Shown: piece after piece, positions 1 to 64,000 of the stretch
Numbering within the stretch: the stretch's first letter is position 1
Layout of the letters: each line of letters opens with the position of its first letter
NCBI GenBank assembly: GCA_902553945.1
Contig: CACDMT010000001.1
Coordinates: 7,239-71,238 of the forward strand
Reading direction: 5' to 3'
DNA length: 64,000 nt
Origin: an uncultured Alphaproteobacteria bacterium
Lineage (GTDB): Bacteria; Pseudomonadota; Alphaproteobacteria; HIMB59; GCA-002718135
The notes under the pieces: model-generated
What the model was told of the DNA's origin: nothing
Seen by the model: the letters and a program-made list of their open reading frames with translations, nothing else
The model's database searches: none
Program-made: the position numbers and the translations under genes

Positions 1-591
1 AGAACAAAAATTACAAATTATTTTACATTACCATTTATGATACCTGTGTTTATTTCGCCAGTGGTAGTAGGTTTAATTTGGAAATTCATGTTTAATTATG
101 ATTTGGGAATATTAAATTATCTTCTTGAATATATAGGAGTGGGTTCAATTAATTGGTTGGGCACTCCAAGAAATGCTTTTTGGTCTGTTGTTATTATTGA
201 TACTTGGCAATGGACACCTTTTACAACTTTAATAATTAAAGCTGGATTAGATAGTGTAGATCAAACACCTATTGAGGCTGCTACTGTTGATGGAGCAAAT
301 AGGTTTCAAATTTTTAGACATGTTACTTTTCCATCAATAGCTCCAATTTTTACAGTGGCTCTACTTTTTAGAACATTAGATGCTTTTAAGGCTTTTGATA
401 TTATTTATATCGTTACAAGAGGCGGGCCTGGTGGAAGCACATACGTATTAGGATATAACATTTGGAAAACTGCATTTTATCAAAATCAACTTGGATTAGC
501 TGGCGCTATGTCTGTAATAATGATCATAATAGCAACAATTCTTGCATTTATTTTAGTTAGAATCATGAAGAACTTACTGGAGAGAGAATGA
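1..591 (+). CDS. ABC transporter permease, MalF/UgpA type (5' end cut by window edge)
   Basis: Frame is open from base 1 with no stop before the listed Met at 37. Multi-TM protein with EAA-loop-like motif IEAATVDGANRFQIFRHVTFP. ATGA overlap with the next permease. Confidence 0.85.
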   Translation, partial: RTKITNYFTLPFMIPVFISPVVVGLIWKFMFNYDLGILNYLLEYIGVGSINWLGTPRNAFWSVVIIDTWQWTPFTTLIIKAGLDSVDQTPIEAATVDGANRFQIFRHVTFPSIAPIFTVALLFRTLDAFKAFDIIYIVTRGGPGGSTYVLGYNIWKTAFYQNQLGLAGAMSVIMIIIATILAFILVRIMKNLLERE

Positions 592-1415
592 TAGGGAAGA
601 TCTCAAGAACTGAACTTATATTACGGGTTTCATTACTTGTAATATTTTTTCTTTTTTTTATGTTTCCTATATATTGGATGGTTGTAACTTCTTTAAAAAA
701 TACTGTTGATATTTTTGCCATTCCACCAAAATGGTTTTTTTCTATTTCTTTTGAAAATTACTGGTACATTATGAGTGATGACTCTGGTTTTTTAAAAAAA
801 ATATTAAACTCTGCAATAGCATCAACCCTTAATGCTTTATTTACATTATTATTAGCATTTCCAGCTGCATACAGTATGTCTAGATATAAAACTGGAGGTA
901 TAAATTTACTAATGTGGTTTTTAAGCATTAGAATGATTCCACCAATAGTTGGTGCAATACCATTGTTTATAATTTTTTCTAAGTTAGGTTTAGTTGATAC
1001 ATTTATAGCCTTGCCAATTTTATACATAATCATCAATCTTCCATTTGCTATTTGGATGATAAAATCATTTATGGATGAGATACCAAAAGAAATAGATGAA
1101 AGTGCTTATGTTGAAGGTTGCTCTACAACTGGCGTTATTTTTAAAATAATTGTACCTTTAATTAGACCAGGAATTTTTGCTACTTTAGTTTTTTGCTTTA
1201 TTATGTCATGGAATGAATTTCTTATTGCTTACATTTTTACAAGAAAAGAAGCTATTACAGCACCAGTTGGTGTAGCAAGGTTTATTACAGAAAGACAAAT
1301 ATTGTGGGGATATATAACAGCTGGTGCAACTTTAGCTTCTATCTTACCTATGATACTTTTAATAATTTTTCAAAAGAATCTAGTTAGAGGATTAACATTG
1401 GGAGCTGTAAAATAA
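588..1415 (+). CDS. ABC transporter permease, MalG/UgpE type
   Basis: 275 aa, 6 predicted TM segments, EAA-type motif DESAYVEGCSTTGVIFKIIVPLIRPG. GGAGAG precedes the ATG and the start is translationally coupled to the previous gene. Confidence 0.85.
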   Translation: MIGKISRTELILRVSLLVIFFLFFMFPIYWMVVTSLKNTVDIFAIPPKWFFSISFENYWYIMSDDSGFLKKILNSAIASTLNALFTLLLAFPAAYSMSRYKTGGINLLMWFLSIRMIPPIVGAIPLFIIFSKLGLVDTFIALPILYIIINLPFAIWMIKSFMDEIPKEIDESAYVEGCSTTGVIFKIIVPLIRPGIFATLVFCFIMSWNEFLIAYIFTRKEAITAPVGVARFITERQILWGYITAGATLASILPMILLIIFQKNLVRGLTLGAVK

Positions 1416-1459
1416 CCTTTATTTAGTTTGTATTATTTGCTTAAATTATATTTTAATCT

Positions 1460-2011
1460 CTAAATATTAGTTGATCCTACTGCTATGACATTATTCAAAT
1501 TAAAATAATTTTTCATATTATCTTTATTAATGCCACCAGTCGGTATGAAAAGAATTTCATTATAAATATCATCTAAAACTTTCAGTGACTTTGCTCCTCC
1601 ATTTTGTTCAGCATGAAAATATTTTAAAATTTTAAAACCATACTCTAATGCTGTTAAAATTTCGGATGGAGTTGATACTCCTGGTATAAAAAAAATATTA
1701 TTTTTTTTTGAAATTTCTAACATTTTTTGATTAATACCTGGTGAAACATAAAAATCAAATTTCAATTTAATTACTTCTTCAAGAACAGGCAAGGATTTTA
1801 TTGAACCAATTCCGATATTGATATTTGGATTTTGCTCCTTAAGTTTAACTGCTGTTTTCAAAGCCTCATCACTTCTTAATGTTATTTCGATTAATTTATA
1901 ACTTTCTGAAACAAGTCTATTAAATTTATTTGTGATTTGGCTTTCAGTACCCTTACCAATAATAGGTATAACTTTTTGCAACTTTATAGTTTGAATCAGT
2001 TTATTTGACAT
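1460..2011 (-). CDS. eda: 2-keto-3-deoxy-6-phosphogluconate (KDPG) / 4-hydroxy-2-oxoglutarate aldolase
   Basis: 183 aa class I aldolase-like sequence (IEITLRS, PGVSTPSEI, LKYFHA with candidate Schiff-base Lys, IPTGGI). 11-bp overlap with upstream kdgK. Confidence 0.75.
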   Translation of the reverse strand: MSNKLIQTIKLQKVIPIIGKGTESQITNKFNRLVSESYKLIEITLRSDEALKTAVKLKEQNPNINIGIGSIKSLPVLEEVIKLKFDFYVSPGINQKMLEISKKNNIFFIPGVSTPSEILTALEYGFKILKYFHAEQNGGAKSLKVLDDIYNEILFIPTGGINKDNMKNYFNLNNVIAVGSTNI

Positions 2012-2912
2012 AATTTTTTACTTTGAAATAATCTTTGTGAATAATAGCTCCTTTAAAATTTGCAACAGTTTTTCCAAGATTATGTGCCAATTTCAAACAC
2101 TCTTCAATTTTTTTATTTTTGAAATAATTAAAAAGAAAGCAAGCATTAAATGCATCTCCACATCCGGTAGTGTCTTTAACATTTTTATTTAAATAAAATT
2201 TATATTTTTCTATTTTATTCTTATTGTATATATTCACATTTCCATTACGTAATCTGAATACAATAATTTTGTTCTTAGTATTTATTGGAGTAAAATATTG
2301 AGATTTTCTTAAACCCAAATTTTTTAAATCTTCAGTTGTTATAAAAATAATATCAGATATCTGACTAAATCTAATTATAGACTGTTGTGCATTTTTTTTA
2401 TTACTCCAATTTTTTATTCGAATATTAAAATCAAAATAAATTTTTATGCCACTCTTTTTTAATAAACTTAAGAGTTTATAAAATTTATTAATACTTTTTT
2501 GATTGTAAATTGATAAAGTAATGCCTGAAAAATAAATTGCTTCATATTTAGAAACTTTATTAAACAATACATTAAGATTTACTTTTTCAAATAAACTTTT
2601 AGCAGCTGAATCAGATCTCCAATAAAAGAAATTTCTTTCACCTTTGCTATTATTTTTAATAACATATAACCCTATAGTCTTATTTTGATTATAATGAATA
2701 TTATCGGTCTTTACTTTTTCTTGTTTTAAAAAATTAACCATTTTCTTACTAAGAAGATCATTTCCAACAGAAGTAATGTAAGATGATTTAGCGCCCAATC
2801 TTGAAAGATAAATTGCCGAATTAGCAGTATCTCCTGCGTAACTAAGCTTAAAAGTATTTTCATTAATATTCGATAACTCAATCATACATTCACCTATCGA
2901 ACAGATGCGCAT
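2001..2912 (-). CDS. kdgK: 2-keto-3-deoxygluconate kinase (PfkB/ribokinase family)
   Basis: 303 aa. N-terminal GECMIEL...AGDTANSAIYLSRLG and C-terminal DTTGCGDAFNACF signatures of PfkB sugar kinases. Adjacent to eda. Confidence 0.8.
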   Translation of the reverse strand: MRICSIGECMIELSNINENTFKLSYAGDTANSAIYLSRLGAKSSYITSVGNDLLSKKMVNFLKQEKVKTDNIHYNQNKTIGLYVIKNNSKGERNFFYWRSDSAAKSLFEKVNLNVLFNKVSKYEAIYFSGITLSIYNQKSINKFYKLLSLLKKSGIKIYFDFNIRIKNWSNKKNAQQSIIRFSQISDIIFITTEDLKNLGLRKSQYFTPINTKNKIIVFRLRNGNVNIYNKNKIEKYKFYLNKNVKDTTGCGDAFNACFLFNYFKNKKIEECLKLAHNLGKTVANFKGAIIHKDYFKVKNYVK

Positions 2913-2917
2913 TTATT

Positions 2918-3760
2918 TTATTTGTATAAACTAGAAATATCTATTTCGGTAATATGCCATCTACCTAAATTTGCTGTATACATAGTATTCCCGTCTTCTG
3001 AAATTGCTATATTTGTAGGATGAGCCATTGTGGTACAAATTTTATCCTCTATAAGAATTTTAGTATTGCCTTTTGTATCAGCCATATAAATTCTAGATGG
3101 CTCATAACAACTAATAAATAAATTATTTTCTTTATCAAATGCCAAACCATCTGGAACTATAGCAATATCCTCTGTAAAAATTTCTTTTTTTCCAAAAGAG
3201 CCATCATCATTAATTGGTAATCGAGAAACACATGGGTGGAATGATTCTACAACATATAAAAAAGAACCATCAGGAGATAAACACATACCATTTGCAAAAT
3301 TAAATACCTCTTCAGAACATGGACCACCTTCTCCCGTTAATAAATCAAATCTATATAAACCAATACCTTTTTCATTAAATCCAAAACTATCAGAAACATA
3401 AACACAATTTCGATTTTGATCAATCACAGGATAATTTGGAATTTTAGGACCCTTTGCAAATTCTTTAAAAGATTTATTACTACTATCATACTTGTAAAGT
3501 GCAGCTTCTTTCATTTCACATGCAAAAACATTATTTTTATTATCGATTGCTATACCTAAGATAAATCCACCACTACTAGCTAAGCATTCCATTTTAGATT
3601 TATCTTTTTCAATTTTCATTATTTCTCCATTTTCTGTTCCACAATATACATTACCCTCATTGTCTAGAGCAACACCTTCAGGATGTTGTAATCTTGGATT
3701 AGAAAATATTCCATCAAAATAAACTTTTGCTTTATCTGAATCTAAAATTGGCTCCATCAA
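2918..3760 (-). CDS. SMP-30/gluconolactonase/LRE-like beta-propeller lactonase (copy 1)
   Basis: 280 aa with repeated propeller-blade pattern (PEGVALD, NGMCLSPDG, PDGLAFD, PTNIA). Sits in the operon with kdgK and eda. Confidence 0.7.
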   Translation of the reverse strand: MMEPILDSDKAKVYFDGIFSNPRLQHPEGVALDNEGNVYCGTENGEIMKIEKDKSKMECLASSGGFILGIAIDNKNNVFACEMKEAALYKYDSSNKSFKEFAKGPKIPNYPVIDQNRNCVYVSDSFGFNEKGIGLYRFDLLTGEGGPCSEEVFNFANGMCLSPDGSFLYVVESFHPCVSRLPINDDGSFGKKEIFTEDIAIVPDGLAFDKENNLFISCYEPSRIYMADTKGNTKILIEDKICTTMAHPTNIAISEDGNTMYTANLGRWHITEIDISSLYK

Positions 3761-3769
3761 TTCCTCCTT

Positions 3770-5500
3770 TTAGTTTAAGTTTTTAATTAACTTTTTTTCT
3801 TTTCTAATTATTTCTTCAAGTAATTTTATTCTTTCTTCTCCACTTGTAAACTCTAACTTTCTAATATTAAGTGGGTCAACTATATATCTTAATACATTTA
3901 ATTGACTTGTTGTTGGCATTTTAGTTATTTTACAATCTTTTTTATATTTCACTTTGAAAGATGTATTCTGTTCAATGTCTTTTTTTGTAACTCCTTTATG
4001 AATACTAGCTACTTCTAATAAACCAGTTTTTTTATTTTTTTCAAAAATACATAAATTTGTAAATATTTTAACGTCACCTGGTTTTAAACCTGCTCTTAAT
4101 CTATCTTTATCTTTGAATAAACCTCTACCAGCACTGACATAATCTACTTTTTCAACAAAACTTAATTTAGAATGTTTAGTGACATAACCAACAAAATGTT
4201 GATGAAGATTACATACATCTGCCATGCCGCCTTGACCTGGTAATCTAAGAACTCCTCCACTTTTTTTCTTAATCTCAATATTATTAACATCTCCATATTT
4301 ATCAATTTGTGCCGCTCCTATAACTTCGTGAGTTATCTGACCATTTTGATAATAAATACTATATGAGTCATCACCTCCCCAATAATTTATACATGTTTCT
4401 CTATCTAAAACTTCACTAAAAGATAAAGTCATTGGTCTGAAACTCACATCATGATGTCCATATGTCATCGTTGTAAGTATTAATTTAGGAGCGTGAAGTT
4501 TTTTTGCGAGAAAATAAGAAACGTTTGCTAATGGTGATACTGCACCTGAACTGCATAAGCTATTATTATTATATTCATTTGCTAATGCAAAGGCCATTAT
4601 TTCATCACTTGTTATTTTTTCTTTAGATTTTTTATTCTTGTAATTTTTAGCTAGATAGGTTTTAAAAAATTTAGAACCTAATTTGTTTGACTTAGTTACA
4701 AATTGTTTATTTTTTTTAAAACTTGTTCCAATTTTAAGTGGTGTCTTTAAAAAAGCATTTTTAAGATCTTCGTAATCAGTTATATAGTAAGGCACTGAGG
4801 AAGTTGGATACGCACCGTAAGGTACATGGGCAATTGCTTTGATAAAGTTTTTAGAAATAAGACTTCCTTTCTTTTCACGTGCTAAAATATCTCTAGATAC
4901 AACTTCATCAACTGTTACAATAACTTGCTTGCTAGCACCAGCCATAATAGTGTCTAAAGCACGAGGACCTAGAATTTCTACATTTCCATCTTCATCAGCT
5001 CTACTTGCATGAAGGAGAAAATTATCAATTTTTAAAGATGGGACAATTGCAAACTGATTTTTTGAAATAGGGTCTTTAAACTTTTTACAAAATTTTGTTT
5101 TTATGGGTAAATCAGATCCCCAGGGGTATTGAAATATTTCAGAGTCTATATTTTGTTGTCCTGCACGTAATGCCTTAATTAATCCAAGAGCAGACCAATC
5201 TATAACTTCGATTTTTTTATTTTCACAAGTTTTTCTAAACAAAGGTGCAAGCCCAAAAATATCTAAGCTTGAAAAACAAATTTGAATTTTTTTAACTGCA
5301 TTTTTTTGTAGAAAAAGTTCTAAAGCTAAACCTCCTGACCAGCTAATAAATTCTAAATTTTTTGGTTTATTTTTTAATAAATTATTTATCAATGCAATTG
5401 GCAATCTCGCAAAGTGATGACCTCCTATTCCTATAGAAGTATTATTTTTAATAAGACCTGATAGATGATTTAAAGATTTAAATTTAGATGAAAGTTTCAT
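3770..5500 (-). CDS. Fused class I CoA-transferase (GctA-like N-half + GctB-like C-half)
   Basis: 576 aa. The N-half resembles glutaconate CoA-transferase subunit A (IGIGGHHFARLP; HASRADEDGNVEILG; AHVPYGAYPTS). The C-half carries a PGQGGMAD-type beta-subunit region. Zero-bp junction with the upstream gene. Confidence 0.7.
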   Translation of the reverse strand: MKLSSKFKSLNHLSGLIKNNTSIGIGGHHFARLPIALINNLLKNKPKNLEFISWSGGLALELFLQKNAVKKIQICFSSLDIFGLAPLFRKTCENKKIEVIDWSALGLIKALRAGQQNIDSEIFQYPWGSDLPIKTKFCKKFKDPISKNQFAIVPSLKIDNFLLHASRADEDGNVEILGPRALDTIMAGASKQVIVTVDEVVSRDILAREKKGSLISKNFIKAIAHVPYGAYPTSSVPYYITDYEDLKNAFLKTPLKIGTSFKKNKQFVTKSNKLGSKFFKTYLAKNYKNKKSKEKITSDEIMAFALANEYNNNSLCSSGAVSPLANVSYFLAKKLHAPKLILTTMTYGHHDVSFRPMTLSFSEVLDRETCINYWGGDDSYSIYYQNGQITHEVIGAAQIDKYGDVNNIEIKKKSGGVLRLPGQGGMADVCNLHQHFVGYVTKHSKLSFVEKVDYVSAGRGLFKDKDRLRAGLKPGDVKIFTNLCIFEKNKKTGLLEVASIHKGVTKKDIEQNTSFKVKYKKDCKITKMPTTSQLNVLRYIVDPLNIRKLEFTSGEERIKLLEEIIRKEKKLIKNLN

Positions 5501-6520
5501 TTATAGATTGCTTACAGAAAATGAATAATCTGAATAAAGGGGTTTATCTTTAAAAAGTTTTATACTAGTTGCTACATTTCTTTTAGATATCGGATTTTCT
5601 TTATTCAAAGAAATATGCGTTGATAGTCCAAAAGCAGATGAAATTGGTTCAAAACCAACTGTTACATGATTGCTATTCCATGGATATTCTGTTCTGCCTT
5701 TATTACTAACCCACATAAGCACTGAAGAAAAATGATCAGGATTCCATGAAAAATTAAATTTGTAATTATCTTCAAAATTCTCAAAAGACATATTGCCATC
5801 AATACCACAAAGCTGAAAGAGGTCTTCAAAGTTTCCTTCAAATGGTGGTTTTGAGATATCTATGATATTTCCATTAAATCCTTCAACTTTTTCTAATGTA
5901 GAAAATTCTTTCCCTACAGCTCCTAATGTTTTATCTTTTAAAACTAATCCTGGATAGTTAAGTCCAAATTTAAAATTACCTGGATTTATTTTTATTTTTG
6001 ACATTTTTTTTGGTATGCGTAGCATCGGATGCAAACCAATTGGTAATTCACAATCCTCTTTTACATGTATTTGAAGTGTGCAAAATATTTTATTAGGCTT
6101 GTCATCCTGAACTTGAATAGTTCTTACTAGAAAATTAACTAAATCGTTTTCAGGATAATGTATTTTAAATTCTAGTTTATTTGATTCTTTTTCTATTAAT
6201 TCCCAATTTTTATTTGAGCTATAACCATGTGGTTCATTTACAATGTATGGTTCTTCTGAATATGATTTTTCCCATTCTTTAGTAAGTGCTTCAACAGGAG
6301 AATTAATCCCAAAAGGAACACATGGGAATTCCCCTTTAAGGTTTTGAAGTATACCTGGAAGTGAATTAAATTCTTCTGAATTATCTTCAAGCCACTCAGG
6401 CTCATGAAGGGGTTTAATTTTTTTTCCGTCAAGATTGAATATGGGAATCATTTTACATCCCAATGTATCAACTTCAACTTCTCCACCTTTCCAATTAAGT
6501 AAAATTTTTTCAGCCATCAA
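5501..6520 (-). CDS. Divergent galactose-mutarotase-fold (aldose-1-epimerase-like) protein
   Basis: 339 aa. Spaced motifs PHGYSSNKNWEL, GLHPMLR and VGFEPISS resemble the HG..W / HP.F / EP pattern of aldose epimerases. Assignment is by eye only. Confidence 0.4.
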   Translation of the reverse strand: MMAEKILLNWKGGEVEVDTLGCKMIPIFNLDGKKIKPLHEPEWLEDNSEEFNSLPGILQNLKGEFPCVPFGINSPVEALTKEWEKSYSEEPYIVNEPHGYSSNKNWELIEKESNKLEFKIHYPENDLVNFLVRTIQVQDDKPNKIFCTLQIHVKEDCELPIGLHPMLRIPKKMSKIKINPGNFKFGLNYPGLVLKDKTLGAVGKEFSTLEKVEGFNGNIIDISKPPFEGNFEDLFQLCGIDGNMSFENFEDNYKFNFSWNPDHFSSVLMWVSNKGRTEYPWNSNHVTVGFEPISSAFGLSTHISLNKENPISKRNVATSIKLFKDKPLYSDYSFSVSNL

Positions 6521-6522
6521 TA

Positions 6523-7755
6523 TTACCTATCTACAGTTATTATTTTTTCTTCTTCATATTGTTTAATTTCATCAATAGAATAACCGAATTCTTGCAATAT
6601 TTCATAGCTATGCTCTCCCACTAAAGGAGCTGGCTTAGAAATTTTAGGAGGAGTTTCACTCATCTTAGCTGCTGGAGATACAGTACGAACAGTTCCATAT
6701 TTTTCATGAGTATAGCTAGTAAACATTTTCATATGTTGAACTTGAGGATCATCTAATACTTCTACATGTTTATAAACAGGAGCTACCCAAGCACCTTTGT
6801 CTAATAAGGTATTAAGAAGATATTCACTTGTATACTCTATCGTTCTTTTTTCTATATGGTTAAATATTTCATCTCTTTTAGTAAATTGTATTTGAGATCC
6901 AAATGCTCCTTTAGGGCCATCATCCTTATAATTAGTAGATATAGTTTCATCTTCTAATACCTCAGCTAAAAGTTCGAGTGAGGCAATTGCGATACTTATA
7001 TATTTATCTTTGGTTTTATAAACTCCAAAAGGTGCTGCAGTTCCTGGATGACCAATACCAGAGTTTGCTCTTTCAAATTCTTGGTTTAGGTTAAGCACGG
7101 CAACAAATTCTTGAAGCTCATGTTGCAAAAGAGCACTTAATAAATCAATTTGTATTTCCTGACCTTTCCCAGTTCTGTCCCTATAGTAAACTGCAGACAA
7201 AATACTAATTACCATATTATAAGATCCTAATTGATCTGCCATTCCGGCTCCTACTGTTACTGGAGGTCCATCAGCTCTTCCAGTATTATAGGTAAGTCCT
7301 GACATACCTTGTATTAAAATATCTTGCCCCGGTCTCTTCGCATATGGACCTGTTCTTCCATAGCCAGATCCATTACAATAAATTATTTTTGGATTTATTT
7401 TTTTCAAATCTTCAAATCCAAAACCAAGTTTGCTCATGACTCCCGGTCTGAAATTTTGAATTACAACATCACAATCTTTAACCATCTTATATAAAATATC
7501 TTTACCTTTAGTACTTTTCATATCTATCGCTAAAGATCTTTTATTTCTATTCCATGATAAAAATGTAGCTGCTTGTGTTCCTCCTACTTTTTTATTGAAA
7601 AAGTGCCAGCGCCTATAATCATCTCCTACTTCAGCTCTTTCAATTTTGTAAATGGTTGCTCCATAATCTCCTAAAATTTGTGTAGCAAATGGTCCAGCCA
7701 AAAGATGGCTAAAATCTAAAACCTTCAATCCACTTAATGCTGATTTATCTTCCAT
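6523..7755 (-). CDS. Class III CoA-transferase (CaiB/BaiF family)
   Basis: 410 aa. Typical N-terminus LSGLKVLDFSHLLAGPFATQILGDYGATIYKIE and QNFRPGVMSKLG motif. Confidence 0.85.
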   Translation of the reverse strand: MEDKSALSGLKVLDFSHLLAGPFATQILGDYGATIYKIERAEVGDDYRRWHFFNKKVGGTQAATFLSWNRNKRSLAIDMKSTKGKDILYKMVKDCDVVIQNFRPGVMSKLGFGFEDLKKINPKIIYCNGSGYGRTGPYAKRPGQDILIQGMSGLTYNTGRADGPPVTVGAGMADQLGSYNMVISILSAVYYRDRTGKGQEIQIDLLSALLQHELQEFVAVLNLNQEFERANSGIGHPGTAAPFGVYKTKDKYISIAIASLELLAEVLEDETISTNYKDDGPKGAFGSQIQFTKRDEIFNHIEKRTIEYTSEYLLNTLLDKGAWVAPVYKHVEVLDDPQVQHMKMFTSYTHEKYGTVRTVSPAAKMSETPPKISKPAPLVGEHSYEILQEFGYSIDEIKQYEEEKIITVDR

Positions 7756-7760
7756 AAAAA

Positions 7761-8561
7761 TTACTTACTTCGTGAACCTGCCCCAGGTTTCATTCTTGGA
7801 GTTATTGTAAGTCCTCCATCTACTCTGAAATCAGCACCGTTAGTAAAAGCACCTCCATCAGATGCAAGAAAGACAGCTGTGGCTCCTATTTCTTCTGGTT
7901 CACCAATTCTTCCAATGGGATGCATACCTAATTGCTCTTCAAATAGTTTTCCTGTTCCATCTTCTGAAACAACTTGTTTTACCATCTCAGTATTTATAGT
8001 TCCTGGAGATATAGAATTAGTTCTTATGTTATAAGGACCAAACTCTGTTGCAAGCTGTCTTGTCATAGATATTATTCCTCCCTTGGTTGCAGCATATGCT
8101 GCCCAGCCTGGAAGTGGGGTATGAGCTTGTGCAGAAGCTATATTTATTATTGAACCTCCACCTATTTTTTTAAAAATTGGTATTGAGTGTTTACACCCAT
8201 AAAATACACTTGATAAATTGGAACCGATTACTGCATGCCAATCTTCGTTTGACATATCCGTAACAGGGTAACCGCCAATTGCTCTTGCCGCGTTATTTAC
8301 TATAACATTAAGAGTATTAAATTTTTTTTCAGCAGTTTGGATAACATTCTTTACTTCTTCTTCTTTAGAAACATCAGCTTTAACAAATGTAACATTTGAA
8401 TTGATTTTCTGTAAGTCTGCGCAAACTTGTTCACCTAGTTCTACATTCACATCTGATAATACAACATTAGCTCCAGAGTTAACGAAACTAGTTGCTATAG
8501 CTTTTCCTATTCCTGATGCTGTTCCAGTAACAACTGCAACTTTATTTTTTAAATCAGTCAT
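7761..8561 (-). CDS. Short-chain dehydrogenase/reductase (SDR)
   Basis: 266 aa. TGTASGIGKA cofactor motif, NNAA, catalytic YAATKGG (YxxxK). Confidence 0.85.
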   Translation of the reverse strand: MTDLKNKVAVVTGTASGIGKAIATSFVNSGANVVLSDVNVELGEQVCADLQKINSNVTFVKADVSKEEEVKNVIQTAEKKFNTLNVIVNNAARAIGGYPVTDMSNEDWHAVIGSNLSSVFYGCKHSIPIFKKIGGGSIINIASAQAHTPLPGWAAYAATKGGIISMTRQLATEFGPYNIRTNSISPGTINTEMVKQVVSEDGTGKLFEEQLGMHPIGRIGEPEEIGATAVFLASDGGAFTNGADFRVDGGLTITPRMKPGAGSRSK

Positions 8562-8578
8562 ATTTTTCTCCTTTATCT

Positions 8579-9532
8579 CTATAATGATCTATTTCGTTTT
8601 AATTCATCAAATCCTACAGCAATAATTATTATTACGCCATTAACAACTAATTGCCATTGTGTATCAATATTTAATAATCCTAATCCATTGGAAATTACTG
8701 ATAAAATCAATACGCCAATTGCTGCTCCAGTTAAAGATCCAATACCACCTGCTAGACTAACACCACCTAATACTACTGCTGCAACCACTTGAAATTCAAA
8801 TAAATCTCCTGCAACATGATTTGCAGATCCAATTCTTGACGCAAGAATTATTGCACTTATAGAACTAAGAAAAGAGCAAATAACAAATGCACTTAATTTT
8901 AAAAGTTTTATGTTATATCCAGCTAATCGAGCAACTTCTTGATTGCCTCCAACAGCATATAATTTTCTTCCATAACTGGTATTTCGCATTACAAATATAA
9001 ATATTAATAAAATAATCAATCCTATTATAGCTGCATAAGGGATGGTTCCCATAAATTTACCATTACCAATATAAAAAAAGAAATCTGACATTAATTCATC
9101 TGGAATAGCTCTTTGACCGGTATAAAGATATACAGCACCCCTAAGGATAAATAACATACCTAGTGTTACAATTAAGGAGCTTACACCTAGATAGACAGAT
9201 AAATATCCATTGATAAGACCAATAATAATTCCAAATATTAAACATAAAATTATTCCTAAAGGAACACTTCCAGTAATATTCATAATTTCTATTAGTGGCA
9301 GCGATACAAATGCTAGAAGGGATCCAATTGAAATATCTACTTCACCAGCAATTAGTAAAACTGAAAAACCAATTGCCGCAATTAGAATAATAGACAACTG
9401 ACCTGAAACATTCATAATGTTACGCAAGGTAAAAAAATATTCCGAACTAAAAGAAAAAATTATAAAAACAATTAAAAAAATTATAAATAATGCTAATTCA
9501 CCTTTTCTTAAATATTTTAAAATATTATTCAT
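8579..9532 (-). CDS. Sugar ABC transporter permease (RbsC/AraH type)
   Basis: 317 aa polytopic membrane protein with GEVDISIGS motif typical of the ribose-type permease family. Confidence 0.8.
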   Translation of the reverse strand: MNNILKYLRKGELALFIIFLIVFIIFSFSSEYFFTLRNIMNVSGQLSIILIAAIGFSVLLIAGEVDISIGSLLAFVSLPLIEIMNITGSVPLGIILCLIFGIIIGLINGYLSVYLGVSSLIVTLGMLFILRGAVYLYTGQRAIPDELMSDFFFYIGNGKFMGTIPYAAIIGLIILLIFIFVMRNTSYGRKLYAVGGNQEVARLAGYNIKLLKLSAFVICSFLSSISAIILASRIGSANHVAGDLFEFQVVAAVVLGGVSLAGGIGSLTGAAIGVLILSVISNGLGLLNIDTQWQLVVNGVIIIIAVGFDELKRNRSL

Positions 9533-9533
9533 T

Positions 9534-11030
9534 TTAGTTTACTGATGCCTTAAATATTTCTTCTTGTGTAACTTTGCCTCGATAAAATTCTTTACTAATT
9601 TTACCATCAGCCATTACTAATATTCTATCACTAAGACTTAAAAGATCATTCATTTCTGAAGTCATAAGGAGTACTGACAGTCCTTGTTTAGCAAGATCAT
9701 TAATTAGACTTAATACTTCTGTTTTAGCTCCTATATCAACACCACGTGTTGGTTCATCGAGGATGATTATTTTTAATTCTCTTATTAACCATCTACTAAC
9801 TAAAACTTTTTGTTGGTTGCCGCCACTTAAAAGAGTTATTAATCTCTCAGAGGAAGGTGTTTTTACTGAAAATTTTTTAATATATTCATCTGCTGCCTTT
9901 TTTTCTCTTTTCCGATTGATAATAAACAAATCTTCAAATATTTTAAGACTTGGTAGGCTCATATTTTCTCTTAAATTCATGTCTTTAACAATGCCCTCGC
10001 CTTTTCTATCTTCAGTAATATAGCCAATACCATTGTTAACCATTGTTGATGTATTAAAGCTTTTATAAATATTATTATTAACTTCTATTTGTCCTTCAGT
10101 AATTTTATCATAACCAAAAACAGCTTTTGCTAGTTCAGTTCTTCCTGCGCCCATAAGTCCAAAAAAGCCTAAAATTTCACCTTCATGTAAATCAAATGAA
10201 ACATTTTTAATTTTATTTTTAGAACTAATTTTTTCAACCTTCATGACTGTTTTTGCACTTAAAATATCTTTAGGTCTTTCAAATGTTGCATTTACAGTTC
10301 TACCGACCATATCCTTAATAATTAATTCTTCATTAGTTTCAGATATGAGTTTATTTGAAATATGTTGTCCATCTCTTAGCACTGTAACTTCATCAGCTAT
10401 TTTAAAAATTTCATCAATTTTATGAGTTACATATAAAATTGCTATATTATTTTGCTTCAAATTTTTTATAACGGTAAATAATTTTTCAATTTCATTAGGA
10501 GTTAAAGAAGAAGTTGGTTCATCCATTATAACTACAGAAGCATTTTTAAAAACAGCTCTTGCAATTTCAACCATTTGTTGTTGAGAAATAGATAAATCTG
10601 AAATTTTAGATTTTGGATTTAAATTAAAACCGACTCTGTTAAATAATTCTTCTGTATCTTTATAAAGTTTATTCCAGTTCATTACACCTAAACTATTTGT
10701 AGGAAAATTATCTAGGAATATATTTTCAGCGACAGAAAATTCGGAGATAAGTGATATTTCTTGATAAACAACTTTAATTCCATAATTTAAACTATCATTT
10801 GGATTTCTGATATTTAACTTATTTTGATCAAATAAAATATTACCTGTATCTTTTGAGTAAGCTCCTGCTAAAATCTTTATAAGTGTTGACTTACCAGCAC
10901 CATTTTCTCCCATAAGTGCGTGAACTTTTCCAGCAGAAATTTTCATACTTACATTATCTAAAGCCTGCACACCGGGAAAAGACTTGCTGACTGATTCAAT
11001 ATTCAATTCTTTAAAATTAATATTAACCAC
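9534..11030 (-). CDS. Sugar ABC transporter ATP-binding protein, tandem ATPase (RbsA/MglA type)
   Basis: 498 aa with two NBDs: Walker A GENGAGKST, signature LSISQQQ / LSGGNQQK, Walker B IMDEPT / ILDEPT. Confidence 0.9.
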   Translation of the reverse strand: MVNINFKELNIESVSKSFPGVQALDNVSMKISAGKVHALMGENGAGKSTLIKILAGAYSKDTGNILFDQNKLNIRNPNDSLNYGIKVVYQEISLISEFSVAENIFLDNFPTNSLGVMNWNKLYKDTEELFNRVGFNLNPKSKISDLSISQQQMVEIARAVFKNASVVIMDEPTSSLTPNEIEKLFTVIKNLKQNNIAILYVTHKIDEIFKIADEVTVLRDGQHISNKLISETNEELIIKDMVGRTVNATFERPKDILSAKTVMKVEKISSKNKIKNVSFDLHEGEILGFFGLMGAGRTELAKAVFGYDKITEGQIEVNNNIYKSFNTSTMVNNGIGYITEDRKGEGIVKDMNLRENMSLPSLKIFEDLFIINRKREKKAADEYIKKFSVKTPSSERLITLLSGGNQQKVLVSRWLIRELKIIILDEPTRGVDIGAKTEVLSLINDLAKQGLSVLLMTSEMNDLLSLSDRILVMADGKISKEFYRGKVTQEEIFKASVN

Positions 11031-11958
11031 TATTTTTTTTCCTTACACCATCAAAATAAACAGCTAATATTAATATAAAGCCTGGTACAATAAGTTGAAA
11101 TTCTTGAGGTATTCTCATTAAAATTATTCCATTATCAATAATTTTTAAAATTAGTATTCCTAAAATAGTTCCAATGATTGTTCCTTTACCTCCCATGAAA
11201 CTTGTACCGCCTAAAAGAACAGCGGCAATTACTATTAGTTCAAAGCCTTTTGCTGATCCTTGTTGCCCAGTATCCATTAAAGAAGCAAGAATTACTCCAG
11301 ATACTCCAACTAAAAGAGAAGTAATAACAAAACCTATAACCTTATATCTATTATTATTAATACCTGATAATTTAGCAGCATCAGGATTACTTCCAATTGA
11401 AGAGAAATATCTTCCGTATCTAGTGTAATTTAGTAAAACTACAAAGAAGGGTAAAATAAATAACATTATAACTACTGGCATTGGAATATTTAAGAAAAAA
11501 CCTTGTCCAATAAAACTAAATAATGGAATCAAATGTGTATTGTATATAGCAGCCATAGAATAAACATATACGCTGCCTTGAAGTATAAGCATCATTGCTA
11601 AAGTAGCTATCAAAGAATTTACATTTAAAACTGTTCTAACTAAACCATTGATTAAGCCAATAAAAAGACAAAATCCAAAAACTGCTATTAATCCAAGAGA
11701 AATGCTTCCTGTTATATTTATAACATCCATTACAATTACAGTAACAAATGACATTAAAGCTCCAACAGACAAATCAACTTCGCCACTTGTTAAAAGAATG
11801 GTCATTCCAAATGCAACTATCATGACTGTAGAGCTTGAACGAAGTATACTATGAATATTTTGGATACTATAAAATTGCGGATTATAAAAAGACAAAAAAA
11901 TACACAGCAATACTAGTAAACCAAAAAGTATTGATTCATTTGTTTGAAAATATTTCAT
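11023..11958 (-). CDS. Sugar ABC transporter permease (RbsC type), second subunit
   Basis: 311 aa polytopic protein with GEVDLSVGA motif. 8-bp overlap with the ATPase gene. Confidence 0.8.
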   Translation of the reverse strand: MKYFQTNESILFGLLVLLCIFLSFYNPQFYSIQNIHSILRSSSTVMIVAFGMTILLTSGEVDLSVGALMSFVTVIVMDVINITGSISLGLIAVFGFCLFIGLINGLVRTVLNVNSLIATLAMMLILQGSVYVYSMAAIYNTHLIPLFSFIGQGFFLNIPMPVVIMLFILPFFVVLLNYTRYGRYFSSIGSNPDAAKLSGINNNRYKVIGFVITSLLVGVSGVILASLMDTGQQGSAKGFELIVIAAVLLGGTSFMGGKGTIIGTILGILILKIIDNGIILMRIPQEFQLIVPGFILILAVYFDGVRKKNSG

Positions 11959-11981
11959 TGCATTTGAAATTTATGTTTAAA

Positions 11982-12008
11982 TTAAGCCTCCATAATAAGG
12001 AGGCTTAA
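11982..12008 (-). promoter_or_regulatory. Intra-operon stem-loop immediately after the binding-protein gene (attenuator / mRNA stabiliser candidate)
   Basis: Perfect 10-bp inverted repeat ttaagcctcc (11982-11991) / ggaggcttaa (11999-12008) with a 7-nt loop. It lies between the SBP stop (12021) and the permease start (11958). Only a weak U-run follows on the minus strand. Confidence 0.5.
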
Positions 12009-12020
12009 TTATTTTTAAAA

Positions 12021-13040
12021 TTACAGATCAGAAGAGTACTTAGTACACTTTGTTTCCGTTGGAATTTTAGCTACATTTTCAAAATTAATAGCTCTTTTTT
12101 GACCAGCTTTATCAAAGTCATAGTACTTAGCAAAGTTATGAACTGTTAATGCTAAAGTTGGTGTTACTTTATGTTCTGGAACATCAACACCATTAAATAA
12201 ATCAACAGCAAGATTCATTCCTGTGTAACCAACTCCTTCTGGAAACATTGCTGCTTCGACTAAGTATGGAGTTCCTTCTTTAGTCATTTCATTTAAAAAT
12301 GCTAAACCCTCTGAACCTGTACCAGCAACAACAAGATCATCTTCTGGTAATCCGGCAGCTCTCCAAGCTTGAAGGCCACCTAATGCTGATCCATCGTTTA
12401 TACCATAAATAACATTTATGTTTGAGTCAGCAGCTAGAGCTGCAGAAGCAACTTCTACTGAACTGTCAATCATACCAGAGCCATCTAGTTCATGAACTTT
12501 TACTGCATCAACATGTTGCGCAAGAGCTTCCATGAAGCCAAGAGATCTTAAAAGAGTTGCAGATAGTAATGGTAATCCTACATCCATTACTCTTGCTTGA
12601 CTTTCACCTCTTGATACAAGGATTCTTCCAACTGCATCTCCAGCTTTATAACCAGCATCATAATCACAAATAGCAAACAAGGTTGTCATACCTTTTGCAG
12701 GGTTTCCTTCAAGAACAGTTGGCATTCCTTCTGCTTTTGCTTTTCTTAAAATTGGAACAACCCCTTCTTCATTAACTGGCGTCATGATTAAAACATCAAC
12801 TCCTTTAGTCATGAAATCTTCAGCTTGTTGTGTTTGTTTATTTATATCTAAATTTGCATCCATTACTTCTAAATCAATACCTAATTCATCTGCTCTAGAT
12901 TGTAATCCGAATATAACGTTTTGATACCACTCGTGAGTACCATAGTTTACAATATAACCAATCCTTTTAGGATTAGCAGAAATTGACATAGCTAAAGATA
13001 AAGTAATAATAGCTGCTAAAAACCAACTAACTATCTTCAT
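12021..13040 (-). CDS. Periplasmic sugar-binding protein (RbsB/LacI-fold, Peripla_BP family)
   Basis: 339 aa with signal peptide MKIVSWFLAAIITLSLAMSISA. Type I periplasmic binding fold pattern. Strong GGAGG SD. First gene of the operon. Confidence 0.8.
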   Translation of the reverse strand: MKIVSWFLAAIITLSLAMSISANPKRIGYIVNYGTHEWYQNVIFGLQSRADELGIDLEVMDANLDINKQTQQAEDFMTKGVDVLIMTPVNEEGVVPILRKAKAEGMPTVLEGNPAKGMTTLFAICDYDAGYKAGDAVGRILVSRGESQARVMDVGLPLLSATLLRSLGFMEALAQHVDAVKVHELDGSGMIDSSVEVASAALAADSNINVIYGINDGSALGGLQAWRAAGLPEDDLVVAGTGSEGLAFLNEMTKEGTPYLVEAAMFPEGVGYTGMNLAVDLFNGVDVPEHKVTPTLALTVHNFAKYYDFDKAGQKRAINFENVAKIPTETKCTKYSSDL

Positions 13041-13208
13041 TTAATCCTCCCTTTTAAATTTTACATCATATTATGATATTATCTGCATATGTAAACCCTA
13101 TTTTTACATATAAACAAAATGTTCATATTTGAATTATTAACATATTAGTTACTTGTTTTATTAGTGTTTATATGTAACAATATTTAGAAATAATTAAGAA
13201 GTATTATT

Positions 13209-14183
13209 ATGTTTTTAGTAACTGGTGGAACAGGATTTATTGGTAAAAGAGTTGTAGCACAATTATTACAGAAGAATATTCAAGTCATAGCTACAGATAT
13301 TAATACTAAAAATGAAATGGACAGTTTTGAAAAATATTTATCTGTTAAAGGTGTTTCAATTAAAGACTTAGAGTTATTAGAATTAGATATTTCTTCCAAA
13401 CAAGATTTAAATAATATTTTTAAAAATTATAAAATCTCAAACATTATTGCTTGTGGATATCAAATGAGTAATCTTATTGATAACAATCCAATTCAGGGTG
13501 CTGAGGTAAATATAGTTGGAATGACAAATTTATTCCAGGCTGTTTTAGATAACAAAATTCATAGAATGATTTTTCCAAGTAGTCAAAGTGTATACGGTAC
13601 ATCATCAAAATTATTTAATGATCAACCAGTATATGAGGATGATTATTGTGGGCTTCAACATCAATTATTTACATATGCAGTTATGAAATTATTAAACGAA
13701 TTTATGGCTCAAAAATATGTCTCAATGCATAACGTTAGTATTGCGTGTACAAGACCCTCGGTTGTTTTTGGTTATGGAAGAAAACGCAGTTCATTAATGT
13801 GGGCTGAAGAGTTTGCTACAAATCCTGCATTAGGAAAACCCGTTCATTTACCCTTCCCTGAGTCAAACAAAGATAATTATATATATGTAGAAGATTGTGC
13901 AGAGCAATTTATTGAATTGAGTTTAAAAGAAAAATTGAATCATTTTGTTTATAACACTGGCTCAGAAACTGTTTCAGGAACTGAATTAAAACAAATAATT
14001 AATGAATTGATTCCAAATGCAGAAATAACTTTTGATGAAAATGGAAAACCAACACCTTTTATTGATGATCAAAATGATCAACGCATTCGAAAAGAATTAT
14101 CATTTGTTCCAAAAAGTCTTAAAGAGGGAATAAGAGCTCACATGAACGAAGCAAGAATTGCGAATAATTTAAACCCAATATAA
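13209..14183 (+). CDS. NAD-dependent epimerase/dehydratase family protein
   Basis: 324 aa. N-terminal VTGGTGFIGKRV Rossmann motif and YAVMK (YxxxK) catalytic motif. Confidence 0.75.
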   Translation: MFLVTGGTGFIGKRVVAQLLQKNIQVIATDINTKNEMDSFEKYLSVKGVSIKDLELLELDISSKQDLNNIFKNYKISNIIACGYQMSNLIDNNPIQGAEVNIVGMTNLFQAVLDNKIHRMIFPSSQSVYGTSSKLFNDQPVYEDDYCGLQHQLFTYAVMKLLNEFMAQKYVSMHNVSIACTRPSVVFGYGRKRSSLMWAEEFATNPALGKPVHLPFPESNKDNYIYVEDCAEQFIELSLKEKLNHFVYNTGSETVSGTELKQIINELIPNAEITFDENGKPTPFIDDQNDQRIRKELSFVPKSLKEGIRAHMNEARIANNLNPI

Positions 14184-14194
14184 AAAGGAAGAGT

Positions 14195-15232
14195 ATGTTA
14201 AAAACTACAACTGTTGGAAGCTATCCAAGAAAAGATAAACCAAAAGATACATTAAGGAAACCTACAGTTAGTGAAAAAGAAGCTCTAGATATGGTTCAGT
14301 GGGCTGTTGAAGACCAGTGTAATATTGGTCTAGATTATATTACTGATGGTGAATCATATAGAGAAAATATGTATTGGTTCTATCAATTAAGAATTGATGG
14401 AGTAGATAGTGAAAATAAAAAATATAAACAATTTACAGTTGGGGGATCTACTGAAAATGTTGATTTATCTAAAGCTCATCCTTTAGTAAAAGAAAAAGGT
14501 GGATTTGGTATAGAGTGTGCAGTTGTAAATGATGAAATAAAAAATCAGAAATGGAATTTAGCTTCAAAATGGAAGAAGGCTCAAGATACTGCTGGTGACA
14601 GAGCTGTTGTAAAACAAACAATTACTGGACCTCATATGCTATCAAGATTTTCTGTTAACGAAAGAACTGATTTATATAGAAATGATACTGAATTGGCTTA
14701 TGCTTATGGTAAATGTATAAAAGACGAAATTGATCAATTACAACAATTAGGTTGTGAGAGAATTCAATTCGATGAACCTGTACTTACTGAATCTCCGGAT
14801 GAATGTGTATGGGCTGCTGATGTAATTAATGATATTGTTGATACATTTCCAAATATGTATTTTAGCCTTCATATATGTGGAGGAAACGCACATAGAAAAC
14901 GAGGTTATTTTGGAAAATATGATGATATGGTAGATGGTCTTAAAAAACTTAAAGTGCAAGAATTACATTTAGAACATTGTACTCTTCATTATAGTATGCT
15001 GGATGTTTTTGAAAAATATGATTTTAAAGGAAATATATCTTTTGGAGTTGTTGATCAAAGAACAGATGAACTTGAAAGTGTAGAAGAAGTTCATAAAAGA
15101 ATTAAGCCTGTTATTGAAAAGTTTGGAGCTGATAGAATTATTTTATCTAGTGAATGTGGCTTTGGTCACGTTCCTCTTGAAATTACTAGAGCAAAATTAT
15201 CAAGATTAGTTGAAGCTGCAAAAAAATATTAA
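14195..15232 (+). CDS. Stand-alone MetE C-terminal-domain-like protein (Meth_synt_2 / core-MetE family, Zn methyltransferase fold)
   Basis: 345 aa. TTVGSYPR N-terminus, ITDGE, LHICGGN and SSECGFGH motifs matching the His/Cys/Glu/Cys zinc site of cobalamin-independent methionine synthase catalytic domains. Confidence 0.7.
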   Translation: MLKTTTVGSYPRKDKPKDTLRKPTVSEKEALDMVQWAVEDQCNIGLDYITDGESYRENMYWFYQLRIDGVDSENKKYKQFTVGGSTENVDLSKAHPLVKEKGGFGIECAVVNDEIKNQKWNLASKWKKAQDTAGDRAVVKQTITGPHMLSRFSVNERTDLYRNDTELAYAYGKCIKDEIDQLQQLGCERIQFDEPVLTESPDECVWAADVINDIVDTFPNMYFSLHICGGNAHRKRGYFGKYDDMVDGLKKLKVQELHLEHCTLHYSMLDVFEKYDFKGNISFGVVDQRTDELESVEEVHKRIKPVIEKFGADRIILSSECGFGHVPLEITRAKLSRLVEAAKKY

Positions 15233-16228
15233 TTATGGAGTTAAAATAATTTTTGGTGAAATTGATTTTCCTTTATTAATAAAGTCAAAAATTTTTTGTC
15301 CATTTTTTAATTTTGCAAAACTTTTCCATGAGAAACTTCCTAATTTATTTTTACTTATCATAATTAAGGAATTTTTAAATTCTTGTTTAGTATATGCATA
15401 AGATCCAATTAATTGGATCTCATTTCTAGTAAGTTTTAAAAAATTTATACCATTATTTATTTCTGATAAACCAATATGTATTATTAAGCCCCCAGATTTT
15501 ATTAAATTAAGTGATTGCTTTCTTGAGTCTTTTGATCCAACAGCATCGTAAATAATATCAAATTTTTGTTTTAATAATTTTTTTTGATGAGGTTGGAATA
15601 TAGATGCTTTAGTATGCTTTTTAGATATTTCTAGTTTTTTAAGATTAAAATCAACTATATTTAACTTATTAATTTTTTTTGATCTTAATATTAAAGCAGT
15701 CAATAAACCAATAGAACCAGCTCCAATGATTAACAAATTTAATTTTGCTAAATTTTGATCAGTGTGTTTTTGGGATAAGTTAACAGCATGAAGAGCAACT
15801 GCTGTTGGTTCAATTAAAGTAAAATTATAAATGTTATTAGTTTTTGGAATATATGAAACATTACTTCTAGGTATAGATAATAATTCTGCAAATCCTCCAT
15901 TTTTTTTTATTGGTTTGGTCATGCCAATCATAGAAAGTTTAGAACATAAATGGTCCAAATTTTTCTTACAATTTTCACATTTGCTACATGAAATTATTGG
16001 GTTTATTGCACAATATTTATTTTTTTGTAAATCAATTCCAATAACTTCGTGACCAAGAATTATAGGTGGTTTTTTTTTAACTTTATCTAAACCATTAAAA
16101 GCATGCATGTCTGAGCCACAAATTCCAGTAGCTAAAACTTTAATAAGTATTTCATTTTTTTTAAGCTTTGGTTTTGAAACTGTTTTATATGTGAGTTTTT
16201 TTGTAGAAGAAAAGACAAGCGCTTTCAT
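15233..16228 (-). CDS. Zn-dependent alcohol/polyol dehydrogenase (MDR family)
   Basis: 331 aa. GICGSDMH catalytic Zn motif, structural Zn cluster CSKCENCKKNLDHLC, GAGSIGL Rossmann motif. Confidence 0.8.
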   Translation of the reverse strand: MKALVFSSTKKLTYKTVSKPKLKKNEILIKVLATGICGSDMHAFNGLDKVKKKPPIILGHEVIGIDLQKNKYCAINPIISCSKCENCKKNLDHLCSKLSMIGMTKPIKKNGGFAELLSIPRSNVSYIPKTNNIYNFTLIEPTAVALHAVNLSQKHTDQNLAKLNLLIIGAGSIGLLTALILRSKKINKLNIVDFNLKKLEISKKHTKASIFQPHQKKLLKQKFDIIYDAVGSKDSRKQSLNLIKSGGLIIHIGLSEINNGINFLKLTRNEIQLIGSYAYTKQEFKNSLIMISKNKLGSFSWKSFAKLKNGQKIFDFINKGKSISPKIILTP

Positions 16229-16236
16229 AAAAATCT

Positions 16237-17334
16237 CTAAAAAATTGTTTTTTCAGTCTCCGCGTCAAAAAAATGTACTTTATTTGAGTCAATCTGAAAG
16301 TTAATTTTGTCTCCTACTTTTACATCCTTAGGATTATACATTCTGCTAATTATTTCTTTGTTTTTTATTGTAAAAAATAATTGAGTCTCTGTACCTAATG
16401 GCTCAGCTAAATTTATAGATTTTTGAAAACACCAGTTGCTATTAGTATAGTCACTCGTTTCTTTAGGCATAATATCCTCCGCTCTTATACCTAAATAAAT
16501 TTTATTTTTATTTTCTAATGAACTTTGAATTTTTTGAGGGCATTCTAGATTAATTTCATCATCTATTTTTATAATTAATTTATTTTCTTTTCTTATTACA
16601 TCGCCCTCAATAATATTCATTGGCGGACTTCCTATAAAAGTAGCAACAAATATATTTGCTGGCTTAGTAAAAACTTCAATAGGTGATCCAATTTGTTCAA
16701 TATAGCCATCTTTCATAATTATTATTCTATCAGCTAACGTCATAGCTTCAACTTGATCATGGGTAACATATATGATTGTTGTTTTAAGTTTTTGATGAAG
16801 TTTTTTAATTTCAGTTCTCATTTGTGTACGAAGTTTGGCATCTAAATTTGATAAAGGTTCATCAAATAAAAAAGCGTCAGGTCGTCTAACAATAGCTCTT
16901 CCCATTGCTACTCTCTGTCTTTGACCTCCAGATAATTGAGATGGCTTTCTTTTTCTTAACTCTTCTAAACCTAGTATCTGAACTGCATCTCTTACTCTTT
17001 TTTCAATTTCTTCTTTTTCAACTTTTGCAATTTTTAAACTAAATCCTAGATTTTCCTCTACAGTCATATGAGGATAAAGTGCGTAATTTTGAAAAACCAT
17101 CGATACATTTCTATCTTTAGGATCTTTTTCATTAACTAATTGATCTCTAATAAAAATCTCACCTCCACTAATTTCCTCTAATCCAGCAATCATTCTAAGT
17201 GTTGTAGATTTTCCACAACCTGAAGGCCCTACCAAAACTAAAAATTCATTATCTGAAATTGTTAAGTTCATGTTTTGAACAGCTATAACTTCACCATATT
17301 TCTTTGTTAAATTTTTTAGTTCAACTTTAGCCAT
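16237..17334 (-). CDS. Sugar ABC transporter ATP-binding protein (MalK/UgpC type)
   Basis: 365 aa. Walker A GPSGCGKST, signature LSGGQRQR, Walker B FLFDEPLS, C-terminal TOBE-like regulatory domain. Confidence 0.9.
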   Translation of the reverse strand: MAKVELKNLTKKYGEVIAVQNMNLTISDNEFLVLVGPSGCGKSTTLRMIAGLEEISGGEIFIRDQLVNEKDPKDRNVSMVFQNYALYPHMTVEENLGFSLKIAKVEKEEIEKRVRDAVQILGLEELRKRKPSQLSGGQRQRVAMGRAIVRRPDAFLFDEPLSNLDAKLRTQMRTEIKKLHQKLKTTIIYVTHDQVEAMTLADRIIIMKDGYIEQIGSPIEVFTKPANIFVATFIGSPPMNIIEGDVIRKENKLIIKIDDEINLECPQKIQSSLENKNKIYLGIRAEDIMPKETSDYTNSNWCFQKSINLAEPLGTETQLFFTIKNKEIISRMYNPKDVKVGDKINFQIDSNKVHFFDAETEKTIF

Positions 17335-17335
17335 A

Positions 17336-18175
17336 TTACCCTTTCACTCCTCCAAAAGTTAGCCCAGAAACCAAATGTTTTTGAACAATAAATGTTAGTA
17401 TCAACGCAGGTACGATCATGACTACAGCTATAGCACACATACCAGCCCAATTAATTGTAAATTCATCAAGATAATCCATCATTCCAATTGGTAAAGTTTT
17501 AGAATGAACAGTTCTAGTAATTATTGAAGCTAATGCGTATTCGTTCCATGAAAGTAGAAATGCAAAAATTGCTGCAGCTCCGATACCAGGCCCGGCAAGA
17601 GGTAATTCTACATTCCAAAAAGCTTGAAGTCTTGTGCATCCGTCTGTTCTGGCTACTTCAGACATTTCTTTTGGTATTTGTCTAAAAAAACCATCAGTTA
17701 ACCATATTGTGAAGGGAACATTCATTGCGACATAAACCAAAATAACTCCAAAAGATGTATTGATGATACCAAGTTTGGCAAATAATATAAATAAAGGTAA
17801 ACTTAGAGAAATTCCTGGTACAGCCCTGGCCAGCATTAGACCTAAAAATATTTTATTTTTACCTCTAAAGTTAAATCTTGCAAAAGCGTAACCGCCCATC
17901 ATGCCTATAGTAATAGCTATTACAGTACTAACAGATGATATAATTATAGAATTCATTAGATACTTAAAGGCAGGAACTGAAACATAACCATTAATACTAA
18001 ACATCTGAGTAAATTGATGAATTGTCCACCTGTCAGGAATCCAATTAGCAGGTTTTGATAAAATTTCTGGATTAGGCCTAAAGGCACTTACAAAAATCCA
18101 AATTCCTGGAAGACATATGAGTATTAGTAAAAAAAGGACTAAAAACCAAAAACTAATTTTTTTTATATGTTTCAT
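17336..18175 (-). CDS. ABC transporter permease (MalG type)
   Basis: 279 aa, 6 TM segments, EAA-type loop EVARTDGCTRLQAFWNVELPLAGPG. Confidence 0.85.
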   Translation of the reverse strand: MKHIKKISFWFLVLFLLILICLPGIWIFVSAFRPNPEILSKPANWIPDRWTIHQFTQMFSINGYVSVPAFKYLMNSIIISSVSTVIAITIGMMGGYAFARFNFRGKNKIFLGLMLARAVPGISLSLPLFILFAKLGIINTSFGVILVYVAMNVPFTIWLTDGFFRQIPKEMSEVARTDGCTRLQAFWNVELPLAGPGIGAAAIFAFLLSWNEYALASIITRTVHSKTLPIGMMDYLDEFTINWAGMCAIAVVMIVPALILTFIVQKHLVSGLTFGGVKG

Positions 18176-19065
18176 TATTGTTGTCCCAATTCTCTTCTAG
18201 CAGCTACAAGTTTTGTGAAGAAATAATAAGTAAAAGCAATAGATAAAATAATTGATACATAGGACATTGCATTTGCAAAGCCCATATTTGCATCTTTATA
18301 TCCGATCCTAGCAATCATAGTCCAAAGCAATTCAGTTCTCATAGCTGGACCTCCACCAGTCATAATGTGAACAATATCATAAGCTCTACCAACATCTAAA
18401 GATCTTATTGTTAAAGCAATAAAAACAAATGGCATTAGAAATGGTAAAGTAATGTTTTTAAAAACTTGCCAACTATTACAACCATCAACTCTTGCTGCTT
18501 CAATGGGATCTCGCGGAATTCCCAAAAGACCAGCTAATAATAAAATAGCAAAAATAGATGTATTTGCCCATATTTCCGCAACCATTATTGACCCCATTGC
18601 TAAGTACTTATCAATTAACCAAGGAATTGCAGACTCATAACCAAATAGATACAAAAAATTATTTAACAAACCTATGTTGTCATTAAAAATATATTTCCAT
18701 TGAAAACCAACTAAAATTGGAGAAAACATCATAGGAAACATCATAATTGTTCTTAAAGTTCTTTGGCCCCATGTTATTTTGTTAATTAACAATGCAATAC
18801 CAAGTCCAAATAACAATTCTAAATTAAGCACAACTGCTAAAAATAAAATAGTTCTACCAAAAGCATACCAAAACTTAGTATTATCTATTAATCTTTCATA
18901 ATTTCTGAAACCAACAAAATTAAAAAGGCTATCAGGTCTTGTAAGTTTATATGATGTAAAGCTGGTATAAAAAGAAAAAATTAGTGGTATTATTATTACA
19001 AACCCAATTGCCAATATAGAAGGCAAAAGTAGCATTATGGGGCTTCTTAAAATATTTCTGCCCAT
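18175..19065 (-). CDS. ABC transporter permease (MalF/UgpA type)
   Basis: 296 aa, EAA-type loop IEAARVDGCNSWQVFKNITLPFLMP. 1-bp overlap with the downstream permease. Confidence 0.85.
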   Translation of the reverse strand: MGRNILRSPIMLLLPSILAIGFVIIIPLIFSFYTSFTSYKLTRPDSLFNFVGFRNYERLIDNTKFWYAFGRTILFLAVVLNLELLFGLGIALLINKITWGQRTLRTIMMFPMMFSPILVGFQWKYIFNDNIGLLNNFLYLFGYESAIPWLIDKYLAMGSIMVAEIWANTSIFAILLLAGLLGIPRDPIEAARVDGCNSWQVFKNITLPFLMPFVFIALTIRSLDVGRAYDIVHIMTGGGPAMRTELLWTMIARIGYKDANMGFANAMSYVSIILSIAFTYYFFTKLVAARRELGQQ

Positions 19066-19068
19066 TAA

Positions 19069-20148
19069 TTATGAAACATAATCTATTTTTAATCCACCTG
19101 ATTGACTTGAGATACCGCAAGTATCAACAAGTGCCATAGTGTGAATTGAGTCATCAACAGATGTTATTAATTTATCATCTTCTCCATTTTTAAACCTTTG
19201 CATATTTGCCATTACTCCAATGAATGCATCTGGAAACCATTTACCTTGTATGTCAAATTTTATCCAATCAGTTCCCTCAGTAATAATTTCTAATTCTTCT
19301 GGCTCTCCATTTGGATAGTCTAATAATAAACCCAATTTCATTTTAACTGCTCCTTTGGTGCCCTCTAAACGTATATAAGCATCTTGATTTTTTCTTCCAA
19401 AACTATGAGTATGATTAATTGTCATACAACATCGAATTTGATCTCCGTAATTAAATATTGCACTTGTTCTACAATCAGCAAGTTCTTTTACTTTAGGATG
19501 TTTTACTGATTGGCAATAAAGACCTGTAGGATTTCCTAAAACAGAACGTATCCAATCAATATAATGAATAGAATGGAGTGGCACTTCAACTCGGTCTAAA
19601 GTTTTTAGAAAAGGCCATAACTCCCATGGTGTATGAACATTTACAAAAACTTCTAGCTCTACTAATTCACCCAAAAGATTTTGTCTAATTGCTTCATAAA
19701 CTGGGAGGGAAATTGGACTAAAACGTAATTGAAAATTCATACAAGCTTTGATATTTTTTTGATGACAAATTTTCCTAATTTTACTTCCTTCTTCTAGAGA
19801 TCTTCCTAGTGGTTTTTGAAAAACAGCATAAATATTATCAGGAAGTTTTTCGACAACCTCTAGTAAATTTGCTGGTGGTAACGCTAAATCAAACACACAA
19901 TTTTTATTTTGAAAACAATCATCAAATGAATCAAATACTTTATTAATACCAAATTCTTTAGCCAAACTTTTGGCTTTTTCTTTATCAACATCAAATAATC
20001 CTTCAACTTTTAAACCAGCTTTTTTGTATGCTGGAAGATGGGCATCTTTTACTATCCCTCCAGTACCTATAATTATAATTGGGCTTAATGTACTAGGCAT
20101 CGGCCAAGTTTGACTAAAATTTTTAATAATTTTTTCTTGATCTGTCAT
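19069..20148 (-). CDS. Gfo/Idh/MocA-family NAD(P)-dependent oxidoreductase
   Basis: 359 aa. N-terminal Rossmann-like IIIIGTGGIVKDAHLPAY and FQKPLG segment typical of this sugar dehydrogenase family. Confidence 0.65.
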   Translation of the reverse strand: MTDQEKIIKNFSQTWPMPSTLSPIIIIGTGGIVKDAHLPAYKKAGLKVEGLFDVDKEKAKSLAKEFGINKVFDSFDDCFQNKNCVFDLALPPANLLEVVEKLPDNIYAVFQKPLGRSLEEGSKIRKICHQKNIKACMNFQLRFSPISLPVYEAIRQNLLGELVELEVFVNVHTPWELWPFLKTLDRVEVPLHSIHYIDWIRSVLGNPTGLYCQSVKHPKVKELADCRTSAIFNYGDQIRCCMTINHTHSFGRKNQDAYIRLEGTKGAVKMKLGLLLDYPNGEPEELEIITEGTDWIKFDIQGKWFPDAFIGVMANMQRFKNGEDDKLITSVDDSIHTMALVDTCGISSQSGGLKIDYVS

Positions 20149-20167
20149 GTTAAAGAATAAATTTTTT

Positions 20168-20197
20168 AACTACCCCTCATTTACATGAGGAGTAGTT
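20168..20197 (-). promoter_or_regulatory. Stem-loop immediately after the binding-protein gene (intra-operon attenuator / stabiliser candidate)
   Basis: 13-bp inverted repeat aactacccctcat (20168-20180) / atgaggagtagtt (20185-20197) with one mismatch and a 4-nt loop. It lies between the SBP stop (20208) and the next gene start (20148). No U-tract follows. Confidence 0.45.
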
Positions 20198-20207
20198 TTG
20201 CAAGAGA

Positions 20208-21560
20208 TTAATAGTAACCTGCGTCTTGCATTAAATAGTCAGTTTCTTTTGCTGCATCGTCCAAAGCTTCCTTTACAGACTTATCTCCAACAATTGCTGC
20301 TTGCAATTCTGGAAATATAATATTTGAAAAAGGAATCCACTCAGGAATGAGCGGTGGAGTGAATGCATCTTCTGCCATTGAAGCAGAGAAGGTAGAGAAA
20401 AGATCACTCATAAAGGCATTACCTTCAGCGTCCATTTCTGATGCAATATCTTCCCAAACTCTAGTCATTGTAGGAAGTTTTCCACCTCTTGCTTCATGCA
20501 TTTGAGCTTCATGGTTTGTTAAAATCCATATTAAAGAAGCAGCGGCTTCTAAATTTTCCTCTGGGCAACCATTAAGGATAGAATAAGTGTGTGAGCCTGA
20601 CCAGCCACCTCTTTTTCCACCTGATCCCATAGGGAATCTGACTAAACCAACATCGCCTCCAATTTTAGAATCTTCACTGTTAAAGTAAGCTCCCCAGCCA
20701 CCCCAATCAAGATTAAGTGCAACAGTTCCACTTGCAAAACCAAGTCCGGTTTCATCCCAAAGGTAGTTTAAAACACCTGCAGGTACAGCTTGAGCATTAT
20801 ACAAATCAACAAACCATTGAAGAGCTCTTTGACCTGCCTCATCATTAAATACAGGTTTCCAATTTTCATCAAACAAAGCGCCACCTTCAGCAATTACTAG
20901 TTCATAAAAACGACCAGTGATAGCTTCTTCCTTACCAACATATTGTGTTCCGTAAAAGTTTGGTGGATCTGACCAAAAGATTGCTTGTTCTTTCCATTGT
21001 TCTAAAGTTTCAGGCGGAGCTAAATCATATCCGTACTCAGCTTTAAATCTTTTTTTATTATCTTCATCTTCATATATACTTTTAATATACCAAAGATTAC
21101 TAACATCACTATGTTGAGGTAGTTGTACTAAACGACCATCAACAGTTGAGTGATCTAGAACAAGTGGAACAAACTCCGCGAGAAAATCTTTTGGAACAAT
21201 TCCATTTAAATCTCTATAGATATCACCATATTGAGTTGCAAAACTAGTATGATTTGAAACTACACAGTAACTTATGTTACCTGCAGCAATATCTTGTTTT
21301 ATTTCTTTATCTAATTCAAAGTGACTTTTCTTAGATAAAATTGAAACCTTACCTCCAGTTTTTTCTTCCCAAATTGGAATCATAACTTCATAAAGTGGAT
21401 CGTAAGGAGCTCCACCGATAAGTTTTACATCTAGGGTAATTCCACTAAAATCCCCCCATACAGCAACTTTGTCATTTGAGAAATTTTTATCAACTGCAAA
21501 GGCACTTAATGGAAAAGATAATACTGAAATTGCAATTAGAATTTTTTTGAATAATTTCAT
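20208..21560 (-). CDS. Extracellular solute-binding protein, family 1 (sugar ABC SBP)
   Basis: The track ORF extends to 21602. The Met at 21560 (MKLFKKILIAISVLSFPLSAFA signal peptide) is preceded by GGAGG, so I prefer that start. About 450 aa, MalE/UgpB-like size. Confidence 0.8.
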   Translation of the reverse strand: MKLFKKILIAISVLSFPLSAFAVDKNFSNDKVAVWGDFSGITLDVKLIGGAPYDPLYEVMIPIWEEKTGGKVSILSKKSHFELDKEIKQDIAAGNISYCVVSNHTSFATQYGDIYRDLNGIVPKDFLAEFVPLVLDHSTVDGRLVQLPQHSDVSNLWYIKSIYEDEDNKKRFKAEYGYDLAPPETLEQWKEQAIFWSDPPNFYGTQYVGKEEAITGRFYELVIAEGGALFDENWKPVFNDEAGQRALQWFVDLYNAQAVPAGVLNYLWDETGLGFASGTVALNLDWGGWGAYFNSEDSKIGGDVGLVRFPMGSGGKRGGWSGSHTYSILNGCPEENLEAAASLIWILTNHEAQMHEARGGKLPTMTRVWEDIASEMDAEGNAFMSDLFSTFSASMAEDAFTPPLIPEWIPFSNIIFPELQAAIVGDKSVKEALDDAAKETDYLMQDAGYY

Positions 21561-21736
21561 ATTTCCTCCAATAATAAGAGAGATATTACACGCTATCCTC
21601 AAATTTAAAAGCTAAATTTATATACAATATTGAAAAAAATAATGAAAAAATATAGTTGAGATGTATTTTTAAGTTGATTATTTTAATTACTTTATTTTTA
21701 AATTAGATTTTAATTAATTATTTATAGAGGTATGAC

Positions 21737-22066
21737 ATGAATACAAAAAGATATGCAATGGCAGTCAGGCTAAAAGATGAAAAAAGAGATTTTTATATTA
21801 AAAATCATGCAAATGTATGGCCTGAAATACTTGAAGAATTAAAAAAAGTTAATGTCAAAAACTATAGTATATATTTGAAAGAAGATTTTATGTTTGGTTA
21901 TTTAGAATACGTCGGCAATGATTTTGATGGAGATATGGCTACAATGCAAAAAATTCCAATAGTTGATAAATGGACAAAACTAATGATTGATTGTTTTAAC
22001 CCTTTTCCAAATAATGAAGACAACGAGTCTTGGGTAATGATGGATGAAATATTTCATCTAGATTAA
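21737..22066 (+). CDS. rhaM: L-rhamnose mutarotase family protein (RhaM/DUF718)
   Basis: 109 aa. KRYAMAVRLKDEK...Y.KNHANVWPE...NYSIYL...GYLEY pattern characteristic of rhamnose mutarotase. Confidence 0.75.
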   Translation: MNTKRYAMAVRLKDEKRDFYIKNHANVWPEILEELKKVNVKNYSIYLKEDFMFGYLEYVGNDFDGDMATMQKIPIVDKWTKLMIDCFNPFPNNEDNESWVMMDEIFHLD

Positions 22067-22078
22067 TTAAAGAAAAAT

Positions 22079-23254
22079 ATGTCTAAAATAAAAGATATTG
22101 AGGTATTTTTTTTAGAATATCCTTTCCCAAAAAAACTTGGCTATAAGTATAGTGGCGGTCTTGTAGAGAACATGATTGTTGCTATTATTAAAATTACTGA
22201 CTCTAATGATAATTATGGAATTGGAGAAATTACTCATGGTCAATTTACCCATGAACCAATTATTGGTCTAACCAAACATTTTAGAGATATGCTTGTTGGA
22301 TCTGATACTAATAACATAAATCAAACTTGGGAAAAAATGTATGGATCAAGTGTTTTTTGGAATAGAGAAGGTATTGGTATTGGTGTCATGGGTGGCATCA
22401 ATATAGCCTTATATGACTTATTAGGTAAAAATTTAAAAGTACCAGTATATCAATTAATTGGAGGATTAAATAAAACCAAAATTAGAATTTACGCAAGTAA
22501 CGGTCTTTTTGATAACAAAGATCAACTAATAGAAGATGCTCAGAAAGCTTATAATTTAGGATTTAGGATTTATAAAATGAGAGTTGTTGAACCTTCTTCA
22601 ATTATTGAACTGGTACATGCATTTAAAAAAGAATTTAAAAGTAAAATGGACTTAATAGTTGATGCGGTACAAGGCTCTACTTCAAATCCCTGGGCAACAA
22701 AAGTATCGATAAACATTGCTAAAAAACTTGAAGATTACGAAGTATTATTTTTTGAAGAGCCTTGTAGGGTTGAAAATTTAGATGGATACAAAGAGATTAA
22801 AAATAATACCAATTTAAATATTGCTGGTGCTGAAAGTATACCTACAGCGAGAGCATTTAAGCCTTATTTTGAAAATAATGTATTTGATGTTGTACAATTT
22901 GATATTGCGACTTCTGGTTTTACTGAAGGAAGAAGAATTGCTGACATGGCATATGTGTACAACAAACCTTTAGCGATACATTCATGGGGGAGTGCTATTA
23001 GTATAATGGCTGGAATACATTTTAGTTTGAGTATACCAAACGCAGCATTTACTGAATATTGTTTCATGGATCACCCAATCAATCAAAGTTTATTTGAAAA
23101 TGAAACAATAAATATTTCAAACGGATATATTGAGCCGCCTAAAACTTATGGTTTGGGAATTAAATTTGATGAAAATCTTACTAAAGAGTTTCCATATAAA
23201 GAAAAAATTAATACAATGATATTAACAGATAAAGAAGATATAGGATTAAAGTAA
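22079..23254 (+). CDS. Enolase-superfamily acid-sugar dehydratase (mandelate racemase/MLE family), paralog 1
   Basis: 391 aa. ALYDLLGKNLKVPVYQLIGG, metal-ligand contexts IVDAVQG / FFEEPCR / IAGAES, QFDIATSGFTEG and AIHSWGS (His-Asp dyad contexts). Confidence 0.8.
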   Translation: MSKIKDIEVFFLEYPFPKKLGYKYSGGLVENMIVAIIKITDSNDNYGIGEITHGQFTHEPIIGLTKHFRDMLVGSDTNNINQTWEKMYGSSVFWNREGIGIGVMGGINIALYDLLGKNLKVPVYQLIGGLNKTKIRIYASNGLFDNKDQLIEDAQKAYNLGFRIYKMRVVEPSSIIELVHAFKKEFKSKMDLIVDAVQGSTSNPWATKVSINIAKKLEDYEVLFFEEPCRVENLDGYKEIKNNTNLNIAGAESIPTARAFKPYFENNVFDVVQFDIATSGFTEGRRIADMAYVYNKPLAIHSWGSAISIMAGIHFSLSIPNAAFTEYCFMDHPINQSLFENETINISNGYIEPPKTYGLGIKFDENLTKEFPYKEKINTMILTDKEDIGLK

Positions 23255-23257
23255 GTC

Positions 23258-23689
23258 ATGGATATTAAGTTTATTGAAACACCAAGCCCCATTGGAAATT
23301 TTGTTAATGCAAGGTTGAGCGGTAAATATGCTTATATATCTGGTCAAGGACCATTTGATGATAATGGAAATTTAATAACTGGAAAAGTTGGAAAAGATTT
23401 AAATCAAGAAGAAGCATATGATGCTGCAAGAAGAGTTGGAATTACTATCCTATCAGTAATTAAAAATGATATTGGTTTTGAAAAAGTAAAAAAAGTTGTC
23501 AAAATACTTGGGTTGGTTAATTGTACGGTAGATTTTTTAACCCAACCAAAAGTTATAAATGGTTGTTCTGATTTATTTGTTGAATTTTTTGGCAAAGAAA
23601 AGGGCATGCACGCAAGAAGTGCTATGGGTGTTTATGTTTTGCCCAATAATATACCAGTAGAAATTGAAGCAATTATAGAATTAGTCTAA
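23258..23689 (+). CDS. RidA/YjgF/UK114-family reactive-intermediate (enamine/imine) deaminase
   Basis: 143 aa. YISGQGP, ARSAMGV..LP..IPVEIEAI C-terminal signature of the family. Confidence 0.8.
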   Translation: MDIKFIETPSPIGNFVNARLSGKYAYISGQGPFDDNGNLITGKVGKDLNQEEAYDAARRVGITILSVIKNDIGFEKVKKVVKILGLVNCTVDFLTQPKVINGCSDLFVEFFGKEKGMHARSAMGVYVLPNNIPVEIEAIIELV

Positions 23690-24889
23690 CCAACCAAGCC
23701 ATTCTTTTTTTGATTTAGCAAGATACTCATCCAAAGATATATTACTTTTAATTTTTTTTAAAATTAGATTATTAATAATTTTTTTAAATTCTAACATTAC
23801 AATTTTTTCCTGACCTTTTTTTAAATTACATGTATCCAACTCAAAGTGATTAAAGTGGATCAAATCATCACGAACAAAAATTGCTGGATCATTTTTTTCT
23901 AAATGAAATGCCAAGGATTGGATCGTATATTGGGATTTTTTTGAGTCAACATAAATTCTAAGTCTATTAATTTTATTACCTGTTGGGTCAGCAACAACCT
24001 CAAAAGAGATACCTTTAAATTTTTCTTTAGACAAAAATTTCAACCAATATTGTAAAATGTTATTTTGATTATTAATTTCTAAATCCCAATTTCTGTTATA
24101 CCAATTTTCAACACCAATTATTGCAGAATAAATAGATTCTTTACCTACTTTCATACCTCTACCAATACCTAAATTTTGAAGATAAATGTTTTTGATAAAT
24201 TTTTTCTTACCTGCAATTATTCCAGCTGTTAAAGATCCCATAAATTTATGTGCACTAAAAATTGCAACATCAGCACCAATTTTAAAAAAATCTTCCATAT
24301 ACTCCTCTGATGCTGCATCAATAATAACAGGTATTTTATTTTTTTTGCAAATTTTAATGAAAGAATTTAATTCTAGTGAATCATAATCAGAACAATGATG
24401 TGATACAACGTACATAGCACAAGCAATTTGTTTTTTATTTTTTGAAATTGTTTTTTCAATATTTTCTATCGTACAAAATTTTTTAAAACCACATTTTAGT
24501 ATCTTGGCACCAGAAAGTTTAATTCCCTGCTCTACTTCAGCTCCATAATTTGTAAGATGACCTCTTTGAATTAAAACTTTATTTACCATATTATTGGTGT
24601 CTGGAAGTTTAAAAACTTTCTTTAGATCTTTACCAGTCATCATACTGGCAACACTTTCTGTTAGCCCCCCAGCTGCAGAAGCAGTAATGACGGCAGCTTC
24701 TGTTTTAAGTAATTTAGAAATTCTTTGTGATGCTAAAGCTTGCAATTCATCTATATTAACAAAATATTCAAAAATATCATTAGCAGCTTTAATCGATTTT
24801 TTATTGGTAATTGAAGCACCAATTTTTGTCATAAATCCACTGACATTGATGACAGGTGTAAGATTATTTTTATTATAAAAATTTTTCAC
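23681..24889 (-). CDS. SelA-like PLP-dependent enzyme (DgaE / D-glucosaminate-6-phosphate ammonia-lyase-like, COG1921)
   Basis: 402 aa. PVINVSGFMTKIGAS N-terminus and FSAHKFMGSLTAG (S-x-x-K-x-x-G PLP-lysine context as in SelA). No tRNA-binding N-domain. 3' end overlaps the convergent RidA gene by 9 bp. Confidence 0.6.
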   Translation of the reverse strand: MKNFYNKNNLTPVINVSGFMTKIGASITNKKSIKAANDIFEYFVNIDELQALASQRISKLLKTEAAVITASAAGGLTESVASMMTGKDLKKVFKLPDTNNMVNKVLIQRGHLTNYGAEVEQGIKLSGAKILKCGFKKFCTIENIEKTISKNKKQIACAMYVVSHHCSDYDSLELNSFIKICKKNKIPVIIDAASEEYMEDFFKIGADVAIFSAHKFMGSLTAGIIAGKKKFIKNIYLQNLGIGRGMKVGKESIYSAIIGVENWYNRNWDLEINNQNNILQYWLKFLSKEKFKGISFEVVADPTGNKINRLRIYVDSKKSQYTIQSLAFHLEKNDPAIFVRDDLIHFNHFELDTCNLKKGQEKIVMLEFKKIINNLILKKIKSNISLDEYLAKSKKEWLGWLD

Positions 24890-24943
24890 TTTATTATTTT
24901 AAATATGCAATATCAGCTTATAATACATTATATATAATTAAAT

Positions 24944-26113
24944 ATGAAAATTACTGATGTAGAAACATATGTTCTTTTAGCGGATAACTATGATCCAAGT
25001 CTAACATCTTCAGCTCAAGATACATGTTTGGTAATTATAAAAACAGATGAAGATATAGAAGGTTATGGTGAATGTGATACTAGTCCTTGGGTTGCAAAAG
25101 CTTTTATTGAATCTCCTGGCACTCATACGATGGATCAATGTGTAAAAGAAATTTTGATTGGCTCAGATCCTCTTGATATAGATACATTGTGGGAAAAAAT
25201 TTATGTGGGATCAGCAATGACAGGTAGAAGAGGTGCTGGAGTAAATGCAATTAGTGCAATTGATATGGCGCTTTGGGATATAAAAGGCAAAGCCGAAAAC
25301 AAACCTGTATTCGAATTGTTAGGTGGAAAAAAACAAGAAGAGGTAATTCCCTATGCTTCACTTCAACCTGTTGGACATTCCTTTCAAGAATATAAAGACT
25401 CACTTGTTGCTTGGGCAGAAAAAGCAAAGGGTTTAGGTTTCAAAGCAGTAAAATCAGAAGTAACACTTAACGGACCTTATGCACATAGTGGTCTTCACGA
25501 GGAAGATGATAAAACAACTGAAGTTGTTGCTGCAGTAAGAAAAGCTTTAGGTCCAGAAATTAAATTAATGATTGATGTGCAGTATAGATGGAAAAATGCA
25601 GAAGAAGCTCTTCGTACAGTCAAGGACTGGGCAGAATATGATATTTATTTTTTAGAAACACCTGTTTGGACAGATGATATAAAAAGTTATGCAAGGATGC
25701 ATGATGAAGCGCCAATGAAAATAGCTGCTGGAGAATGGTTAAGTACAAGATATGAATTTGAAGATTTAATTATTAATGGAAAGATTGATGTAGCACAACC
25801 TGATGTTGGAAGATGTGGTGGATTGAGTGAAGCTAAAAAAATAGCAAAATTTTCGCAAGAACATAAAAGGATCATCGTTCCACATTGTTGGAAAACTTCT
25901 GTTTCTATTTCTGCTACAGCTCATTTTGCATTCAATACTGAAAATTGTGCATTTATAGAATATTTGCCACCACAACTTTGTGTTGAAATTTTGCGAAAAG
26001 AACTTGCAACTGAGGGTTTTGATTTTGTTAATGGAAAAATAACACCTCCTACAAAACCAGGTCTTGGCATAACTCTAAATAGGGATGCTATAAAAAAATA
26101 CCAAGTAGCTTAA
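24944..26113 (+). CDS. Enolase-superfamily acid-sugar dehydratase (MR/MLE family), paralog 2
   Basis: 389 aa. ALWDIKGKAENKPVFELLGG, MIDVQYRW / FLETPVW / IAAGEW metal-ligand contexts, AQPDVGRCGGLSEA and VPHCW. Confidence 0.85.
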   Translation: MKITDVETYVLLADNYDPSLTSSAQDTCLVIIKTDEDIEGYGECDTSPWVAKAFIESPGTHTMDQCVKEILIGSDPLDIDTLWEKIYVGSAMTGRRGAGVNAISAIDMALWDIKGKAENKPVFELLGGKKQEEVIPYASLQPVGHSFQEYKDSLVAWAEKAKGLGFKAVKSEVTLNGPYAHSGLHEEDDKTTEVVAAVRKALGPEIKLMIDVQYRWKNAEEALRTVKDWAEYDIYFLETPVWTDDIKSYARMHDEAPMKIAAGEWLSTRYEFEDLIINGKIDVAQPDVGRCGGLSEAKKIAKFSQEHKRIIVPHCWKTSVSISATAHFAFNTENCAFIEYLPPQLCVEILRKELATEGFDFVNGKITPPTKPGLGITLNRDAIKKYQVA

Positions 26114-26982
26114 TTTAAAATTTTAAACTCAACAGCTGCTTCAAAAGATTTCTTAGGATTTAAGATTTTTAATCCGTGATAAGCTTTACTATTTTTCATG
26201 ACTAAGAAAGAGTCTCTAATATTAGTAACCGGCTCAATGCAAAAAAAATTTTCTCTAGGTGGAGAATAAACATGAAGATTTCCAACATTTTTTTTATTAA
26301 TAATTTCTAATTTAATATGTTTATTTAAAATCAATTTTGACCTTCCATTCCATTTAAGAAAAGTTTCATCAATTTTTGTTTTATTCAAATCAAGACTTTT
26401 ACTGTTTATCATTTCTTTTATATTAAATTTATTTATCTTTGTTTGATTTAAATAAGAAAATGTATTTGAGAATATTTTTGAATCTTTACTAATGGTAAAC
26501 CAAGGATGAAACCCAATTCCACAATGAAACTTTGATTTATCTAAGTTGATAATCTTTAATCTAATAATTAATGAGTCTTTAGTAAGATTAAAAGTTTGTA
26601 TAGACTGATACTTGAAAGGAAAACTATTTTTACCATTATGTAAAAATTCTAAAACTAAAATATTTTTAGTATTTTTTTTTACTTTCCATTTATTAACCCA
26701 ACCTTCACCATGTATTGTATCAGGTTCAAGTATATGTGTTCTAGGTAAATTAATATATTTATCTTTATAAAAAAAAGTTTTTTTATGAATTGCACCAAAA
26801 TAAGGAATGGTCGCAAAATAACCAGAAAAATAACAATTATATTTTCCTTGTCTCTTTTTAAGTGGAAAACTTCTAAAAATATTTGTTTTCTTTTCTTTAT
26901 CAATAAATCTTAAGATACTTGCTCCCATATTTGGAGATATCTCCAAAAGTAGTTTTTTATTTTCTAAAATTTTTTGCGACAT
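26110..26982 (-). CDS. Aldose 1-epimerase (galactose mutarotase) family protein
   Basis: 290 aa. HGEGWVNKW, GIGFHPWF and FCIEPVT motifs match the epimerase HG..W / HP.F / EP pattern. TAATG junction with the upstream gene. Confidence 0.7.
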   Translation of the reverse strand: MSQKILENKKLLLEISPNMGASILRFIDKEKKTNIFRSFPLKKRQGKYNCYFSGYFATIPYFGAIHKKTFFYKDKYINLPRTHILEPDTIHGEGWVNKWKVKKNTKNILVLEFLHNGKNSFPFKYQSIQTFNLTKDSLIIRLKIINLDKSKFHCGIGFHPWFTISKDSKIFSNTFSYLNQTKINKFNIKEMINSKSLDLNKTKIDETFLKWNGRSKLILNKHIKLEIINKKNVGNLHVYSPPRENFFCIEPVTNIRDSFLVMKNSKAYHGLKILNPKKSFEAAVEFKILN

Positions 26983-27854
26983 TAAGATATTTTATAATTA
27001 CTATAAGGGATTTTCAATCCTTTATAATTTGTTTTTATTATTAAACTTTGACCTGAATATTTATATTTTTTTTGTAAAATTTTAGAAGTACCCAATTTTG
27101 CAGTTGTAATAAATAGATAATTTAACTCTTTACCAAAAAATGTGATGCTAGTTATATTATATGCTGGTAATTTTATTTCTTTATCAATTTTTTTAGTTTT
27201 TAAATCAATTCTTGTAATTTTAGCACCAGACCAATGTGCTACCCACAATCCATTATTATTATCAAGAGCTATTCCATCTGGTATTCCTTGATTTTTTTTA
27301 TACTTAATCAAAATATTTTTTTTGTTAGTTTTTAAATTATAAGTTAAAATTTTTGAACTTAACGAGTCCGAAAAATATAAATTTTTTTCAAATTTATCTA
27401 ATGCCGGTCCATTTGATACTTTAAATCCCCTGTCAATAACTATAAATTTTTTCTTATATAAATATCCAAAATATCCTAAATTTTTATTTTCTTTAAGATG
27501 AGACAAACCGATCCACAATTTTTTATCTGAAATTAAACCATCATTGTAAGAAATATTTTTTAATTCATTACTTTTTCTAATATCAATAAATTTTTTTACT
27601 TTTTTAGATTTTCTATTAAATATATATAATCCATCAAAAGCACTTATTATAAATAATCCATTATTATGTGGGTATACATTTCCTAGAGGCTTTGGTAGAT
27701 CAAGTTTTTGTTGAGTTAATTTTCTATTTCCAATTGAATAAAAAAAAATTGATGGTTTTAAAAGATCTAAAAAAACAATCTCATTAGTTTTGTAAAGATA
27801 AAAACCACTCTCTCCTAAAATAGTATTGGACTCAACAGCATCAAAATCAAACAT
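26982..27854 (-). CDS. SMP-30/gluconolactonase/LRE-like lactonase (copy 2, extremely AT-rich)
   Basis: 290 aa. SNGPALD, PDGIALDNNNGLWVAHWSGAKITRID propeller-blade motifs. Confidence 0.65.
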   Translation of the reverse strand: MFDFDAVESNTILGESGFYLYKTNEIVFLDLLKPSIFFYSIGNRKLTQQKLDLPKPLGNVYPHNNGLFIISAFDGLYIFNRKSKKVKKFIDIRKSNELKNISYNDGLISDKKLWIGLSHLKENKNLGYFGYLYKKKFIVIDRGFKVSNGPALDKFEKNLYFSDSLSSKILTYNLKTNKKNILIKYKKNQGIPDGIALDNNNGLWVAHWSGAKITRIDLKTKKIDKEIKLPAYNITSITFFGKELNYLFITTAKLGTSKILQKKYKYSGQSLIIKTNYKGLKIPYSNYKIS

Positions 27855-27863
27855 ATAATAAAT

Positions 27864-27902
27864 TAAAAAAATAAAAAGAGGGCGTTAAATAAGCGCCCTC
27901 TT
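27864..27902 (-). terminator. Rho-independent terminator/attenuator after the PotD-like binding-protein gene
   Basis: 9-bp GC-rich stem aagagggcg (27876-27884) / cgccctctt (27894-27902) with a 9-nt loop. On the minus strand it is followed by TTTTTATTTTTTT (27864-27875). Confidence 0.65.
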
Positions 27903-27918
27903 AATAAAATAATAAATT

Positions 27919-28926
27919 TTAATTAGAAGCTTTTACTTCGTTCCAAACTCTATTACGCCATTCGAAATCCTCAGCTGGTTGTAGCCAATTTAATCTACCT
28001 GCATAATCTAAGCCAGGAGACTCATGAGTAACAGTTCCATATCCATATCTCTCATTCATTACTTCTTGAGTAGATTTTTCTATGAAAAAATTTGCCCAAG
28101 CGTGTGCAAGTTCTTCATCAGCACCTGCAGTCATTGCCCAAGTATCAAGCCATCCAATTCCACCTTCTTTAGGAATAATGTATTTAACATTATGTCCCAT
28201 ATCTCTTAGAGCCACTTCCTGGAATTCACCCATAGAGAACATTAGTGAAATTCCTCCACTATCCCATATTTGATTACCTTCATCAAAACCAGCAAAGTAA
28301 GTAACTACTAATTTTTTTTGATCAATCAGCGTTTGTTTTACATTTTCCATTTCAGCTTCAGATAAGTTATAAGGATTGTTCATACCAAGGTATATTGCTG
28401 TATTAACAATATTATTATTAGTATCATCTAATACAATCATTTTACCTGCATTTGCTGGATCGTGCATTACAGACCATGAGTCAACTCCGCCTTCACCAAA
28501 TTCATCAACATCATAAATTAGTCCTAATGAACCCCAAGAAATAGGAACACCATAATAACCGCCATCAATTTCAACTTCTTTTACGTTTTGAAAAGCTGAC
28601 ATAAGACCACTAAAATTACTTAACTTACTTTTGTCATAAGGTTTTAGTAATCCTGCTCCATGATATCGTGGAAATAAACTTGTATCAATTGATACTAAAT
28701 CAAAATCTTCACCCTTACTTGCTTGTGTTAAAGCAAATAATTCATCAACACTTCCAACATATTTAACTTTAACTTTTGCATCATATTTAGCTTCAAATTC
28801 ATCTATCCATTCTTGTTCAGCATATCCTTCAAAACACCCAAGGCTTAATTCTCTTGCAGCGCTTGCAGAAAATGCAAACGAAAAAATAAAGATAAATGAT
28901 AAAATTGAATAAATAAATTTTCTCAT
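27919..28926 (-). CDS. Periplasmic binding protein of the PotD/PotF (polyamine-type) family
   Basis: 335 aa with signal peptide MRKFIYSILSFIFIFSFAFSASA. GYYGVPISWGSLGLIYD and GWLDTWAM segments typical of spermidine/putrescine-type SBPs. Confidence 0.8.
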   Translation of the reverse strand: MRKFIYSILSFIFIFSFAFSASAARELSLGCFEGYAEQEWIDEFEAKYDAKVKVKYVGSVDELFALTQASKGEDFDLVSIDTSLFPRYHGAGLLKPYDKSKLSNFSGLMSAFQNVKEVEIDGGYYGVPISWGSLGLIYDVDEFGEGGVDSWSVMHDPANAGKMIVLDDTNNNIVNTAIYLGMNNPYNLSEAEMENVKQTLIDQKKLVVTYFAGFDEGNQIWDSGGISLMFSMGEFQEVALRDMGHNVKYIIPKEGGIGWLDTWAMTAGADEELAHAWANFFIEKSTQEVMNERYGYGTVTHESPGLDYAGRLNWLQPAEDFEWRNRVWNEVKASN

Positions 28927-29113
28927 TTTCCCTCCATATATAAATTTTTATAATTAAAGCAGTAATTTAAATTGAAGTCAAATTAACAATCGTTGATTTA
29001 GATATAAAATATATATTTATTCATAAAATTAGGCAATAATTGGCTTTTTTAAGTTTATTTAAAAAATATTAATCTATAAATTATGATTAGTATTAAAATT
29101 CAATATAAATATT

Positions 29114-30181
29114 ATGAGTGAAATTTTAGAGTTAAAAAATGTTTCAAAACAATATGGAGAGACAAAAGTTTTAGATAATATTAATTTTAAAATTAATAAT
29201 AATGAATTCTTTACAATTTTAGGATCAAGCGGATCAGGTAAGTCTACAATAATACGAATGATAGGTGGTTTTACAAAACCTTCGGCAGGTGAAATAATTT
29301 ATGAGAATAATATTATTAACGATGAACCAATTTTTAATAGACCATTTAACACAGTATTTCAAGATTACGCATTATTTCCAAATATGAATGTTTTTGATAA
29401 TGTTGGATTTGGACTTAAAATAAAAAATATAAATAAAGGTGAGATAGAAAAAAAAGTCTTAGATGTTTTAGCAGTTGTAGGCTTAGAAAATTTTTCAAAA
29501 AGAATGCCTCAAGAATTATCAGGAGGCCAACAACAACGAGTTGCACTGGCAAGAGCTATTATTTGTGAACCTAAAATTATTTTATTAGATGAACCCCTTG
29601 GTGCTCTTGATGCAGAATTACGAAAACAAATGCAATTATTTTTAAAAGAAATTCAGAAAAAAATTCAAATTACTTTTATATTTATTACTCATGATCAAGA
29701 AGAGGCTATATTTTTATCAGATAGAATAGCCGTCCTAAATAAACATAAATTTGAACAAATAGGTTCGCCAAAAGATTTATACTATTCACCACAAACAACC
29801 TATATGGCAAAATTTTTTGGAGAATGTAATTTAATTAATTGTAGTGTCATTAATGAAGATTCAAAATCTGTAAAAGTTAGCTCTAAATTTGGTAATTTTG
29901 TTATACCTAACAACGCTACTCTAAATCGTGATTTAGATTTTGTTTATGGAATTAGGCCTGAAGAAGTAAAACTAGTAGCTAAAAATGAAAATAGTATGAG
30001 GGTCAAAATTAGAGATATAAGCTTTAAAGGATCTACATCAACAATTAATGCAACAAATGAAAATGAAGATGCGTTATTAAAGATTCAGAATATTAGTTCA
30101 AATATTTCACAATCATTATCTGTAGGCACCTATATTGATGTTGAATTTAATACTGAATTTGGAAGTATTTTTACTGAATGA
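29114..30181 (+). CDS. ABC transporter ATP-binding protein (PotA type)
   Basis: 355 aa. Walker A GSSGSGKST, LSGGQQQR, ILLDEPLG, C-terminal TOBE-like domain. Confidence 0.9.
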   Translation: MSEILELKNVSKQYGETKVLDNINFKINNNEFFTILGSSGSGKSTIIRMIGGFTKPSAGEIIYENNIINDEPIFNRPFNTVFQDYALFPNMNVFDNVGFGLKIKNINKGEIEKKVLDVLAVVGLENFSKRMPQELSGGQQQRVALARAIICEPKIILLDEPLGALDAELRKQMQLFLKEIQKKIQITFIFITHDQEEAIFLSDRIAVLNKHKFEQIGSPKDLYYSPQTTYMAKFFGECNLINCSVINEDSKSVKVSSKFGNFVIPNNATLNRDLDFVYGIRPEEVKLVAKNENSMRVKIRDISFKGSTSTINATNENEDALLKIQNISSNISQSLSVGTYIDVEFNTEFGSIFTE

Positions 30182-31029
30182 ATTCTATATCAAATTATTT
30201 TAATACATCTATCTGGACAATAGTTAGTTTTGTCTTAGTTATTTTTTTAATTCTAATACCTCTTGCTTCTTTTTTATCTTATTCTTTTTTCACAGTTGAT
30301 GGGACAGATATTATTCATGAATTTAGTTTATTTAATTTTAAAGAATTTTTTGTTGATGAAATATATATACGTACTTTCGTAAGAACTATTTTTCTTGCAA
30401 TTATTGTAATGACATGTTGCATCATACTTGGCTACCCTGTTGCATTTTTTTTAGCTAGATATGCCGGTAGATATAAGTATGCCATTCTTCTGATGCTCAT
30501 AATTCCACTTTTTATGAGCTACATAATTAAAATTTACATGATGAGATCGATATTGGGTTATTCTGGACTAATCAATAAAGTTCTAGCAATGGCAGGTTTA
30601 ATTGATAAACCACTAGAATTTTTTTTATGGAATCAAAATTCAGTTATTATAACACTTGTTATAATTTTATTGCCTTTAATAATTATTCCAACTTTTACTT
30701 CTTTGGATAAAATTCCACAAAATATAGTTGAGGCATCTTTTGATTTAGGGTGTAAACCCTTTCAAGCTTTTAAATATATTATATTGCCAATTAGTTTCCC
30801 TGGTCTTGTTGTAGGAAGTATTTTTGTATTTATTTTAGCTCTTGGTGATTTCGTAACACCTCAGTTAGTTGGTGGTACATCAGGATTTACTTATGGTAAA
30901 ATAATATACAGTAATTTTGGGATGGCATTTAATTGGCCATTTGGTGCAGCACTTGCTAGTGTTTTATTATTTGTGTCTGTAATTATTATTTTATTAACTA
31001 ATTATCTAACTAAAAGATTGAACAAATGA
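30178..31029 (+). CDS. ABC transporter permease (PotB type)
   Basis: 283 aa, 6 TM segments, EAA-type loop EASFDLGCKPFQAFKYIILPISFPG. ATGA overlap on both sides. Confidence 0.85.
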   Translation: MNSISNYFNTSIWTIVSFVLVIFLILIPLASFLSYSFFTVDGTDIIHEFSLFNFKEFFVDEIYIRTFVRTIFLAIIVMTCCIILGYPVAFFLARYAGRYKYAILLMLIIPLFMSYIIKIYMMRSILGYSGLINKVLAMAGLIDKPLEFFLWNQNSVIITLVIILLPLIIIPTFTSLDKIPQNIVEASFDLGCKPFQAFKYIILPISFPGLVVGSIFVFILALGDFVTPQLVGGTSGFTYGKIIYSNFGMAFNWPFGAALASVLLFVSVIIILLTNYLTKRLNK

Positions 31030-31826
31030 CCAGATCAGAAAATTACACTAAATATCTTTTAGCTTGTTTAACTGGTTTAATAGTAGCTGCATTATATGCA
31101 CCAATAGTTTTAACAATCTTTTATTCTTTTTATAAATCAAGAAAAGGAAAGGTGGACTGGGGTTCTTTTTCTTATGAGCCATATACAAAATTAATATTTG
31201 AAAGACAGATATTAGAATCCTTAATGAACTCAATTTATGTGGGTGTGGTCACAGTAATTTGTTCTGTAATTATTGGTTTTTATTTTGCAAACTATTACCA
31301 TACGAGTAAAAGCAAAATGAAAGAATTTTTGCAGTTTATTATCTTTCTTCCCTTTTTATTACCACCAATTATAACAGGTTTATCACTCCTGATATTTTTT
31401 AGAGAAATAAATCTTCCAAGATCCTTAAATACTGTTGTAATTGGTCATACAATATTTGTTCTAGCAATAGTATTTAAAATTATTTTAAATAAGTTAGAAA
31501 CTCTTAAACCTTCTTTAATGGAGTCTGCGTACGATTTAGGAGCAAGTAAATGGCAGGCATTTTATTATGTTTTACTTCCAAACATTAAATTATCTCTAAT
31601 AATAGCAGGACTTTTAGCATTTACTATTTCATTAGATGAAACTTTAATCACATTATTCTTGATTGGAAATGACACTACTTGGCCAATAAAACTCTGGGCA
31701 AAAATGAGGGTAGGATTTTCTAAACAAGTCAATGCTTCAGTAACATTAATATTGATACTAACATCATTATTAGTATTATTAATAGCAAGTATAATATCAA
31801 GATCTGAAAGAAAAATAATGTATTGA
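31026..31826 (+). CDS. ABC transporter permease (PotC type)
   Basis: 266 aa, EAA-type loop ESAYDLGASKWQAFYYVLLPNIK. Confidence 0.85.
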   Translation: MTRSENYTKYLLACLTGLIVAALYAPIVLTIFYSFYKSRKGKVDWGSFSYEPYTKLIFERQILESLMNSIYVGVVTVICSVIIGFYFANYYHTSKSKMKEFLQFIIFLPFLLPPIITGLSLLIFFREINLPRSLNTVVIGHTIFVLAIVFKIILNKLETLKPSLMESAYDLGASKWQAFYYVLLPNIKLSLIIAGLLAFTISLDETLITLFLIGNDTTWPIKLWAKMRVGFSKQVNASVTLILILTSLLVLLIASIISRSERKIMY

Positions 31827-31830
31827 TACA

Positions 31831-32604
31831 ATGGATAAAAGATTATTAAATAAAAAAATAGTTGTTACTGGTGGCTCTAGAGGAATAGGGGCCGGCATTG
31901 TGAAAAGACTTTTTGATGAAGGTGCTGAAGTAATCATAGCCGATATTAAAGAGGATTTAGCTAAAAAATTAATTGAAGATTTAGATACAAAAAAAGTAAC
32001 ATTCTTTCAAACTGACTTATCAGAAGAAAATGAAATAATTAAACTAATTGATTTTACTAAAAGTCACTGGGGCTCAATGGATATTTTGATTAATAATGCT
32101 GGTATAGAAGATGGTTTTATGTTGTCAGATCAATCGTATGAAAAATATAGAAAAACTATGAAAGTAAATTTAGATGCTCCATTTTTATGTTCAAAATACT
32201 CTCTCCCATTATTAGAAAAATCAAAGTCAGCAAGAATAATAATGATTTCATCTATTCAAGGTGTAAGAGGATACAAAGGCAATATTTCTTATAATACAGC
32301 TAAAGGTGGTCTTATAAATATGACCAGAGTACTCGCAGTAGAATTAGCAGAAAAAAATATACTTGTTAATTCAGTTGCTCCAGGTTTTATAAATACGCCA
32401 ATGTCTGTAATGAAAGATGGAAATTTAGAGTGGGATACAGATTGGTTTAAGGATGTATATCTTAAATATGGAAAATTGCCTATGGGTAGATATGGTCATC
32501 CAGATGACATTGCAGGTGCTGTCTATTTCTTTTGCTCAGAGGATAGTAAATATGTAACAGGTCAGACTTTACTTGTTGATGGAGGTGTTTCAGTTACTTT
32601 TTAA
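31831..32604 (+). CDS. Short-chain dehydrogenase/reductase (SDR)
   Basis: 257 aa. TGGSRGIGAG, NNAG, YNTAKGG (YxxxK). Starts 4 bp after the potC-like stop. Confidence 0.85.
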   Translation: MDKRLLNKKIVVTGGSRGIGAGIVKRLFDEGAEVIIADIKEDLAKKLIEDLDTKKVTFFQTDLSEENEIIKLIDFTKSHWGSMDILINNAGIEDGFMLSDQSYEKYRKTMKVNLDAPFLCSKYSLPLLEKSKSARIIMISSIQGVRGYKGNISYNTAKGGLINMTRVLAVELAEKNILVNSVAPGFINTPMSVMKDGNLEWDTDWFKDVYLKYGKLPMGRYGHPDDIAGAVYFFCSEDSKYVTGQTLLVDGGVSVTF

Positions 32605-32606
32605 AT

Positions 32607-33743
32607 ATGAAAATTACAAAAATAGAAGTTCATGTAGTTGGCCCTGAAGATGAGCGCTACACTTGGTCAGAAGATATTGAAGAAGTATATCAAAGTAACA
32701 CTTTAATTAAAATTTATACTGATGAAGATATTATAGGAGAGGCAGCTGTATGGAATGCAACATATTTTGAGTATGATAAGTATACCGCTGAGTCACTTAG
32801 ACATTTACTGCCAATATTAATTGGAAAGGATCCTCTTAACAGAGAAGAAATACTTTATGAAATAAGACCTAGGGTTTTTCCTCAGCCACCTGGTGCGCAA
32901 GCTTTAATTGATTGTGCGTTATGGGATATTATCGGAAAAAAAAGCAAAACTCCAATTTATAAAATTCTTGGAGGAAGAAGAGATAAAATTAAATCATATG
33001 CAAGTACAGTAATGTATGACACTATTGATCAATACTTAAAGGTAGTAGAAGATATGAAAGAAAAAGGTTTTTCTGCTGTTAAGTTTCATACCTATTGTAT
33101 TCCAAAAAAAGATTTAGAGTTAGCTGAAGCTGCAAGGAAAGCATTTCCTTCTATGTCTTTTATGATTGATGCTGAAAATAATTATGACTTAGAAAGTTCA
33201 ATTTATGTAGCAAAAAAATTAGAAAAACTTGACTTTACATGGTTTGAAGCTCCTTTACCGGATTATGATTTTGCGGGATATAAAAAAATTACAGATAGTG
33301 TTGGAATAAAAGTTATTCCATCAGGCAATTGGGTTCTTGACCTTCAAAGATTTTCAGAAGCAATTAATAATAAAGTTTGGTCGGCAACAAGAACTGATAT
33401 GGCAATGATGGGAGGAATAACTAATTGTAAAAAAGCTATGGATTTATCAGCGGCCGGAGGCCTTGATTGTGAAATTATGTCATGGGGATACACATTAGTA
33501 TCTGTTGCAAATTTACATGTTATGTTATCATCCGATAATTGCACATATTATGAACAACCTTTACCATACAATAATTTTGAGTTTGGTATGAAAGATGTTT
33601 TAAGAACAAATAAAGATGGGTATATCTATGCTCCAACTAAACCTGGCTTAGGTATGGAAATTGATTGGGAAAAAATGAATGAAAAAATTATTCATTCAAT
33701 TTATTGTAATGATGGAAGAAATATTAGCAATGTTCATTCATGA
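32607..33743 (+). CDS. Enolase-superfamily (MR/MLE family) protein, paralog 3, with atypical active-site positions
   Basis: 378 aa. ALWDIIGKKSKTPIYKILGG, MIDAENNY and WFEAPLP ligand contexts are conserved. The third-ligand context reads PSGNW and the His context reads EIMSW (see finding). Confidence 0.75.
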   Translation: MKITKIEVHVVGPEDERYTWSEDIEEVYQSNTLIKIYTDEDIIGEAAVWNATYFEYDKYTAESLRHLLPILIGKDPLNREEILYEIRPRVFPQPPGAQALIDCALWDIIGKKSKTPIYKILGGRRDKIKSYASTVMYDTIDQYLKVVEDMKEKGFSAVKFHTYCIPKKDLELAEAARKAFPSMSFMIDAENNYDLESSIYVAKKLEKLDFTWFEAPLPDYDFAGYKKITDSVGIKVIPSGNWVLDLQRFSEAINNKVWSATRTDMAMMGGITNCKKAMDLSAAGGLDCEIMSWGYTLVSVANLHVMLSSDNCTYYEQPLPYNNFEFGMKDVLRTNKDGYIYAPTKPGLGMEIDWEKMNEKIIHSIYCNDGRNISNVHS

Positions 33744-33778
33744 TTTAATAATATTTTAAATTGTTCTAATACTATTTT

Positions 33779-34186
33779 ATGAAAATAATTATGATTTATT
33801 TATTTATATGCTTTCTTTTAATGACTAATTATAGTTATTCATCAAATCATATAAAAAATTATAAATGTAAAATAAATTTTAGTACTAGTATAAAAAACAT
33901 ATCCCCTCTTGAAATGTCAGCTCCAAAAGAAATTAAAATTAAATATAACTCGGAAACAAATAGTTTAGTTGAATATATTTGGAATTATGAGAGTGTTATT
34001 AATGACTTTGAATTAATGAATAATAAAAGTAATTCAGAATTTATTGAAATAGCTCGTAAAGGATTTAAAAAAACTTTATCTAATAAAGATATAAGAAATG
34101 GAATATATTTTAAGTTATATTTTAATGATTTAAAAGCTAATCTAAGTAAGCAATTTATTAGACCTGTTAACTATAAATGTTTCTAG
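33779..34186 (+). CDS. Small secreted hypothetical protein
   Basis: 135 aa with a predicted signal peptide (MKIIMIYLFICFLLMTNYSYS). No family recognised. Two Cys only, each within an NYKC motif. Confidence 0.4.
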   Translation: MKIIMIYLFICFLLMTNYSYSSNHIKNYKCKINFSTSIKNISPLEMSAPKEIKIKYNSETNSLVEYIWNYESVINDFELMNNKSNSEFIEIARKGFKKTLSNKDIRNGIYFKLYFNDLKANLSKQFIRPVNYKCF

Positions 34187-34192
34187 TTTTTA

Positions 34193-35035
34193 TTAAATTT
34201 TGTAAATTCTCTTTGCATTCATATTCGCAATTTTAGACGACTCATCAGATGAAAGGTTTGATAAAATTTTTTTTGTTACAATTAGCCATTCGGGTAAACC
34301 CTTACCAAGATCAACTACAGGCCAATCACTTCCCCAAACTATTCTGTTAGGTCCAAAACTATCTAATACATGATCAACATAAGGCTTAATAGTTTCGTAA
34401 GATGAGGTGCCTGGTGCACAATAAGCCATTAATCCAGATAGTTTACAAGTTACATGATCTAATTCTGAAAGAGCATTAATATCTTTTTTCCAGTCATCAA
34501 TATTACCATTTGCAATTGCAGGGACTCCACAATGATTTAAAACTAAATCCATCTCATCACATGATTTGGACAATTCATAAGCAATTTTTAGTTGACCAGC
34601 ATGATAGCACAAATCAAAAGGTTTTCCTTCTTTGCCAATTTTTTTTACATTTTCCTTAAAAATGCTTTGTTGAGATAGTTCATCAGGCATAACATGAAGT
34701 ACTCTTCTATAACCTACTACTCCAAGTGATTTGGATTCATCTAGCCACTGATCAAATTCATTACTTTCCTCTGGCCTAATAGATAAAATTAATCCTTTTA
34801 TTCCATTTTCTGATTTAGACATTAGTGAATTAATAAATTTTGATTCATTTTTATAATCAGGATCATCAACAGCACACTCCATAAATAATGTTCCCATTAT
34901 ATTAAAGTCCTTTGTTAAATCTTGATAATTTTCGACTGTGAAGTCAGAACTTGACAGAGCAGGTATATCTTTAGCCCAACTATAATTTGCTTCTTTTCTA
35001 TATATTAAGTGCTGATGTGTATCTAATAATTCCAT
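34193..35035 (-). CDS. Amidohydrolase_2 family metal-dependent hydrolase (L-fucono/rhamnono-lactonase-like)
   Basis: 280 aa. N-terminal DTHQHL metal motif, LNHCG, and WGSDWPV C-terminal motif typical of amidohydrolase_2 sugar lactonases. Confidence 0.7.
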   Translation of the reverse strand: MELLDTHQHLIYRKEANYSWAKDIPALSSSDFTVENYQDLTKDFNIMGTLFMECAVDDPDYKNESKFINSLMSKSENGIKGLILSIRPEESNEFDQWLDESKSLGVVGYRRVLHVMPDELSQQSIFKENVKKIGKEGKPFDLCYHAGQLKIAYELSKSCDEMDLVLNHCGVPAIANGNIDDWKKDINALSELDHVTCKLSGLMAYCAPGTSSYETIKPYVDHVLDSFGPNRIVWGSDWPVVDLGKGLPEWLIVTKKILSNLSSDESSKIANMNAKRIYKI

Positions 35036-35082
35036 ACTTATACAGTAACATATAATATAGCATGTTTAAACTTTTTTTATTC

Positions 35083-37155
35083 TCATACTTCAATATTTTC
35101 TAATTTTTTATCATTTAATTTATTGTGTACGATAATTTCAAATGCTTTTTCTAAATTTGATACATATTTTTTTGTATTAAATAAATTAGAGTTACTAATA
35201 TTAATTTTAACTTGTTCTTTAATTTTACTTAATTTTGTCCTATCTTTTAAAAGCTCAAAAATTAGATTCTCATATTGTTTTGCATCTGTGGTTATTAAGT
35301 TTTTCATATTAAATGAATTTAAAAGACTTGCACCAACTCTTGAAGAAAAACTTTTTCCTATTTTAGTTATAACCGGTAATCCACTATACAAAGAATCTAC
35401 AATTGACGTATGGCCATTATAGTTAAAAGTATCTAAGTATATGTCGCCAATACTGTGCCTTCCAAGATGTTCTTGATTATTAATATAATTTAAAAATTTA
35501 ATTTTTTTTATATCCACATTTCTTTTATTTGCTTCATGCTGTAAATTTTTTTTAATTTCATCATTCTCTACTAATAATATAAGATAACAATTGTTTAATT
35601 TATTTATGATCCGTGCCCAAATATCAAATTCTTCTGGAGATATTTTATAAGAGTTATTGAAACAGCACAAAACTAAGGAGTCTTTTGAAATTCCTAATGT
35701 ATTCCTTGTAACTATTGATGTAGAAATTTTTCTTTCATTAAATGTTGGATAGTAAGTATCAGGCATAAATATAATTTTTTCTGAAAAACATTTTATATTT
35801 TCATTTGGTATTACAATCTTATCAGCTAAAATATAGTCAATAAAATCAAGACCAGTGGTACCTGGATATCCCAAAAAACTTAATTGCAATGGAGCAGCTC
35901 TATAAGAAAATATATTAGATCTTGAATTTTGACTATGTCCATTTCTATGAATAGCAATGTCTATGTCATGTCTTCTTGATAAATCTGCAATTTGATTATC
36001 ATTCATATCAGCTACGTAAAAAAAATTATCAAAATATTCTTTTATTCTAAAATGAGTTTTATCTTTTTTTTGGTATCCATAATCAAACCCATAAACTTCA
36101 TATTTATCTTTATTGTGATATTTAAAAATTCCTTCCATATTTATCATACCAGCATGCTCAAAAAAATCTGGAGTAAAATAACCTATACGTATTTTATTTT
36201 TTTTCTTAATTTTTATATTTTCATCTGAAGTTTTAAATTTACTTGAATAATTATATGCTCTTTTCAACTCTAAAAATGGGTCATCATCAATTGATAATAA
36301 CTGCCAAGGTGTAGCTTCAATGCATGATTCAGTTATTTCTTTAATATTTTTTTTGCTCTTATCAAAATTTGTCCAATCACAGATTTTTCTCTCTATGTAC
36401 ATCATTTGAACATAGGATTTTAAAAATTTAGGGTTTTTTTTAATTATTTTTTTAAAATAACTTAATGATTTAGAATAATTTTTATCTTCTAGTTCTAAAA
36501 CACCTAAATTGTGATTAGCTTCATAATACTCTGGGTCTAAAGTTATTGCATTTGATAAATATTTTTTTGCAAATTCTTTTTCTTTTAACTTTATGTAAAG
36601 AGCTCCTAAATTATTGTATGCTTTTAAATAAAATTTATTTAAATCTATAGATTTTTTATAGTGATTTATAGATGAATCATTTTCTCCAATTATAGAATAT
36701 ACAATTGCAAGATTATAATGTGCAATCGAGAAATTATTATTTATTTTAATTGCTAGTTTATAATTTTGAATACTTAAACTATATAAATTTTTTTCCTGGT
36801 AAATTATACCAAGGTTAAAATATCCATCATAGTTTTTTGAATTTAATTTTATTGACTCTAGGAAACTTTCTTTAGCTTCATCATATTTGCTCAATAATAA
36901 TTGACTTTTACCCAAGTTATTAAAATATTCATAATTTTTATTATCTAAATTAATAGCTATTTTATAAAATTTAATAGCCTCCTTGTTTTGATTTTTTTTT
37001 GAATAAGATGCTCCAATAAGATTGGGTAATATTGATAATTTTTTATTTTCCTTAAATAGATTTGATGATTGAGAAATTACTTCATCAAAATTTTTATTTT
37101 CAAAAAGTTTAATTAAATATAATATTTGTTGGTCAATTTTAGAAATTTCTGACAT
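35083..37155 (-). CDS. TPR-repeat protein with C-terminal O-GlcNAc-transferase-like (SPINDLY/GT41) domain
   Basis: 690 aa. The N-terminal ~260 aa are 34-residue TPR repeats (AIKFYKIAINLDNKNYEYFNNLG and similar). The C-terminal half has IRIGYFTPDFFEHAGM and FLGYPGTTG motifs like GT41. Confidence 0.7.
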   Translation of the reverse strand: MSEISKIDQQILYLIKLFENKNFDEVISQSSNLFKENKKLSILPNLIGASYSKKNQNKEAIKFYKIAINLDNKNYEYFNNLGKSQLLLSKYDEAKESFLESIKLNSKNYDGYFNLGIIYQEKNLYSLSIQNYKLAIKINNNFSIAHYNLAIVYSIIGENDSSINHYKKSIDLNKFYLKAYNNLGALYIKLKEKEFAKKYLSNAITLDPEYYEANHNLGVLELEDKNYSKSLSYFKKIIKKNPKFLKSYVQMMYIERKICDWTNFDKSKKNIKEITESCIEATPWQLLSIDDDPFLELKRAYNYSSKFKTSDENIKIKKKNKIRIGYFTPDFFEHAGMINMEGIFKYHNKDKYEVYGFDYGYQKKDKTHFRIKEYFDNFFYVADMNDNQIADLSRRHDIDIAIHRNGHSQNSRSNIFSYRAAPLQLSFLGYPGTTGLDFIDYILADKIVIPNENIKCFSEKIIFMPDTYYPTFNERKISTSIVTRNTLGISKDSLVLCCFNNSYKISPEEFDIWARIINKLNNCYLILLVENDEIKKNLQHEANKRNVDIKKIKFLNYINNQEHLGRHSIGDIYLDTFNYNGHTSIVDSLYSGLPVITKIGKSFSSRVGASLLNSFNMKNLITTDAKQYENLIFELLKDRTKLSKIKEQVKINISNSNLFNTKKYVSNLEKAFEIIVHNKLNDKKLENIEV

Positions 37156-37214
37156 ATTTAAAGACTTTAATTACTATAAATTATTGTAAATTACTTTATT
37201 AAACATTGTAAATA

Positions 37215-38195
37215 ATGAATATTCTTCTTACTGGTGGTGCAGGCTATATTGGAAGTCATGTTGCCATATCTCTTTTAGATTCCGGGCACTCAGTCCACAT
37301 TATAGATGATCTATCAACAGGAAATAAATCATTAATTCCTAAAGGTGCAAATTTTACTCATAGTAATATTAACAACGAAGAAATAGTTAGTGATGTTATT
37401 AAAAATAATAGTTTTGATTTATTAATGCATTTTGCTGGATTTATACAAGTTGAAGAGTCAGTCAACAATCCTGAAAAATATTTTAACAATAACACTACTA
37501 ATGCTATTAAACTTTTTAATACTTGTAAGAAAAATAATTTAAATAAAATAATATTTTCATCTACGGCTGCTGCGTATGGATCTACTAAAAATAATTTTGT
37601 TATAGAGACTGATAAAATAAAGCCAGAGAATCCATATGCAGAATCTAAAATAAATACTGAAAAATTTTTAACAACTAATCACAAAGATTTTAAATTTATT
37701 ATTTTAAGATACTTTAATGTGGCTGGGGCAGATCCCTATCTTAGAAGTGGGCAAATATCAAAGAAATCAACACACCTTATAAAAATATTAAGTGAAATTA
37801 TTGTTGGAAAAAAAGATAGCATAGAAATTTTTGGAAATGATTATAATACAAAAGATGGGACTGCAATTCGGGACTATATTCATGTTAGTGATTTAGCGGA
37901 TATTCATGTCAAAGTTGCAAATTACTTACTTAAAGAACTCAAATCAAATTTATTTAATTGTGGCTATGGAAAAGGCTTTTCAGTTTTAGATGTTATTAAT
38001 GTAGCAAATAAAATATGTAATAATAAAATCAAATATACTTTTACAAAAAGAAGAAAAGGTGATGTTGAAACGTTGATATCTGATATATCAAAAATTAAAA
38101 AATACATAAATTGGCAACCAAAATTTGATAATTTAGAAATAATTATTAATTCATCATTAGAATGGGAAAAAAAAATTAATGAAAAAAATTCATAA
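37215..38195 (+). CDS. galE: UDP-glucose 4-epimerase
   Basis: 326 aa. LLTGGAGYIGSHV, STAAAYG, YAESK (YxxxK), RYFNVAGA, DGTAIRDYIHVSDLA. Confidence 0.85.
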   Translation: MNILLTGGAGYIGSHVAISLLDSGHSVHIIDDLSTGNKSLIPKGANFTHSNINNEEIVSDVIKNNSFDLLMHFAGFIQVEESVNNPEKYFNNNTTNAIKLFNTCKKNNLNKIIFSSTAAAYGSTKNNFVIETDKIKPENPYAESKINTEKFLTTNHKDFKFIILRYFNVAGADPYLRSGQISKKSTHLIKILSEIIVGKKDSIEIFGNDYNTKDGTAIRDYIHVSDLADIHVKVANYLLKELKSNLFNCGYGKGFSVLDVINVANKICNNKIKYTFTKRRKGDVETLISDISKIKKYINWQPKFDNLEIIINSSLEWEKKINEKNS

Positions 38196-39228
38196 AAAAA
38201 TTTTTATACGAAATGATAATAATAAATTATTTTTATACGGTTATAATTTACACACAGAAAACCCAGGTGATGAGCTGCCATTAAGTGATATTTCTAGACC
38301 ACATATGCGATGGAACCCATCTAGAGAAGAATGGGTAACGTATTCATCAAGAAGAAAAGATAGAACTTTTTTTCCACCAAAAGAATATTGCCCTCTTTGT
38401 CCTGGTGCTAATTTAAATTATCCAACTGAAATTCCTTTTTCAAATTTTGAGGTAGCAGTTTTTCCTAATAGATGGGCAAGTTTCAATTCTCATGCAGATA
38501 ATGTAACTATAGAAAATATATATACAAAACCATCAAAAGGGGAATGTGAAGTTGTCGTTTATTCATCAGAACACTTAAGTACCTTAGCAGACATGTCTGA
38601 AGAAAGAGTCGAGTTGTTAATTGGAGTTTGGGTAGATAGATATAAAGAGTTATTAAAAATTAATGATGTTAAATATATTCTTCCATTTGAAAATAGAGGT
38701 GTAGAATGTGGAGTTACCCTTCATCATCCTCATGGTCAAATTTATGCTTATCCTTTTATTCCGCCTGTAATTAAAAAGGAAATTGAAGCATTTAAAAAAG
38801 AAAATTTTATAATGAAAATAATTAAAAGTTCAGAAGAAAAGTATTATGTTAATAAAAACGAGCATTTTATTGCTTTAGTCCCACCTTTTGCAAGATACGC
38901 TTATGAAGTTTGGATCGTCCCAAGAAGACAAATACCAGGTCCATGGAAATTTAATAACAATGAAATTAATTCTTTTGCAAAAATTATACAGAAGGTTGTA
39001 AATGGTTATGATAAATTTCTTGAAAAAAAATGTCCTTATATTATGGGATTACATGCATCACCAAAATTAGAAGACGATACTTTTCATTTTCATGTTGAAT
39101 TTTACCCTCCTTTAAGACATGGAGATAAACCAAAAGTACTTGCTGGTTCAGAGTCAATGGCAGGGGTATTTATAATGGATGTTCTTCCTGAGGACTCTGC
39201 AAAGATATTAAGAAAGTTTATGCAATGA
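38179..39228 (+). CDS. galT: Galactose-1-phosphate uridylyltransferase (HIT-superfamily GalT)
   Basis: 349 aa. CPLCPG zinc motif, FENRG, active-site HHPHGQIYAYPF. 17-bp overlap with galE. Confidence 0.85.
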   Translation: MKKIHKKIFIRNDNNKLFLYGYNLHTENPGDELPLSDISRPHMRWNPSREEWVTYSSRRKDRTFFPPKEYCPLCPGANLNYPTEIPFSNFEVAVFPNRWASFNSHADNVTIENIYTKPSKGECEVVVYSSEHLSTLADMSEERVELLIGVWVDRYKELLKINDVKYILPFENRGVECGVTLHHPHGQIYAYPFIPPVIKKEIEAFKKENFIMKIIKSSEEKYYVNKNEHFIALVPPFARYAYEVWIVPRRQIPGPWKFNNNEINSFAKIIQKVVNGYDKFLEKKCPYIMGLHASPKLEDDTFHFHVEFYPPLRHGDKPKVLAGSESMAGVFIMDVLPEDSAKILRKFMQ

Positions 39229-39641
39229 AATCAATTAAGGAAAAAATTACTTATTATAAAGAAAGTCTTGATCTATTTGATGATGGAATGGAAAAGTATA
39301 AATTCTTAATTGATCAAGCTAAAAATGCTAAAAGATTTCCAGAAGAATTTAGAAATGAAACATTTAAAGTTTCTGGCTGTCAAGCACAAGTATGGTTAGT
39401 CCCAATTTATGATAATAATAAATTATCATTTCATTATGATTCTGATGCTTTTATTTCTAAAGGAATGATTACTATTTTATGTGATATTTATCAAAACAGA
39501 GAGCCTGAAGAAATTATAAATTCTGATTTTACTCTTCTTAATATGTTGGATCTTGACATATTATTAACACCAGGAAGAAGAAATGGGGTTTATTCAATGT
39601 TAGAAAAAATTAAAGAATATGCTAATTCATATTTAAAATAG
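39225..39641 (+). CDS. sufE: SufE-family sulfur acceptor protein
   Basis: 138 aa. VSGCQAQVWL active-site cysteine motif and DSDAFISKGM segment. ATGA overlap with galT. Confidence 0.8.
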   Translation: MKSIKEKITYYKESLDLFDDGMEKYKFLIDQAKNAKRFPEEFRNETFKVSGCQAQVWLVPIYDNNKLSFHYDSDAFISKGMITILCDIYQNREPEEIINSDFTLLNMLDLDILLTPGRRNGVYSMLEKIKEYANSYLK

Positions 39642-39716
39642 TAATAACAACAAAGTCAGTTAATAAATAATAATACCAGTGTAATTTTTTACAAAGAGTA
39701 TAAATCATTATTTAAA

Positions 39717-40586
39717 ATGAAAATATTGTTATTAGGTGTTTTATTAATCTGTCTTAATGGATTTACTGGATCAACTTTTGATGCAATAACTAAATTTTTA
39801 AGTATTAATAATTATAAGTGGTTTCATTATTATTCTATAGGTTTAACAATAGCACTTATAACTTTAATAATATTTTTAAGTTTTCAAGGTGGTATTAAAA
39901 AACATATTTTATTAGAAAAGAAGCAATATTATTTTTTACCCTTATTAAGAGGTTTTCATTTTATTATCATTACACCAATAATATTTTATTCACTAAAGTA
40001 TATGCCTATAAATATTTTTACTACAATAGTAATGACAACTCCTTTCTTTCTGATAATTTTTGCAAAATTTATTTTAAATGAAAAACTTAACACTATAAGT
40101 TGGATATCTATAATTATAGGATTTATTGGTGTTATAGTAGTTTTAAAGCCTACTATTACGAGCATAAACATTTATATATTTCTTGTCTTATTTGTTGCTA
40201 TATCAAATGCTTTAAGTTTTACAGTAGTCAGTAAATATTCATATATGGCCACAACTTATGGTTTTACTTTTTATGCTTTTCTCCTTCCTACTCTTTTTTC
40301 ATATTTATTTTTTTTTACTAACCCAATGATACCTTCAGGAAAAGAATTTTTATTATTTGCTAGCTCTGGAATAATATTAATGATTTCTGCTTGGGCCTTC
40401 ACTGCTGCCTTTCATATTGCAGGTAAATATAGCAGTATAATAAGTCCTTTTGTTTTTTTACAAATATTGTGGGGCACTTTATATGGAATTATTTTCTTTT
40501 CTGAAAAGATTAGTACTTTATCTATTATAGGAATTTTTATAATAATAACTTCTGGCTCAATTGCCATTTATAATAAAAATAAATAG
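39717..40586 (+). CDS. EamA/DMT-superfamily transporter
   Basis: 289 aa, about 10 TM segments arranged as two similar halves, typical of the drug/metabolite transporter family. Confidence 0.65.
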   Translation: MKILLLGVLLICLNGFTGSTFDAITKFLSINNYKWFHYYSIGLTIALITLIIFLSFQGGIKKHILLEKKQYYFLPLLRGFHFIIITPIIFYSLKYMPINIFTTIVMTTPFFLIIFAKFILNEKLNTISWISIIIGFIGVIVVLKPTITSINIYIFLVLFVAISNALSFTVVSKYSYMATTYGFTFYAFLLPTLFSYLFFFTNPMIPSGKEFLLFASSGIILMISAWAFTAAFHIAGKYSSIISPFVFLQILWGTLYGIIFFSEKISTLSIIGIFIIITSGSIAIYNKNK

Positions 40587-40592
40587 AATAAA

Positions 40593-41024
40593 TTAATACT
40601 GTGGTTTAATGGTTATTAATTTTTCATCAATCCACGAAGTTATGCCATTTTTTGCATTATAAATAACATTATTAAATTTTTTTATTTCCATCATTTTGGC
40701 AATTATCTTAGTTCTTCTTCCAGTTCTACAAATTAAGATTATTGGCTTACCTTCATCTATTTCTAAACGTAATTTTTCATACCATTCATCATAATTATAA
40801 TTTCCATCTTTATCAAAAAAGGTAAGCAGAATGCTTTTTGGAACAACTCCAGTTTGGTCCCATTCAGAACTTCTTCTTATGTCTACAATTGGAATATTAT
40901 TTTTTGATAATTCTTTAATTTGCTCATTATTTACATCGACAATATCTGCAAATGCAAATTTTATAGTTAATAAAAAACCTATAAATTTTATAAAAAATCT
41001 AATTAACATTATATTTACTCTCAT
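40593..41024 (-). CDS. Rhodanese-domain sulfurtransferase, probably exported
   Basis: 143 aa with a hydrophobic N-terminus (alternative start Met at 41009). Active-site loop ILICRTGRRT (CRxGxR). Confidence 0.75.
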   Translation of the reverse strand: MRVNIMLIRFFIKFIGFLLTIKFAFADIVDVNNEQIKELSKNNIPIVDIRRSSEWDQTGVVPKSILLTFFDKDGNYNYDEWYEKLRLEIDEGKPIILICRTGRRTKIIAKMMEIKKFNNVIYNAKNGITSWIDEKLITIKPQY

Positions 41025-41182
41025 AAAAAATACTACTTAATCAAATATGAATCAACATTAATATATTTTGAATCTTTGAATTATTTTTGGATTCCTCGAT
41101 GACAAACTTTCCTATTATCCCATGTATTTTCATGTTACTATTTACTTAGAAACATAAGGATATATTAGGGAACTTAAACAAA

Positions 41183-41267
41183 GGGAGTATGGCGGAACTG
41201 GTAGACGCGCCGGATTCAAAATCCGGTCACTTCGGTGGTGTGGGTTCAATTCCCTCTACTCCTACCA
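41183..41267 (+). tRNA. tRNA-Leu (anticodon CAA), class II with long variable arm, CCA encoded
   Basis: Hand-folded. Acceptor GGGAGTA/TACTCCT (terminal G-U), anticodon stem CCGGA/TCCGG with loop TTCAAAA, variable arm TCACTTCGGTGG, T-arm GTGGG-TTCAATT-CCCTC (one mismatch), 3' ACCA. Confidence 0.9.
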
Positions 41268-41280
41268 TAGTTTATAAATA

Positions 41281-41865
41281 ATGAAAATTTTTCGAAACCT
41301 GTATAATTGGACATTAAAAAAATCTTCTCAAAAAGAAGCTCCTTGGTTTTTAGCACTTATATCATTTGCAGAAAGCTCTTTTTTTCCGATACCCCCAGAT
41401 ATTATATTAATTCCAATGGCTTTAGCTCAAAGAACAAAAGCTTTTTTATATGCATTAATATGTACATTATCATCTGTGGTAGGAGGTATTTTTGGATATT
41501 TAATCGGTTATTTTTTATTTAATAGCATTGGAATAATTTTAGTTGATTTTTATGCTTTAAATGAATCTATTGAAAAATTTCAAAATTACTATCTTCTATA
41601 TGGGGCATGGATAGTTATTATTGCAGGATTTACTCCATTTCCTTTTAAGGTCATAACTATTGCAAGTGGACTTTTTCAATTAAATATTTTCATTTTTATT
41701 TTTTGTTCAGTAATTTCTAGAGGTGCAAGATTTTATATAATAGCATTACTTCTTAAAGTATTTGGAGAAAAAATTAGAATATTTATTGATAAGTATTTTA
41801 ATTTTCTTACTATATTATTCTTTGTATTATTGATAGGTAGTATATTAATTTTAAAAATATTATGA
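41281..41865 (+). CDS. YqaA/DedA-related inner-membrane protein
   Basis: 194 aa. FAESSFFPIPPDIILIPM motif typical of YqaA/SNARE-associated (DedA-like) proteins. 4-5 TM segments. Confidence 0.6.
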   Translation: MKIFRNLYNWTLKKSSQKEAPWFLALISFAESSFFPIPPDIILIPMALAQRTKAFLYALICTLSSVVGGIFGYLIGYFLFNSIGIILVDFYALNESIEKFQNYYLLYGAWIVIIAGFTPFPFKVITIASGLFQLNIFIFIFCSVISRGARFYIIALLLKVFGEKIRIFIDKYFNFLTILFFVLLIGSILILKIL

Positions 41866-42344
41866 TTTTAAAAAACTGGAATTATATATTATTTTTAATA
41901 AGTATTATTTCACTTTCTTTTGCATTAATAGCTGAACACTATTTTAAAATTCAGCCATGTGATCTATGTCTAAAACAAAGACATCCTTATTACATATTTT
42001 TAATTATTTTTTTTATATTATTATTTACGAGTAATTTTTATAAAATTTGGTTATTTATATTAGTGCAATTTGTAACATTATATGGTCTTTTTTATTCAAT
42101 ATGGCATGTGGGAATTGAAAATAAGCTTCTTAAAGCGCCATCTGTGTGTTCAACTGGTCTTTTACAGTCATCTAATGTTGCTGATTTAAAAGAGCAAATA
42201 TTAGCCAAAAAAATAATTCCTTGTGATGAAGTTATATGGAGTTTTTTTGGTATTTCAGCTGCTACTATAAATTCAATGGTGCTACTATTTATTTTTTTAA
42301 TAAACGCTATATATATATTAAAATTCTATGGTGAAAAAAAATAA
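41862..42344 (+). CDS. Disulfide bond formation protein B (DsbB family)
   Basis: 160 aa, 4 TM segments. QPCDLCLKQRHPYY first-loop CxxC motif and second Cys pair (VCS...PCD) in the second periplasmic loop. Confidence 0.7.
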   Translation: MILKNWNYILFLISIISLSFALIAEHYFKIQPCDLCLKQRHPYYIFLIIFFILLFTSNFYKIWLFILVQFVTLYGLFYSIWHVGIENKLLKAPSVCSTGLLQSSNVADLKEQILAKKIIPCDEVIWSFFGISAATINSMVLLFIFLINAIYILKFYGEKK

Positions 42345-42894
42345 TAAATTAAAAAAAAAAATTTCTTCTAATAAGAAGACACATCCTGAGATCTTAGAAG
42401 AGATAATAAGAGTTGATCATGCTGGTGAGTATGGTGCAACTAAAATATATGACGGCCAAATTGCAATTTTTGGAAAAAATACAAAAATTGGAAAAACTAT
42501 TCAACACATGGCAGATCAGGAGCAAGAGCATATTAATAAATTTAATGAATTAATATTGGAGCATAGGGTCAGACCTACTGCTCTCTTACCAATTTGGAAT
42601 ATTGCTGGTTTTGCACTTGGAGCATCAACTGCCCTACTTGGAGAAAAGGCTGCTATGGCATGTACTGTTGCGGTTGAAAAAGTAATTGGTGAGCATTATA
42701 ATGATCAATTAGCTTTATTAGAGGATGATCATAAAGAGTTAAAAAAAATAATTTCAAAATTTAGAGATGATGAGTTGGAACATCATGATATTGGAATAGA
42801 ACACGATGCAGAAAATGCACCAGGGTATAAAATTATGACGAAAGTAATAGAATTAGGTTGTAAGACAGCTATAGCTATTTCAAAAAAAGTTTAA
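42328..42894 (+). CDS. coq7: Demethoxyubiquinone hydroxylase (di-iron COQ7 family)
   Basis: 188 aa. RVDHAGEYGA, EQEH, VAVEKVIGEHY, DDELEHH di-iron carboxylate motifs. Confidence 0.85.
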   Translation: MVKKNNKLKKKISSNKKTHPEILEEIIRVDHAGEYGATKIYDGQIAIFGKNTKIGKTIQHMADQEQEHINKFNELILEHRVRPTALLPIWNIAGFALGASTALLGEKAAMACTVAVEKVIGEHYNDQLALLEDDHKELKKIISKFRDDELEHHDIGIEHDAENAPGYKIMTKVIELGCKTAIAISKKV

Positions 42895-43445
42895 TTTTCA
42901 AGTTCAGTATCCCAATACAAATAATCGCGCCAGGTATCATGAAGAAAATTTGGTGGAAAGTTTCTTCCATTATTTTGAAGAAGTATTGATGAAGGCTGAA
43001 AAGGTTTTTTATTTAATTTCATATCAGTATTATGAATTAATCTCCTGCCTTTTTTTAAATTACAAGTTGTACAAGCAGATACAACATTTTCCCATGTAGT
43101 TTTTCCATCTAAACATTTGGGAACTAAATGATCAAAAGTTAATTCATTTGCAGAAAAACGATTTACACAATATTGACATGTAAAATTATCCCTTAAAAAA
43201 ACATTAAATCTTGTAAATGCTGGTTTTCTTTTTGGCGTAACATAATCTTTCAAAGCAATAACACTTGGCAATTTAAATGTTATGTTTGGTGAATGAACTT
43301 CTTGATCATATCTTTCAATAATTGATACACGTTCAAGAAAAACTGATTTTATTGCATCTTGCCAAGAACAAAGAGATAAAGGATAATAAGATAAAGGTCT
43401 GAAATCAGCATTTAATACTAAAGCAGGATTATTAAATATACTCAT
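42891..43445 (-). CDS. HNH endonuclease-domain protein
   Basis: 184 aa. CQYC...FDHLVP...WENVVSACTTCNLKKG HNH zinc-finger nuclease motif. Confidence 0.75.
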   Translation of the reverse strand: MSIFNNPALVLNADFRPLSYYPLSLCSWQDAIKSVFLERVSIIERYDQEVHSPNITFKLPSVIALKDYVTPKRKPAFTRFNVFLRDNFTCQYCVNRFSANELTFDHLVPKCLDGKTTWENVVSACTTCNLKKGRRLIHNTDMKLNKKPFQPSSILLQNNGRNFPPNFLHDTWRDYLYWDTELEN

Positions 43446-43509
43446 TTTATTTTTTATTAAACCAAATCATAAATATTAAATGTTACTATAATATGATGAT
43501 TCGATTGCA

Positions 43510-44184
43510 TTAAATAATTTTTTTAATAAATTCTTGAAATAAATTAATTGTTTTTAATGATATTGTGTGTTTATCATCATCAATTAAATGTGACTCGTAA
43601 GAATAATTATTTTTTTTAAGATAATTTATTGATTTATCAAAATTTACAACTGGTAAAATATTATCTTGAGATCCATGAGAAATAAATATGGGTGTTTTTT
43701 GTAAAATTTTATTTAATTTTTCTTCTTTTTGAATAATTCGTCCAGAAATAATTCCTATACCTGCGAGCCTTTCATTCAATCTTCTTGCTAATTCAAAGGT
43801 AATAATTCCACCTTGTGAAAATCCCATCACAACACAATCATTAATAGTTAAGTTAAGCTGTTCCAATGTATAATTAATTGTTTCCTTTAACTTTAAGATT
43901 GTTGATTCAATTTCTTGATTTATAGATTCATATTCTTTTGGTCCAGCATCAGCAATGTAAACACCTCCGGGATATAAATCAAACCATTGATATCCCATTA
44001 TGTTACCATTAATAATACCGGGTCCATTTAATGATATATAGTGCATTCCCCATTCATCTCTATCTAAAGGCTCAGCTAAATGCATAAAATTAGAAGCATT
44101 ATCTCCATAGCCATGAAGCATTACCATTAATTTTTGAGGCTTATCATGCTTTGAAAATGAGGGGCCTCTAAGTAAATTATCCAT
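43510..44184 (-). CDS. Phospholipase/carboxylesterase-family alpha/beta hydrolase
   Basis: 224 aa. LHGYGDN, nucleophile elbow GFSQGG, and HGSQD. The C-terminal segment has a candidate catalytic His. Confidence 0.7.
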   Translation of the reverse strand: MDNLLRGPSFSKHDKPQKLMVMLHGYGDNASNFMHLAEPLDRDEWGMHYISLNGPGIINGNIMGYQWFDLYPGGVYIADAGPKEYESINQEIESTILKLKETINYTLEQLNLTINDCVVMGFSQGGIITFELARRLNERLAGIGIISGRIIQKEEKLNKILQKTPIFISHGSQDNILPVVNFDKSINYLKKNNYSYESHLIDDDKHTISLKTINLFQEFIKKII

Positions 44185-44245
44185 AATATTTAATATGTAT
44201 GAATTCTTGTTTCATTCAAGAAAAGTTTTATATAAAAAGATATAT

Positions 44246-44440
44246 ATGGGAACAATGCAGATAATACTTGTGCTTTTTATGGCCGCTACACTAGGAATAG
44301 TTATATTTGGGGTAATAGCAATGGCTATAAATGGTAAAATTAACAAAAATCACAGTAATAAATTAATGCGTTTAAGGGTTTTATTTCAAGCAATTGCGAT
44401 ACTAATATTTGTTATAATTGTTTGGTTGGCAAGAAATTAG
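44246..44440 (+). CDS. Twin-transmembrane-helix small protein (HIG1-domain-like)
   Basis: Two TM helices flanking the NKLMRLRVLFQ motif. The track ORF starts at 44195. I prefer an internal Met (44246 or 44255) because it leaves room for a promoter between the divergent genes. Confidence 0.55.
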   Translation: MGTMQIILVLFMAATLGIVIFGVIAMAINGKINKNHSNKLMRLRVLFQAIAILIFVIIVWLARN

Positions 44441-44500
44441 GGAAAATTTAGAGACTGGAAAATATTATCAATTTTTAGTATATATAATTAAAGAGCTAAT

Positions 44501-44683
44501 ATGGGAATTCATTTTAATCACAAATCAAAAGCGGGAGACCGCAAAATGCAAAAAGAGCTAAAACTTAAAATGAAAGCTGAAGAACGTAAAAAAAAACGTG
44601 AAGAACAAGAGCGATTAAAACAAGAAGATGAAATGAAAAAGTTGGAGGAACTTACTAGACCTGACAAACCTCCCACTAAATAA
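44501..44683 (+). CDS. Small lysine/glutamate-rich hypothetical protein
   Basis: 60 aa, highly charged, coiled-coil-like (KELKLKMKAEERKKKREEQERLKQEDEMKK). Occupies an otherwise empty gap. No family recognised. Confidence 0.3.
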   Translation: MGIHFNHKSKAGDRKMQKELKLKMKAEERKKKREEQERLKQEDEMKKLEELTRPDKPPTK

Positions 44684-44701
44684 AGTTTTATTATATCTTT
44701 A

Positions 44702-45511
44702 TTATACTGGATGATTGTTTCTTATAAACTTTTTTAATATTTCTAAAGCTTGTCCTGCTTCCTCTAGTAATATCATATGACCACAGTTTGGTATTATTTC
44801 AACTTCTGATGTTTTAATATGTTCGGCTAATTTTTTTCCCTCTTTTAAAGGACACATTCTATCTCGATCACCAAGAATATTTATAGCTGGACATTTTATC
44901 TTTTTTGCCGCTTCAAAACCATTTTTATAATTATCACAAGCTCTAAAATCAACACCAAGAGCATTTTTAACTGAACCATTAATAACAATTGATCCACCCA
45001 AATTAATATGGTGAAGACCAGGTACTGGATGGCCACCAAAATGTCCAGCAGGACCATGAGCCCAATCCATCATAAGATCTACTGCCTTAGGGTCTCCTTT
45101 TTCTGCTAAATCTAAAAGTTCAGGATTCATTGGTATTGCTCCAGCTCCTCCCATCAAACCTATAGATTTTATTTTATCTGGAAACTGTGAAGCACATTCC
45201 AAAACAACCAAACAACCTTGTGAATGACCAACTAAAGAGGCTTCTTCCATTTCAACTGAGTCAATTACATCTGCAATCCATTTTCCTTGTTCTTCAATAG
45301 ACTCTAATGCAGGGCCCTCTGAATACCCATGTCCAGGAAGATCAATTGCTAAAACACTATAACCATGAAATGCAAAATACCTAGTTTGTAAAACCCATGT
45401 TATATGACTTAATCCACTACCATGAATAAAAATAATAAGAGGTTTTTTTTTATCAAATGGCCTTCCTCCAGTAGATGCAAAAACCTCTTTATTATTTACT
45501 TTAAACTTCAT
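44702..45511 (-). CDS. Alpha/beta-fold hydrolase
   Basis: 269 aa. HGSG oxyanion region, nucleophile elbow GHSQG, C-terminal CGHM. ATGA-type 4-bp overlap with metY. Confidence 0.75.
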   Translation of the reverse strand: MKFKVNNKEVFASTGGRPFDKKKPLIIFIHGSGLSHITWVLQTRYFAFHGYSVLAIDLPGHGYSEGPALESIEEQGKWIADVIDSVEMEEASLVGHSQGCLVVLECASQFPDKIKSIGLMGGAGAIPMNPELLDLAEKGDPKAVDLMMDWAHGPAGHFGGHPVPGLHHINLGGSIVINGSVKNALGVDFRACDNYKNGFEAAKKIKCPAINILGDRDRMCPLKEGKKLAEHIKTSEVEIIPNCGHMILLEEAGQALEILKKFIRNNHPV

Positions 45512-46818
45512 TTATTAGCTACCAATCTTGGTTTTTTTGCTGCTCTAAAACCATCTTCAAAATCATTGATAATATCATCAATGTCTTCAATCCCTACTGA
45601 AAGTCTAATCATATCATGAGACATGTTTGCTAATTTCAAAGTGGCTTCATCCATTTGTGAATGTGTCGCTGATGCTGGATGAATAACAAGTGTTCTTGTA
45701 TCACCAACATTTGCTAAATGAGAAGCTAGCTTAACGTTATCGATAAATGCAGCTCCTGCTTCTTTTCCTCCTTTAATACCAAAAGCAATCATTGAACCAG
45801 TACCTTTAGGTAAAAGTTTTTTTGCTAACTCATAGTCAGGATTATCTTTAAGGCTTGCATGAGAAACCCAAGCAACACTCTCGTGATTACTTAAATATTC
45901 AACCATCTTTAATGCATTTGAACAATGTTTTTCCATTCTTACAGATAAAGTTTCAATTCCTTGAAGAACATTCCATGCATTTTGAGGGCTTAAGCATGGG
46001 CCCATGTCTCTCATTCCTTCAGCTCTAGCTTTCATTGTAAAAGCTACTGGACCAAATTCTTCTGCAAAAGATAAGCCATGATAACCTTCATAAGGTTCAG
46101 TCATGGTTGGAAATTTATCAGTTTTAAGAAAATCAAATTTTCCTCCTTCTACCAATATTCCCGCCATTGAAGATCCATGACCAGCCATCCATTTCGTTAA
46201 AGAATGAATAACAAAATCCGCACCATGTTCTAATGGCTTAAATAAGTATGGTGTTTGATAGGTGCTATCAATTACTACAGGTATGCCAGCTTCATGAGCC
46301 ATTTTAGATATCTCTGGCAAATTCATTAGTTCATTACCTGGGTTACCAACTAATTCTCCATAAATACATTTAGTATTTTCTTGTATAGCGTTTTTGAATC
46401 CTTCCGTATCTCTTGGTTTAACAAAAGTTGCTTTAATACCAAATTTAGGAAGAGTTAAACGAAATAGATTTACAGTTCCTCCATATAATTGAGAAGATAC
46501 TACTACATGATCTCCAGCATTACATAATGTCATAATGGTTAAAAAAATAGCACTCATACCGGAAGCTGTAGCTAAAGCTGCTGTTCCTCCTTCTAATGCA
46601 GCAACTCGTTCTTCTAAAACTTGAACTGTTGGATTTGAAATTCTGCTGTATATATGACCACCACGCTCTAAATTAAATAAAGCAGCTGCATGGTCAACAT
46701 CATCAAACATATATGATGTAGTTTGATATATCGGCACTTGTCTAGAGCCTGCATTTTTACTTGGCATGTAGCCAGCATGCAAACTCAACGTATCAAATTT
46801 ATAAGTTTTTGGATCCAT
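45508..46818 (-). CDS. metY: O-acetylhomoserine (thiol)-lyase / sulfhydrylase
   Basis: 436 aa. TLSLHAG, IYSRISNPT, HSLTKWMAGHG (PLP-lysine), and DTRTLVIHPASATH typical of the MetY/Cys-Met PLP family. Confidence 0.9.
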   Translation of the reverse strand: MDPKTYKFDTLSLHAGYMPSKNAGSRQVPIYQTTSYMFDDVDHAAALFNLERGGHIYSRISNPTVQVLEERVAALEGGTAALATASGMSAIFLTIMTLCNAGDHVVVSSQLYGGTVNLFRLTLPKFGIKATFVKPRDTEGFKNAIQENTKCIYGELVGNPGNELMNLPEISKMAHEAGIPVVIDSTYQTPYLFKPLEHGADFVIHSLTKWMAGHGSSMAGILVEGGKFDFLKTDKFPTMTEPYEGYHGLSFAEEFGPVAFTMKARAEGMRDMGPCLSPQNAWNVLQGIETLSVRMEKHCSNALKMVEYLSNHESVAWVSHASLKDNPDYELAKKLLPKGTGSMIAFGIKGGKEAGAAFIDNVKLASHLANVGDTRTLVIHPASATHSQMDEATLKLANMSHDMIRLSVGIEDIDDIINDFEDGFRAAKKPRLVANK

Positions 46819-46819
46819 A

Positions 46820-48451
46820 TTAAATCTCCTTTGCTTTCTTTCTTAGTTCAAATTTCTGTATTTTTCCCGTAGAAGTTTTTGGCAATTCCCCAAAGATAAC
46901 ATATTTTGGCCTTTTAAATCCAGCCATATTTTCTTTACAAAATTGAATTATTTCCTCATCCGTGACATTTTTACCTGGTGACAATTCTACAAAAGCACAA
47001 GGTGTCTCACCCCACTTTTCATCTGGTTTAGCTACAACTGCAACTAATGATACTGCGGGATGTTTTGCTACTACATTTTCTACCTCTACAGATGATATAT
47101 TTTCACCACCTGAAATTATAATGTCTTTTGAGCGATCTTTAATTTGAATATACCCATCCGGATAAACAACGGCTAGATCTCCGGAATGAAACCATCCATT
47201 TTTCATGGAAGTTTTTGTAGCTTCTTTATTTTTATAATATCCTTTCATTACAATGTTACCACGAATAAGTATTTCACCCATAGTTTCACCATCCATTGGC
47301 ACGCGATGATAAGTTACAGGATCAGCAACAATAACTTCTTCTGTATTTGGATATCGTACTCCTTGCCTTGAATTTATGTCAGCTTTTTCAGCTTTAGAAA
47401 GTCCATTCCACTCTTCATTCCATGAACACTGTAAAATATGACCATAAGTTTCAGTTAAACCATAAACATGCATAACTTCAAAACCAAGATTATCCATCTT
47501 TTCAAGTATTGCACTTGTTGGAGGCGCACCTGCAGTTAAAACAAATACTTTATGATTAATTTCTTTTTTATCTTTTTTATCTGCATTAGCAATTAAACTT
47601 AAAACTATTGGCGCACCTCCAAAATGAGTAACTTTATGTTGATCAATTAAATTATAAATATCTTTTGCAATAATATACCGACAACATATAACTTTTGCGT
47701 GTATTAATGCTGCTGTCCAAGGATAGCCCCATCCGTTGCAATGAAACATTGGAACAGTATAAAGAAATGTTAATTTATTAGGCATATTCCATGCAGTTAC
47801 GCTTCCTGTTGACATCAAATAAGAGCCTCGATGATGGTATACAACACCCTTAGGTTTTCCAGTTGTTCCAGAGGTATAACTTAATGAAATTGCTTGCCAC
47901 TCATCTTCAGGTAAAGACCAATTAAAGTTATTATCACCTGACATAAGAAAATCTTCATAAGTCCAATTACCAATTTTTTCCCCCTCACCTTCTTTAAAAA
48001 TGGCTTGGTCATCATGAATATCAATTATTGGAATTTTTTTACCATAAATTTTAAGTGCTTTTTTTATTATTGGTGAAAATTGAGTGTCAGTAATTAATAA
48101 TTTTGCATCACTATGTTCTAAAATATAGGCAATAGTATCGGGATCGAGCCTTGTATTAATAGTATTAATAACTGCTCCTATCATTGGAATAGAATAATGT
48201 GCTTCAAACAATTCTGGAGTATTAGCTGCAATAATAGAAACTGTTGATCCTTTAGTTATACCTTGTTTACTTAGGGAGCTTGCAAACTTGGTGCATCGAT
48301 TATAAGTTTCAAGCCAAGTATACTTTCTATTACCATAAACTAGTGAGTCGTAATTAGGATATATATCTTTTACACGAGAGATAAAACTTAAAGGAGACAA
48401 TGGAACAAAATTAGCAGAGTTTTTATCTAGATTTGTATTAAAATTATTCAC
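46820..48451 (-). CDS. AMP-dependent acyl-CoA synthetase/ligase (short/medium-chain type; DmdB-like is a hypothesis)
   Basis: 543 aa. YTSGTTGKPKGV AMP-binding motif, YGLTET, GWFHSGD, and C-terminal PKTSTGKIQK. Stop lies 1 bp before the metY start. Confidence 0.85.
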   Translation of the reverse strand: MNNFNTNLDKNSANFVPLSPLSFISRVKDIYPNYDSLVYGNRKYTWLETYNRCTKFASSLSKQGITKGSTVSIIAANTPELFEAHYSIPMIGAVINTINTRLDPDTIAYILEHSDAKLLITDTQFSPIIKKALKIYGKKIPIIDIHDDQAIFKEGEGEKIGNWTYEDFLMSGDNNFNWSLPEDEWQAISLSYTSGTTGKPKGVVYHHRGSYLMSTGSVTAWNMPNKLTFLYTVPMFHCNGWGYPWTAALIHAKVICCRYIIAKDIYNLIDQHKVTHFGGAPIVLSLIANADKKDKKEINHKVFVLTAGAPPTSAILEKMDNLGFEVMHVYGLTETYGHILQCSWNEEWNGLSKAEKADINSRQGVRYPNTEEVIVADPVTYHRVPMDGETMGEILIRGNIVMKGYYKNKEATKTSMKNGWFHSGDLAVVYPDGYIQIKDRSKDIIISGGENISSVEVENVVAKHPAVSLVAVVAKPDEKWGETPCAFVELSPGKNVTDEEIIQFCKENMAGFKRPKYVIFGELPKTSTGKIQKFELRKKAKEI

Positions 48452-48491
48452 TATTCCTCCAAAAAATAAATAGATACTATAAGAAATTAAA

Positions 48492-50726
48492 TTAATTTAC
48501 TAATGGTTTTCCTGTTTCTAATGTGTGTATAATTCTTTCTTGTGTTTTAGGCATCTGGATTAGCTTCATGAAAGCTTCAAGCTCTAAATTATAAAGATCA
48601 TCCTCACTTATATCTGAATTTATATTTGTATTACCTCCACTGAGAACAAAAGCTATCTGTTTACCAACCTCTAAACCATGATCCATAATTTTCTTTTCTC
48701 TATGCAATTTTTCAAGTTTTTCATACATTTTATCTCGAACAGAGTTTCCACCAAGTTTAAATATTGGTTGATTTGGTCTTGAATAATTGTTTTCAATTGT
48801 CTTCAATAAATCAATAGCTGTGGTAAGCTGTCTATCTCTATTAATAACAACTTTATCTTTATTTAGGAAAAATTGATTAGGCTTAGCTTCATTTGGAGAA
48901 GCTGAGGTAACAGCATAACCTATAAGATCAAATACTTTCATTGATGCAAATTCAGAATTTTCTTTACCTTCAGGTGTTTGAAGCCACCGCCATAACATTT
49001 CTTTACAGCCACCACCTGCAGGAATTAAACCAACCAAGGATTCAACAAGGCCTAATACAACGTTAGTATGTGATACTGAATAATCACAGTGAAGAACAAC
49101 TTCAAATCCTCCTCCAATTGCTAAACCTGATGGTGCGGCTATAAAAGGTTTTTCAGCATATTTAATTGTTTTACAAGTTTTTTGAAAATCAATGATAAAT
49201 TTTTCAATTTTTGACCACTCATTATTTTTTGCAAAATCCATCACATAATTTAAATTTACTCCTGCAGAAAATTGCATTGCTTCATTAATTACAATTGTGC
49301 TTTTATTATTTTGAGCTGCTTGATTAAGTGCAAGCATTGAATCAGTATCAAGGGCATTTGCTTTAGTTGTAAATTCTACAATTTGATAAGATGATGCATC
49401 TTTAACATTAGCAGATGGATTATTAAAAGTTTTTTTTAGTTTTAAAGAACGCAAATTATCAATACTTTTATCTAAATATCCAGGTCTTTTTTCAAATATA
49501 AAATTGTTTTTAATTGAATTAAAATAATTTATGTCAGAATTTTCTTTAATAAAAGCATTGGTATTAATATTAGATAACATTTCAAATGGGCCTACTGTCC
49601 AATTAAAACCAAGTCTGAGAGCATCATCTATATCAATATATTTCGAGGAAACATCTGGTATTAGAAATGCAGCATAACGAATAACTTTTGTTAAGATTGA
49701 TTTAGCGTATTCTCCATACTTATCTTTTCTTTCAATAAGTTTTTTTATATTTATTTTATCACCTAAGTCTAAATTTATTTTTTTACTCGGGTGGTACTCA
49801 CCTGTGTCTAAGTTAATAGCTTCAAGTATTTTTTTTCCATCTGTTTTATTTATTCTATAAAAACCACCTTTGCCTTTTCTTCCAGTATATCCTGACTCAA
49901 TTAATTTTTTTACTAATGGAATTTCTTTTGCAACTTCATGAAAAGGATCTTCGCTTGGTAATTCTTTTATAAAACTTTTCAGAACATCAGCCATTAGATC
50001 AATACCAATAAGATCGTACAAACCAAAAATACCTGTTTTAGGAATTCCCATTGGTCTTCCAAATATTGCATCTGCTTCCTCAATAGAAATATTTTTTTTA
50101 AATGCTTCTGTCATTGCTACTTGCATTGCATAAACACCTATTCTGTTTCCAATAAAACCAGGTGTATCGTTACAAATAATTACTCCTTTGCCAAGTTGCT
50201 CATCACAAAATAGTTTTAGTGAATTTATTTTTTCAATATCATTTATTGGCTCAGTAACAATTTCCAATAAAGACATATATCGAACGGGATTAAAAAAATG
50301 TGTTATGCAAAAGTTCTTTTTCATTTCATCCGACATATTTGCTGATAATACTTTTAGAGGAATTGTTGATGTATTAGAGGAGACTATTGATGAAGTTTTT
50401 CTTACATTTTGAATTTTTGAGTAAATATCGTGTTTAATATTTATTCTTTCAACAACAGCTTCAACAATCCAATCGGCTTCAGATACTTCTTTGAAATGGT
50501 CTTCAATATTTCCAGTTTTAATTAAACTAGCTTTCATTATCTCAACTAAAAGAGGCGGTTTCGATTTTATTATTCTTTCTTTTGCATTTTCTGTTATTTG
50601 ATTTCTTGACCCTTCTTTGCTTGGTAAGTCTAGTAAAGTTACATTTATACCTGCATTTGCTACTTGAGCAGCAATGCCACTACCCATTGTACCTGATCCT
50701 ATAACTACTACTTTTTTGATATTCAT
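48492..50726 (-). CDS. Bifunctional 3-hydroxyacyl-CoA dehydrogenase / enoyl-CoA hydratase (FadN-like domain order)
   Basis: Start moved to the Met at 50726 (MNIKKVVVIGSGTMGSGIA Rossmann motif); the track ORF runs to 50786. The C-terminal ~260 aa are crotonase-like (GLAIGGGFEV). Confidence 0.85.
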   Translation of the reverse strand: MNIKKVVVIGSGTMGSGIAAQVANAGINVTLLDLPSKEGSRNQITENAKERIIKSKPPLLVEIMKASLIKTGNIEDHFKEVSEADWIVEAVVERINIKHDIYSKIQNVRKTSSIVSSNTSTIPLKVLSANMSDEMKKNFCITHFFNPVRYMSLLEIVTEPINDIEKINSLKLFCDEQLGKGVIICNDTPGFIGNRIGVYAMQVAMTEAFKKNISIEEADAIFGRPMGIPKTGIFGLYDLIGIDLMADVLKSFIKELPSEDPFHEVAKEIPLVKKLIESGYTGRKGKGGFYRINKTDGKKILEAINLDTGEYHPSKKINLDLGDKINIKKLIERKDKYGEYAKSILTKVIRYAAFLIPDVSSKYIDIDDALRLGFNWTVGPFEMLSNINTNAFIKENSDINYFNSIKNNFIFEKRPGYLDKSIDNLRSLKLKKTFNNPSANVKDASSYQIVEFTTKANALDTDSMLALNQAAQNNKSTIVINEAMQFSAGVNLNYVMDFAKNNEWSKIEKFIIDFQKTCKTIKYAEKPFIAAPSGLAIGGGFEVVLHCDYSVSHTNVVLGLVESLVGLIPAGGGCKEMLWRWLQTPEGKENSEFASMKVFDLIGYAVTSASPNEAKPNQFFLNKDKVVINRDRQLTTAIDLLKTIENNYSRPNQPIFKLGGNSVRDKMYEKLEKLHREKKIMDHGLEVGKQIAFVLSGGNTNINSDISEDDLYNLELEAFMKLIQMPKTQERIIHTLETGKPLVN

Positions 50727-50828
50727 TTGAAATGTAAAATCCAGCTTATATAAGAAAAAATTGCTATAGGAAAATAATTTAAGCATAATAGTGGAAATTA
50801 ATATAAATATCTCTTATAGGCCGAAAAA

Positions 50829-52214
50829 ATGAAAAAAAATCCGTCTCGCAATGTCCATTTTACAAAAGGGTCAAGTAATCTTTTAGATACAATAAATGCA
50901 TCTATTGATGTAGATCAGCGTCTCTACAAAGAAGATATCTTAGGCTCTATTGCGCATGCAAAAATGCTAGGAAAACAAAAAATAATATCAAAAAAAGATG
51001 AAACAAATTTAATCTCTGGCCTAAAATCTGTTCAAAAAGATATTGAAAAAAATAAAGTATTTTTTTCAAAAAAACTTGAAGATATTCATATGAATATAGA
51101 AAATTTATTATTAAAAAAAATTGGTAAAGTTGCTGGTAAATTACATACCGCTAGATCAAGAAATGATCAAGTTGTTACAGATTTGAAGTTATGGATTAAA
51201 AGTAATTCATTATTACTTGATTATGAATTAAAAAATTTTCAAAAAACATTAATTAATGTTGCAAAAAAAAATACTGCAACAATCATGCCAGGATATACAC
51301 ATTTACAAATTGCTCAGCCAATTACACTTGGTCATCATATATTAGCTTATGTAGAAATGATTGGAAGAGATCGATCAAGATTAAATGACTGTTTATATCG
51401 GTTAAATGAAAATCCATTAGGTTCTGCTGCTCTTGCTGGTACATCATTTCCTATAGATAGAAAATATACAACTAAAGAACTTGGTTTTAGAGAGCCAACT
51501 AAGAACGCAATGGACAGTGTATCTGATAGAGATTTTGTAATTGAATTTATTTTTGTAATGTCTTTGGCATCTGTTCATTTATCGAGAATTGCTGAAGAAA
51601 TAGTTTTATGGTCTAACCAACAATTTAACTTTATTATTTTACCAGATGAACTTTCAACTGGAAGTTCAATAATGCCGCAAAAGAAAAATCCTGATGGAGC
51701 TGAGTTAGTTAGAGGGAAAACCAGTATTATTATTGGTAATTTGGTTTCAATATTAAATATTATTAAAGGGCTACCCTTATCTTATAGCAAAGATCTTCAA
51801 GATGATAAAAGTCTCGTTTTTAATTCATTTGATAATCTAATTCTTTGTTTAAAGGTTATTAATGAAATTATATCTAAATCTAATTTTAATAAAACTAGAA
51901 TGAAAGAAGTTGTTGACAAATCTGACTCAACAGCAACTGATTTAGCTAATTGGTTAGTTAAAAATTTAAATTATTCATTTAGAGATGCTTATAAGATAAC
52001 TGGTAAAATTATTGTTTATTGTCAACAAAATAAATTAAATATAGAATCCATATCTCTAAAAGAATTACGAAAATTCGATAAAAAAATTAGTATAGAAGCT
52101 ATGAATGTATTATCATCTTCAAATAGTGTAAATAGTAAATCAAGTTTTGGAGGTACTTCACCTGAAAATACTAAAAAAATGATTAAATTTGCTATAAAAA
52201 AATACTTAAAATAA
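50829..52214 (+). CDS. argH: Argininosuccinate lyase
   Basis: 461 aa. HTARSRNDQV, GYTHLQIAQP and GSSIMPQKKNPD fumarate-lyase signature. Confidence 0.9.
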   Translation: MKKNPSRNVHFTKGSSNLLDTINASIDVDQRLYKEDILGSIAHAKMLGKQKIISKKDETNLISGLKSVQKDIEKNKVFFSKKLEDIHMNIENLLLKKIGKVAGKLHTARSRNDQVVTDLKLWIKSNSLLLDYELKNFQKTLINVAKKNTATIMPGYTHLQIAQPITLGHHILAYVEMIGRDRSRLNDCLYRLNENPLGSAALAGTSFPIDRKYTTKELGFREPTKNAMDSVSDRDFVIEFIFVMSLASVHLSRIAEEIVLWSNQQFNFIILPDELSTGSSIMPQKKNPDGAELVRGKTSIIIGNLVSILNIIKGLPLSYSKDLQDDKSLVFNSFDNLILCLKVINEIISKSNFNKTRMKEVVDKSDSTATDLANWLVKNLNYSFRDAYKITGKIIVYCQQNKLNIESISLKELRKFDKKISIEAMNVLSSSNSVNSKSSFGGTSPENTKKMIKFAIKKYLK

Positions 52215-52399
52215 TGAAAAAAATTTTATTAATTATATTTTTATCATGTCTTTATGGATGTGGCAAAGTAGGTCCTTTGAGTTTACCAGAAGATCAAGTT
52301 GATAAATCAGTCATTTCTTATCCTTGTGATGATGATTGCTTAGAAAGATTTGAAGAAGAAAAAAAACGCCAACAATCTGTAGTCGTAGAGACAGAGTAA
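52214..52399 (+). CDS. Small lipoprotein, LptM(YifL)-like
   Basis: 61 aa. Lipobox LYGC followed by GKVGPLSLPED, resembling the CG.KGPL.LP motif of the small lipoprotein conserved next to lysA/dapF in proteobacteria. 1-bp overlaps on both sides. Confidence 0.55.
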   Translation: MKKILLIIFLSCLYGCGKVGPLSLPEDQVDKSVISYPCDDDCLERFEEEKKRQQSVVVETE

Positions 52400-53640
52400 T
52401 GTTAAAATTTAATAATAATGTTCCCTTTATTGAGGGCACCTCTTTAAATGACATTATGAAAGTATGTCAGACACCTTTTTATATATATTCTCAAGATTTA
52501 ATTACTAAAAAAGTTGAAATGACAAAAAAAGCTTTAGGAAATAAAATTTTTTTTTCAGTAAAATCTAATTCCAATCAAGCTATTCTTAAATTGATGCAAT
52601 CGCTAGATATTGGTGCAGACGTAGTTTCTATTGGAGAACTTAAACGTGCAATAAGTGCAGGATTTCATCCAAATAAGATAATTTTTGAAGGTGTTGGAAA
52701 ATCAAAAAATGATTTAATATATGCTAGCCAAAAAAATATACATTTGATTAACGCAGAGTCATTAGAAGAAATCAAATTAATAGAAAAAATAGCTGGTGAT
52801 ACAAACAAAAAAATCAATATTGGAATAAGATTAAATCCTAATATTGATGGTGGAACTATTAAAAAAATTTCAACAGGTAAAAAAACTGACAAGTTTGGAA
52901 TTGAAATAGAGGATATCAAAAATATTATTAACTTAATAAAAAACTGTTCCAATATAAAGCTAATAGGTATTAGCTGTCATATAGGTAGTCAAATAAGTGA
53001 TATTAATGCATATAAAAATACATTTTTAGAAATGAAAAAAGCTGCAGATAAATTTGTAGAAGCTGGAATAAATATTAAACATGTTGATTTAGGTGGTGGT
53101 TTTCATGTTAAATATAATGGAAATGATCAAGAATTTAATATTAATGATATTAAAAAAGAACTAGATCAATGCTTTATTAACTCAACTTATGAATTATCAT
53201 TTGAACCTGGGAGATATTTAATTGCAGAAGCAGGTATACTTGTTACTTCAATATTAACAAAAAAACAAAATGGAGGCATTAACTATTTAATTGTTGATGC
53301 AGGTATGAACACTTTAATTCGTCCCGCTATGTATAATGCTCACCATAATATTGAGGCAATTAACAAAAAATCAGAAAAATTAATTAATTATGCTATTGCC
53401 GGTCCAATATGCGAAAGTTCAGATATTTTTCTAAATAATATTGAACTTCCAGAACAAAATATTGATGATATACTAATAATTAAAGACACGGGTGCATATG
53501 GAAAAGTGATGTCATCAAATTATAATTCTAGAACATTACCTCCGGAGGTTATTGTGCATAAAGATAAATTTGCTATGATTTTTATTCCTGAAAAAATTGA
53601 AAAAAATATATTGGAAGATATTATCCCAACTTGGATGTAA
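52399..53640 (+). CDS. lysA: Diaminopimelate decarboxylase
   Basis: 413 aa. FFSVKSN (PLP-Lys), HIGSQ, DLGGGF, EPGRYL, GPICESSD motifs of group IV decarboxylases. Confidence 0.9.
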   Translation: MLKFNNNVPFIEGTSLNDIMKVCQTPFYIYSQDLITKKVEMTKKALGNKIFFSVKSNSNQAILKLMQSLDIGADVVSIGELKRAISAGFHPNKIIFEGVGKSKNDLIYASQKNIHLINAESLEEIKLIEKIAGDTNKKINIGIRLNPNIDGGTIKKISTGKKTDKFGIEIEDIKNIINLIKNCSNIKLIGISCHIGSQISDINAYKNTFLEMKKAADKFVEAGINIKHVDLGGGFHVKYNGNDQEFNINDIKKELDQCFINSTYELSFEPGRYLIAEAGILVTSILTKKQNGGINYLIVDAGMNTLIRPAMYNAHHNIEAINKKSEKLINYAIAGPICESSDIFLNNIELPEQNIDDILIIKDTGAYGKVMSSNYNSRTLPPEVIVHKDKFAMIFIPEKIEKNILEDIIPTWM

Positions 53641-54087
53641 TCAATTAAGCACATTATGAATTATTTTTGATAAATCTTCAACTATAAGATTGAGATTAAA
53701 AAAAAACTCTTCTATGTAAAAGTTAATTAAAACAAGTGTATTTAACCCATATAATTTTGATATCCAAATCCCAAAAAAAATTAAAGCCAATAAAATAACT
53801 ACAATAGAAGAATTAATTGCACTTGGTTTTTCTTGTTTAACCAAAGTGCTTGGTAAATTTTTTATTTGAATATTTTTATTTTCATTGTTATTTTCAGAAT
53901 TTTTTAAATTTTCGTTTTCTATTTTTTTATTTATTTTTGGTGACAAGGAAGATGTTAATTCAACTGTATCTATGTCTTGAAACCATTGATGTCCGCAATT
54001 TGCACATTCAACCATTCTTCCATTAGGTTTTAAATCTGCTGAATTTATTAAATATTTAAAATCACAATTTGAGCATACAATGAACAT
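53641..54087 (-). CDS. MJ0042-type zinc-ribbon membrane protein
   Basis: 148 aa. N-terminal CSNC...CANCGHQW zinc ribbon, low-complexity linker, C-terminal TM helix. Confidence 0.6.
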   Translation of the reverse strand: MFIVCSNCDFKYLINSADLKPNGRMVECANCGHQWFQDIDTVELTSSLSPKINKKIENENLKNSENNNENKNIQIKNLPSTLVKQEKPSAINSSIVVILLALIFFGIWISKLYGLNTLVLINFYIEEFFFNLNLIVEDLSKIIHNVLN

Positions 54088-54137
54088 AAATTATATATAG
54101 ATCAGTCTACCTAGTATATAAAACAAAATAATTAATT

Positions 54138-54845
54138 ATGTTAATATTTAGAAGTGTTATATTTTATATTTTGCTAACTTTTTGGACATTATTCATGGGT
54201 ATATTATGTATTCCATATTTAGTACTCCCTAATAAATTCTTAAAAGTCCCAACAAAATTATGGATAAAAGTAATATTTATTTTCTTATCAAAAATTTGTA
54301 ATATTAAACATAATATCCAGGGATTAGAGAATATTCCTAAAAGCTCTGTGTTAGTAGTTTCAAAACATCAATCTGCTTTTGAAACATTGGCACTATATTA
54401 TTACCTAAAAGATTGTTTCTTTATACATAAAAGAGAGCTTTTTTTTATACCAATTTTTGGTCAATATTTATTTAAATCAAATATGGTTGCTATTGATAGA
54501 GATGGTGGAACAAGAACAATGAGAAAAATGTTAGATAAGGTAAAGTTAAAATTAAAGTCAGGAAGTTCTATAATTATCTTTCCGGAAGGAACGAGAAAAG
54601 TCCCTGGAAGTAAGCCTGACTATAAAACAGGATTTATAGGAATATATAATCACACAAAAAAGAAAATTCTTCCAATAGCTGTAAATTCAGGTTTATGTTG
54701 GCCAAAACACTCATGGGTTTTAAAAGATGGAGTTATTACGATAAAAATTTTACCAATAATAAATGAAAATCTAGATAAAAAAACAATACTTAATACAGTA
54801 AAAGAAAATATAGAAACTGCTTCTAACAAACTTTTAACTTCTTAG
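54138..54845 (+). CDS. plsC: 1-acyl-sn-glycerol-3-phosphate acyltransferase
   Basis: 235 aa. N-terminal TM segment, acyltransferase motifs SKHQSAFE (HX4-D/E type) and IFPEGTR. Confidence 0.85.
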   Translation: MLIFRSVIFYILLTFWTLFMGILCIPYLVLPNKFLKVPTKLWIKVIFIFLSKICNIKHNIQGLENIPKSSVLVVSKHQSAFETLALYYYLKDCFFIHKRELFFIPIFGQYLFKSNMVAIDRDGGTRTMRKMLDKVKLKLKSGSSIIIFPEGTRKVPGSKPDYKTGFIGIYNHTKKKILPIAVNSGLCWPKHSWVLKDGVITIKILPIINENLDKKTILNTVKENIETASNKLLTS

Positions 54846-55753
54846 TTTTTCTCTGTTGGATCAAAAGTACCAGCTTGTCCAATTTCTTCAATTATTTTTC
54901 TAATTTCTTTAGATTTAGCAAATTTTTTTTCTAAAAAATTTAAATCATTATTTCTTATTGCTTTTTGGTAAGTTAATAAATCTTCACTAAAACGTCCTAA
55001 CATTTCTAAAACTGCATCTTTATTTTTTTCATAAACATCTCTCCACATAATGGGATCACTGCCAGCTAATCTTGTAAAATCTCTAAAACCTGCTGCAGAA
55101 TATTTAATAACCTCATCTTTCATTTGCTTTTCAAGCTCAGTAGCTGTTCCAACAACTGAATATGCAATAAGTTGTGGTATATGAGAGGTCATTGCTAAAA
55201 CTCTATCATGACGTTCTGCATCCATTATTTCTATAGTCATTCCAAAAGATTTCCAAATATTTGATATTCTTTCTATAAATATATCTTTTGAATTTAAAGG
55301 TGTAATAATACAGTATCTATTATCAAATAATTTTGCAAAACCATGCTCAGGTCCACTTTTTTCTAAACCTGCTATTGGATGAGCAGGTAAAAATAATATT
55401 TTTTTATTGTTTACCAAAGATTTATAATCATTAATTACACTGACTTTTGTTGAGCCAACATCAGTAATTAAAGTGGGCTCTTTAATAAAATTATTTAATT
55501 TCTTAAATATATTTCTATAGGAACTTAGTGGAGTACAAATAAATATTACATCAAACTGAAAAGAAATATCATCAATACTTTCATAAATATCTTCTACTAT
55601 ATTTAATTTTTTTGTCATTTTAATTATTAATTTGTCATTATCAACTCCATAAATTTTTTCTGAAATTTTTTTTTCTTTAATTACTCTAGCAATAGAAGAT
55701 CCGATTAATCCCATTCCAATAATTAAAATTGACTTATAAGAATTGTTATTCAT
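54842..55753 (-). CDS. tyrA: Prephenate/arogenate (cyclohexadienyl) dehydrogenase
   Basis: 303 aa. IIGMGLIGSS Rossmann motif, AHPIAG, SHIPQLIA motifs of the TyrA family. Confidence 0.8.
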   Translation of the reverse strand: MNNNSYKSILIIGMGLIGSSIARVIKEKKISEKIYGVDNDKLIIKMTKKLNIVEDIYESIDDISFQFDVIFICTPLSSYRNIFKKLNNFIKEPTLITDVGSTKVSVINDYKSLVNNKKILFLPAHPIAGLEKSGPEHGFAKLFDNRYCIITPLNSKDIFIERISNIWKSFGMTIEIMDAERHDRVLAMTSHIPQLIAYSVVGTATELEKQMKDEVIKYSAAGFRDFTRLAGSDPIMWRDVYEKNKDAVLEMLGRFSEDLLTYQKAIRNNDLNFLEKKFAKSKEIRKIIEEIGQAGTFDPTEKN

Positions 55754-57095
55754 TTAGACTTTTTAGACTTTTAATTGTTTGTTCCATCTCTTCTTTAGTA
55801 CCAATACTAATTCTAAGAAAGTTTGGAAGGCTATAACTATCCAAACGCCTAATAATAATACCATCTTTTAAGAGATGATTTGAAATTTTATTAGCTCCAT
55901 CAATAGACGTTTCGATCAAAGAAAAATTGCCCTCGGTTGTTCTTGTTTTAATATTTAAATTTTTTAGCTCATTTTCAAACCAGGTTTTAATTTCAGTATT
56001 TATTTTTACAATCTTATCAATGTATTGATGATCTTCTAGAGCTTTAATTGCCAAAGCCTGAGATATAGATGTTGTATTAAATGGAGGTTTAATTTTTTTT
56101 ATTATATCCGCAACCTTTTGACTAGTATAACACCAACCAATTCTTAAAGCTGCAAGTCCATAAGTTTTTGAAAAAGTTCTAGTCAAAATTATATTTTCGA
56201 ACTCATTTGAAAGACTAAAGCCTTTGTCATAATCTGACTTTTCCACATATTCAACATAAGCGCCATCAATAACTACAATTATATTTTTAGAGATATTTTT
56301 CATTAGTTTTATTATTTGATCTCTAGCTAAATAAGTTCCTGTAGGATTATTAGGTGAAGCAATATATATTACTTTTGTGGAGTGATTTATATTTTCAATT
56401 ATTGTATCAACATTAAGATTAAAATTTTTATCTTCTTTTATTTTTTTTGGTACTGCTCCAACAACTTTACTAACAATCGAATACATTTCAAAGCCATAAT
56501 TTGCATGTAATATTTCATCTCCATCCTGACAAAAACCTAATGCAGCAAATAATAAAATTTCATCAGACCCTGACCCCAGTATTATTCTTTCTTTATCTAA
56601 TGAAAACCTCTCAGAAATAGCATCTCTAAGCGTTGATCCGTCAATCTCCGGGTATCTATTTAAATTCTTTTTTAAATTTTGAGCTTCTAATACCTCAATG
56701 ATTTTTGGAGATGGTCCATATGGATTTTCATTAGATGAAAGTTTAATAATTTTTTTTTCAGTATCTAGAGTTGATTTTCCACCTTTATATATATTTATAT
56801 TTTTAATTGATCTTTTTGATTGAATATCAGAAACATTAATTTTCTGTAATTTTTCAGAAGATTGAAATATTTCTCTCCATAATCTTACTATTGTATCTTT
56901 TGAATATGATCCTTCTGATTTATTTATCAATCGATCAAGAATTTTCTGTTCTCTATCTAAATCAACAACAGTTTCTTCCTTTTTATGTTTGCCAATTTTT
57001 AATACTATTTCTGATCGATTTGATAATAGTTTCAATATTTCATCATCGATTAAGTTGATTTTCTCCCTTAGAGCATCTAGTTCGTCATTTTTCAT
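55746..57095 (-). CDS. hisC: Fusion protein: AroQ chorismate mutase domain + HisC-family (histidinol-phosphate/aromatic) aminotransferase
   Basis: Preferred start is the Met at 57095 (MKNDELDALREKINLIDDEILKLLSNRSE..., an AroQ CM pattern of about 85 aa). It is followed by KLSSNENPYGPSP, SPNNPTG and RTFSKTYGLA (PLP-Lys). 8-bp overlap with tyrA. Confidence 0.8.
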   Translation of the reverse strand: MKNDELDALREKINLIDDEILKLLSNRSEIVLKIGKHKKEETVVDLDREQKILDRLINKSEGSYSKDTIVRLWREIFQSSEKLQKINVSDIQSKRSIKNINIYKGGKSTLDTEKKIIKLSSNENPYGPSPKIIEVLEAQNLKKNLNRYPEIDGSTLRDAISERFSLDKERIILGSGSDEILLFAALGFCQDGDEILHANYGFEMYSIVSKVVGAVPKKIKEDKNFNLNVDTIIENINHSTKVIYIASPNNPTGTYLARDQIIKLMKNISKNIIVVIDGAYVEYVEKSDYDKGFSLSNEFENIILTRTFSKTYGLAALRIGWCYTSQKVADIIKKIKPPFNTTSISQALAIKALEDHQYIDKIVKINTEIKTWFENELKNLNIKTRTTEGNFSLIETSIDGANKISNHLLKDGIIIRRLDSYSLPNFLRISIGTKEEMEQTIKSLKSLNE

Positions 57096-57208
57096 AATTT
57101 GGCAGGTTCCTTTACAAATTATCGAGGCATAAATCAAAATAAAGTAACATATATTTTAAAATATCACCAATTATTGACTTAGATAAATATATAAATATAA
57201 GCATTTTT

Positions 57209-57278
57209 ACACCGATTTGATACAGCTTGCGGGTGGAGCAATGATCAGCTAAAGCGTTATAAATCCATCTAAAGCTCA
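57209..57278 (+). promoter_or_regulatory. SAM-II-like (SAM-II/SAM-V class) riboswitch candidate in the metX leader
   Basis: The leader reads ACCGAUUUGAUACAGCUUGCGGGUGGAGCAAUGAUCAGCUAAAGCGUUAUAAAUCCAUCUAAAGCUC. The GAUUU, AGCUUG and 3' UAAAGCU elements recall the SAM-II consensus. AAGCU (57272-57276) can pair with AGCUU (57223-57227) as a pseudoknot. It sits 17 nt upstream of the metX ATG. Confidence 0.55.
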
Positions 57279-57294
57279 TCAAACGGTCACTATT

Positions 57295-58452
57295 ATGAGT
57301 GATACAAATATAATAATTAAAAATGACCCTAAACTTGAATGTGATATTGCATTAATTGAAAATGCAAATTTTAATTTAGAGTCTGGAGAAGTATTAAAAA
57401 ATTTAAAAATTGCTTTTAAAACTTTTGGTCAATTAAATAATAAAAAAACAAATGCGATCTTAGTTTGTCATGCACTTACTGGAGACCAATACGTAAGTGG
57501 TACTAATCCATTAACAGGTAGAGAGGGATGGTGGTCAAAAATGGTCGGACCAAATAAACCTGTAGATACAAATAAATTTTATGTAATTTGTTCTAATGTT
57601 ATTGGTGGATGTTCAGGATCAACTGGACCAAAAGAAATAAATGATAAAAATAGTGAAATTTATGGTGGAGATTTTCCATCCATAACAATAAAAGATATGG
57701 TTAATGCCCAATCTCTTCTTGTAGATAAATTAAATATTAAGAAATTATTTTCTGTAATTGGTGGTTCAATGGGTGCAATGCAAGCACTTCAATGGGCAAT
57801 TGATTATCCTGAAAAAATATCAAATGTAATTCATATTGCAGGCGCTTTAAAACATTCTGCTCAAAATATAGCATTTCACGAAGTAGGTCGCCAAGCAATT
57901 ATGAATGATCCAGTTTGGAAAAATGGTAAGTACTTTGAAAGTAATGAAAGACCTGAACGGGGTTTATCTGTTGCTAGAATGATTGCTCATATAACATATC
58001 TTTCTGAAGATGCTATGCATCGAAAATTCGGAAGAAAATTACAATCAAGAGATATTATTTCATTTGGATTTGATGCTGATTTTCAAGTAGAAAGTTACTT
58101 AAGATATCAAGGTAAGTCATTTGTAGAAAGATTTGATGCTAATTCATATCTTTATTTAACTAGAGCTATGGACTACTTTGATCATGACGATACATTTAAG
58201 AAAAAAATTGAATTTAGTCACAAACCAAATAATCATATAAAATATTTGATTGTTTCATTTACTTCCGATTGGTTATTTCCAACAACAGAAAGTAAAATTA
58301 TTGTTAATAATTTAAATAATCTTGCAAGACAGGTAAGTTTTTTAGAAATTGAAACTGACAAAGGTCATGATAGTTTTTTATTAGATGAACCACAATTAGA
58401 TAGTTTAATAAATGGTTTTTTAATAAGTAATTTTGGTAAAATAAATGAATAA
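57295..58452 (+). CDS. metX: Homoserine O-acetyltransferase
   Basis: 385 aa. NAILVCHALTGD, nucleophile elbow GGSMGAMQALQW, and C-terminal TDWLFP...GHDSFL typical of MetX. Confidence 0.9.
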   Translation: MSDTNIIIKNDPKLECDIALIENANFNLESGEVLKNLKIAFKTFGQLNNKKTNAILVCHALTGDQYVSGTNPLTGREGWWSKMVGPNKPVDTNKFYVICSNVIGGCSGSTGPKEINDKNSEIYGGDFPSITIKDMVNAQSLLVDKLNIKKLFSVIGGSMGAMQALQWAIDYPEKISNVIHIAGALKHSAQNIAFHEVGRQAIMNDPVWKNGKYFESNERPERGLSVARMIAHITYLSEDAMHRKFGRKLQSRDIISFGFDADFQVESYLRYQGKSFVERFDANSYLYLTRAMDYFDHDDTFKKKIEFSHKPNNHIKYLIVSFTSDWLFPTTESKIIVNNLNNLARQVSFLEIETDKGHDSFLLDEPQLDSLINGFLISNFGKINE

Positions 58453-59128
58453 AATCGCTAGCATAAGGAAAGATTGGAAACTAATCGAAACATTAATTGA
58501 AGAAAATAGAAGTATATTAGATATTGGCTGTGGAGATGGTATGCTTATGGAGCAACTTGAAAAAAATCTAAATGCCAAAACTTATGGAATAGAGATAAAT
58601 AGAGATTTGGCATCCAAAGCTATTGCAAGAGGATTTAATGTCATTCAAGGAAATGCTGAAATTGATCTATCTCAATACTCAAATCATAGTTTTGACTATG
58701 TTATTTTAAGTCAAACATTGCAAGCAATGATGAAACCTAAAGAAATACTATCAGAACTATTAAGAATAGGATCAAGGGCTATTGTGTCTTTTCCAAACTT
58801 TGGTCATTGGAAAATTCGATTTCAACTATTAATTTCAGGAAGAATGCCTGTTACAGAAGGTTTACCTTATACTTGGTATGACACACCAAATATTCATTTC
58901 TTTACAATTAAAGACTTTTTAAAACTTTGTAATGATATGAATATAGTGATTGAAAAAAGTATTGGCTTATCATCTAGAGGAAGACAGTTTGATATTAATG
59001 ATTCCTTAACAGGTGTTAATTTTTTTACTCATGAAGCAATATTTTTACTTAGTTATAAAAATTATGAACCTATAAAAATAAAATCTTCAAAAAAAATATT
59101 TAGTAAAAATTCTGTAATCGCAAGTTAA
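58445..59128 (+). CDS. metW: Methionine biosynthesis protein MetW
   Basis: 227 aa. ILDIGCGDG SAM-methyltransferase-fold motif and SFPNFGHW..R segment typical of MetW. 8-bp overlap with metX. Confidence 0.85.
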   Translation: MNKIASIRKDWKLIETLIEENRSILDIGCGDGMLMEQLEKNLNAKTYGIEINRDLASKAIARGFNVIQGNAEIDLSQYSNHSFDYVILSQTLQAMMKPKEILSELLRIGSRAIVSFPNFGHWKIRFQLLISGRMPVTEGLPYTWYDTPNIHFFTIKDFLKLCNDMNIVIEKSIGLSSRGRQFDINDSLTGVNFFTHEAIFLLSYKNYEPIKIKSSKKIFSKNSVIAS

Positions 59129-59889
59129 TGAACTCAGTAAAAGTTAAAGTTATAAATCAATTAAAAGATAATTATTCATTTATAATATATAGTAAAAATG
59201 GAAAAGCTTGTGTAATTGATCCAGCTGAAAGTTTGCCAATTATTAAATTTATTAAGAATAATAATTTAAAAATAAAAGATATATTCATTACTCACCACCA
59301 CAAAGATCATACTGGTGGCATTGAAGGATTAATTAAAATTTTTCCTCAAGTAAATATTCATTCTCCAAGCTCTAATATAGAAAATACAAAATTTATTTTA
59401 CAAAATAATGATGAAGTTGAATCAAGTATAAATTCTTTCAAAATTATTTCTACGCCTGGACATACATTAGATCACATAGTTTATTATGACAAAAATAACA
59501 AAATTTTATTTTGTGGGGATACTTTATTTAGACTTGGTTGTGGAAGAGTATTTGAAGGTACTTTAAATCAGATGTATTCAAGTTTACAGAAAATTAATGA
59601 AATAGAAAGTAAAACAGTAATATATTGTGGTCATGAGTATACTATGAAAAATCTAACATTTTTAGAAACGACTTTAGGCAAACAAAATTTGTATCTTGAT
59701 ATTAGACAAAAAATAGAAAGTGAAATTGAATTTCATAATCAATCAATACCCTTTGAACTGTATGAAGAAAAGTCATACAATTTATTCTTAAACCAAGAAT
59801 CCAAAATTGGAGAATTAATCAAAAAGGAATTAAAGTTAGATAACTTTGAATTATTTAAATATCTAAGAGAAGGAAAGGATAACTTCTAA
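59128..59889 (+). CDS. gloB: Hydroxyacylglutathione hydrolase (glyoxalase II)
   Basis: 253 aa. Metallo-beta-lactamase motif THHHKDHTGG, TPGHTLDH, CGDTLF, CGHEYT. Confidence 0.85.
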   Translation: MNSVKVKVINQLKDNYSFIIYSKNGKACVIDPAESLPIIKFIKNNNLKIKDIFITHHHKDHTGGIEGLIKIFPQVNIHSPSSNIENTKFILQNNDEVESSINSFKIISTPGHTLDHIVYYDKNNKILFCGDTLFRLGCGRVFEGTLNQMYSSLQKINEIESKTVIYCGHEYTMKNLTFLETTLGKQNLYLDIRQKIESEIEFHNQSIPFELYEEKSYNLFLNQESKIGELIKKELKLDNFELFKYLREGKDNF

Positions 59890-59925
59890 ATTACTTAATT
59901 TTAAGTAAAAACAGATATTTTTAGT

Positions 59926-59952
59926 TTGACTATTAATAAGGTTCACTATAAA
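59926..59952 (+). promoter_or_regulatory. Candidate sigma-70 promoter for rplU-rpmA
   Basis: TTGACT (59926-59931), 15-nt spacer, TATAAA (59947-59952), then AAGGA SD before the ATG at 59973. The spacer is shorter than optimal and such hexamers occur by chance in AT-rich DNA. Confidence 0.3.
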
Positions 59953-59972
59953 CCCCGCGAAAAAAGGATCAA

Positions 59973-60491
59973 ATGCTTGCAATATTTAAAACAGGTGGAA
60001 AACAATACTCAGCAAAAACTGGAGAAATACTTAAGGTTGAAAAACTTAGTGGTGTTAAAGGAGATAAAGTATCATTTACTGATGTATTAGCAATTTCTGA
60101 TGCTAAAACTAATAATATTGGTCAACCAATTCTTAAAGATGCTTTTGTAGAAGCAAAAATTTTAGATCAGATAAGAGATAAAAAAATAATCGTTTTTAAG
60201 AAAAGAAAAAGACAAAATTATAGGCATACTCAAGGTCATAGGCAATATTTAACTGTTCTAAGAATTGAATCAATTTCTTTTGATGGAAAAAAATCTGTAG
60301 CTAAACCAGAAGTTAAAAAGCCAAAAAAGCTTGAAACGAAAGAAGTATCTAAAAAAGTAGAGAGTAAAGAGCCAAAAGTTGTAAAAAAGAAAGTTATAGC
60401 TAAAAAAACTTCAAAAAAAGCTTCACCAGTGAAAAAAAAATCAGTAAAGAAAACTGTGAAAAAAAAAACTAAGAGCAAAGTAGATAAGTAA
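59973..60491 (+). CDS. rplU: 50S ribosomal protein L21 with long lysine-rich C-terminal extension
   Basis: N-terminal ~100 aa match L21 ([12 protein letters not shown]...[14 protein letters not shown]). The remaining ~70 aa are a K/V/S/E low-complexity tail. Confidence 0.9.
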
Positions 60492-60748
60492 TGGCAACTA
60501 AAAAAGCAGGTGGTAGTTCAAGAAATGGTAGAGATTCAGCTGGTCGAAGACTTGGTGTAAAAAAGTTTGGCGGAGAAAATGTGCTTGCTGGCAATATTAT
60601 TATTAGACAAAGAGGAACAAAGTTCCACCCAGGTAATAATGTTGGAATTGGTAAAGATCATACAATTTTTGCTACTACAAATGGAAAAGTTACTTTTAAA
60701 AAAACTAAAATACGCACTTACGTTTCAGTTGTTCCCGTACAACAATAA
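60491..60748 (+). CDS. rpmA: 50S ribosomal protein L27
   Basis: 85 aa. [29 protein letters not shown]...[13 protein letters not shown] is the canonical L27 sequence. Confidence 0.95.
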
Positions 60749-60769
60749 TTTTTTATTAAATTTTCCTAA

Positions 60770-62850
<2,081 letters not shown>

Positions 62851-62858
<8 letters not shown>

Positions 62859-64000
62859 TATTGAAAAAGAAATAATTTCACTTGGTATAAATGCAAAAAA
62901 AGCGTCCTTAGAAATGAGGCTTTGTAAAACAAATGAAAAAAATCAAGCCCTAAATAACTTAATAAAAAATTTAAATCTAAACAGAGAACATATACTAAAT
63001 GCAAATTTAATTGATTTAGAAAATGGTAGAAAAAAATTATTATCTAATCCAATTATAAATAGATTAACTCTAAAAAATGACTCAATTGACAATTTAATTA
63101 AAAGTATTGAAGATATAATTCTTATTCCTGATCCGATTGGAGTATTATTAGAAGAATGGGAAAGACCGAACGGCCTAAAATTTAATAAAATATCAACACC
63201 ATTGGGTGTTTTAGGTGTAATTTATGAATCCAGGCCTAATGTAACTGTTGATGCGTCTTGTCTATCAATTAAATCTGGAAATAGTATTATTTTAAGAGGA
63301 GGAAGTGATAGTTTTTTCACATCAAAAGAACTTGTAAATAATATAACAAAATCCTTTGAAGAAGCTGGGTTACCTAAATTCTGTGTTCAAATGATTAATA
63401 CACCAGAAAGAGAAGCAGTTGATAAGTTACTTCAAATGAATGATTATGTTGATGTTATTATTCCAAGGGGGGGTAAGGGCTTAATTGAGAAAGTTAATAA
63501 AGCTAGCAAGATACCAGTAATTAAACATCTAGATGGAATATGTCATGTATATGTAGATAAAGAAGCTGACTTAGAAATTGCAAAAAAAATAGTATACAAC
63601 AGTAAGATGAGAAGACCTGAGATTTGTGGAGCAGCAGAAACAATATTAATAGATGAAAAAATTAAAGATAAGTCTTTAGAAATACTAAATCCACTAAAAA
63701 AAATTAATTGTGAAATAAGAGGGGATGAATATATTAAATCTTTGGATAAAAATTTTAAAACTGCAAAAATAGAAGATTGGTCATTAGAATATTTAGATAA
63801 AATTATATCTGTGAAAATTGTCTCAGGTGTTGAGGGTGCAATAAATCATATAAATAAATTTTCATCGGGACATACAGAGGCAATAATCACTAATAATGAT
63901 GAAACTTTCCAGAAGTTTTATAATATGATTGATAGTGCTATCATATTAAAAAATGCATCAACACAATTTGCTGATGGCGGAGAATTTGGATTTGGAGCTG
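62851..64000 (+). CDS. proA: Gamma-glutamyl phosphate reductase (3' end cut by window edge)
   Basis: Not in the ORF track because no stop falls in the window. The frame is open from the ATG at 62851 to 64000. The translation contains LGVLGVIYESRPNVTVDA, KSGNSIILRGGS and IPRGGKGLI, typical of ProA. 8-bp overlap with proB. Confidence 0.85.

Follow-up and report, generated by a model that had tools for sequence, protein, structure and literature searches.

The stretch of DNA analysed here (the window) is 64 kb long. Gene families were assigned by Pfam annotation of every ORF of at least 80 aa in the window, and this reproduced, positions included, the original prediction's inventory of bases 1-35035: parts of four ABC importers, three enolase-superfamily enzymes, two SMP-30 lactonases, one Amidohydro_2 enzyme, three mutarotase-type proteins, five dehydrogenases and a single KdgK/Eda pair. 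Gene content changes past about 37.2 kb by the same annotation, in line with the switch to housekeeping genes that had been placed at about 37 kb. The SAR11-like character of the host was also borne out by housekeeping homologues named Pelagibacteraceae, by a GC of 0.29 and by a coding density of 97.6%. For comparison we used metagenomic relatives together with 63 species-level loci from single-cell genomes (SAGs), of which 52 have at least 5 kb to the left of galE; the SAG loci extend only 8-10 kb left of galE, and the lack of distal genes in them is therefore uninformative.

At the left edge, two ABC permeases (BPD_transp_1 in both; 1-1415, forward strand) form the tail of importer 1, the remaining genes of which lie off the window; the pair is 89-90% identical to the pair following a 476-aa SBP_bac_1 protein in loci L069 and L070. 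A 13-gene operon on the reverse strand comes next. Its last gene encodes the KDPG/KHG aldolase Eda (1460-2011; Pfam Aldolase, 142 bits), which scores 153.3 against an NCBIfam eda cut-off of 156.05, and is preceded by a KdgK-like PfkB-family kinase (2001-2912), whose highest-scoring NCBIfam family, the 2-dehydro-3-deoxygluconokinase equivalog, gives 226 bits where 400 are required. These are the one kinase and the one aldolase of the pair, as had been claimed. The operon also encodes SMP-30/gluconolactonase-like lactonase 1 (2918-3760; SGL) and a fused alpha/beta protein of the glutaconate CoA-transferase family (3770-5500; CoA_trans), the top PDB matches of which (5mzw, 6con/6co6 and 1poi) reach about 50 bits. 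The ENG motif was not found in its beta half, and the protein is possibly not a transferase. A divergent protein at 5501-6520 has no Pfam match of its own, but 6 of 26 homologues match Aldose_epim, and its AlphaFold model (AF2; pLDDT 94.6) aligns with aldose 1-epimerases in Foldseek at an E-value of 1.5e-15; homologues and predicted model together show a galactose-mutarotase fold for this third mutarotase-type protein. Beside it are a family III CoA-transferase (6523-7755; CoA_transf_3, 337 bits), which matches succinate-glutarate and formyl-CoA transferases at about 230 bits, under their cut-offs, and SDR dehydrogenase 1 (7761-8561; adh_short), which is sugar 1-dehydrogenase-like and scores 232.5 in NCBIfam's glucose 1-dehydrogenase subfamily, above the cut-off of 215. 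Neither the CoA_trans protein nor the family III enzyme was in the earlier inventory. A complete CUT2-type importer (8579-13040; Peripla_BP_4, two BPD_transp_2, two ABC_tran) consists of a binding protein, a permease, a double ATPase and a second permease; its binding protein has a signal peptide and resembles ribose- and YtfQ-type proteins. The operon has the two CoA-transferase-fold genes and lacks a dehydratase.

To the right of a divergent promoter region (13041-13208) lies a forward-strand pair (13209-15232) encoding an NAD-dependent epimerase/dehydratase-family protein and a MetE-like Meth_synt_2 protein (14195-15232, also new to the inventory), as assigned by Pfam and NCBIfam. L064, L075 and L077 keep the pair (81-91%), and 19 of the 52 SAG loci have a paralogous version of it (47-59%). 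A Zn-dependent alcohol/polyol dehydrogenase (15233-16228, reverse; ADH_N, ADH_zinc_N), which L064 and L075-L078 lack although they are otherwise syntenic, is followed by a CUT1-type importer identified by Pfam (16237-21602, reverse), in which a Gfo/Idh/MocA oxidoreductase is embedded among the binding protein, two permeases and MalK-type ATPase. The binding protein resembles MalE3/CUT1 proteins and likely starts at 21560, as originally proposed, rather than at the ORF end, 21602. A forward unit with Pfam-assigned genes (21737-23689) encodes a RhaM-family mutarotase (21737), enolase-superfamily enzyme 1 (Eno1, 22079; under every NCBIfam equivalog cut-off, top PDB match 5olc at 151 bits) and RidA (23258-23689). 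Facing it is a PLP-dependent ammonia-lyase-like enzyme of the DgaE family (23681-24889, reverse; NCBIfam selA_rel/DgaE, 278 bits, cut-off 385) with numerous marine homologues; the first inventory had listed neither it nor RidA. Enolase-superfamily enzyme 2 (24944-26113, forward; Pfam and NCBIfam) has 3sjn as its top PDB match, at 236 bits.

The remaining units begin with an aldose 1-epimerase (26110; Aldose_epim) and SMP-30 lactonase 2 (26982; SGL) at 26110-27854 on the reverse strand; lactonase 2 is in L076 and not in L075. Importer 4 comprises a reverse-strand binding protein (27919-28926; SBP_bac_8, SBP_bac_6) and, on the forward strand, a PotA-type ATPase with a TOBE_2 domain and two permeases (29114-31826; Pfam). 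The PDB matches of the binding protein are all polyamine-binding proteins, none above 65 bits, and by its sequence importer 4 is assigned to the PotD/PotF polyamine family. A further forward unit identified by Pfam (31831-33743) encodes SDR dehydrogenase 2 (31831), which also clears the glucose 1-dehydrogenase subfamily cut-off of NCBIfam, and enolase-superfamily enzyme 3 (Eno3, 32607; top PDB match 4jhm at 289 bits, then 1rvk and 4hcd at 135 bits). A small protein that carries a signal peptide at its N-terminus and matches no family (33779-34186, forward), likewise absent from the earlier inventory, has counterparts at 64-70% in L017, L022 and L034. The Amidohydro_2 lactonase-like enzyme (34193-35035, reverse; Pfam) reaches 107 bits against the L-fucono-1,5-lactonase equivalog, for which the cut-off is 400, and is the island gene adjoining galE in 22 of 52 related genomes. 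At the island edge lies a variable TPR plus GT41 glycosyltransferase gene (35083-37155, reverse; Pfam; GC 0.226), found by first-pass tblastn in only five loci (L022, L037, L047, L048 and L063) at 41-57% identity. The forward-strand genes galE-galT-sufE (37215-39641), syntenic in 63 of 63 loci, are the conserved genes that anchor the variable region on its right.

The predicted division into a variable 1-35 kb and a conserved portion from 37 kb onward was upheld in the 52 single-cell genomes, in which the left of galE is mosaic and the right syntenic. The right flank, like galE-galT-sufE, is common to all 63 SAG loci; to the left of galE, an unrelated SDR-FAH-FMN_dh cassette is present in 29 of the 52 loci, and island genes, as 11 different subsets, are found in 22. 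The island is not a one-off: the same gene order recurs, at 63-97% aa identity, in L064 and L075-L079, i.e. a MAG and several metagenome contigs, which contain no regulators either. These relatives differ by single-gene indels (ZnADH, SGL2, Eno1) and by a swap in the order of Gfo and SBP1. Within one operon, identities between the window and L064 are 94% for rbsB and 91% for CoA_trans, and 68%, 63% and 62% for KdgK, SDR1 and CoA_transf_3. This 62-94% spread in a single operon points to recombinational cassette exchange, and we infer recombination as the mechanism: lineages differ in the cassettes they hold, and these would be swapped among SAR11 relatives by homologous recombination and not by mobile elements.

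A block so large, catabolic and genome-variable, with a tRNA-Leu about 4 kb to its right, could also be a foreign mobile element recently acquired by horizontal transfer from a copiotroph. Composition is however native, with a GC of 0.295 in the island against 0.279 in the core and tetranucleotide correlations between them of 0.96-0.99. Pfam annotation for mobility genes found no integrase or transposase in the window, nor is the block flanked by a repeat; homologues at 77-98% identity lie on SAR11-like contigs of GC 0.30; and the tRNA-Leu is past the galE-galT-sufE anchor, at a separate variable spot. We regard a foreign origin as largely refuted and extremely improbable. Bases 1 to about 37.2 kb would instead belong to a flexible genomic island in a Pelagibacteraceae (SAR11) genome and make up its right-hand part, the left end of the island lying beyond the window edge and its site being a putative recombination hot spot immediately left of galE-galT-sufE.

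We searched every ORF of at least 80 aa in the 64-kb window with Pfam at E <= 1e-3, and found neither an HTH nor any other DNA-binding domain, in agreement with the prediction that no HTH factor would be recognisable. There is no space for an unannotated regulator, because the island is 97.6% coding and its widest gap is 187 bp. No riboswitch was found, the only Rfam match in the window being the tRNA-Leu. This lack had been called unusual for 35 kb, but for SAR11 it is the norm to have no local regulator (PMC13198564; PMC3448164). Expression would most likely be driven by promoters, with no locally encoded transcription factor, and probably constitutive. Hairpins follow the binding-protein gene in 3 of 3 cases (z -4.4 to -7.1), all on the reverse strand: a GC-rich hairpin directly after the CUT2 gene, within the operon (11980-12010; -17.8 kcal/mol, z -5.9), one directly after the CUT1 gene (20168-20197; -19.7 kcal/mol, z -7.1), and, after the PotD-family gene, one with a U-run that resembles a terminator (27876-27902; -15.4 kcal/mol, z -4.4). 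These strong hairpins are the sole sign of tuning in the island, and should increase binding protein relative to the membrane components.

Sequence comparison of the divergent promoter region revealed that, upstream of rbsB, a block of some 75 nt hardly varies among the window, L064, L075 and L077, where the flanking proteins are 81-94% identical. The block holds the palindrome ATATGTAAA-N7-TTTACATAT, which overlaps a -35-like hexamer, TTTACA. A trans-encoded factor, e.g. an IclR/KdgR-type repressor, could control the island at conserved operators such as this one, and an IclR gene does lie two genes from Eda, in the same operon context, in the island variants L066-L068. However, neither the window nor the 63 SAG loci yielded an IclR or RpiR homologue, the palindrome 12-mer is confined to one intergenic region (3 window-wide matches against 1.6 expected, not above chance), the other promoter regions share no motif and are little conserved, and the block may be just the promoter. 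We consider control in trans unlikely; it would bear on expression alone and could hold alongside the island model.

The island would consist of about ten short transcription units behaving as exchangeable cassettes, each combining a binding-protein-dependent importer with oxidative sugar enzymes, i.e. mutarotases, NAD(P) dehydrogenases, lactonases and enolase-superfamily dehydratases or cycloisomerases. In the proposed route, oxidation of a sugar at C1, lactone hydrolysis and dehydration of the sugar acid would yield a 2-keto-3-deoxy acid, which the single KdgK/Eda pair would cleave to pyruvate and glyceraldehyde-3-phosphate; the substrates and the flux through KdgK/Eda are predicted from sequence. 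The original scheme of parallel feeders converging on one KDG exit stands only at family level. It is weakened by the lack of equivalog-level NCBIfam scores for any enzyme, the enolases, lactonases and kinase included, so that no substrate is established, by the KdgK/Eda operon having two CoA-transferase-fold genes and no dehydratase, and by the PotD-family importer 4 and DgaE with RidA. Nor is the link to a single exit obligatory, because L069-L071 carry the same cassette without KdgK/Eda. The conserved set of SDR, family III CoA-transferase, mutarotase-fold protein, GctAB-like protein and lactonase suggests a CoA-dependent step, and DgaE with RidA, beside the PotD-family importer, points to deamination of amino-sugar acids, which would also release ammonium.

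These same genes raise the alternative that a large share of the island serves something other than sugar catabolism, with the PotD importer plus DgaE/RidA and the CoA-transferase cassette serving amines, amino acids or small organic acids. The polyamine-binding relatives of the importer 4 binding protein, the deaminating chemistry of DgaE and RidA, and the two CoA-transferase-fold proteins of the main operon agree with this, and the enolase superfamily also handles amino-acid derivatives, with weak matches here to cis-3-hydroxy-L-proline dehydratase and dipeptide epimerases. Against it, mutarotases, SMP-30 lactonases and SDRs of the glucose-1-dehydrogenase type are interspersed among these genes in conserved order, a sugar acid is the substrate of the characterised DgaE, and the top enolase-superfamily matches are acid-sugar dehydratases and cycloisomerases. 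We consider a non-sugar role for so much of the island rather unlikely.

Flexible islands and recombination in SAR11 have been described (PMC11796062; PMC12421898; PMC3448164), and an expansion of sugar, fucose, ED and frcABC genes has been reported for a coastal SAR11 genus (PMC12636525). The marked expansion originally proposed had already been published at gene-content level for that genus; neither the type of island nor the sugar expansion in some SAR11 lineages is new. We judge it probable that the locus as a whole is a flexible SAR11 island of exchangeable sugar-oxidation cassettes, without a local transcription factor and swapped by homologous recombination. The island is real and ecologically relevant.

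We searched every ORF of at least 80 aa in the window with Pfam, and the gene list of the original prediction for bases 1–35035 was reproduced almost item for item. Four ABC importers are represented, i.e. importer 1 (1–1415; two permeases, with the solute-binding protein (SBP) lying off the window), importer 2 (8579–13040; complete, CUT2-type), importer 3 (16237–21602; CUT1-type, with a Gfo/Idh/MocA gene embedded in it) and importer 4 (27919–31826). They are accompanied by three enolase-superfamily genes (Eno1, Eno2 and Eno3, at 22079, 24944 and 32607), two SMP-30/SGL lactonases (2918 and 26982), Amidohydro_2 (34193), RhaM (21737), Aldose_epim (26110), a single PfkB/KdgK–Eda pair (1460–2912), two SDRs (SDR1 and SDR2), a Zn-ADH and a NAD-epimerase-family gene. 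Missing from the predicted list were a fused glutaconate-CoA-transferase-family protein of 576 aa (3770–5500), a family III CoA-transferase (6523–7755), a MetE-like Meth_synt_2 protein of 345 aa (14195–15232), RidA (23258–23689), a DgaE-family PLP enzyme (23681–24889) and a signal-peptide-bearing protein of 135 aa (33779–34186). The third predicted mutarotase-type protein is the ORF at 5501–6520, which has no Pfam or NCBIfam match of its own; its fold is backed by its homologues, 6 of 26 of which match Aldose_epim, and by an AlphaFold model built from the homologue alignment (pLDDT 94.6; Foldseek E of 1.5e-15 to aldose 1-epimerases). This ORF and the secreted 135-aa protein are the only two without a family, and PDB sequence searches with them returned nothing useful.

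The placement of the contig in SAR11 was right at the family level, homologues of its O-acetylhomoserine sulfhydrylase being 88% ('Pelagibacteraceae bacterium') and 91% ('MarineAlpha5_Bin6') identical. We used a SufE scan of species-representative genomes to collect 63 loci, all from single-cell genomes labelled uncultured Alphaproteobacteria, and compared the window proteins with them by tblastn. The right flank was syntenic from galE-galT-sufE onward in all 63 loci, the island's left flank being outside the window, and the order galE-galT-sufE, then VTT, DsbB, COQ7, HNH, hydrolases, CysMet, AMP-ligase and FadB was kept in every sufficiently long locus. On the left side of galE, 52 loci offered at least 5 kb of sequence, and these fell into 12 different arrangements. 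In 29 of them the island genes were absent and a cassette of SDR, FAA-hydrolase, FMN-dehydrogenase, Rieske, 2-hydroxyacid-dehydrogenase and TPP-enzyme genes was present instead. This cassette, the commonest one left of galE, occupies 1–7851 in one representative locus (L002), where it ends with a second 2-hydroxyacid dehydrogenase after the TPP enzyme; its SDR, FAH and lactate-oxidase-like trio is reminiscent of the lower half of the oxidative 6-deoxy-sugar route. In 22 of the 52 loci the Amidohydro_2 gene abuts galE, and the genes behind it are drawn, in 11 different combinations, from RhaM, Eno1, the NAD-epimerase/MetE-like pair, the CUT1 importer, the PotD-type importer, SDR2, Eno3 and the small secreted protein. 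The region left of galE is therefore variable and the right flank conserved, as predicted, and the block is a mosaic rather than a universal syntenic unit, for the proximal half of the island at least, since the single-cell loci extend only 8–10 kb left of galE and are silent on its distal half. The TPR/GT41 gene at 35083–37155 has a GC content of 0.226 and was found in only a few loci.

Three further observations were made around this boundary. The galE and galT genes of the window (37215–39228) are only 67–77% identical to those of all 63 single-cell loci, with the nearby CysMet, COQ7 and AMP-ligase genes at 88–97%; judged by these identities, the anchor genes look like divergent alleles beside a hot spot. 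A second, smaller variable spot lies between sufE and the VTT-domain gene (39642–41280), where genes for an EamA transporter and a rhodanese occur in the window together with its only tRNA, a tRNA-Leu (41183); the distance from sufE to VTT ranges from ~0.6 to 9 kb in the single-cell loci, and EamA or rhodanese is found in only a few of these (L017, L061 and L062). The HNH endonuclease gene (42891–43445; 184 aa) is 84–89% identical and at the same position in all long single-cell loci, i.e. it behaves as a core gene and not as the remnant of a mobile element.

The genomic contexts of homologues of the mutarotase-fold and DgaE-like proteins revealed that the island is not unique. One metagenome contig (L064) carries the same 13-gene operon, from rbsB (the SBP gene of importer 2) through Eda, and the divergent NAD-epimerase/MetE-like pair. 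Four further loci (L075, from an NCBI MAG, and L076, L077 and L078) keep the order of the window, i.e. SDR2, importer 4, Aldose_epim, Eno2, DgaE, RidA, Eno1, RhaM, importer 3, MetE-like/NAD-epimerase and rbsB, at 63–97% identity. The differences concern single genes: the Zn-ADH is found in the window only, the second SMP-30/SGL lactonase and Eno1 may be present or absent, and the order of Gfo and SBP1 (the SBP gene of importer 3) flips. All five contigs have a GC content of ~0.30, and no HTH genes were found on any of them. Inside sugar cassettes the NAD-epimerase-family gene is always paired with the MetE-like gene (13209–15232 in the window, and in the left flanks of the single-cell loci), an odd setting for a methionine-synthase-like enzyme; the pair exists in two paralogous versions, one 81–91% identical to that of the window (L064, L075 and L077) and one 47–59% identical (19 of 52 single-cell loci). 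Beyond the Eda end, two SAR11-like contigs (L064, 15053–20276; L072, 6567–11969) carry genes for a GlcNAc 2-epimerase-family protein, a GH38 alpha-mannosidase of 886 aa and a further CUT1 SBP; glycoside hydrolases of such size are not typical of SAR11.

Within the one operon shared by the window and L064, identity is highly uneven, at 94% for rbsB, 91% for CoA_trans, 63% for SDR1, 62% for CoA_transf_3 and 68% for KdgK, and the pattern is reversed when the window is compared with two other loci (L066 and L069). The GC content of the window is ~0.29 with no compositional break (0.295 in the island vs 0.279 in the core; tetranucleotide correlation of at least 0.96), and no integrase, transposase or other mobility domain was found by Pfam among the window ORFs. 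Taken together, these three features point to the exchange of cassettes through homologous recombination among SAR11 relatives, a process likewise proposed for other SAR11 islands (PMC11796062, PMC12421898, PMC3448164). We also considered horizontal transfer from a foreign donor, and rejected it, as both the composition and the identity of the homologues speak against it.

No HTH or other DNA-binding Pfam domain was found in any ORF across the 64 kb, in agreement with the predicted lack of a regulator. The island has a coding density of 97.6% and its biggest gap is 187 bp, which leaves too little space for a regulator missed by the annotation, and tblastn searches of the window and the 63 single-cell loci with IclR and RpiR queries found nothing. 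Rfam, run on the window in both gathering and permissive modes, gave no credible riboswitch or leader, two matches at E values of 0.3–0.8 being dismissed. A local regulator does exist in some variants of the island operon: three loci (L066–L068) carry the same operon at 54–87% identity, followed directly after Eda by a UxuA mannonate dehydratase and an IclR-family gene (15584–16423 in L066, a variant with a SAR11-like GC content of 0.30). Copiotroph clusters likewise have LacI, GntR or IclR regulators, whereas the island has none; in Mesorhizobium (L065), for example, IclR and RpiR regulators are neighbours of the mutarotase-fold homologue. The regulator-free state therefore characterises the present variant and those most closely related to it. 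The original prediction had called it unusual, which was not borne out: it matches what is known of SAR11, where transcription factors are scarce (PMC13198564, PMC3448164), and needs no special explanation.

Potentially regulatory DNA was found in two forms only. A strong hairpin, stable and GC-rich amid AT-rich DNA, lies immediately 3' of each of three SBP genes (11980–12010, 20168–20197 and 27876–27902; z of −4.4 to −7.1), and these hairpins probably determine how much binding protein is made relative to the membrane components. Apart from them, scans of the window for sigma-70 promoters and terminators gave no excess over the shuffled expectation. A block of ~75 nt upstream of rbsB (within 13078–13182) is near-invariant in the window, L064, L075 and L077; it carries a 9-7-9 palindrome, ATATGTAAA-N7-TTTACATAT, overlapping a −35-like hexamer, and a second, inverted copy of GTTTATATGTAA lies 48 nt away. 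This block may be a plain promoter or else an operator at which a factor from another part of the genome would act. The 12-mer GTTTATATGTAA is restricted to this one intergenic region and its window-wide count is not above chance, no operator motif common to the island promoter regions was found, and there was little conservation in the intergenic regions between RhaM and SBP1 or between potA and the SBP gene of importer 4.

The enzymes were predicted to form parallel oxidative feeders (sugar to lactone to sugar acid to 2-keto-3-deoxy acid) converging on a single KdgK/Eda exit. At the level of families this scheme is reasonable; its specifics are not established, as the scores lie below the equivalog cut-offs. 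None of the enolases, lactonases, dehydrogenases, kinases or aldolases of the island passes a substrate-specific NCBIfam equivalog cut-off, although SDR1 (7761) and SDR2 (31831) both pass the NCBIfam subfamily cut-off for glucose 1-dehydrogenase. The kinase is a PfkB-family protein with the KdgK equivalog as its top NCBIfam match (226 bits, cut-off 400), the aldolase scores 142 bits with Pfam Aldolase and 153.3 with NCBIfam eda (cut-off 156.05), all three enolase-superfamily proteins fall far below the NCBIfam cut-offs for galactonate, gluconate, mannonate and arabinonate dehydratases, and Amidohydro_2 falls below that for L-fucono-1,5-lactonase (106.6 bits against 400). Copiotrophs use non- or semi-phosphorylative oxidative routes for sugars, e.g. 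those for L-fucose and L-rhamnose (fuconolactonase, FucD), the Udh-Gli-Gci route for galacturonate in A. tumefaciens and that for 3,6-anhydrogalactose, and the island draws on the same enzyme families and shares some of the gene adjacencies, e.g. RhaM beside an enolase-superfamily dehydratase and Eno3 near Amidohydro_2. However, its scores are far below equivalog thresholds, and the window lacks the FAH-family 2,4-diketo-3-deoxy-L-fuconate hydrolase that belongs to the fucose route, Pfam finding no FAA_hydrolase domain in the window and one in the alternative cassette of L002. The nearest PDB entry to Eno3 is 4jhm, followed by 1rvk and 4hcd, which we take to be the Agrobacterium galactarolactone cycloisomerase. 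The partner of that enzyme is an amidohydrolase-family isomerase, and the position of Eno3 near Amidohydro_2 would echo this pairing, by an analogy that is suggestive only.

Importers 2 and 3 have sugar-type SBPs (Peripla_BP_4 with ribose-binding relatives, and SBP_bac_1 with MalE3 relatives, respectively). The SBP of importer 4 does not fall among the sugar SBPs, its relatives in the PDB all being PotD/PotF polyamine-binding proteins. The DgaE-like enzyme belongs to the same PLP family as the Salmonella D-glucosaminate-6-phosphate ammonia-lyase DgaE (it scores 278 bits against the model of that family), and its gene adjoins that of RidA, which would handle an enamine/imine product. Unlike Salmonella DgaE, it scores below the family and equivalog cut-offs, has no PTS or DgaF partner, and is surrounded by an ABC importer and by lactonase, mutarotase and SDR genes. 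The PotD/PotF kinship of importer 4 in combination with DgaE and RidA suggests an amino-sugar acid as the substrate, or possibly a non-sugar one.

The KdgK/Eda operon contains no dehydratase. It does contain a five-gene core, consisting of the SDR, the family III CoA-transferase, the mutarotase-fold protein, the fused GctAB-like protein (3770–5500) and the SMP-30 lactonase, which is kept across SAR11-like lineages at 57–98% identity, always behind the same CUT2 importer, and which occurs without KdgK/Eda in three loci (L069–L071). Family I CoA-transferases carry their catalytic glutamate in an (S)ENG motif located in the beta half, and inspection by eye, without a structural alignment, revealed no ENG motif in residues 296–576 (the beta half) of the GctAB-like protein. 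The nearest PDB relatives of this protein are glutaconate-CoA-transferase-family entries, at only ~50 bits, and include AibAB and IpdAB, which we take to be non-transferase members of the family; to judge from its sequence, the GctAB-like protein may not be a transferase. On these grounds we treat the core as a candidate CoA-dependent step. A literature search found no relevant described pathway joining both CoA-transferase families with a gluconolactonase, which does not prove that there is none. It would go further to propose that the core is an undescribed CoA-dependent branch of sugar-acid catabolism, in which a sugar-derived acid would be converted to a CoA thioester and then epimerised, cleaved or decarboxylated, in an island wholly without a dedicated transcription factor; we regard this proposal as unlikely.

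Flexible islands with transporter-rich cargo and recombinational turnover are established in SAR11 (Wilhelm 2007 and Grote 2012, PMC3448164; Molina-Pardines et al. 2025, PMC11796062; the Arctic glycine-betaine island, PMC12421898). The present island resembles these hypervariable regions in having an insertion site that is conserved on its right side, beside core genes, and a content that differs between close relatives, in its native composition and lack of mobility genes, with recombination presumed, and in the dominance of transporters and enzymes of unknown specificity. It differs from the classical HVR2, where genes for surface polysaccharides lie beside rRNA or tRNA genes, in that its cargo is almost purely for carbohydrate uptake and oxidation, and from other SAR11 metabolic islands in being unusually large (at least 35 kb). 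For the coastal genus 'Undatipelagibacter', whose genomes are the largest in SAR11, a fucono-lactonase-type route, ED genes and a frcABC importer have been reported (Tucker et al., ISME J 2025, PMC12636525), and these are matched here by the fucono-lactonase-type amidohydrolase, KdgK/Eda and the frcABC-type CUT2 importer, a match in gene content that does not prove membership of the same genus. That paper gives gene presence rather than island anatomy, galE position, cassette mosaicism or lack of regulators. The variable SAR11 'glycolysis operon' with its variant Entner-Doudoroff route (Schwalbach et al. 2010, as cited in PMC3448164 and PMC12636525) is, as far as these citing accounts describe it, also a variable carbohydrate operon in which an ABC sugar importer feeds the KDPG-aldolase step. 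It is a single operon entered via phosphogluconate dehydratase, whereas the island comprises three to four importers and ~25 enzymes and would be entered via KDG kinase. The general phenomena, i.e. flexible islands, few regulators and the sugar expansion of a coastal genus, are thus already in the literature, and the finding therefore refines the picture of SAR11 rather than changing it. What appears to be new is the carbohydrate island of at least 35 kb anchored at galE, its cassette mosaicism over 52 species-level genomes, the regulator-free layout with hairpins behind the binding-protein genes, and the conserved CoA-transferase core.

The three binding proteins (12021–13040, 20208–21560 and 27919–28926), the three enolase-superfamily enzymes and the CoA-dependent cassette are candidates for substrate discovery. 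SAR11, the most abundant heterotroph of the ocean, is commonly portrayed as specialised for small, simple molecules. The island indicates that in some SAR11 lineages three to four additional importers and ~25 enzymes for carbohydrate oxidation are gathered beside galE in a single exchangeable block that has no regulator, and it gives niche partitioning through cassette swapping a concrete example that can be tested.

Follow-up and report, generated by a model that had tools for sequence, protein, structure and literature searches.

A SAR11-type sugar-to-KDPG operon in which CoA-ester chemistry may stand in for the acid-sugar dehydratase

A compact operon with CoA-related genes at its centre

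Eleven genes at positions 1460-13040 of the window (the whole 64-kb stretch of DNA analysed here) raise the question of what two CoA-transferase-like proteins do in the middle of a route from a sugar to KDPG, and whether they replace the dehydratase that the operon does not encode. The reading we favour, with a probability of roughly 45%, is that this is a variant of the semi-phosphorylative Entner-Doudoroff pathway in a SAR11-type AT-rich marine alphaproteobacterium, in which the aldonate would be activated with CoA and then dehydrated following the logic of CaiB and CaiD.

The initial annotation had proposed an operon of eleven minus-strand genes, and all eleven ORFs were recovered at the same coordinates and in the same order. 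The junctions, in operon order, measure 62, -8, 1, 17, 5, 5, 0, 9, 5, and -11 nt (for the second 5-nt junction, the mutarotase-fold gene is taken to begin at the ATG at 6517), so the upper limit of 62 bp first given was right but the lower limit of 0 was not, as overlaps are present, including one of 11 nt between the kdgK and eda genes. Profile matches in Pfam and NCBIfam, and structure in the case of the mutarotase fold, bore out the family assigned to each gene, and the claim of one compact sugar-to-KDPG operon is supported. Because distant Alphaproteobacteria share the core gene order, with proteins 43-60% identical, the arrangement is, on sequence comparison, not chance. The 168-bp AT-rich spacer between the first gene and a divergent epimerase-family gene (13041-13208, no strand assigned) is predicted to serve as the operon's divergent promoter region. 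Within it lie a minus-strand promoter-like site (13095-13068) and the palindrome ATATGTAAA-N7-TTTACATAT (13087-13111).

Transporter genes and intercistronic hairpin

The first gene, with the Shine-Dalgarno sequence AAGGGAGG ahead of its ATG, encodes a periplasmic sugar-binding protein (SBP) of the CUT2/RbsB type (339 aa, 12021-13040, minus strand, as are all features that follow in the operon). The protein matches PF13407 (Peripla_BP_4) at 109 bits, the NCBIfam equivalogs RbsB, YtfQ, and XylF all score far under their cut-offs, and among solved structures ribose-binding proteins come closest, though only at E = 1e-18. Its identity to the SBPs of the Mesorhizobium and Rhodobacteraceae clusters described below is 58-60%. 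The stem-loop noticed earlier after the SBP gene was confirmed by folding against shuffled sequences: a hairpin with a 12-bp stem lies at 11980-12010, in the 62-nt gap before the first permease gene, with a dG of -19.7 kcal/mol (z = -5.3; equally stable in 0 of 200 shuffles), and was picked up by a terminator scan. At the same position, the SAR11-like contig L082 carries another GC-rich hairpin with a T-run, differing in sequence. The hairpin may act as a partial terminator or mRNA stabiliser that would yield an excess of SBP. The remaining transporter genes encode a permease (311 aa, 11023-11958; PF02653, BPD_transp_2) whose best NCBIfam matches, AraH and RbsC, are both under cut-off, a tandem ATPase (498 aa, 9534-11030) with two PF00005 stretches that is RbsA/AraG/XylG-like at 520-555 bits, under the equivalog cut-offs, and a second PF02653 (BPD_transp_2) permease (317 aa, 8579-9532).

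Enzymes of sugar oxidation and cleavage

The short-chain dehydrogenase (SDR; 266 aa, 7761-8561) passes the cut-off of the NCBIfam "glucose 1-dehydrogenase" subfamily NF005559 (232.5 bits vs 215) and matches the Bacillus glucose 1-dehydrogenase structures 1gee, 1gco, and 3aus over its full length; it is probably an aldose (glucose) 1-dehydrogenase. The lactonase of the SMP-30/gluconolactonase family (280 aa, 2918-3760; PF08450, SGL, 74 bits) is 47-51% identical to lactonases of related clusters. The KdgK-like kinase of the PfkB family (303 aa, 2001-2912; PF00294) finds its best NCBIfam match in 2-dehydro-3-deoxygluconokinase, at 226 bits and under the cut-off of 400. The KDPG/KHG aldolase Eda (183 aa, 1460-2011; PF01081, 142 bits) has E42 and K130 aligned to E45 and the Schiff-base K133 of E. 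coli Eda, and this short form is kept in the SAR11-like contigs L082, L083, L090, and L091.

The product of the gene at 5501-6517 (338 aa) retrieved no sequence match in Pfam, NCBIfam, or the PDB, PF01263 included among the Pfam families without a significant match. Its AlphaFold model (pLDDT 95), however, matched YphB, Slr1438, YeaD, and GalM in Foldseek with a probability of 1.0, aldose 1-epimerase-like proteins ranking first, and the mutarotase fold first guessed is thereby upheld. Residues H97, H163, E231, and E290 are invariant, and H97 and H163 align to H104 and H175 of E. coli GalM, in a weak hhalign match (probability 0.84%, E = 0.066); the alignment to DUF4432, with the same triad, is better supported (hhalign 79%), and the protein is best described as a distant DUF4432 relative. 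It shares the beta-sandwich mutarotase fold and the His/His/Glu constellation with GalM and DUF4432 but is only about 12-14% identical to solved mutarotases.

One class III CoA-transferase and one Glu-less class I-fold fusion

Two mechanistically different CoA-transferases had been proposed, and of these only the first retains its catalytic residue. The class III (CaiB/BaiF/Frc) protein (410 aa, 6523-7755; PF02515, CoA_transf_3, 337 bits over the full length) has an invariant Asp174, in the alignment the counterpart of the Asp that is catalytic in E. coli Frc and YfdE; all characterised NCBIfam equivalogs score far under their cut-offs, and the Pelagibacteraceae version is about 65% identical. 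The second protein, a GctAB fusion (576 aa, 3770-5500; PF01144, CoA_trans), has AibA, IpdB, and GctA/B as best PDB sequence matches (E = 1e-13 for the AibAB/IpdAB relatives), with AibA the top solved relative of its N-terminal domain, and Foldseek with its predicted model (pLDDT 79, moderate) ranks the fused transferases SCOT and YdiF first. The fold with its two domains and the glycine-rich loop PGQGGMAD are retained. Glu54 of GctB is replaced by Thr346, with Thr or Ser in 17 of 17 homologues and no Glu within four positions on either side of the alignment site, and Glu105 of IpdA is replaced by an invariant Ala104. Since the class I Glu and the IpdA-type Glu are both missing, the fusion is probably not a transferase.

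The CoA genes recur in sugar clusters

The core of SDR, CaiB-like, mutarotase-fold, GctAB fusion, and lactonase genes is kept together with the same ABC transporter in the four SAR11-like contigs, in MarineAlpha5 (L080, L081), in six Mesorhizobium loci, and in Oceaniglobus, a Rhodobacteraceae bacterium, an Inquilinaceae MAG, and others. A second arrangement, in L085 and L086, has another subfamily of the fusion and a DUF4432 mutarotase homologue. Beside the CaiB-like gene stands the fusion alone in the window, L013, L023, L029, L080-83, L085, L086, and L089-91, a crotonase alone in Devosia (L006, L012, L017) and Vibrio (L093), and both in Mesorhizobium, L016, and L088. All but two clusters thus provide the fusion, a two-Glu crotonase, or both; the exceptions, on truncated contigs and with neither partner on the available sequence, are the 6.3-kb contig L018 and a second CaiB-like gene of Ammoniphilus (L092), which is cut by the contig end. 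The partner crotonases retain both catalytic Glu of CaiD and are 29-33% identical to the E. coli protein. The module is always followed by enzymes of 2-keto-3-deoxy acids or their products: the PfkB kinase and Eda in SAR11-type clusters, an RraA-like pyruvate aldolase in L088 and L029, and an APH-family kinase in L080. The rhizobial module forms a unit of its own that includes an IclR regulator, and the genes flanking it are unrelated.

These clusters bear on whether the CoA genes were inserted by chance from a pathway outside carbohydrate metabolism, such as that of carnitine or glutarate, with the operon working as a classical pathway whose dehydratase is encoded elsewhere. Such a dehydratase could come in trans, but the pair of CaiB-like and fusion genes sits inside clusters of sugar ABC transporter, SDR, and lactonase genes in every lineage examined, in two gene orders and with two subfamilies of the fusion, its stop and start codons often overlap, and no carnitine or glutarate genes were found near the modules. 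Synteny, as far as sequence can tell, already contradicts an insertion, which we consider highly improbable; that the CoA genes belong to carbohydrate metabolism is supported by their being embedded in carbohydrate clusters throughout. The initial annotation had grouped the CaiB-like, mutarotase-fold, and fusion genes as a trio and named a link to non-carbohydrate pathways as the case against it. That link was contradicted in every lineage examined, and the CaiB-like and fusion genes kept to sugar clusters, but the trio itself did not hold: the mutarotase-fold gene also accompanies the transporter, SDR, and lactonase genes in clusters without CoA genes and is therefore not specifically tied to CoA chemistry. 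The pairing of CaiB-like protein and fusion, present in sugar clusters of many bacteria, is not known to have been characterised, and a full-text literature search found no match for gluconyl-, galactonyl-, xylonyl-, arabinonyl-, aldonyl-, or fuconyl-CoA; the CoA chemistry of the operon appears not to have been described previously.

A proposed pathway and its substrate

Comparative genomics favours the earlier suggestion that a CoA-ester-dependent conversion of a sugar acid replaces the dehydratase. In the pathway we propose, the CUT2 ABC system, assigned by family, would take in an aldose, and the mutarotase-fold protein, with its fold and catalytic triad, would provide the anomer for the dehydrogenase. 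The SDR would oxidise C1 to give a lactone, which the SMP-30 enzyme would hydrolyse to the aldonate. The metal-dependent dehydratase step would then be replaced: the class III CoA-transferase, its Asp intact, would form an aldonyl-CoA thioester and thereby acidify the C2 proton, and the GctAB fusion would bind the aldonyl-CoA and eliminate the 3-OH, a role that may fall in relatives to the two-Glu crotonase, instead of or alongside the fusion. The resulting 2-keto-3-deoxy-acyl-CoA would hand its CoA to the next aldonate via the same transferase, so that CoA would be catalytic and ATP unspent. Finally, the PfkB kinase would phosphorylate 2-keto-3-deoxy-gluconate and Eda, with its catalytic residues in place, would split the product into pyruvate and glyceraldehyde-3-phosphate. 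Several points count against this pathway: the literature search turned up no aldonyl-CoA, 2-oxoacyl-CoA thioesters are labile, candidate dehydratases are encoded outside the operon, two clusters have a CaiB-like gene with neither partner on the available sequence, the model of the fusion is of moderate quality, and the KdgK-like kinase falls under its equivalog cut-off. In addition, Mesorhizobium has the crotonase and the fusion together, so the two may not be equivalent.

That co-occurrence, seen also in L016 and L088, would suit a different division of labour, in which a crotonase (encoded in the cluster in rhizobia, a housekeeping enzyme in SAR11-type genomes) dehydrates the aldonyl-CoA and the fusion processes the 2-keto-3-deoxy-acyl-CoA as an IpdAB-like thioester hydrolase, releasing the product. 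The Glu-less relative IpdAB is indeed a hydrolase (PMC6678751), and a crotonase-like domain with a weak ECH match lies elsewhere in the window, at 48987-49313. We regard this as improbable, given that one thioester would be lost per sugar whereas a CaiB-type enzyme could recycle CoA, that the fusion has Ala in place of the catalytic Glu105 of IpdA, and that many clusters, streamlined ones included, have the fusion without a crotonase.

The sugar of the proposed pathway would be a neutral aldose, most likely D-glucose. A dicarboxylic, uronic, or acylated sugar acid, which the CoA pair would activate and then decarboxylate or de-acylate in the manner of AibAB before the KDG branch, would fit the dicarboxylate-using nearest NCBIfam neighbours of the CaiB-like protein (succinate/glutarate, oxalate, mesaconate; all under cut-off), the rank of AibA among relatives of the fusion, and the TRAP (organic-acid) transporter of the Vibrio variant. 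The CUT2 RbsB-type transporter, the glucose-1-dehydrogenase-type SDR, the mutarotase homologue, and the lactonase nevertheless point to a neutral aldose, the partner crotonases are of the hydratase type, and SAR11 that carry the operon reportedly use glucose (PMC3448164), all of which makes such a substrate quite unlikely.

Where a dehydratase could come from

Inside the operon, profile searches gave no match to the IlvD/Edd, enolase, UxuA, or UxaA types of dehydratase, so the absence first noted holds there; it does not extend to the window, in which three MR_MLE genes (22079-23254, 24944-26113, and 32607-33743) are enolase-superfamily acid-sugar dehydratase candidates, located at a distance of 9-20 kb and belonging to other sugar clusters. 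UxuA-like genes were absent from the 64-kb window and not within reach in the six Mesorhizobium loci, L013, L016, L029, L080/81, or L085. One lies directly after eda in the Pelagibacteraceae versions and in L082/83, convergent in both L082/83 and L090/91, another is translationally coupled to the fusion gene in L089, and L086 and L023 have one nearby; in clusters of Shinella, Ensifer, and Burkholderia that combine the mutarotase-fold, SDR, lactonase, and ABC genes without CoA genes, a UxuA-like dehydratase occupies the same slot, which speaks for the CoA genes taking the dehydratase's place. The coupling in L089, by contrast, suggests that the UxuA-like enzyme and the fusion act sequentially and are not alternatives.

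Such an order of steps is the core of the main rival to dehydration, namely that the CaiB-like enzyme makes an aldonyl-CoA whose C2 or C3 is inverted by the fusion and/or the crotonase (for example D-gluconyl-CoA to D-mannonyl-CoA), after which CoA is transferred off and a separate dehydratase, UxuA-like in SAR11 proper and of the enolase superfamily in the window, supplies KDG to KdgK and Eda. Besides the UxuA-like genes, the ManD/gluconate-dehydratase-like matches of the three MR_MLE genes agree with this, KDG is the product of gluconate and mannonate alike, and the class III family contains a racemase, alpha-methylacyl-CoA racemase. On balance we think epimerisation unlikely, if deserving of serious attention: the many CoA-type loci without a UxuA-like gene within reach, the window among them, speak against it, the MR_MLE genes belong to complete transporter/dehydrogenase/lactonase clusters of their own, the two-Glu signature of the partner crotonases is that of a hydratase/dehydratase, and the 3-OH leaving group makes the enolate prone to elimination.

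Comparison with known systems

The semi-phosphorylative Entner-Doudoroff pathway of archaea and some bacteria proceeds through glucose dehydrogenase, gluconolactonase, gluconate dehydratase, KDG kinase, and KD(P)G aldolase. Enzyme families of the operon match four of these five steps; the gluconate dehydratase, of the enolase superfamily or IlvD type, is absent, and two CoA-related proteins are there instead.

CaiB and CaiD pair a class III CoA-transferase with a crotonase that dehydrates a 3-hydroxyacyl-CoA, with CoA recycled. The operon transferase likewise has the catalytic Asp, its proposed substrate is also a 3-hydroxy acid, and in relatives a two-Glu crotonase directly adjoins it. The setting differs, with sugar oxidation for carnitine and no CaiC, CaiA, or CaiT genes, and in the window the Glu-less class I-fold fusion takes the crotonase's place.

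AibAB (3-methylglutaconyl-CoA decarboxylase) and IpdAB (steroid ring-cleaving hydrolase) are the two known non-transferases that share the fold of the fusion, are its best solved sequence relatives, and, like it, lack the beta-domain class I catalytic Glu. The fusion differs in joining two domains in a single chain, in having Ala for IpdA Glu105, and in residing in sugar clusters rather than among isovalerate or steroid genes; with its low identity to both, it is orthologous to neither.

SAR11 carrying a variant Entner-Doudoroff operon reportedly use glucose, as Schwalbach and colleagues are said to have described in 2010. Strains with a "proposed variant of the ED pathway" are given as glucose oxidisers in PMC3448164, citing that work, and the "glycolysis operon" or variant Entner-Doudoroff pathway of SAR11 (Schwalbach et al. 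2010, Environ Microbiol 12:490) is also cited in PMC5029164 and PMC12636525. The Pelagibacteraceae contigs have the same eleven genes in identical order and the same divergent neighbours (MetE-like protein 86% and epimerase 72% identical), but differ in the sequence of the CaiB-like protein (only about 65% identical) and in the convergent UxuA-like gene after eda, which the window lacks. To the extent that these citing papers describe it, the present operon, AT-rich, from a marine alphaproteobacterium, and with a sugar ABC transporter, dehydrogenase, lactonase, KDG-kinase-like protein, and KDPG aldolase, appears to be the published SAR11 variant Entner-Doudoroff ("glycolysis") operon.

Operon organization and upper-pathway genes

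Eleven ORFs, closely packed and without rival long ORFs, occupy 1460-13040 on the minus strand at a G+C content of about 29%, which confirms the eleven-gene operon described in the initial annotation. Its junctions range from an 11-nt overlap (kdgK/eda) up to 62 nt, and the sole sizeable gap lies 3' of the gene for the sugar-binding protein (SBP), where a 12-bp hairpin is found (11980-12010, dG -19.7 kcal/mol, z = -5.3). A hairpin of this kind is typical for ABC operons with an over-produced binding protein. In L082, a SAR11-like locus, a different GC-rich hairpin with a T-run sits at the equivalent position, so that between the two loci the structure is conserved and the sequence is not. The SBP start is preceded by the ribosome-binding site AAGGGAGG, and the promoter region of the operon holds the palindrome ATATGTAAA-N7-TTTACATAT (13087-13111). 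As a conserved operator the palindrome was ruled out, being absent from L082 and built from a 9-mer that has only three copies in the 64 kb (two within 13087-13111) and no window-wide enrichment; the palindrome may be an operator or simply a chance product of AT-rich DNA.

Per Pfam and NCBIfam searches, the SBP belongs to Peripla_BP_4, the two permeases to BPD_transp_2, and the double ABC ATPase to the RbsA/AraG type. The short-chain dehydrogenase (SDR) exceeds the cut-off of the glucose 1-dehydrogenase family NF005559 and matched Bacillus glucose 1-dehydrogenase structures end to end, and the lactonase is a member of the SMP-30/gluconolactonase family (PF08450). Judged by family membership, the glucose 1-dehydrogenase and gluconolactonase steps of the semi-phosphorylative Entner-Doudoroff pathway are represented. 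At the other end of the pathway, the PfkB kinase has its best match in NF052444, KdgK (226 bits, against a cut-off of 400), and the aldolase is assigned to KDPG/KHG aldolases (Eda, PF01081, 142 bits), its Glu42 and Lys130 aligning with the catalytic Glu45 and the Schiff-base Lys133 of E. coli Eda. At 183 aa (1460-2011) this Eda is shorter than the 213-aa E. coli protein by about 30 residues at the C terminus; because the length is equal in four related loci, the short form characterises the lineage and does not reflect truncation.

Searches of Pfam, NCBIfam and PDB with the sequence of the 338-aa mutarotase-fold protein (hereafter Mut) retrieved no match, and it was identified only through structure prediction and Foldseek. 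Its AlphaFold model (pLDDT 95) retrieves the aldose 1-epimerase-like proteins YphB, Slr1438, YeaD and GalM (3nre, 3k25, 2htb and 1l7k; probability 1.0, E down to 8e-16), and the fold guessed in the initial annotation was thus right. One of 51 Mut homologues carries a precomputed PF01263 match; the window protein carries none. His97, His163, Glu231 and Glu290 are all invariant. The catalytic set of E. coli GalM is H104, H175 and E309, and H97 and H163 of Mut align with the two histidines in what is only a weak hhalign match (probability 0.84%, E = 0.066), while against the distant homologue DUF4432 the His/His/Glu set H97, H163 and E290 lines up at a probability of 79%. The simplest role for a protein of this predicted fold would be to supply the dehydrogenase with the right anomer.

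The dehydratase gap and the surrounding sugar clusters

No recognised enzyme for converting a sugar acid to 2-keto-3-deoxy-gluconate (KDG), whether an enolase-superfamily dehydratase or an IlvD/Edd gluconate dehydratase, was found inside the operon. The operon is real, and so is the biochemical gap at its aldonate-to-KDG step. Three MR_MLE genes, candidate acid-sugar dehydratases of the enolase superfamily, lie in other clusters of the window. All three are scored as acid-sugar dehydratases of no particular specificity, and a dehydratase acting in trans is therefore possible.

One of the three belongs to a second oxidative cluster (26110-33743), which comprises a canonical Aldose_epim gene (PF01263, 26110-26982, minus strand), an SGL lactonase (26982-27854, minus), an SBP_bac_8 protein (27919-28926, minus), an ABC ATPase with two permeases (29114-31826, plus), an SDR (31831-32604, plus) and the MR_MLE gene (32607-33743, plus). 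On its predicted gene content this cluster offers a comparison within the genome, with an enzyme of a conventional type in the dehydratase position. The stretch 21737-26113, probably a deoxy-sugar acid cluster, encodes an L-rhamnose mutarotase (rhaM), an MR_MLE protein, a RidA/YjgF protein, a SelA/aminotransferase-V-like protein on the opposite strand, and a second MR_MLE protein. A minus-strand cluster at 15233-21602 contains a Zn-dependent alcohol/polyol dehydrogenase, a MalK-type ATPase, two CUT1 permeases, a GFO/IDH/MocA oxidoreductase and an SBP_bac_1 protein, and an L-fucono-1,5-lactonase-like amidohydrolase is encoded at 34193-35035. Taken together, these clusters form a sugar-utilisation island that spans about the first 35 kb of the window. 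Between the operon and the minus-strand cluster lies a divergent pair (13209-15232), one gene of the NAD-dependent epimerase/dehydratase family and a second, short one (345 aa) that resembles cobalamin-independent methionine synthase; on the Pelagibacteraceae contigs both neighbours are conserved beside the operon, at 72% and 86% identity. The only Rfam/ARAGORN match in the window is a tRNA-Leu(CAA) at 41183-41267.

A class III CoA-transferase and a class I fold without its glutamate

The 410-aa CaiB-like protein matches CoA_transf_3 (PF02515) over its full length (337 bits, residues 7-383 on profile positions 1-366). In the alignment its invariant Asp174 coincides with the Asp of two E. coli proteins, Frc (LGDS) and YfdE (LADL). 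In class III transferases this residue, Asp169 in Frc, is catalytic and forms a mixed anhydride. The protein is not orthologous to any characterised member, all NCBIfam equivalogs scoring far under their cut-offs (succinate-glutarate CoA-transferase 231 against 750; Frc 228 against 504).

The 576-aa GctAB fusion contains both domains of the class I two-domain alpha/beta fold (PF01144), and PDB sequence matches to GctA and GctB span both halves. Foldseek searches with its model (pLDDT 79) find SCOT and YdiF (TM 0.58-0.76), and its glycine-rich loop, PGQGGMAD, aligns with PGMGGAMD of AtoA and TGSGGANG of GctB. In class I transferases the GxGG loop serves CoA and the oxyanion, and a Glu of the beta domain (S-E-N-G in AtoA, the vESG Glu54 in GctB) carries the CoA thioester. 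At the position of GctB Glu54 the fusion has Thr346 in the phmmer alignment, and Thr or Ser stands there in 17 of 17 homologues from three subfamilies. A MAFFT alignment with AtoA and GctB places no Glu within four positions of Thr346 on either side. The call at this position rests on phmmer (against GctB) and MAFFT (against AtoA and GctB), the hhalign alignments of the family having covered only the C-terminal part with AtoA and only the N-terminal domain with YdiF, so that the Glu position lies outside both.

Among the closest solved sequence relatives of the fusion are AibA and IpdB, and AibAB and IpdAB are the two known non-transferase members of the class I fold. The residue that differs between the IpdA structures 6co6 and 6coj aligns to Ala104 of the fusion, which is invariant in the family; we take 6coj to be the Glu105Ala variant of IpdA, Glu105 being the catalytic residue of its alpha subunit. 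That the fusion might be a hydrolase, with a crotonase carrying out the dehydration, is a reading to which the kinship with IpdB would lend itself; the invariant Ala in place of the IpdA Glu speaks against IpdAB-type hydrolysis, and we consider it quite improbable. Still less probable, in our view, is decarboxylase chemistry on a dicarboxylic or acylated substrate. AibA is among the relatives. Isovalerate/HMG genes, the usual setting of AibAB, which decarboxylates a glutaconyl-type CoA ester, were found in none of the examined loci, and these are all sugar contexts.

Of the two CoA-transferases named in the initial annotation, then, the class III protein keeps its Asp174, whereas the fusion, with Thr346 for the catalytic Glu, falls outside the class I definition. 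Because the catalytic Glu is gone, the fold and glycine loop are kept, AibA and IpdB are relatives, and the IpdA Glu position is Ala, the fusion is most simply read as a CoA-ester-binding enzyme with a chemistry other than transfer, and it should therefore be filed neither as a class I transferase nor as an IpdAB-type hydrolase.

Distribution of the module in other genomes

We fetched 71 genomic loci encoding relatives of Mut, plus contigs retrieved through the GctAB fusion and the CaiB-like protein, and compared them by BLAST and Pfam. Homologues are numerous, with about 950 GctAB clusters and more than 1,300 CaiB-like clusters. In the arrangement here called type A, the order is ABC transporter, SDR, CaiB-like, in some loci a crotonase, Mut, GctAB and lactonase. 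All eleven genes are identical in kind in the window, L082/83 and L090/91 (SAR11-like loci; the CaiB-like protein of L090/91 is named 'Pelagibacteraceae bacterium' at NCBI). Type A also occurs in Oceaniglobus (L013), a Rhodobacteraceae bacterium (L023), L029, L088, an Inquilinaceae MAG (L016) and six Mesorhizobium loci. Compared with the window, the proteins are 50-60% (SBP), 51-55% (CaiB-like), 42-44% (fusion) and 47-51% (lactonase) identical. In rhizobia the module comes with an IclR regulator of its own, and the flanking genes are unrelated.

A gene of the UxuA-like mannonate-dehydratase family lies convergent to eda at the operon end in Pelagibacteraceae (L090 15338-16393, L091 14314-15369) and a related lineage (L082 14482-15537, L083 7595-8650), and is missing from the window. 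In the MarineAlpha5 loci, likewise of type A, an APH-family kinase (PF01636; L080 9002-9973, L081 8785-9756) follows the lactonase instead of PfkB and Eda; an APH kinase also stands beside an enolase homologue in Burkholderia oklahomensis (L084, 3567-5904), in a cluster of Mut, SDR, lactonase, UxuA-like and RraA genes, and such a kinase may offer the pathway another way out by phosphorylation. Overall, the genes 3' of the module act on 2-keto-3-deoxy acids, as PfkB with Eda, an RraA-type pyruvate aldolase, or another kinase.

In Mesorhizobium, L016, L088 and a Devosia locus (L006), a crotonase gene (ECH_1, 174-184 bits) separates the CaiB-like gene from Mut; L006 has no GctAB gene within 10 kb. 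Two further Devosia loci (L012, L017; type B) have the order crotonase, CaiB-like (37%), SDR and Mut; they also contain a lactonase and another SDR but lack the fusion. In type D (L085, L086) the order is ABC, DUF4432, lactonase, SDR, CaiB-like and GctAB, the fusion belonging to another subfamily and its gene overlapping that of the CaiB-like protein, and in L089 it is SDR, CaiB-like, GctAB and UxuA-like. Outside the Alphaproteobacteria, Vibrio nigripulchritudo (L093) has a TRAP transporter, a presumably cytoplasmic SBP-fold protein, a CaiB-like protein (53%) and a crotonase, and the Firmicute Ammoniphilus resinae (L092, 1515-11702) a CaiB-like protein (54% to that of the window), an SDR, a DUF4432 protein, a CUT2 ABC transporter, a second SDR, an SGL lactonase, a LacI regulator and a second CoA_transf_3 gene; no GctAB or crotonase gene is present on that contig, which ends inside the second CaiB-like gene. 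With the exception of two truncated contigs, L092 and the 6.3-kb L018, the CaiB-like gene always stands beside GctAB, a crotonase, or both, and the partner crotonases retain both catalytic Glu residues of CaiD.

Beside several CaiB-like clusters lies a gene for an SBP-fold protein of about 390 aa (SBP_bac_8/SBP_bac_1-like), at 370-1578 in L001 (Mesorhizobium), 11734-12906 in L085 and 11725-12858 in L086 (two metagenomic lineages) and 7779-8969 in the Vibrio locus. By eye it shows no N-terminal signal peptide in L001, L085 and L093, and these three proteins share 35-39% identity; the window has no such gene. Going by these neighbourhoods, the protein may also take part in the CoA chemistry.

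Mut homologues are found as well in clusters in which the CoA genes are absent (type C, in Shinella, Ensifer, other Alphaproteobacteria and Burkholderia), composed of Mut, SDR, lactonase, ABC, UxuA-like and RraA-like aldolase genes. Mut is thus tied to the oxidative sugar part and not to the CoA part, and the CaiB-like/Mut/GctAB trio named by the initial annotation was rejected as a functional unit. The interpretation given there is, overall, partly supported: the operon and the gap stand, and the second transferase and the trio do not. The possibility which that annotation had raised against itself, that the CoA genes were inserted fortuitously, is contradicted by their synteny across lineages and is scarcely credible.

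A possible CoA-thioester route to KDG

We propose that the aldonate is dehydrated as a CoA thioester, a reading of the operon to which we assign a probability of roughly 0.45. An aldose would be imported, anomerised, oxidised and delactonised to an aldonate, from which the class III transferase would make the aldonyl-CoA. The thioester would acidify the C2 proton and let the 3-hydroxyl leave, the elimination being carried out by the GctAB fusion in the window and by the crotonase elsewhere. The resulting 2-keto-3-deoxy-acyl-CoA would hand its CoA to the next aldonate, and the KDG would be phosphorylated and then cleaved. Enzyme families, the state of the catalytic residues and synteny are what the analysis establishes, whereas the substrate, the aldonyl-CoA and the choice of dehydrating protein belong to the proposal.

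The UxuA-like gene of the CoA-free clusters might suggest a clean non-orthologous replacement by the CoA genes, but that argument carries less weight because a UxuA-like gene adjoins or is coupled to the CoA pair in L082/83, L086, L089 and L090/91. These loci strengthen a rival reading, epimerisation of the CoA ester (from gluconyl-CoA to mannonyl-CoA, for instance), with KDG then formed by a dehydratase encoded separately. Such a dehydratase could be the UxuA-like protein encoded convergent to eda in Pelagibacteraceae and L082/83 and coupled to the fusion in L089, or, in the window, an MR_MLE protein supplied from another cluster. However, many carriers, the window included, have no UxuA-like gene in reach, and the crotonases found as partners belong to the hydratase type; we hold epimerisation to be rather unlikely.

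Extended beyond the operon, dehydration of the CoA thioester is a slightly more tentative proposal: aldonates would be dehydrated as CoA thioesters in the SAR11-type glucose pathway, rhizobia, roseobacters, Vibrio and some Firmicutes, with the CaiB-like protein cycling CoA and either the Glu-less fusion or a crotonase performing the elimination. This would be a third route, possibly independent of metal and Fe-S, beside enolase/UxuA and IlvD/Edd.

Comparison with known pathways

Few heterotrophs of the ocean are as abundant as SAR11-type bacteria, and isolates bearing a glycolysis operon reportedly use glucose and do not use galactose, mannose, several pentoses and deoxy-sugars. In PMC3448164, which cites Schwalbach et al. 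2010, a SAR11 'glycolysis operon' is reported as the basis of variable glucose oxidation; the window operon appears to match it as a unit, and hence to be already known. The literature searched contained no account of aldonyl-CoA chemistry, of the Glu-less fusion, or of a widely distributed CaiB-like plus GctAB/crotonase module in sugar clusters, and nothing relevant on DUF4432 or on a Pelagibacter carnitine dehydratase with glucose.

If the CoA pair does carry out the aldonate step, it would represent new sugar-acid chemistry that runs through aldonyl-CoA, and the class I fold would gain a third use other than transfer, in a defined system that would be easy to reconstitute, and the labels 'CoA-transferase' and 'glutaconate CoA-transferase subunit A' on marine and soil homologues would need correcting. 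If the pair epimerises the aldonate, the route would likewise be undescribed. Pathway-prediction tools that score the operon as a complete or incomplete Entner-Doudoroff pathway guess at its middle step.

Set against the semi-phosphorylative Entner-Doudoroff pathway, the window operon is a variant whose dehydratase step is without the usual enzyme. A parallel to the proposed thioester dehydration is the CaiB/CaiD system of carnitine, whose logic would here be applied to a sugar acid; in the relatives a crotonase with two Glu residues adjoins the CaiB-like gene, whereas the window has the GctAB fusion.

Follow-up and report, generated by a model that had tools for sequence, protein, structure and literature searches.

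A long-form DgaE-like PLP enzyme and a Rid1-type protein as a candidate amino-sugar-acid deamination pair in a SAR11-type sugar-acid island

Background

The locus described here raises the question of whether a SAR11-type bacterium carries enzymes for the deamination of amino-sugar acids. A large pool of dissolved organic carbon and nitrogen in the sea consists of amino sugars, and SAR11-type bacteria are commonly portrayed as having little capacity for carbohydrate catabolism. In a sugar-acid island of roughly 38 kb, within the 64-kb stretch of DNA that was analyzed (the window), an earlier note had recognized a RhaM mutarotase, an enolase-family dehydratase, a RidA protein and a SelA-family PLP protein likened to DgaE, and had proposed that together they catabolize an amino-sugar acid. 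It considered this capability undescribed in SAR11, and a literature search turned up no paper that connects SAR11 with glucosaminate. The DNA has a GC content of 29%, and its relatives are named Pelagibacteraceae or Alphaproteobacteria SAGs.

Results

The four open reading frames were borne out exactly, in coordinates and in strand, as was the convergent overlap that contains both stop codons (Table 1). The PLP enzyme gene starts with GTG, in agreement with the start of its homologs. The overlap was retained in two relatives that are 78% identical (loci L001 and L012) and was gone in L014. A scan for promoters and terminators gave sites no commoner than in shuffled sequence: there was no terminator-like site within 21500-26300, and the spacer upstream of the PLP enzyme gene, which is presumably a shared promoter region, held only weak consensus matches that did not exceed those of shuffled sequence.

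Table 1. Features of the window discussed in the text, with model scores given against their cut-offs
Feature	Position	Strand	Length	Evidence or remark
Eda-type KDPG/KHG aldolase	1460-2011	-		PF01081; TIGR01182 153.3 bits vs 156.05
KdgK-like PfkB kinase	2001-2912	-		PF00294; NF052444 (KdgK) 225.9 bits vs 400
SBP_bac_1-type ABC system	16237-21602	-		with embedded Gfo/Idh/MocA oxidoreductase, 19069-20148
RhaM-family mutarotase	21737-22066	+	109 aa	PF05336 96.5 bits
Enolase-superfamily protein (Enol_A)	22079-23254	+	391 aa	MR_MLE_N/C
Rid1-type Rid-family protein	23258-23689	+	143 aa	PF14588, PF01042
Convergent 3'-end overlap (ttagtctaa)	23681-23689		9 bp	read from sequence
Long-form DgaE-family (SelA-like) PLP enzyme	23681-24889	-	402 aa	TIGR01437
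AT-rich spacer, lyase/enolase	24890-24943		54 bp	presumed shared promoter region
Enolase-superfamily protein (Enol_B)	24944-26113	+	389 aa	MR_MLE_N/C; divergent from lyase gene
Aldose 1-epimerase	26110-26982	-		PF01263
SMP-30/gluconolactonase-type (SGL) lactonase	26982-27854	-		PF08450
PotD-like ABC binding protein	27919-28926	-		SBP_bac_8
PotD-like ABC ATPase and permeases	29114-31826	+
SDR, glucose-1-dehydrogenase subfamily	31831-32604	+		NF005559 221.5 bits vs 215

The 402-aa protein is a clear homolog of the DgaE family that lies outside its curated boundary. The TIGR01437 model aligned over its full length (protein 4-372 to model 1-363) with 277.9 bits (E 1e-82), below the cut-off of 385.3, and the equivalog model NF047797 gave 220.7 bits against a cut-off of 600. 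DgaE is the best solved relative both by sequence (PDB 7lc0, E 2e-50, 29% identity over 371 residues) and by fold, as it was the top Foldseek match of the AF2 model (pLDDT 88). Cap15 (8t7j), which its PDB title describes as an O2- and PLP-dependent enzyme, ranked second in both structure and sequence. SelA shares a distantly related PLP core domain (Foldseek E about 1e-16, 17-18% identity), but its sequence matches reached only E 2e-6, the SelA model TIGR00474 gave 35.2 bits against a cut-off of 267.9, and the 402-aa protein fell outside the SelA clade. Alignment to the 452-aa SelA of Aquifex pairs residue 7 of the query with its residue 66, so the fold-type I, SelA-like core is present and the N-terminal tRNA-binding domain is missing, as had been noted earlier. 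No selB- or selD-like gene was present among the annotated open reading frames of the window, and an Rfam scan of the window found a single tRNA, Leu(CAA), and no selC.

The catalytic residues of DgaE are present. K215, in the S-x-x-K context (FSAHKFMGS) to which the earlier note had drawn attention, aligns with the PLP lysine of DgaE, and H164/H165 in the motif SHHC correspond to His162/His163, were invariant in alignment A1, and have a described role in DgaE, in which His163 is the C3 proton donor (PMC9529869). The proposed 6-phosphate-binding arginine cluster of DgaE (Arg301/Arg332/Arg346) is represented by two of its three members: R309 and R340 are equivalent to Arg301 and Arg332, and the place of Arg346 is taken by C354. 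This cysteine is invariant (D[PT]CN) among the relatives of the protein, as are the PLP lysine, the SHH motif and the two remaining arginines, whereas the shorter, classical DgaE proteins keep the arginine (DPR). These relatives have a lysine or arginine at the position of Arg226 and are about 30 residues longer than DgaE at the C-terminus, with a conserved tryptophan at the end; the 402-aa protein carries this Trp-tailed extension. By these sequence features it is assigned to a separate long-form subfamily. In a neighbor-joining tree, which lacked bootstrap support and was poorly resolved at depth, the sequences with DPCN formed two or three neighboring groups rather than one clean clade. The likeness to DgaE rather than SelA therefore stands, but orthology to DgaE does not, given the NF047797 score, the distinct clade and the cysteine at Arg346.

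The 143-aa protein had been called RidA, and it does belong to the Rid family. RidA proper was rejected, as TIGR00004 gave 37 bits against a cut-off of 106.25 and the nearest relatives are of the Rid1 type: the nearest solved structures were 3d01, PA0814 and ACIAD3089, the last two of which are Rid1 proteins (PMC5619798) and the closest relatives that have been characterized. The catalytic arginine (HARSAMG) aligns with that of these three structures and of PH0854, and the equivalent Arg105 of Salmonella RidA is the conserved active-site arginine whose role has been described (PMC4433059). The active-site arginine and the nearest characterized relatives are those of an imine-hydrolyzing Rid protein. 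Rid1 proteins deaminate imines in vitro, and PA0814 and ACIAD3089 show imine/2-aminoacrylate deaminase activity there (PMC5619798). The 143-aa protein is predicted to hydrolyze a 2-imino-3-deoxy acid released by the lyase.

The Rid gene is linked to the long-form lyase gene far beyond chance. A Rid gene was found within 2.5 kb of the lyase gene in 53 of the 80 species-representative loci, which represent several phyla and include SAR11-type genomes, Rhizobiales, Rhodobacterales, Rahnella, Bordetella and Methylomirabilota. Among the 55 loci flanked by 3 kb of sequence or more, Rid lay within this distance in 41, and a nearby Rid was missing in the other 14. Conserved linkage, which had been suggested earlier as a check, therefore holds. 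The in vivo substrates of PA0814 and ACIAD3089 were stated to be unknown (PMC4433059), whereas the linkage found here implies a specific PLP-enzyme partner. The pair is widespread, with at least 577 confirmed matches among species-representative genomes in a pattern scan and 194 plasmids that carry it. In RefSeq the long-form enzyme is named only "aminotransferase class V-fold PLP-dependent enzyme", and no assays of long-form clade members were found in the literature.

Genome contexts differ between the two forms. Short-form dgaE genes were found with genes for a mannose-type PTS or DUF4310-4312 and for a DgaF-type aldolase, without Rid, and long-form genes sit beside ABC transporters. In genomes outside SAR11, long-form genes are usually accompanied by Dpp-type (SBP_bac_5) or polar-amino-acid (SBP_bac_3) ABC systems, a cog3964 amidohydrolase and MlrC; most Rhizobiales operons have dipeptide- or amino-acid-type transporters with no kinase or aldolase nearby, and the cluster on R. 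etli p42e consists of an ABC system, Rid and lyase only. Two loci, L010 and L066, encode the pair together with a PfkB kinase and a KDPG aldolase, which fits a 2-keto-3-deoxy-hexonate as the product. L066 is made up of amidohydrolase, Rid, PfkB, lyase and Eda; L011 has a PfkB gene in the lyase cluster, and L007 has an aldolase and an adjoining Glucosamine_iso (NagB/Pgl-family) gene. In SAR11-type loci the pair lies among genes for a lactonase, an aldose epimerase, dehydrogenases and enolases that resemble acid-sugar dehydratases.

The stable core of the SAR11-type loci is formed by Enol_B, the lyase and Rid. Enol_B, a constant neighbor outside the coordinates of the earlier note, adjoins the lyase in L001-L006, L012, L013 and L015. 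The trio of RhaM, Enol_A and Rid lies where it had been placed, but synteny ruled it out as a fixed unit: Enol_A is a variable, accessory member of the island that does not occur between Rid and RhaM in L002 and L005, and L012, L013 and L015 have a rearranged block. The position of RhaM relative to the lyase varies among loci, and RhaM scored 50 bits against the 99.6-bit cut-off of TIGR02625. Solved structures allowed no assignment of the enolases, as the matches were unannotated structural-genomics entries or weak dehydratases; the best PDB match was 5olc for Enol_A (E 6e-43) and the unannotated structural-genomics entry 3sjn for Enol_B (E 5e-69). Enol_B is presumably an acid-sugar dehydratase, as its best NCBIfam match was galactonate dehydratase (191.9 bits against a cut-off of 311).

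Flanking segments are conserved in part. The epimerase and lactonase genes lie beside the enolase/lyase pair in L002, L005, L006, L012, L013 and L015, the segment from the PotD-like binding protein to the SDR is syntenic in L001, L002, L005, L006, L012 and L013, and the SBP_bac_1 segment is syntenic in L001, L003, L004, L013, L014 and L015. The nearest solved structures of the PotD-like binding protein were polyamine binders only (E about 1e-17), which is uninformative. A KDPG aldolase and a KdgK-like kinase are indeed present in the island, as had been claimed, but about 20 kb from the lyase. The annotated open reading frames of the window include neither a PTS nor a PF07071 aldolase, and a search of the window gave no cog3964 deacetylase, OngC-type deaminase, NagB/Pgl, GntR or IclR homolog.

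Discussion

The reading favored here, to which we give slightly better than even chances, is that the lyase and the Rid protein act as a two-enzyme module that deaminates a 2-amino-2-deoxy-aldonic acid of the glucosaminate/galactosaminate type. Of the module proposed in the earlier note, this retains the likeness to DgaE, the lysine and the Rid linkage, and it drops RidA proper and the trio. The PLP enzyme would form an external aldimine at K215, abstract the alpha-proton and eliminate the 3-hydroxyl, and after protonation at C3 via H165, as in DgaE, it would release a 2-imino-3-deoxy acid that the Rid1-type protein would hydrolyze to the 2-keto-3-deoxy acid and ammonium. Upstream, the island may convert an imported amino sugar to the amino-aldonate: the PotD-like ABC system and the SDR are candidates for uptake and C1 oxidation, the SBP_bac_1 system and the Gfo/Idh/MocA oxidoreductase for an alternative route, and the epimerase and other mutarotases and the SGL lactonase for supplying the anomer and opening the lactone. 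The product would be cleaved downstream by KdgK and Eda, and the enolase-superfamily dehydratases may catalyze the equivalent step on non-aminated aldonates. Several observations count against the module: Cap15 shows that the DgaE family is not uniform in function, the 402-aa protein lies under both NCBIfam cut-offs, 14 of the 55 full-flank loci are without a nearby Rid, the transporters of most Rhizobiales operons would also suit a different class of substrate, and the window lacks a deacetylase and has its kinase and aldolase far from the lyase.

Two known systems provide a comparison. The predicted chemistry is that of DgaE, a beta-elimination of water followed by deamination to a 2-keto-3-deoxy acid, but DgaE is encoded in an operon with sigma-54, PTS (DgaABCD) and the DgaF KDGP aldolase, in place of which the long form has an ABC transporter and Rid. 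In Pseudoalteromonas, OngB, OngC, OngD and KdgK form a proven route for N-acetylglucosaminate from oxidized chitin, in which a PLP enzyme, for which a Rid-family partner is essential, deaminates unphosphorylated 2-aminogluconate to KDG before KDG kinase acts (PMC9537276). L066 reproduces the full Ong-type gene set. However, OngC, which is D-serine-deaminase-like and of fold-type III, is no homolog of the 402-aa protein, OngB is a D-aminoacylase and not a cog3964 enzyme, and genes for a deacetylase, GH20 or LPMO are missing from the window. A bolder proposal, which we hold tentatively and at rather less than even chances, is that the long-form clade with cysteine for Arg346 is a distinct lyase for unphosphorylated 2-amino-2-deoxy-aldonates that is obligately paired with a Rid1 imine hydrolase, a third and independent solution beside PTS-linked DgaE and fold-type III OngC.

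A phosphorylated substrate is the alternative that fares best, although it is unlikely. The enzyme would then be a true DgaE ortholog acting on D-glucosaminate-6-phosphate made by a kinase rather than a PTS, with KDPG passing directly to Eda. Two of the three proposed phosphate-binding arginines are invariant, L010, L011 and L066 each have a linked PfkB kinase, one is present in the window, and L007 has its Glucosamine_iso gene beside the cluster. The third arginine is an invariant cysteine in the clade, however, and the equivalog score, the separate clade with its C-terminal extension, the lack of a PTS in the window and a window kinase that scores best as KdgK all argue against this reading, as does the SGL type of the lactonases, which usually act on unphosphorylated lactones.

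We consider it quite unlikely that the PLP lyase acts on a non-sugar beta-hydroxy or D-amino acid, perhaps derived from an N-acyl or peptide-like compound, with the neighboring enolase as a racemase or epimerase. The partners found outside SAR11 and the minimal R. etli cluster would suit such a substrate, amino-acid racemases occur in the enolase superfamily (weak NCBIfam matches), and the Rhizobiales transporters, with no kinase or aldolase nearby, mean that the substrate class could be another beta-hydroxy amino acid. Amino-aldonates are themselves alpha-amino acids, though, so amino-acid and dipeptide transporters do not exclude them; moreover, kinase and KDPG aldolase lie within the operon in L010 and L066, all neighbors in SAR11-type loci are sugar-oxidation genes, and Enol_B scores best against acid-sugar dehydratases. 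Very improbable is an O2-dependent oxidase or decarboxylase like Cap15, or other non-lyase chemistry on an amino-sugar derivative: the rank of Cap15 among the matches indicates that the DgaE fold supports other reactions, but Cap15 has SRH where DgaE and the long-form clade have SHH, it lies inside the short-form clade, and the Rid linkage and catabolic contexts suit an imine-releasing eliminase. Selenocysteine synthase or another tRNA-dependent enzyme, suggested by a weak PF03841 match (30.6 bits) and by earlier automatic annotations such as "L-seryl-tRNA(Ser) selenium transferase", has next to no chance and is effectively refuted by its scores, the missing N-terminal domain and the lack of sel genes in the window.

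Rid1 proteins and Atu3266-type amidohydrolases would gain a physiological partner if the lyase/Rid pair were assigned a function. Atu3266 reportedly has esterase activity, and we know of no natural substrate for enzymes of its type. If the long-form reading is true, it would give the first physiological role for Rid1 proteins and for the cog3964 amidohydrolases of Rhizobiales, and SAR11-type bacteria would have a non-PTS oxidative route from amino sugar through lactone and amino-aldonate to 2-keto-3-deoxy acid. To judge from the genes, SAR11-type cells with this module probably use oxidized amino sugars as food. A working amino-aldonate deamination module in the island would broaden the substrate range of SAR11-type bacteria, and amino sugars or their oxidized forms could then serve very abundant ocean bacteria as a source of both carbon and nitrogen.

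Identity of the SelA-like protein

The four ORFs that the earlier note had read as a candidate amino-sugar-acid deamination module were found in the ORF map at exactly the positions claimed, and their families were upheld by Pfam and NCBIfam (see table). The Rid gene and the gene for the 402-aa PLP protein, here called the lyase, share 3' ends over ttagtctaa, so that the claimed 9-bp overlap holding both stop codons could be read directly. The window has a G+C content of ~29%, and the named genomes closest to it are MAGs of Pelagibacteraceae and single-cell genomes of Alphaproteobacteria, which makes 'SAR11-type' a reasonable if provisional label for its host.

Positions of the genes in the window and of features at numbered homologous loci (L) in other genomes, each of which holds a lyase homologue
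Feature	Positions	Strand	Basis
RhaM-family gene	21737-22066	+	ORF map; family by Pfam/NCBIfam
Enolase-superfamily gene (391 aa)	22079-23254	+	ORF map; family by Pfam/NCBIfam
Rid-family gene (143 aa)	23258-23689	+	ORF map; PF14588 and PF01042
Lyase ORF (402 aa, GTG start), convergent with Rid	23681-24889	-	ORF map
Shared Rid/lyase 3' ends	23681-23689		
Sugar-acid island	1460-39228		
ORF between CoA-transferase genes (339 aa)	5501-6520		
Methionine-synthase-like gene (345 aa)	14195-15232		
tRNA-Leu(CAA)	41183-41267		
HNH endonuclease gene	42891-43445		
L074, Rid/lyase pair with cog3964 amidohydrolase	5339-6562		
L066, Rid/lyase pair with cog3964 amidohydrolase	4401-5531		
L010, Rid/lyase pair with cog3964 amidohydrolase	6234-7445		
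L045, polar-amino-acid ABC/lyase/enolase	9986-15428		
L041, polar-amino-acid ABC/lyase/enolase	10010-15395		
L095, Rhizobium etli CFN42 plasmid p42e (record)	374136-381260		

The best solved relative of the lyase was Salmonella DgaE (7lc0; E 2e-50, 29% identity over 371 residues), and Foldseek ranked 7lc0 first for its AlphaFold model (pLDDT 88), followed by Cap15 (8t7j) and then SelA. SelA itself was ruled out, as the TIGR00474 score of 35 bits fell short of the 268-bit cut-off and SelA structures matched at E about 2e-6, only from SelA residue 66 onward. Because the alignment begins at that residue, the lyase has no counterpart of the N-terminal tRNA-binding domain, as had been claimed. No sel genes were found among the annotated ORFs of the window, in which the sole tRNA is Leu(CAA).

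Residues marked as important in DgaE are the PLP lysine, His162/His163, Arg301, Arg332 and Arg346, the last being the third residue of a proposed phosphate-binding cluster (PMC9529869). The lyase retains the lysine as K215, the histidines as H164/H165 within SHHC, and the first two arginines as R309 and R340, but has Cys354 at the position of Arg346; all of these were invariant in an alignment reaching down to 40% identity. The C354 codon lies at about 23828-23830 on the minus strand, and the residue is 139 residues from the PLP lysine. In cysteine desulfurases, SufS among them, the lysine and the catalytic cysteine are spaced similarly.

In a survey of 1.84 billion cluster representatives, key alignment columns were tabulated and two forms were distinguished. 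The short forms, including DgaE and Cap15, have a length of about 365-378 aa and the pattern SHH...R...R...DPR, and lack a Trp at the C-terminus. The long forms are about 395-410 aa and have a conserved terminal Trp; the window clade is one of them and reads D[PT]CN, and this Cys-Asn, in place of the DPR arginine of DgaE, is invariant throughout the long-form clade. A neighbor-joining tree, which carries no support values, set the short-form clade apart from the long forms and split the DPCN sequences into two or three neighboring groups. With 277.9 bits on TIGR01437 (cut-off 385.3) and 220.7 bits on the DgaE equivalog model (cut-off 600), the lyase fell below both thresholds, and in RefSeq its orthologues go by no more specific name than 'aminotransferase class V-fold PLP-dependent enzyme'. 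The DgaE-like identity proposed earlier therefore stands insofar as DgaE is the closest solved relative, but the lyase is a member of a separate subfamily rather than a DgaE orthologue.

Linkage to a Rid1-like partner

The nearest solved relatives of the 143-aa Rid protein were 3d01, PA0814 and ACIAD3089; the latter two belong to the Rid1 subfamily and deaminate imine and 2-aminoacrylate in vitro (PMC5619798). RidA proper was ruled out (TIGR00004, 37 bits against 106), so the label 'RidA' gives way to Rid1-like. The arginine required for imine hydrolysis by Rid proteins (PMC4433059) is kept, in HARSAMG.

A lack of conserved linkage between the two genes had been named beforehand as evidence that would count against the module. 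Among the best 80 loci, one genome per GTDB species, a close Rid homologue was found ≤2.5 kb from the lyase gene in 53, and the genes were directly adjacent in 20; where at least 3 kb of flank was available on both sides, 41 of 55 loci were linked. Carriers of the pair include Rhizobiales, Rhodobacterales, Rahnella, Scandinavium, Bordetella, Paraburkholderia and Methylomirabilota, and outside SAR11 the two genes are mostly on the same strand. Short-form genes have a different setting, in which a DgaF-type aldolase is accompanied either by a sigma-54 activator and a mannose-type PTS or by DUF4310-4312 genes, and no Rid gene was present in the classical short-form DgaE loci inspected. Rid linkage is thus a specific feature of the long form and is far more frequent than chance would allow.

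Arrangement in SAR11-type genomes

In relatives with 70-95% identity (L001-L006, L012-L015), the constant unit was the lyase, Rid and a second enolase-superfamily protein of 389 aa, encoded in the window at 24944-26113, with the latter gene divergent from the lyase across a 46-54 bp spacer and Rid convergent with it. The 9-bp overlap was found in the window, L001-L006 and L012. An inversion of the lyase/enolase pair in L013 places the enolase between Rid and lyase. In L014 about 5 kb lies between enolase and lyase, and Rid and lyase have no overlap at their ends. The 391-aa enolase is missing from L002 and L005, and in L012, L013 and L015 the orientation of the lyase/enolase block to RhaM is reversed, so that the trio of RhaM, 391-aa enolase and Rid is one of several arrangements; with the SelA-like gene it is present in the window but is not a fixed unit, and the enolase that is a constant partner falls outside the region first noted. 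Among 78%-identical relatives the 391-aa enolase gene was variably present; together with the block inversions, this suggests that parts of the island are often rearranged locally.

The conserved wider neighborhood includes two ABC systems. One is PotD-like, with its binding protein encoded in the window at 27919-28926; the other is of the SBP_bac_1 type, with its binding protein at 20208-21602, and has a Gfo/Idh/MocA oxidoreductase gene embedded in it. An aldose 1-epimerase, an SGL lactonase and an SDR that scores above the cut-off of the glucose-1-dehydrogenase subfamily are also part of this neighborhood. The KDPG aldolase (Eda) and KDG kinase (KdgK-like PfkB) that had been placed in the same island are both present, but ~20 kb from the lyase rather than close by. 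No deacetylase, OngC-type deaminase or NagB homologue was found in the window.

The island as a whole (29% GC) is one large carbohydrate/sugar-acid region encoding three enolase-superfamily proteins, two SGL lactonases, three ABC systems, Eda, KdgK, two CoA-transferases, an L-fucono-lactonase-like amidohydrolase, a GT41/TPR protein and GalE/GalT-like proteins. The 339-aa ORF between the CoA-transferase genes had no Pfam or NCBIfam match. A 345-aa protein encoded within the island is similar to cobalamin-independent methionine synthase in the catalytic (C-terminal) domain alone; its gene adjoins that of an NAD-dependent epimerase, a pairing retained in L001 and L003. The tRNA-Leu(CAA) and HNH endonuclease genes, 2-4 kb past the island end, may mark its boundary or an integration site, and the core genes argH, lysA, tyrA, obg and proB come after the island.

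Gene contexts in other bacteria

Long-form genes accompany several kinds of ABC transporter (SBP_bac_5, SBP_bac_3 and SBP_bac_1), often together with an IclR regulator and a cog3964 amidohydrolase, an orthologue of PDB 2ogj (622 bits). Outside SAR11 this amidohydrolase commonly shares an operon with the Rid/lyase pair. The operon context suggests an N-acyl amino-aldonate as its substrate.

Three loci tie the lyase product to 2-keto-3-deoxy-hexonate metabolism. L010 has Eda and PfkB upstream of the transporter; L066, from a marine gammaproteobacterial single-cell genome, has permeases, amidohydrolase, ATPases, Rid, IclR, PfkB, lyase and Eda in one block; and L007, among relatives at 54% identity, has an aldolase, SDR, SGL lactonase and NagB/Pgl-family gene beside a transporter/Rid/GntR/lyase cluster. 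In its logic the L066 set parallels the experimentally proven N-acetylglucosaminate pathway of OngB (deacetylase), OngC (deaminase), OngD (RidA, essential) and KdgK (PMC9537276). The enzymes are not homologous, OngC being of fold-type III.

In some Alphaproteobacteria a polar-amino-acid ABC system is followed by a long-form lyase, with an enolase-superfamily gene ~3 kb downstream. L045 has no Rid and a molybdopterin oxidoreductase between lyase and enolase, and L041 has a Rid gene about 0.9 kb upstream. The lyase/enolase association thus recurs outside SAR11.

Proposed pathway

An amino sugar would be imported, its anomers equilibrated, and C1 oxidized to a lactone that is then opened. The lyase would deprotonate the alpha position, eliminate the 3-OH, protonate C3 via His165 and free a 2-imino-3-deoxy acid; this predicted step is the best supported, by homology and conserved residues. 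Hydrolysis of the imine by Rid1 to a keto acid and ammonium would follow, as supported by linkage and family biochemistry, and KdgK and Eda would complete the pathway.

The alternative that the substrate is a 6-phosphate draws on the two retained phosphate-cluster arginines (R309, R340) and on the kinases linked to lyase loci. The replacement of Arg346 by Cys, ABC import instead of a PTS, and SGL-type lactonases make an unphosphorylated substrate appear somewhat more likely. The earlier interpretation is thus partly supported, with substrate and phosphorylation state as predictions, and a search of an open-access library turned up no paper that connects SAR11 with glucosaminate, in line with the earlier view that this capability had not been described for SAR11-type genomes.

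The lyase is also carried by 194 PLSDB plasmids, mostly from Rhizobium. The lipid A of Rhizobium contains 2-aminogluconate, a possible natural source of substrate. On R. etli plasmid p42e (L095), where the pair carries the locus tags RHE_RS25815/25820, a minimal operon for an SBP, two permeases, a fused ATPase, the long-form lyase and a 'RidA family protein' provides a culturable system for the pair.
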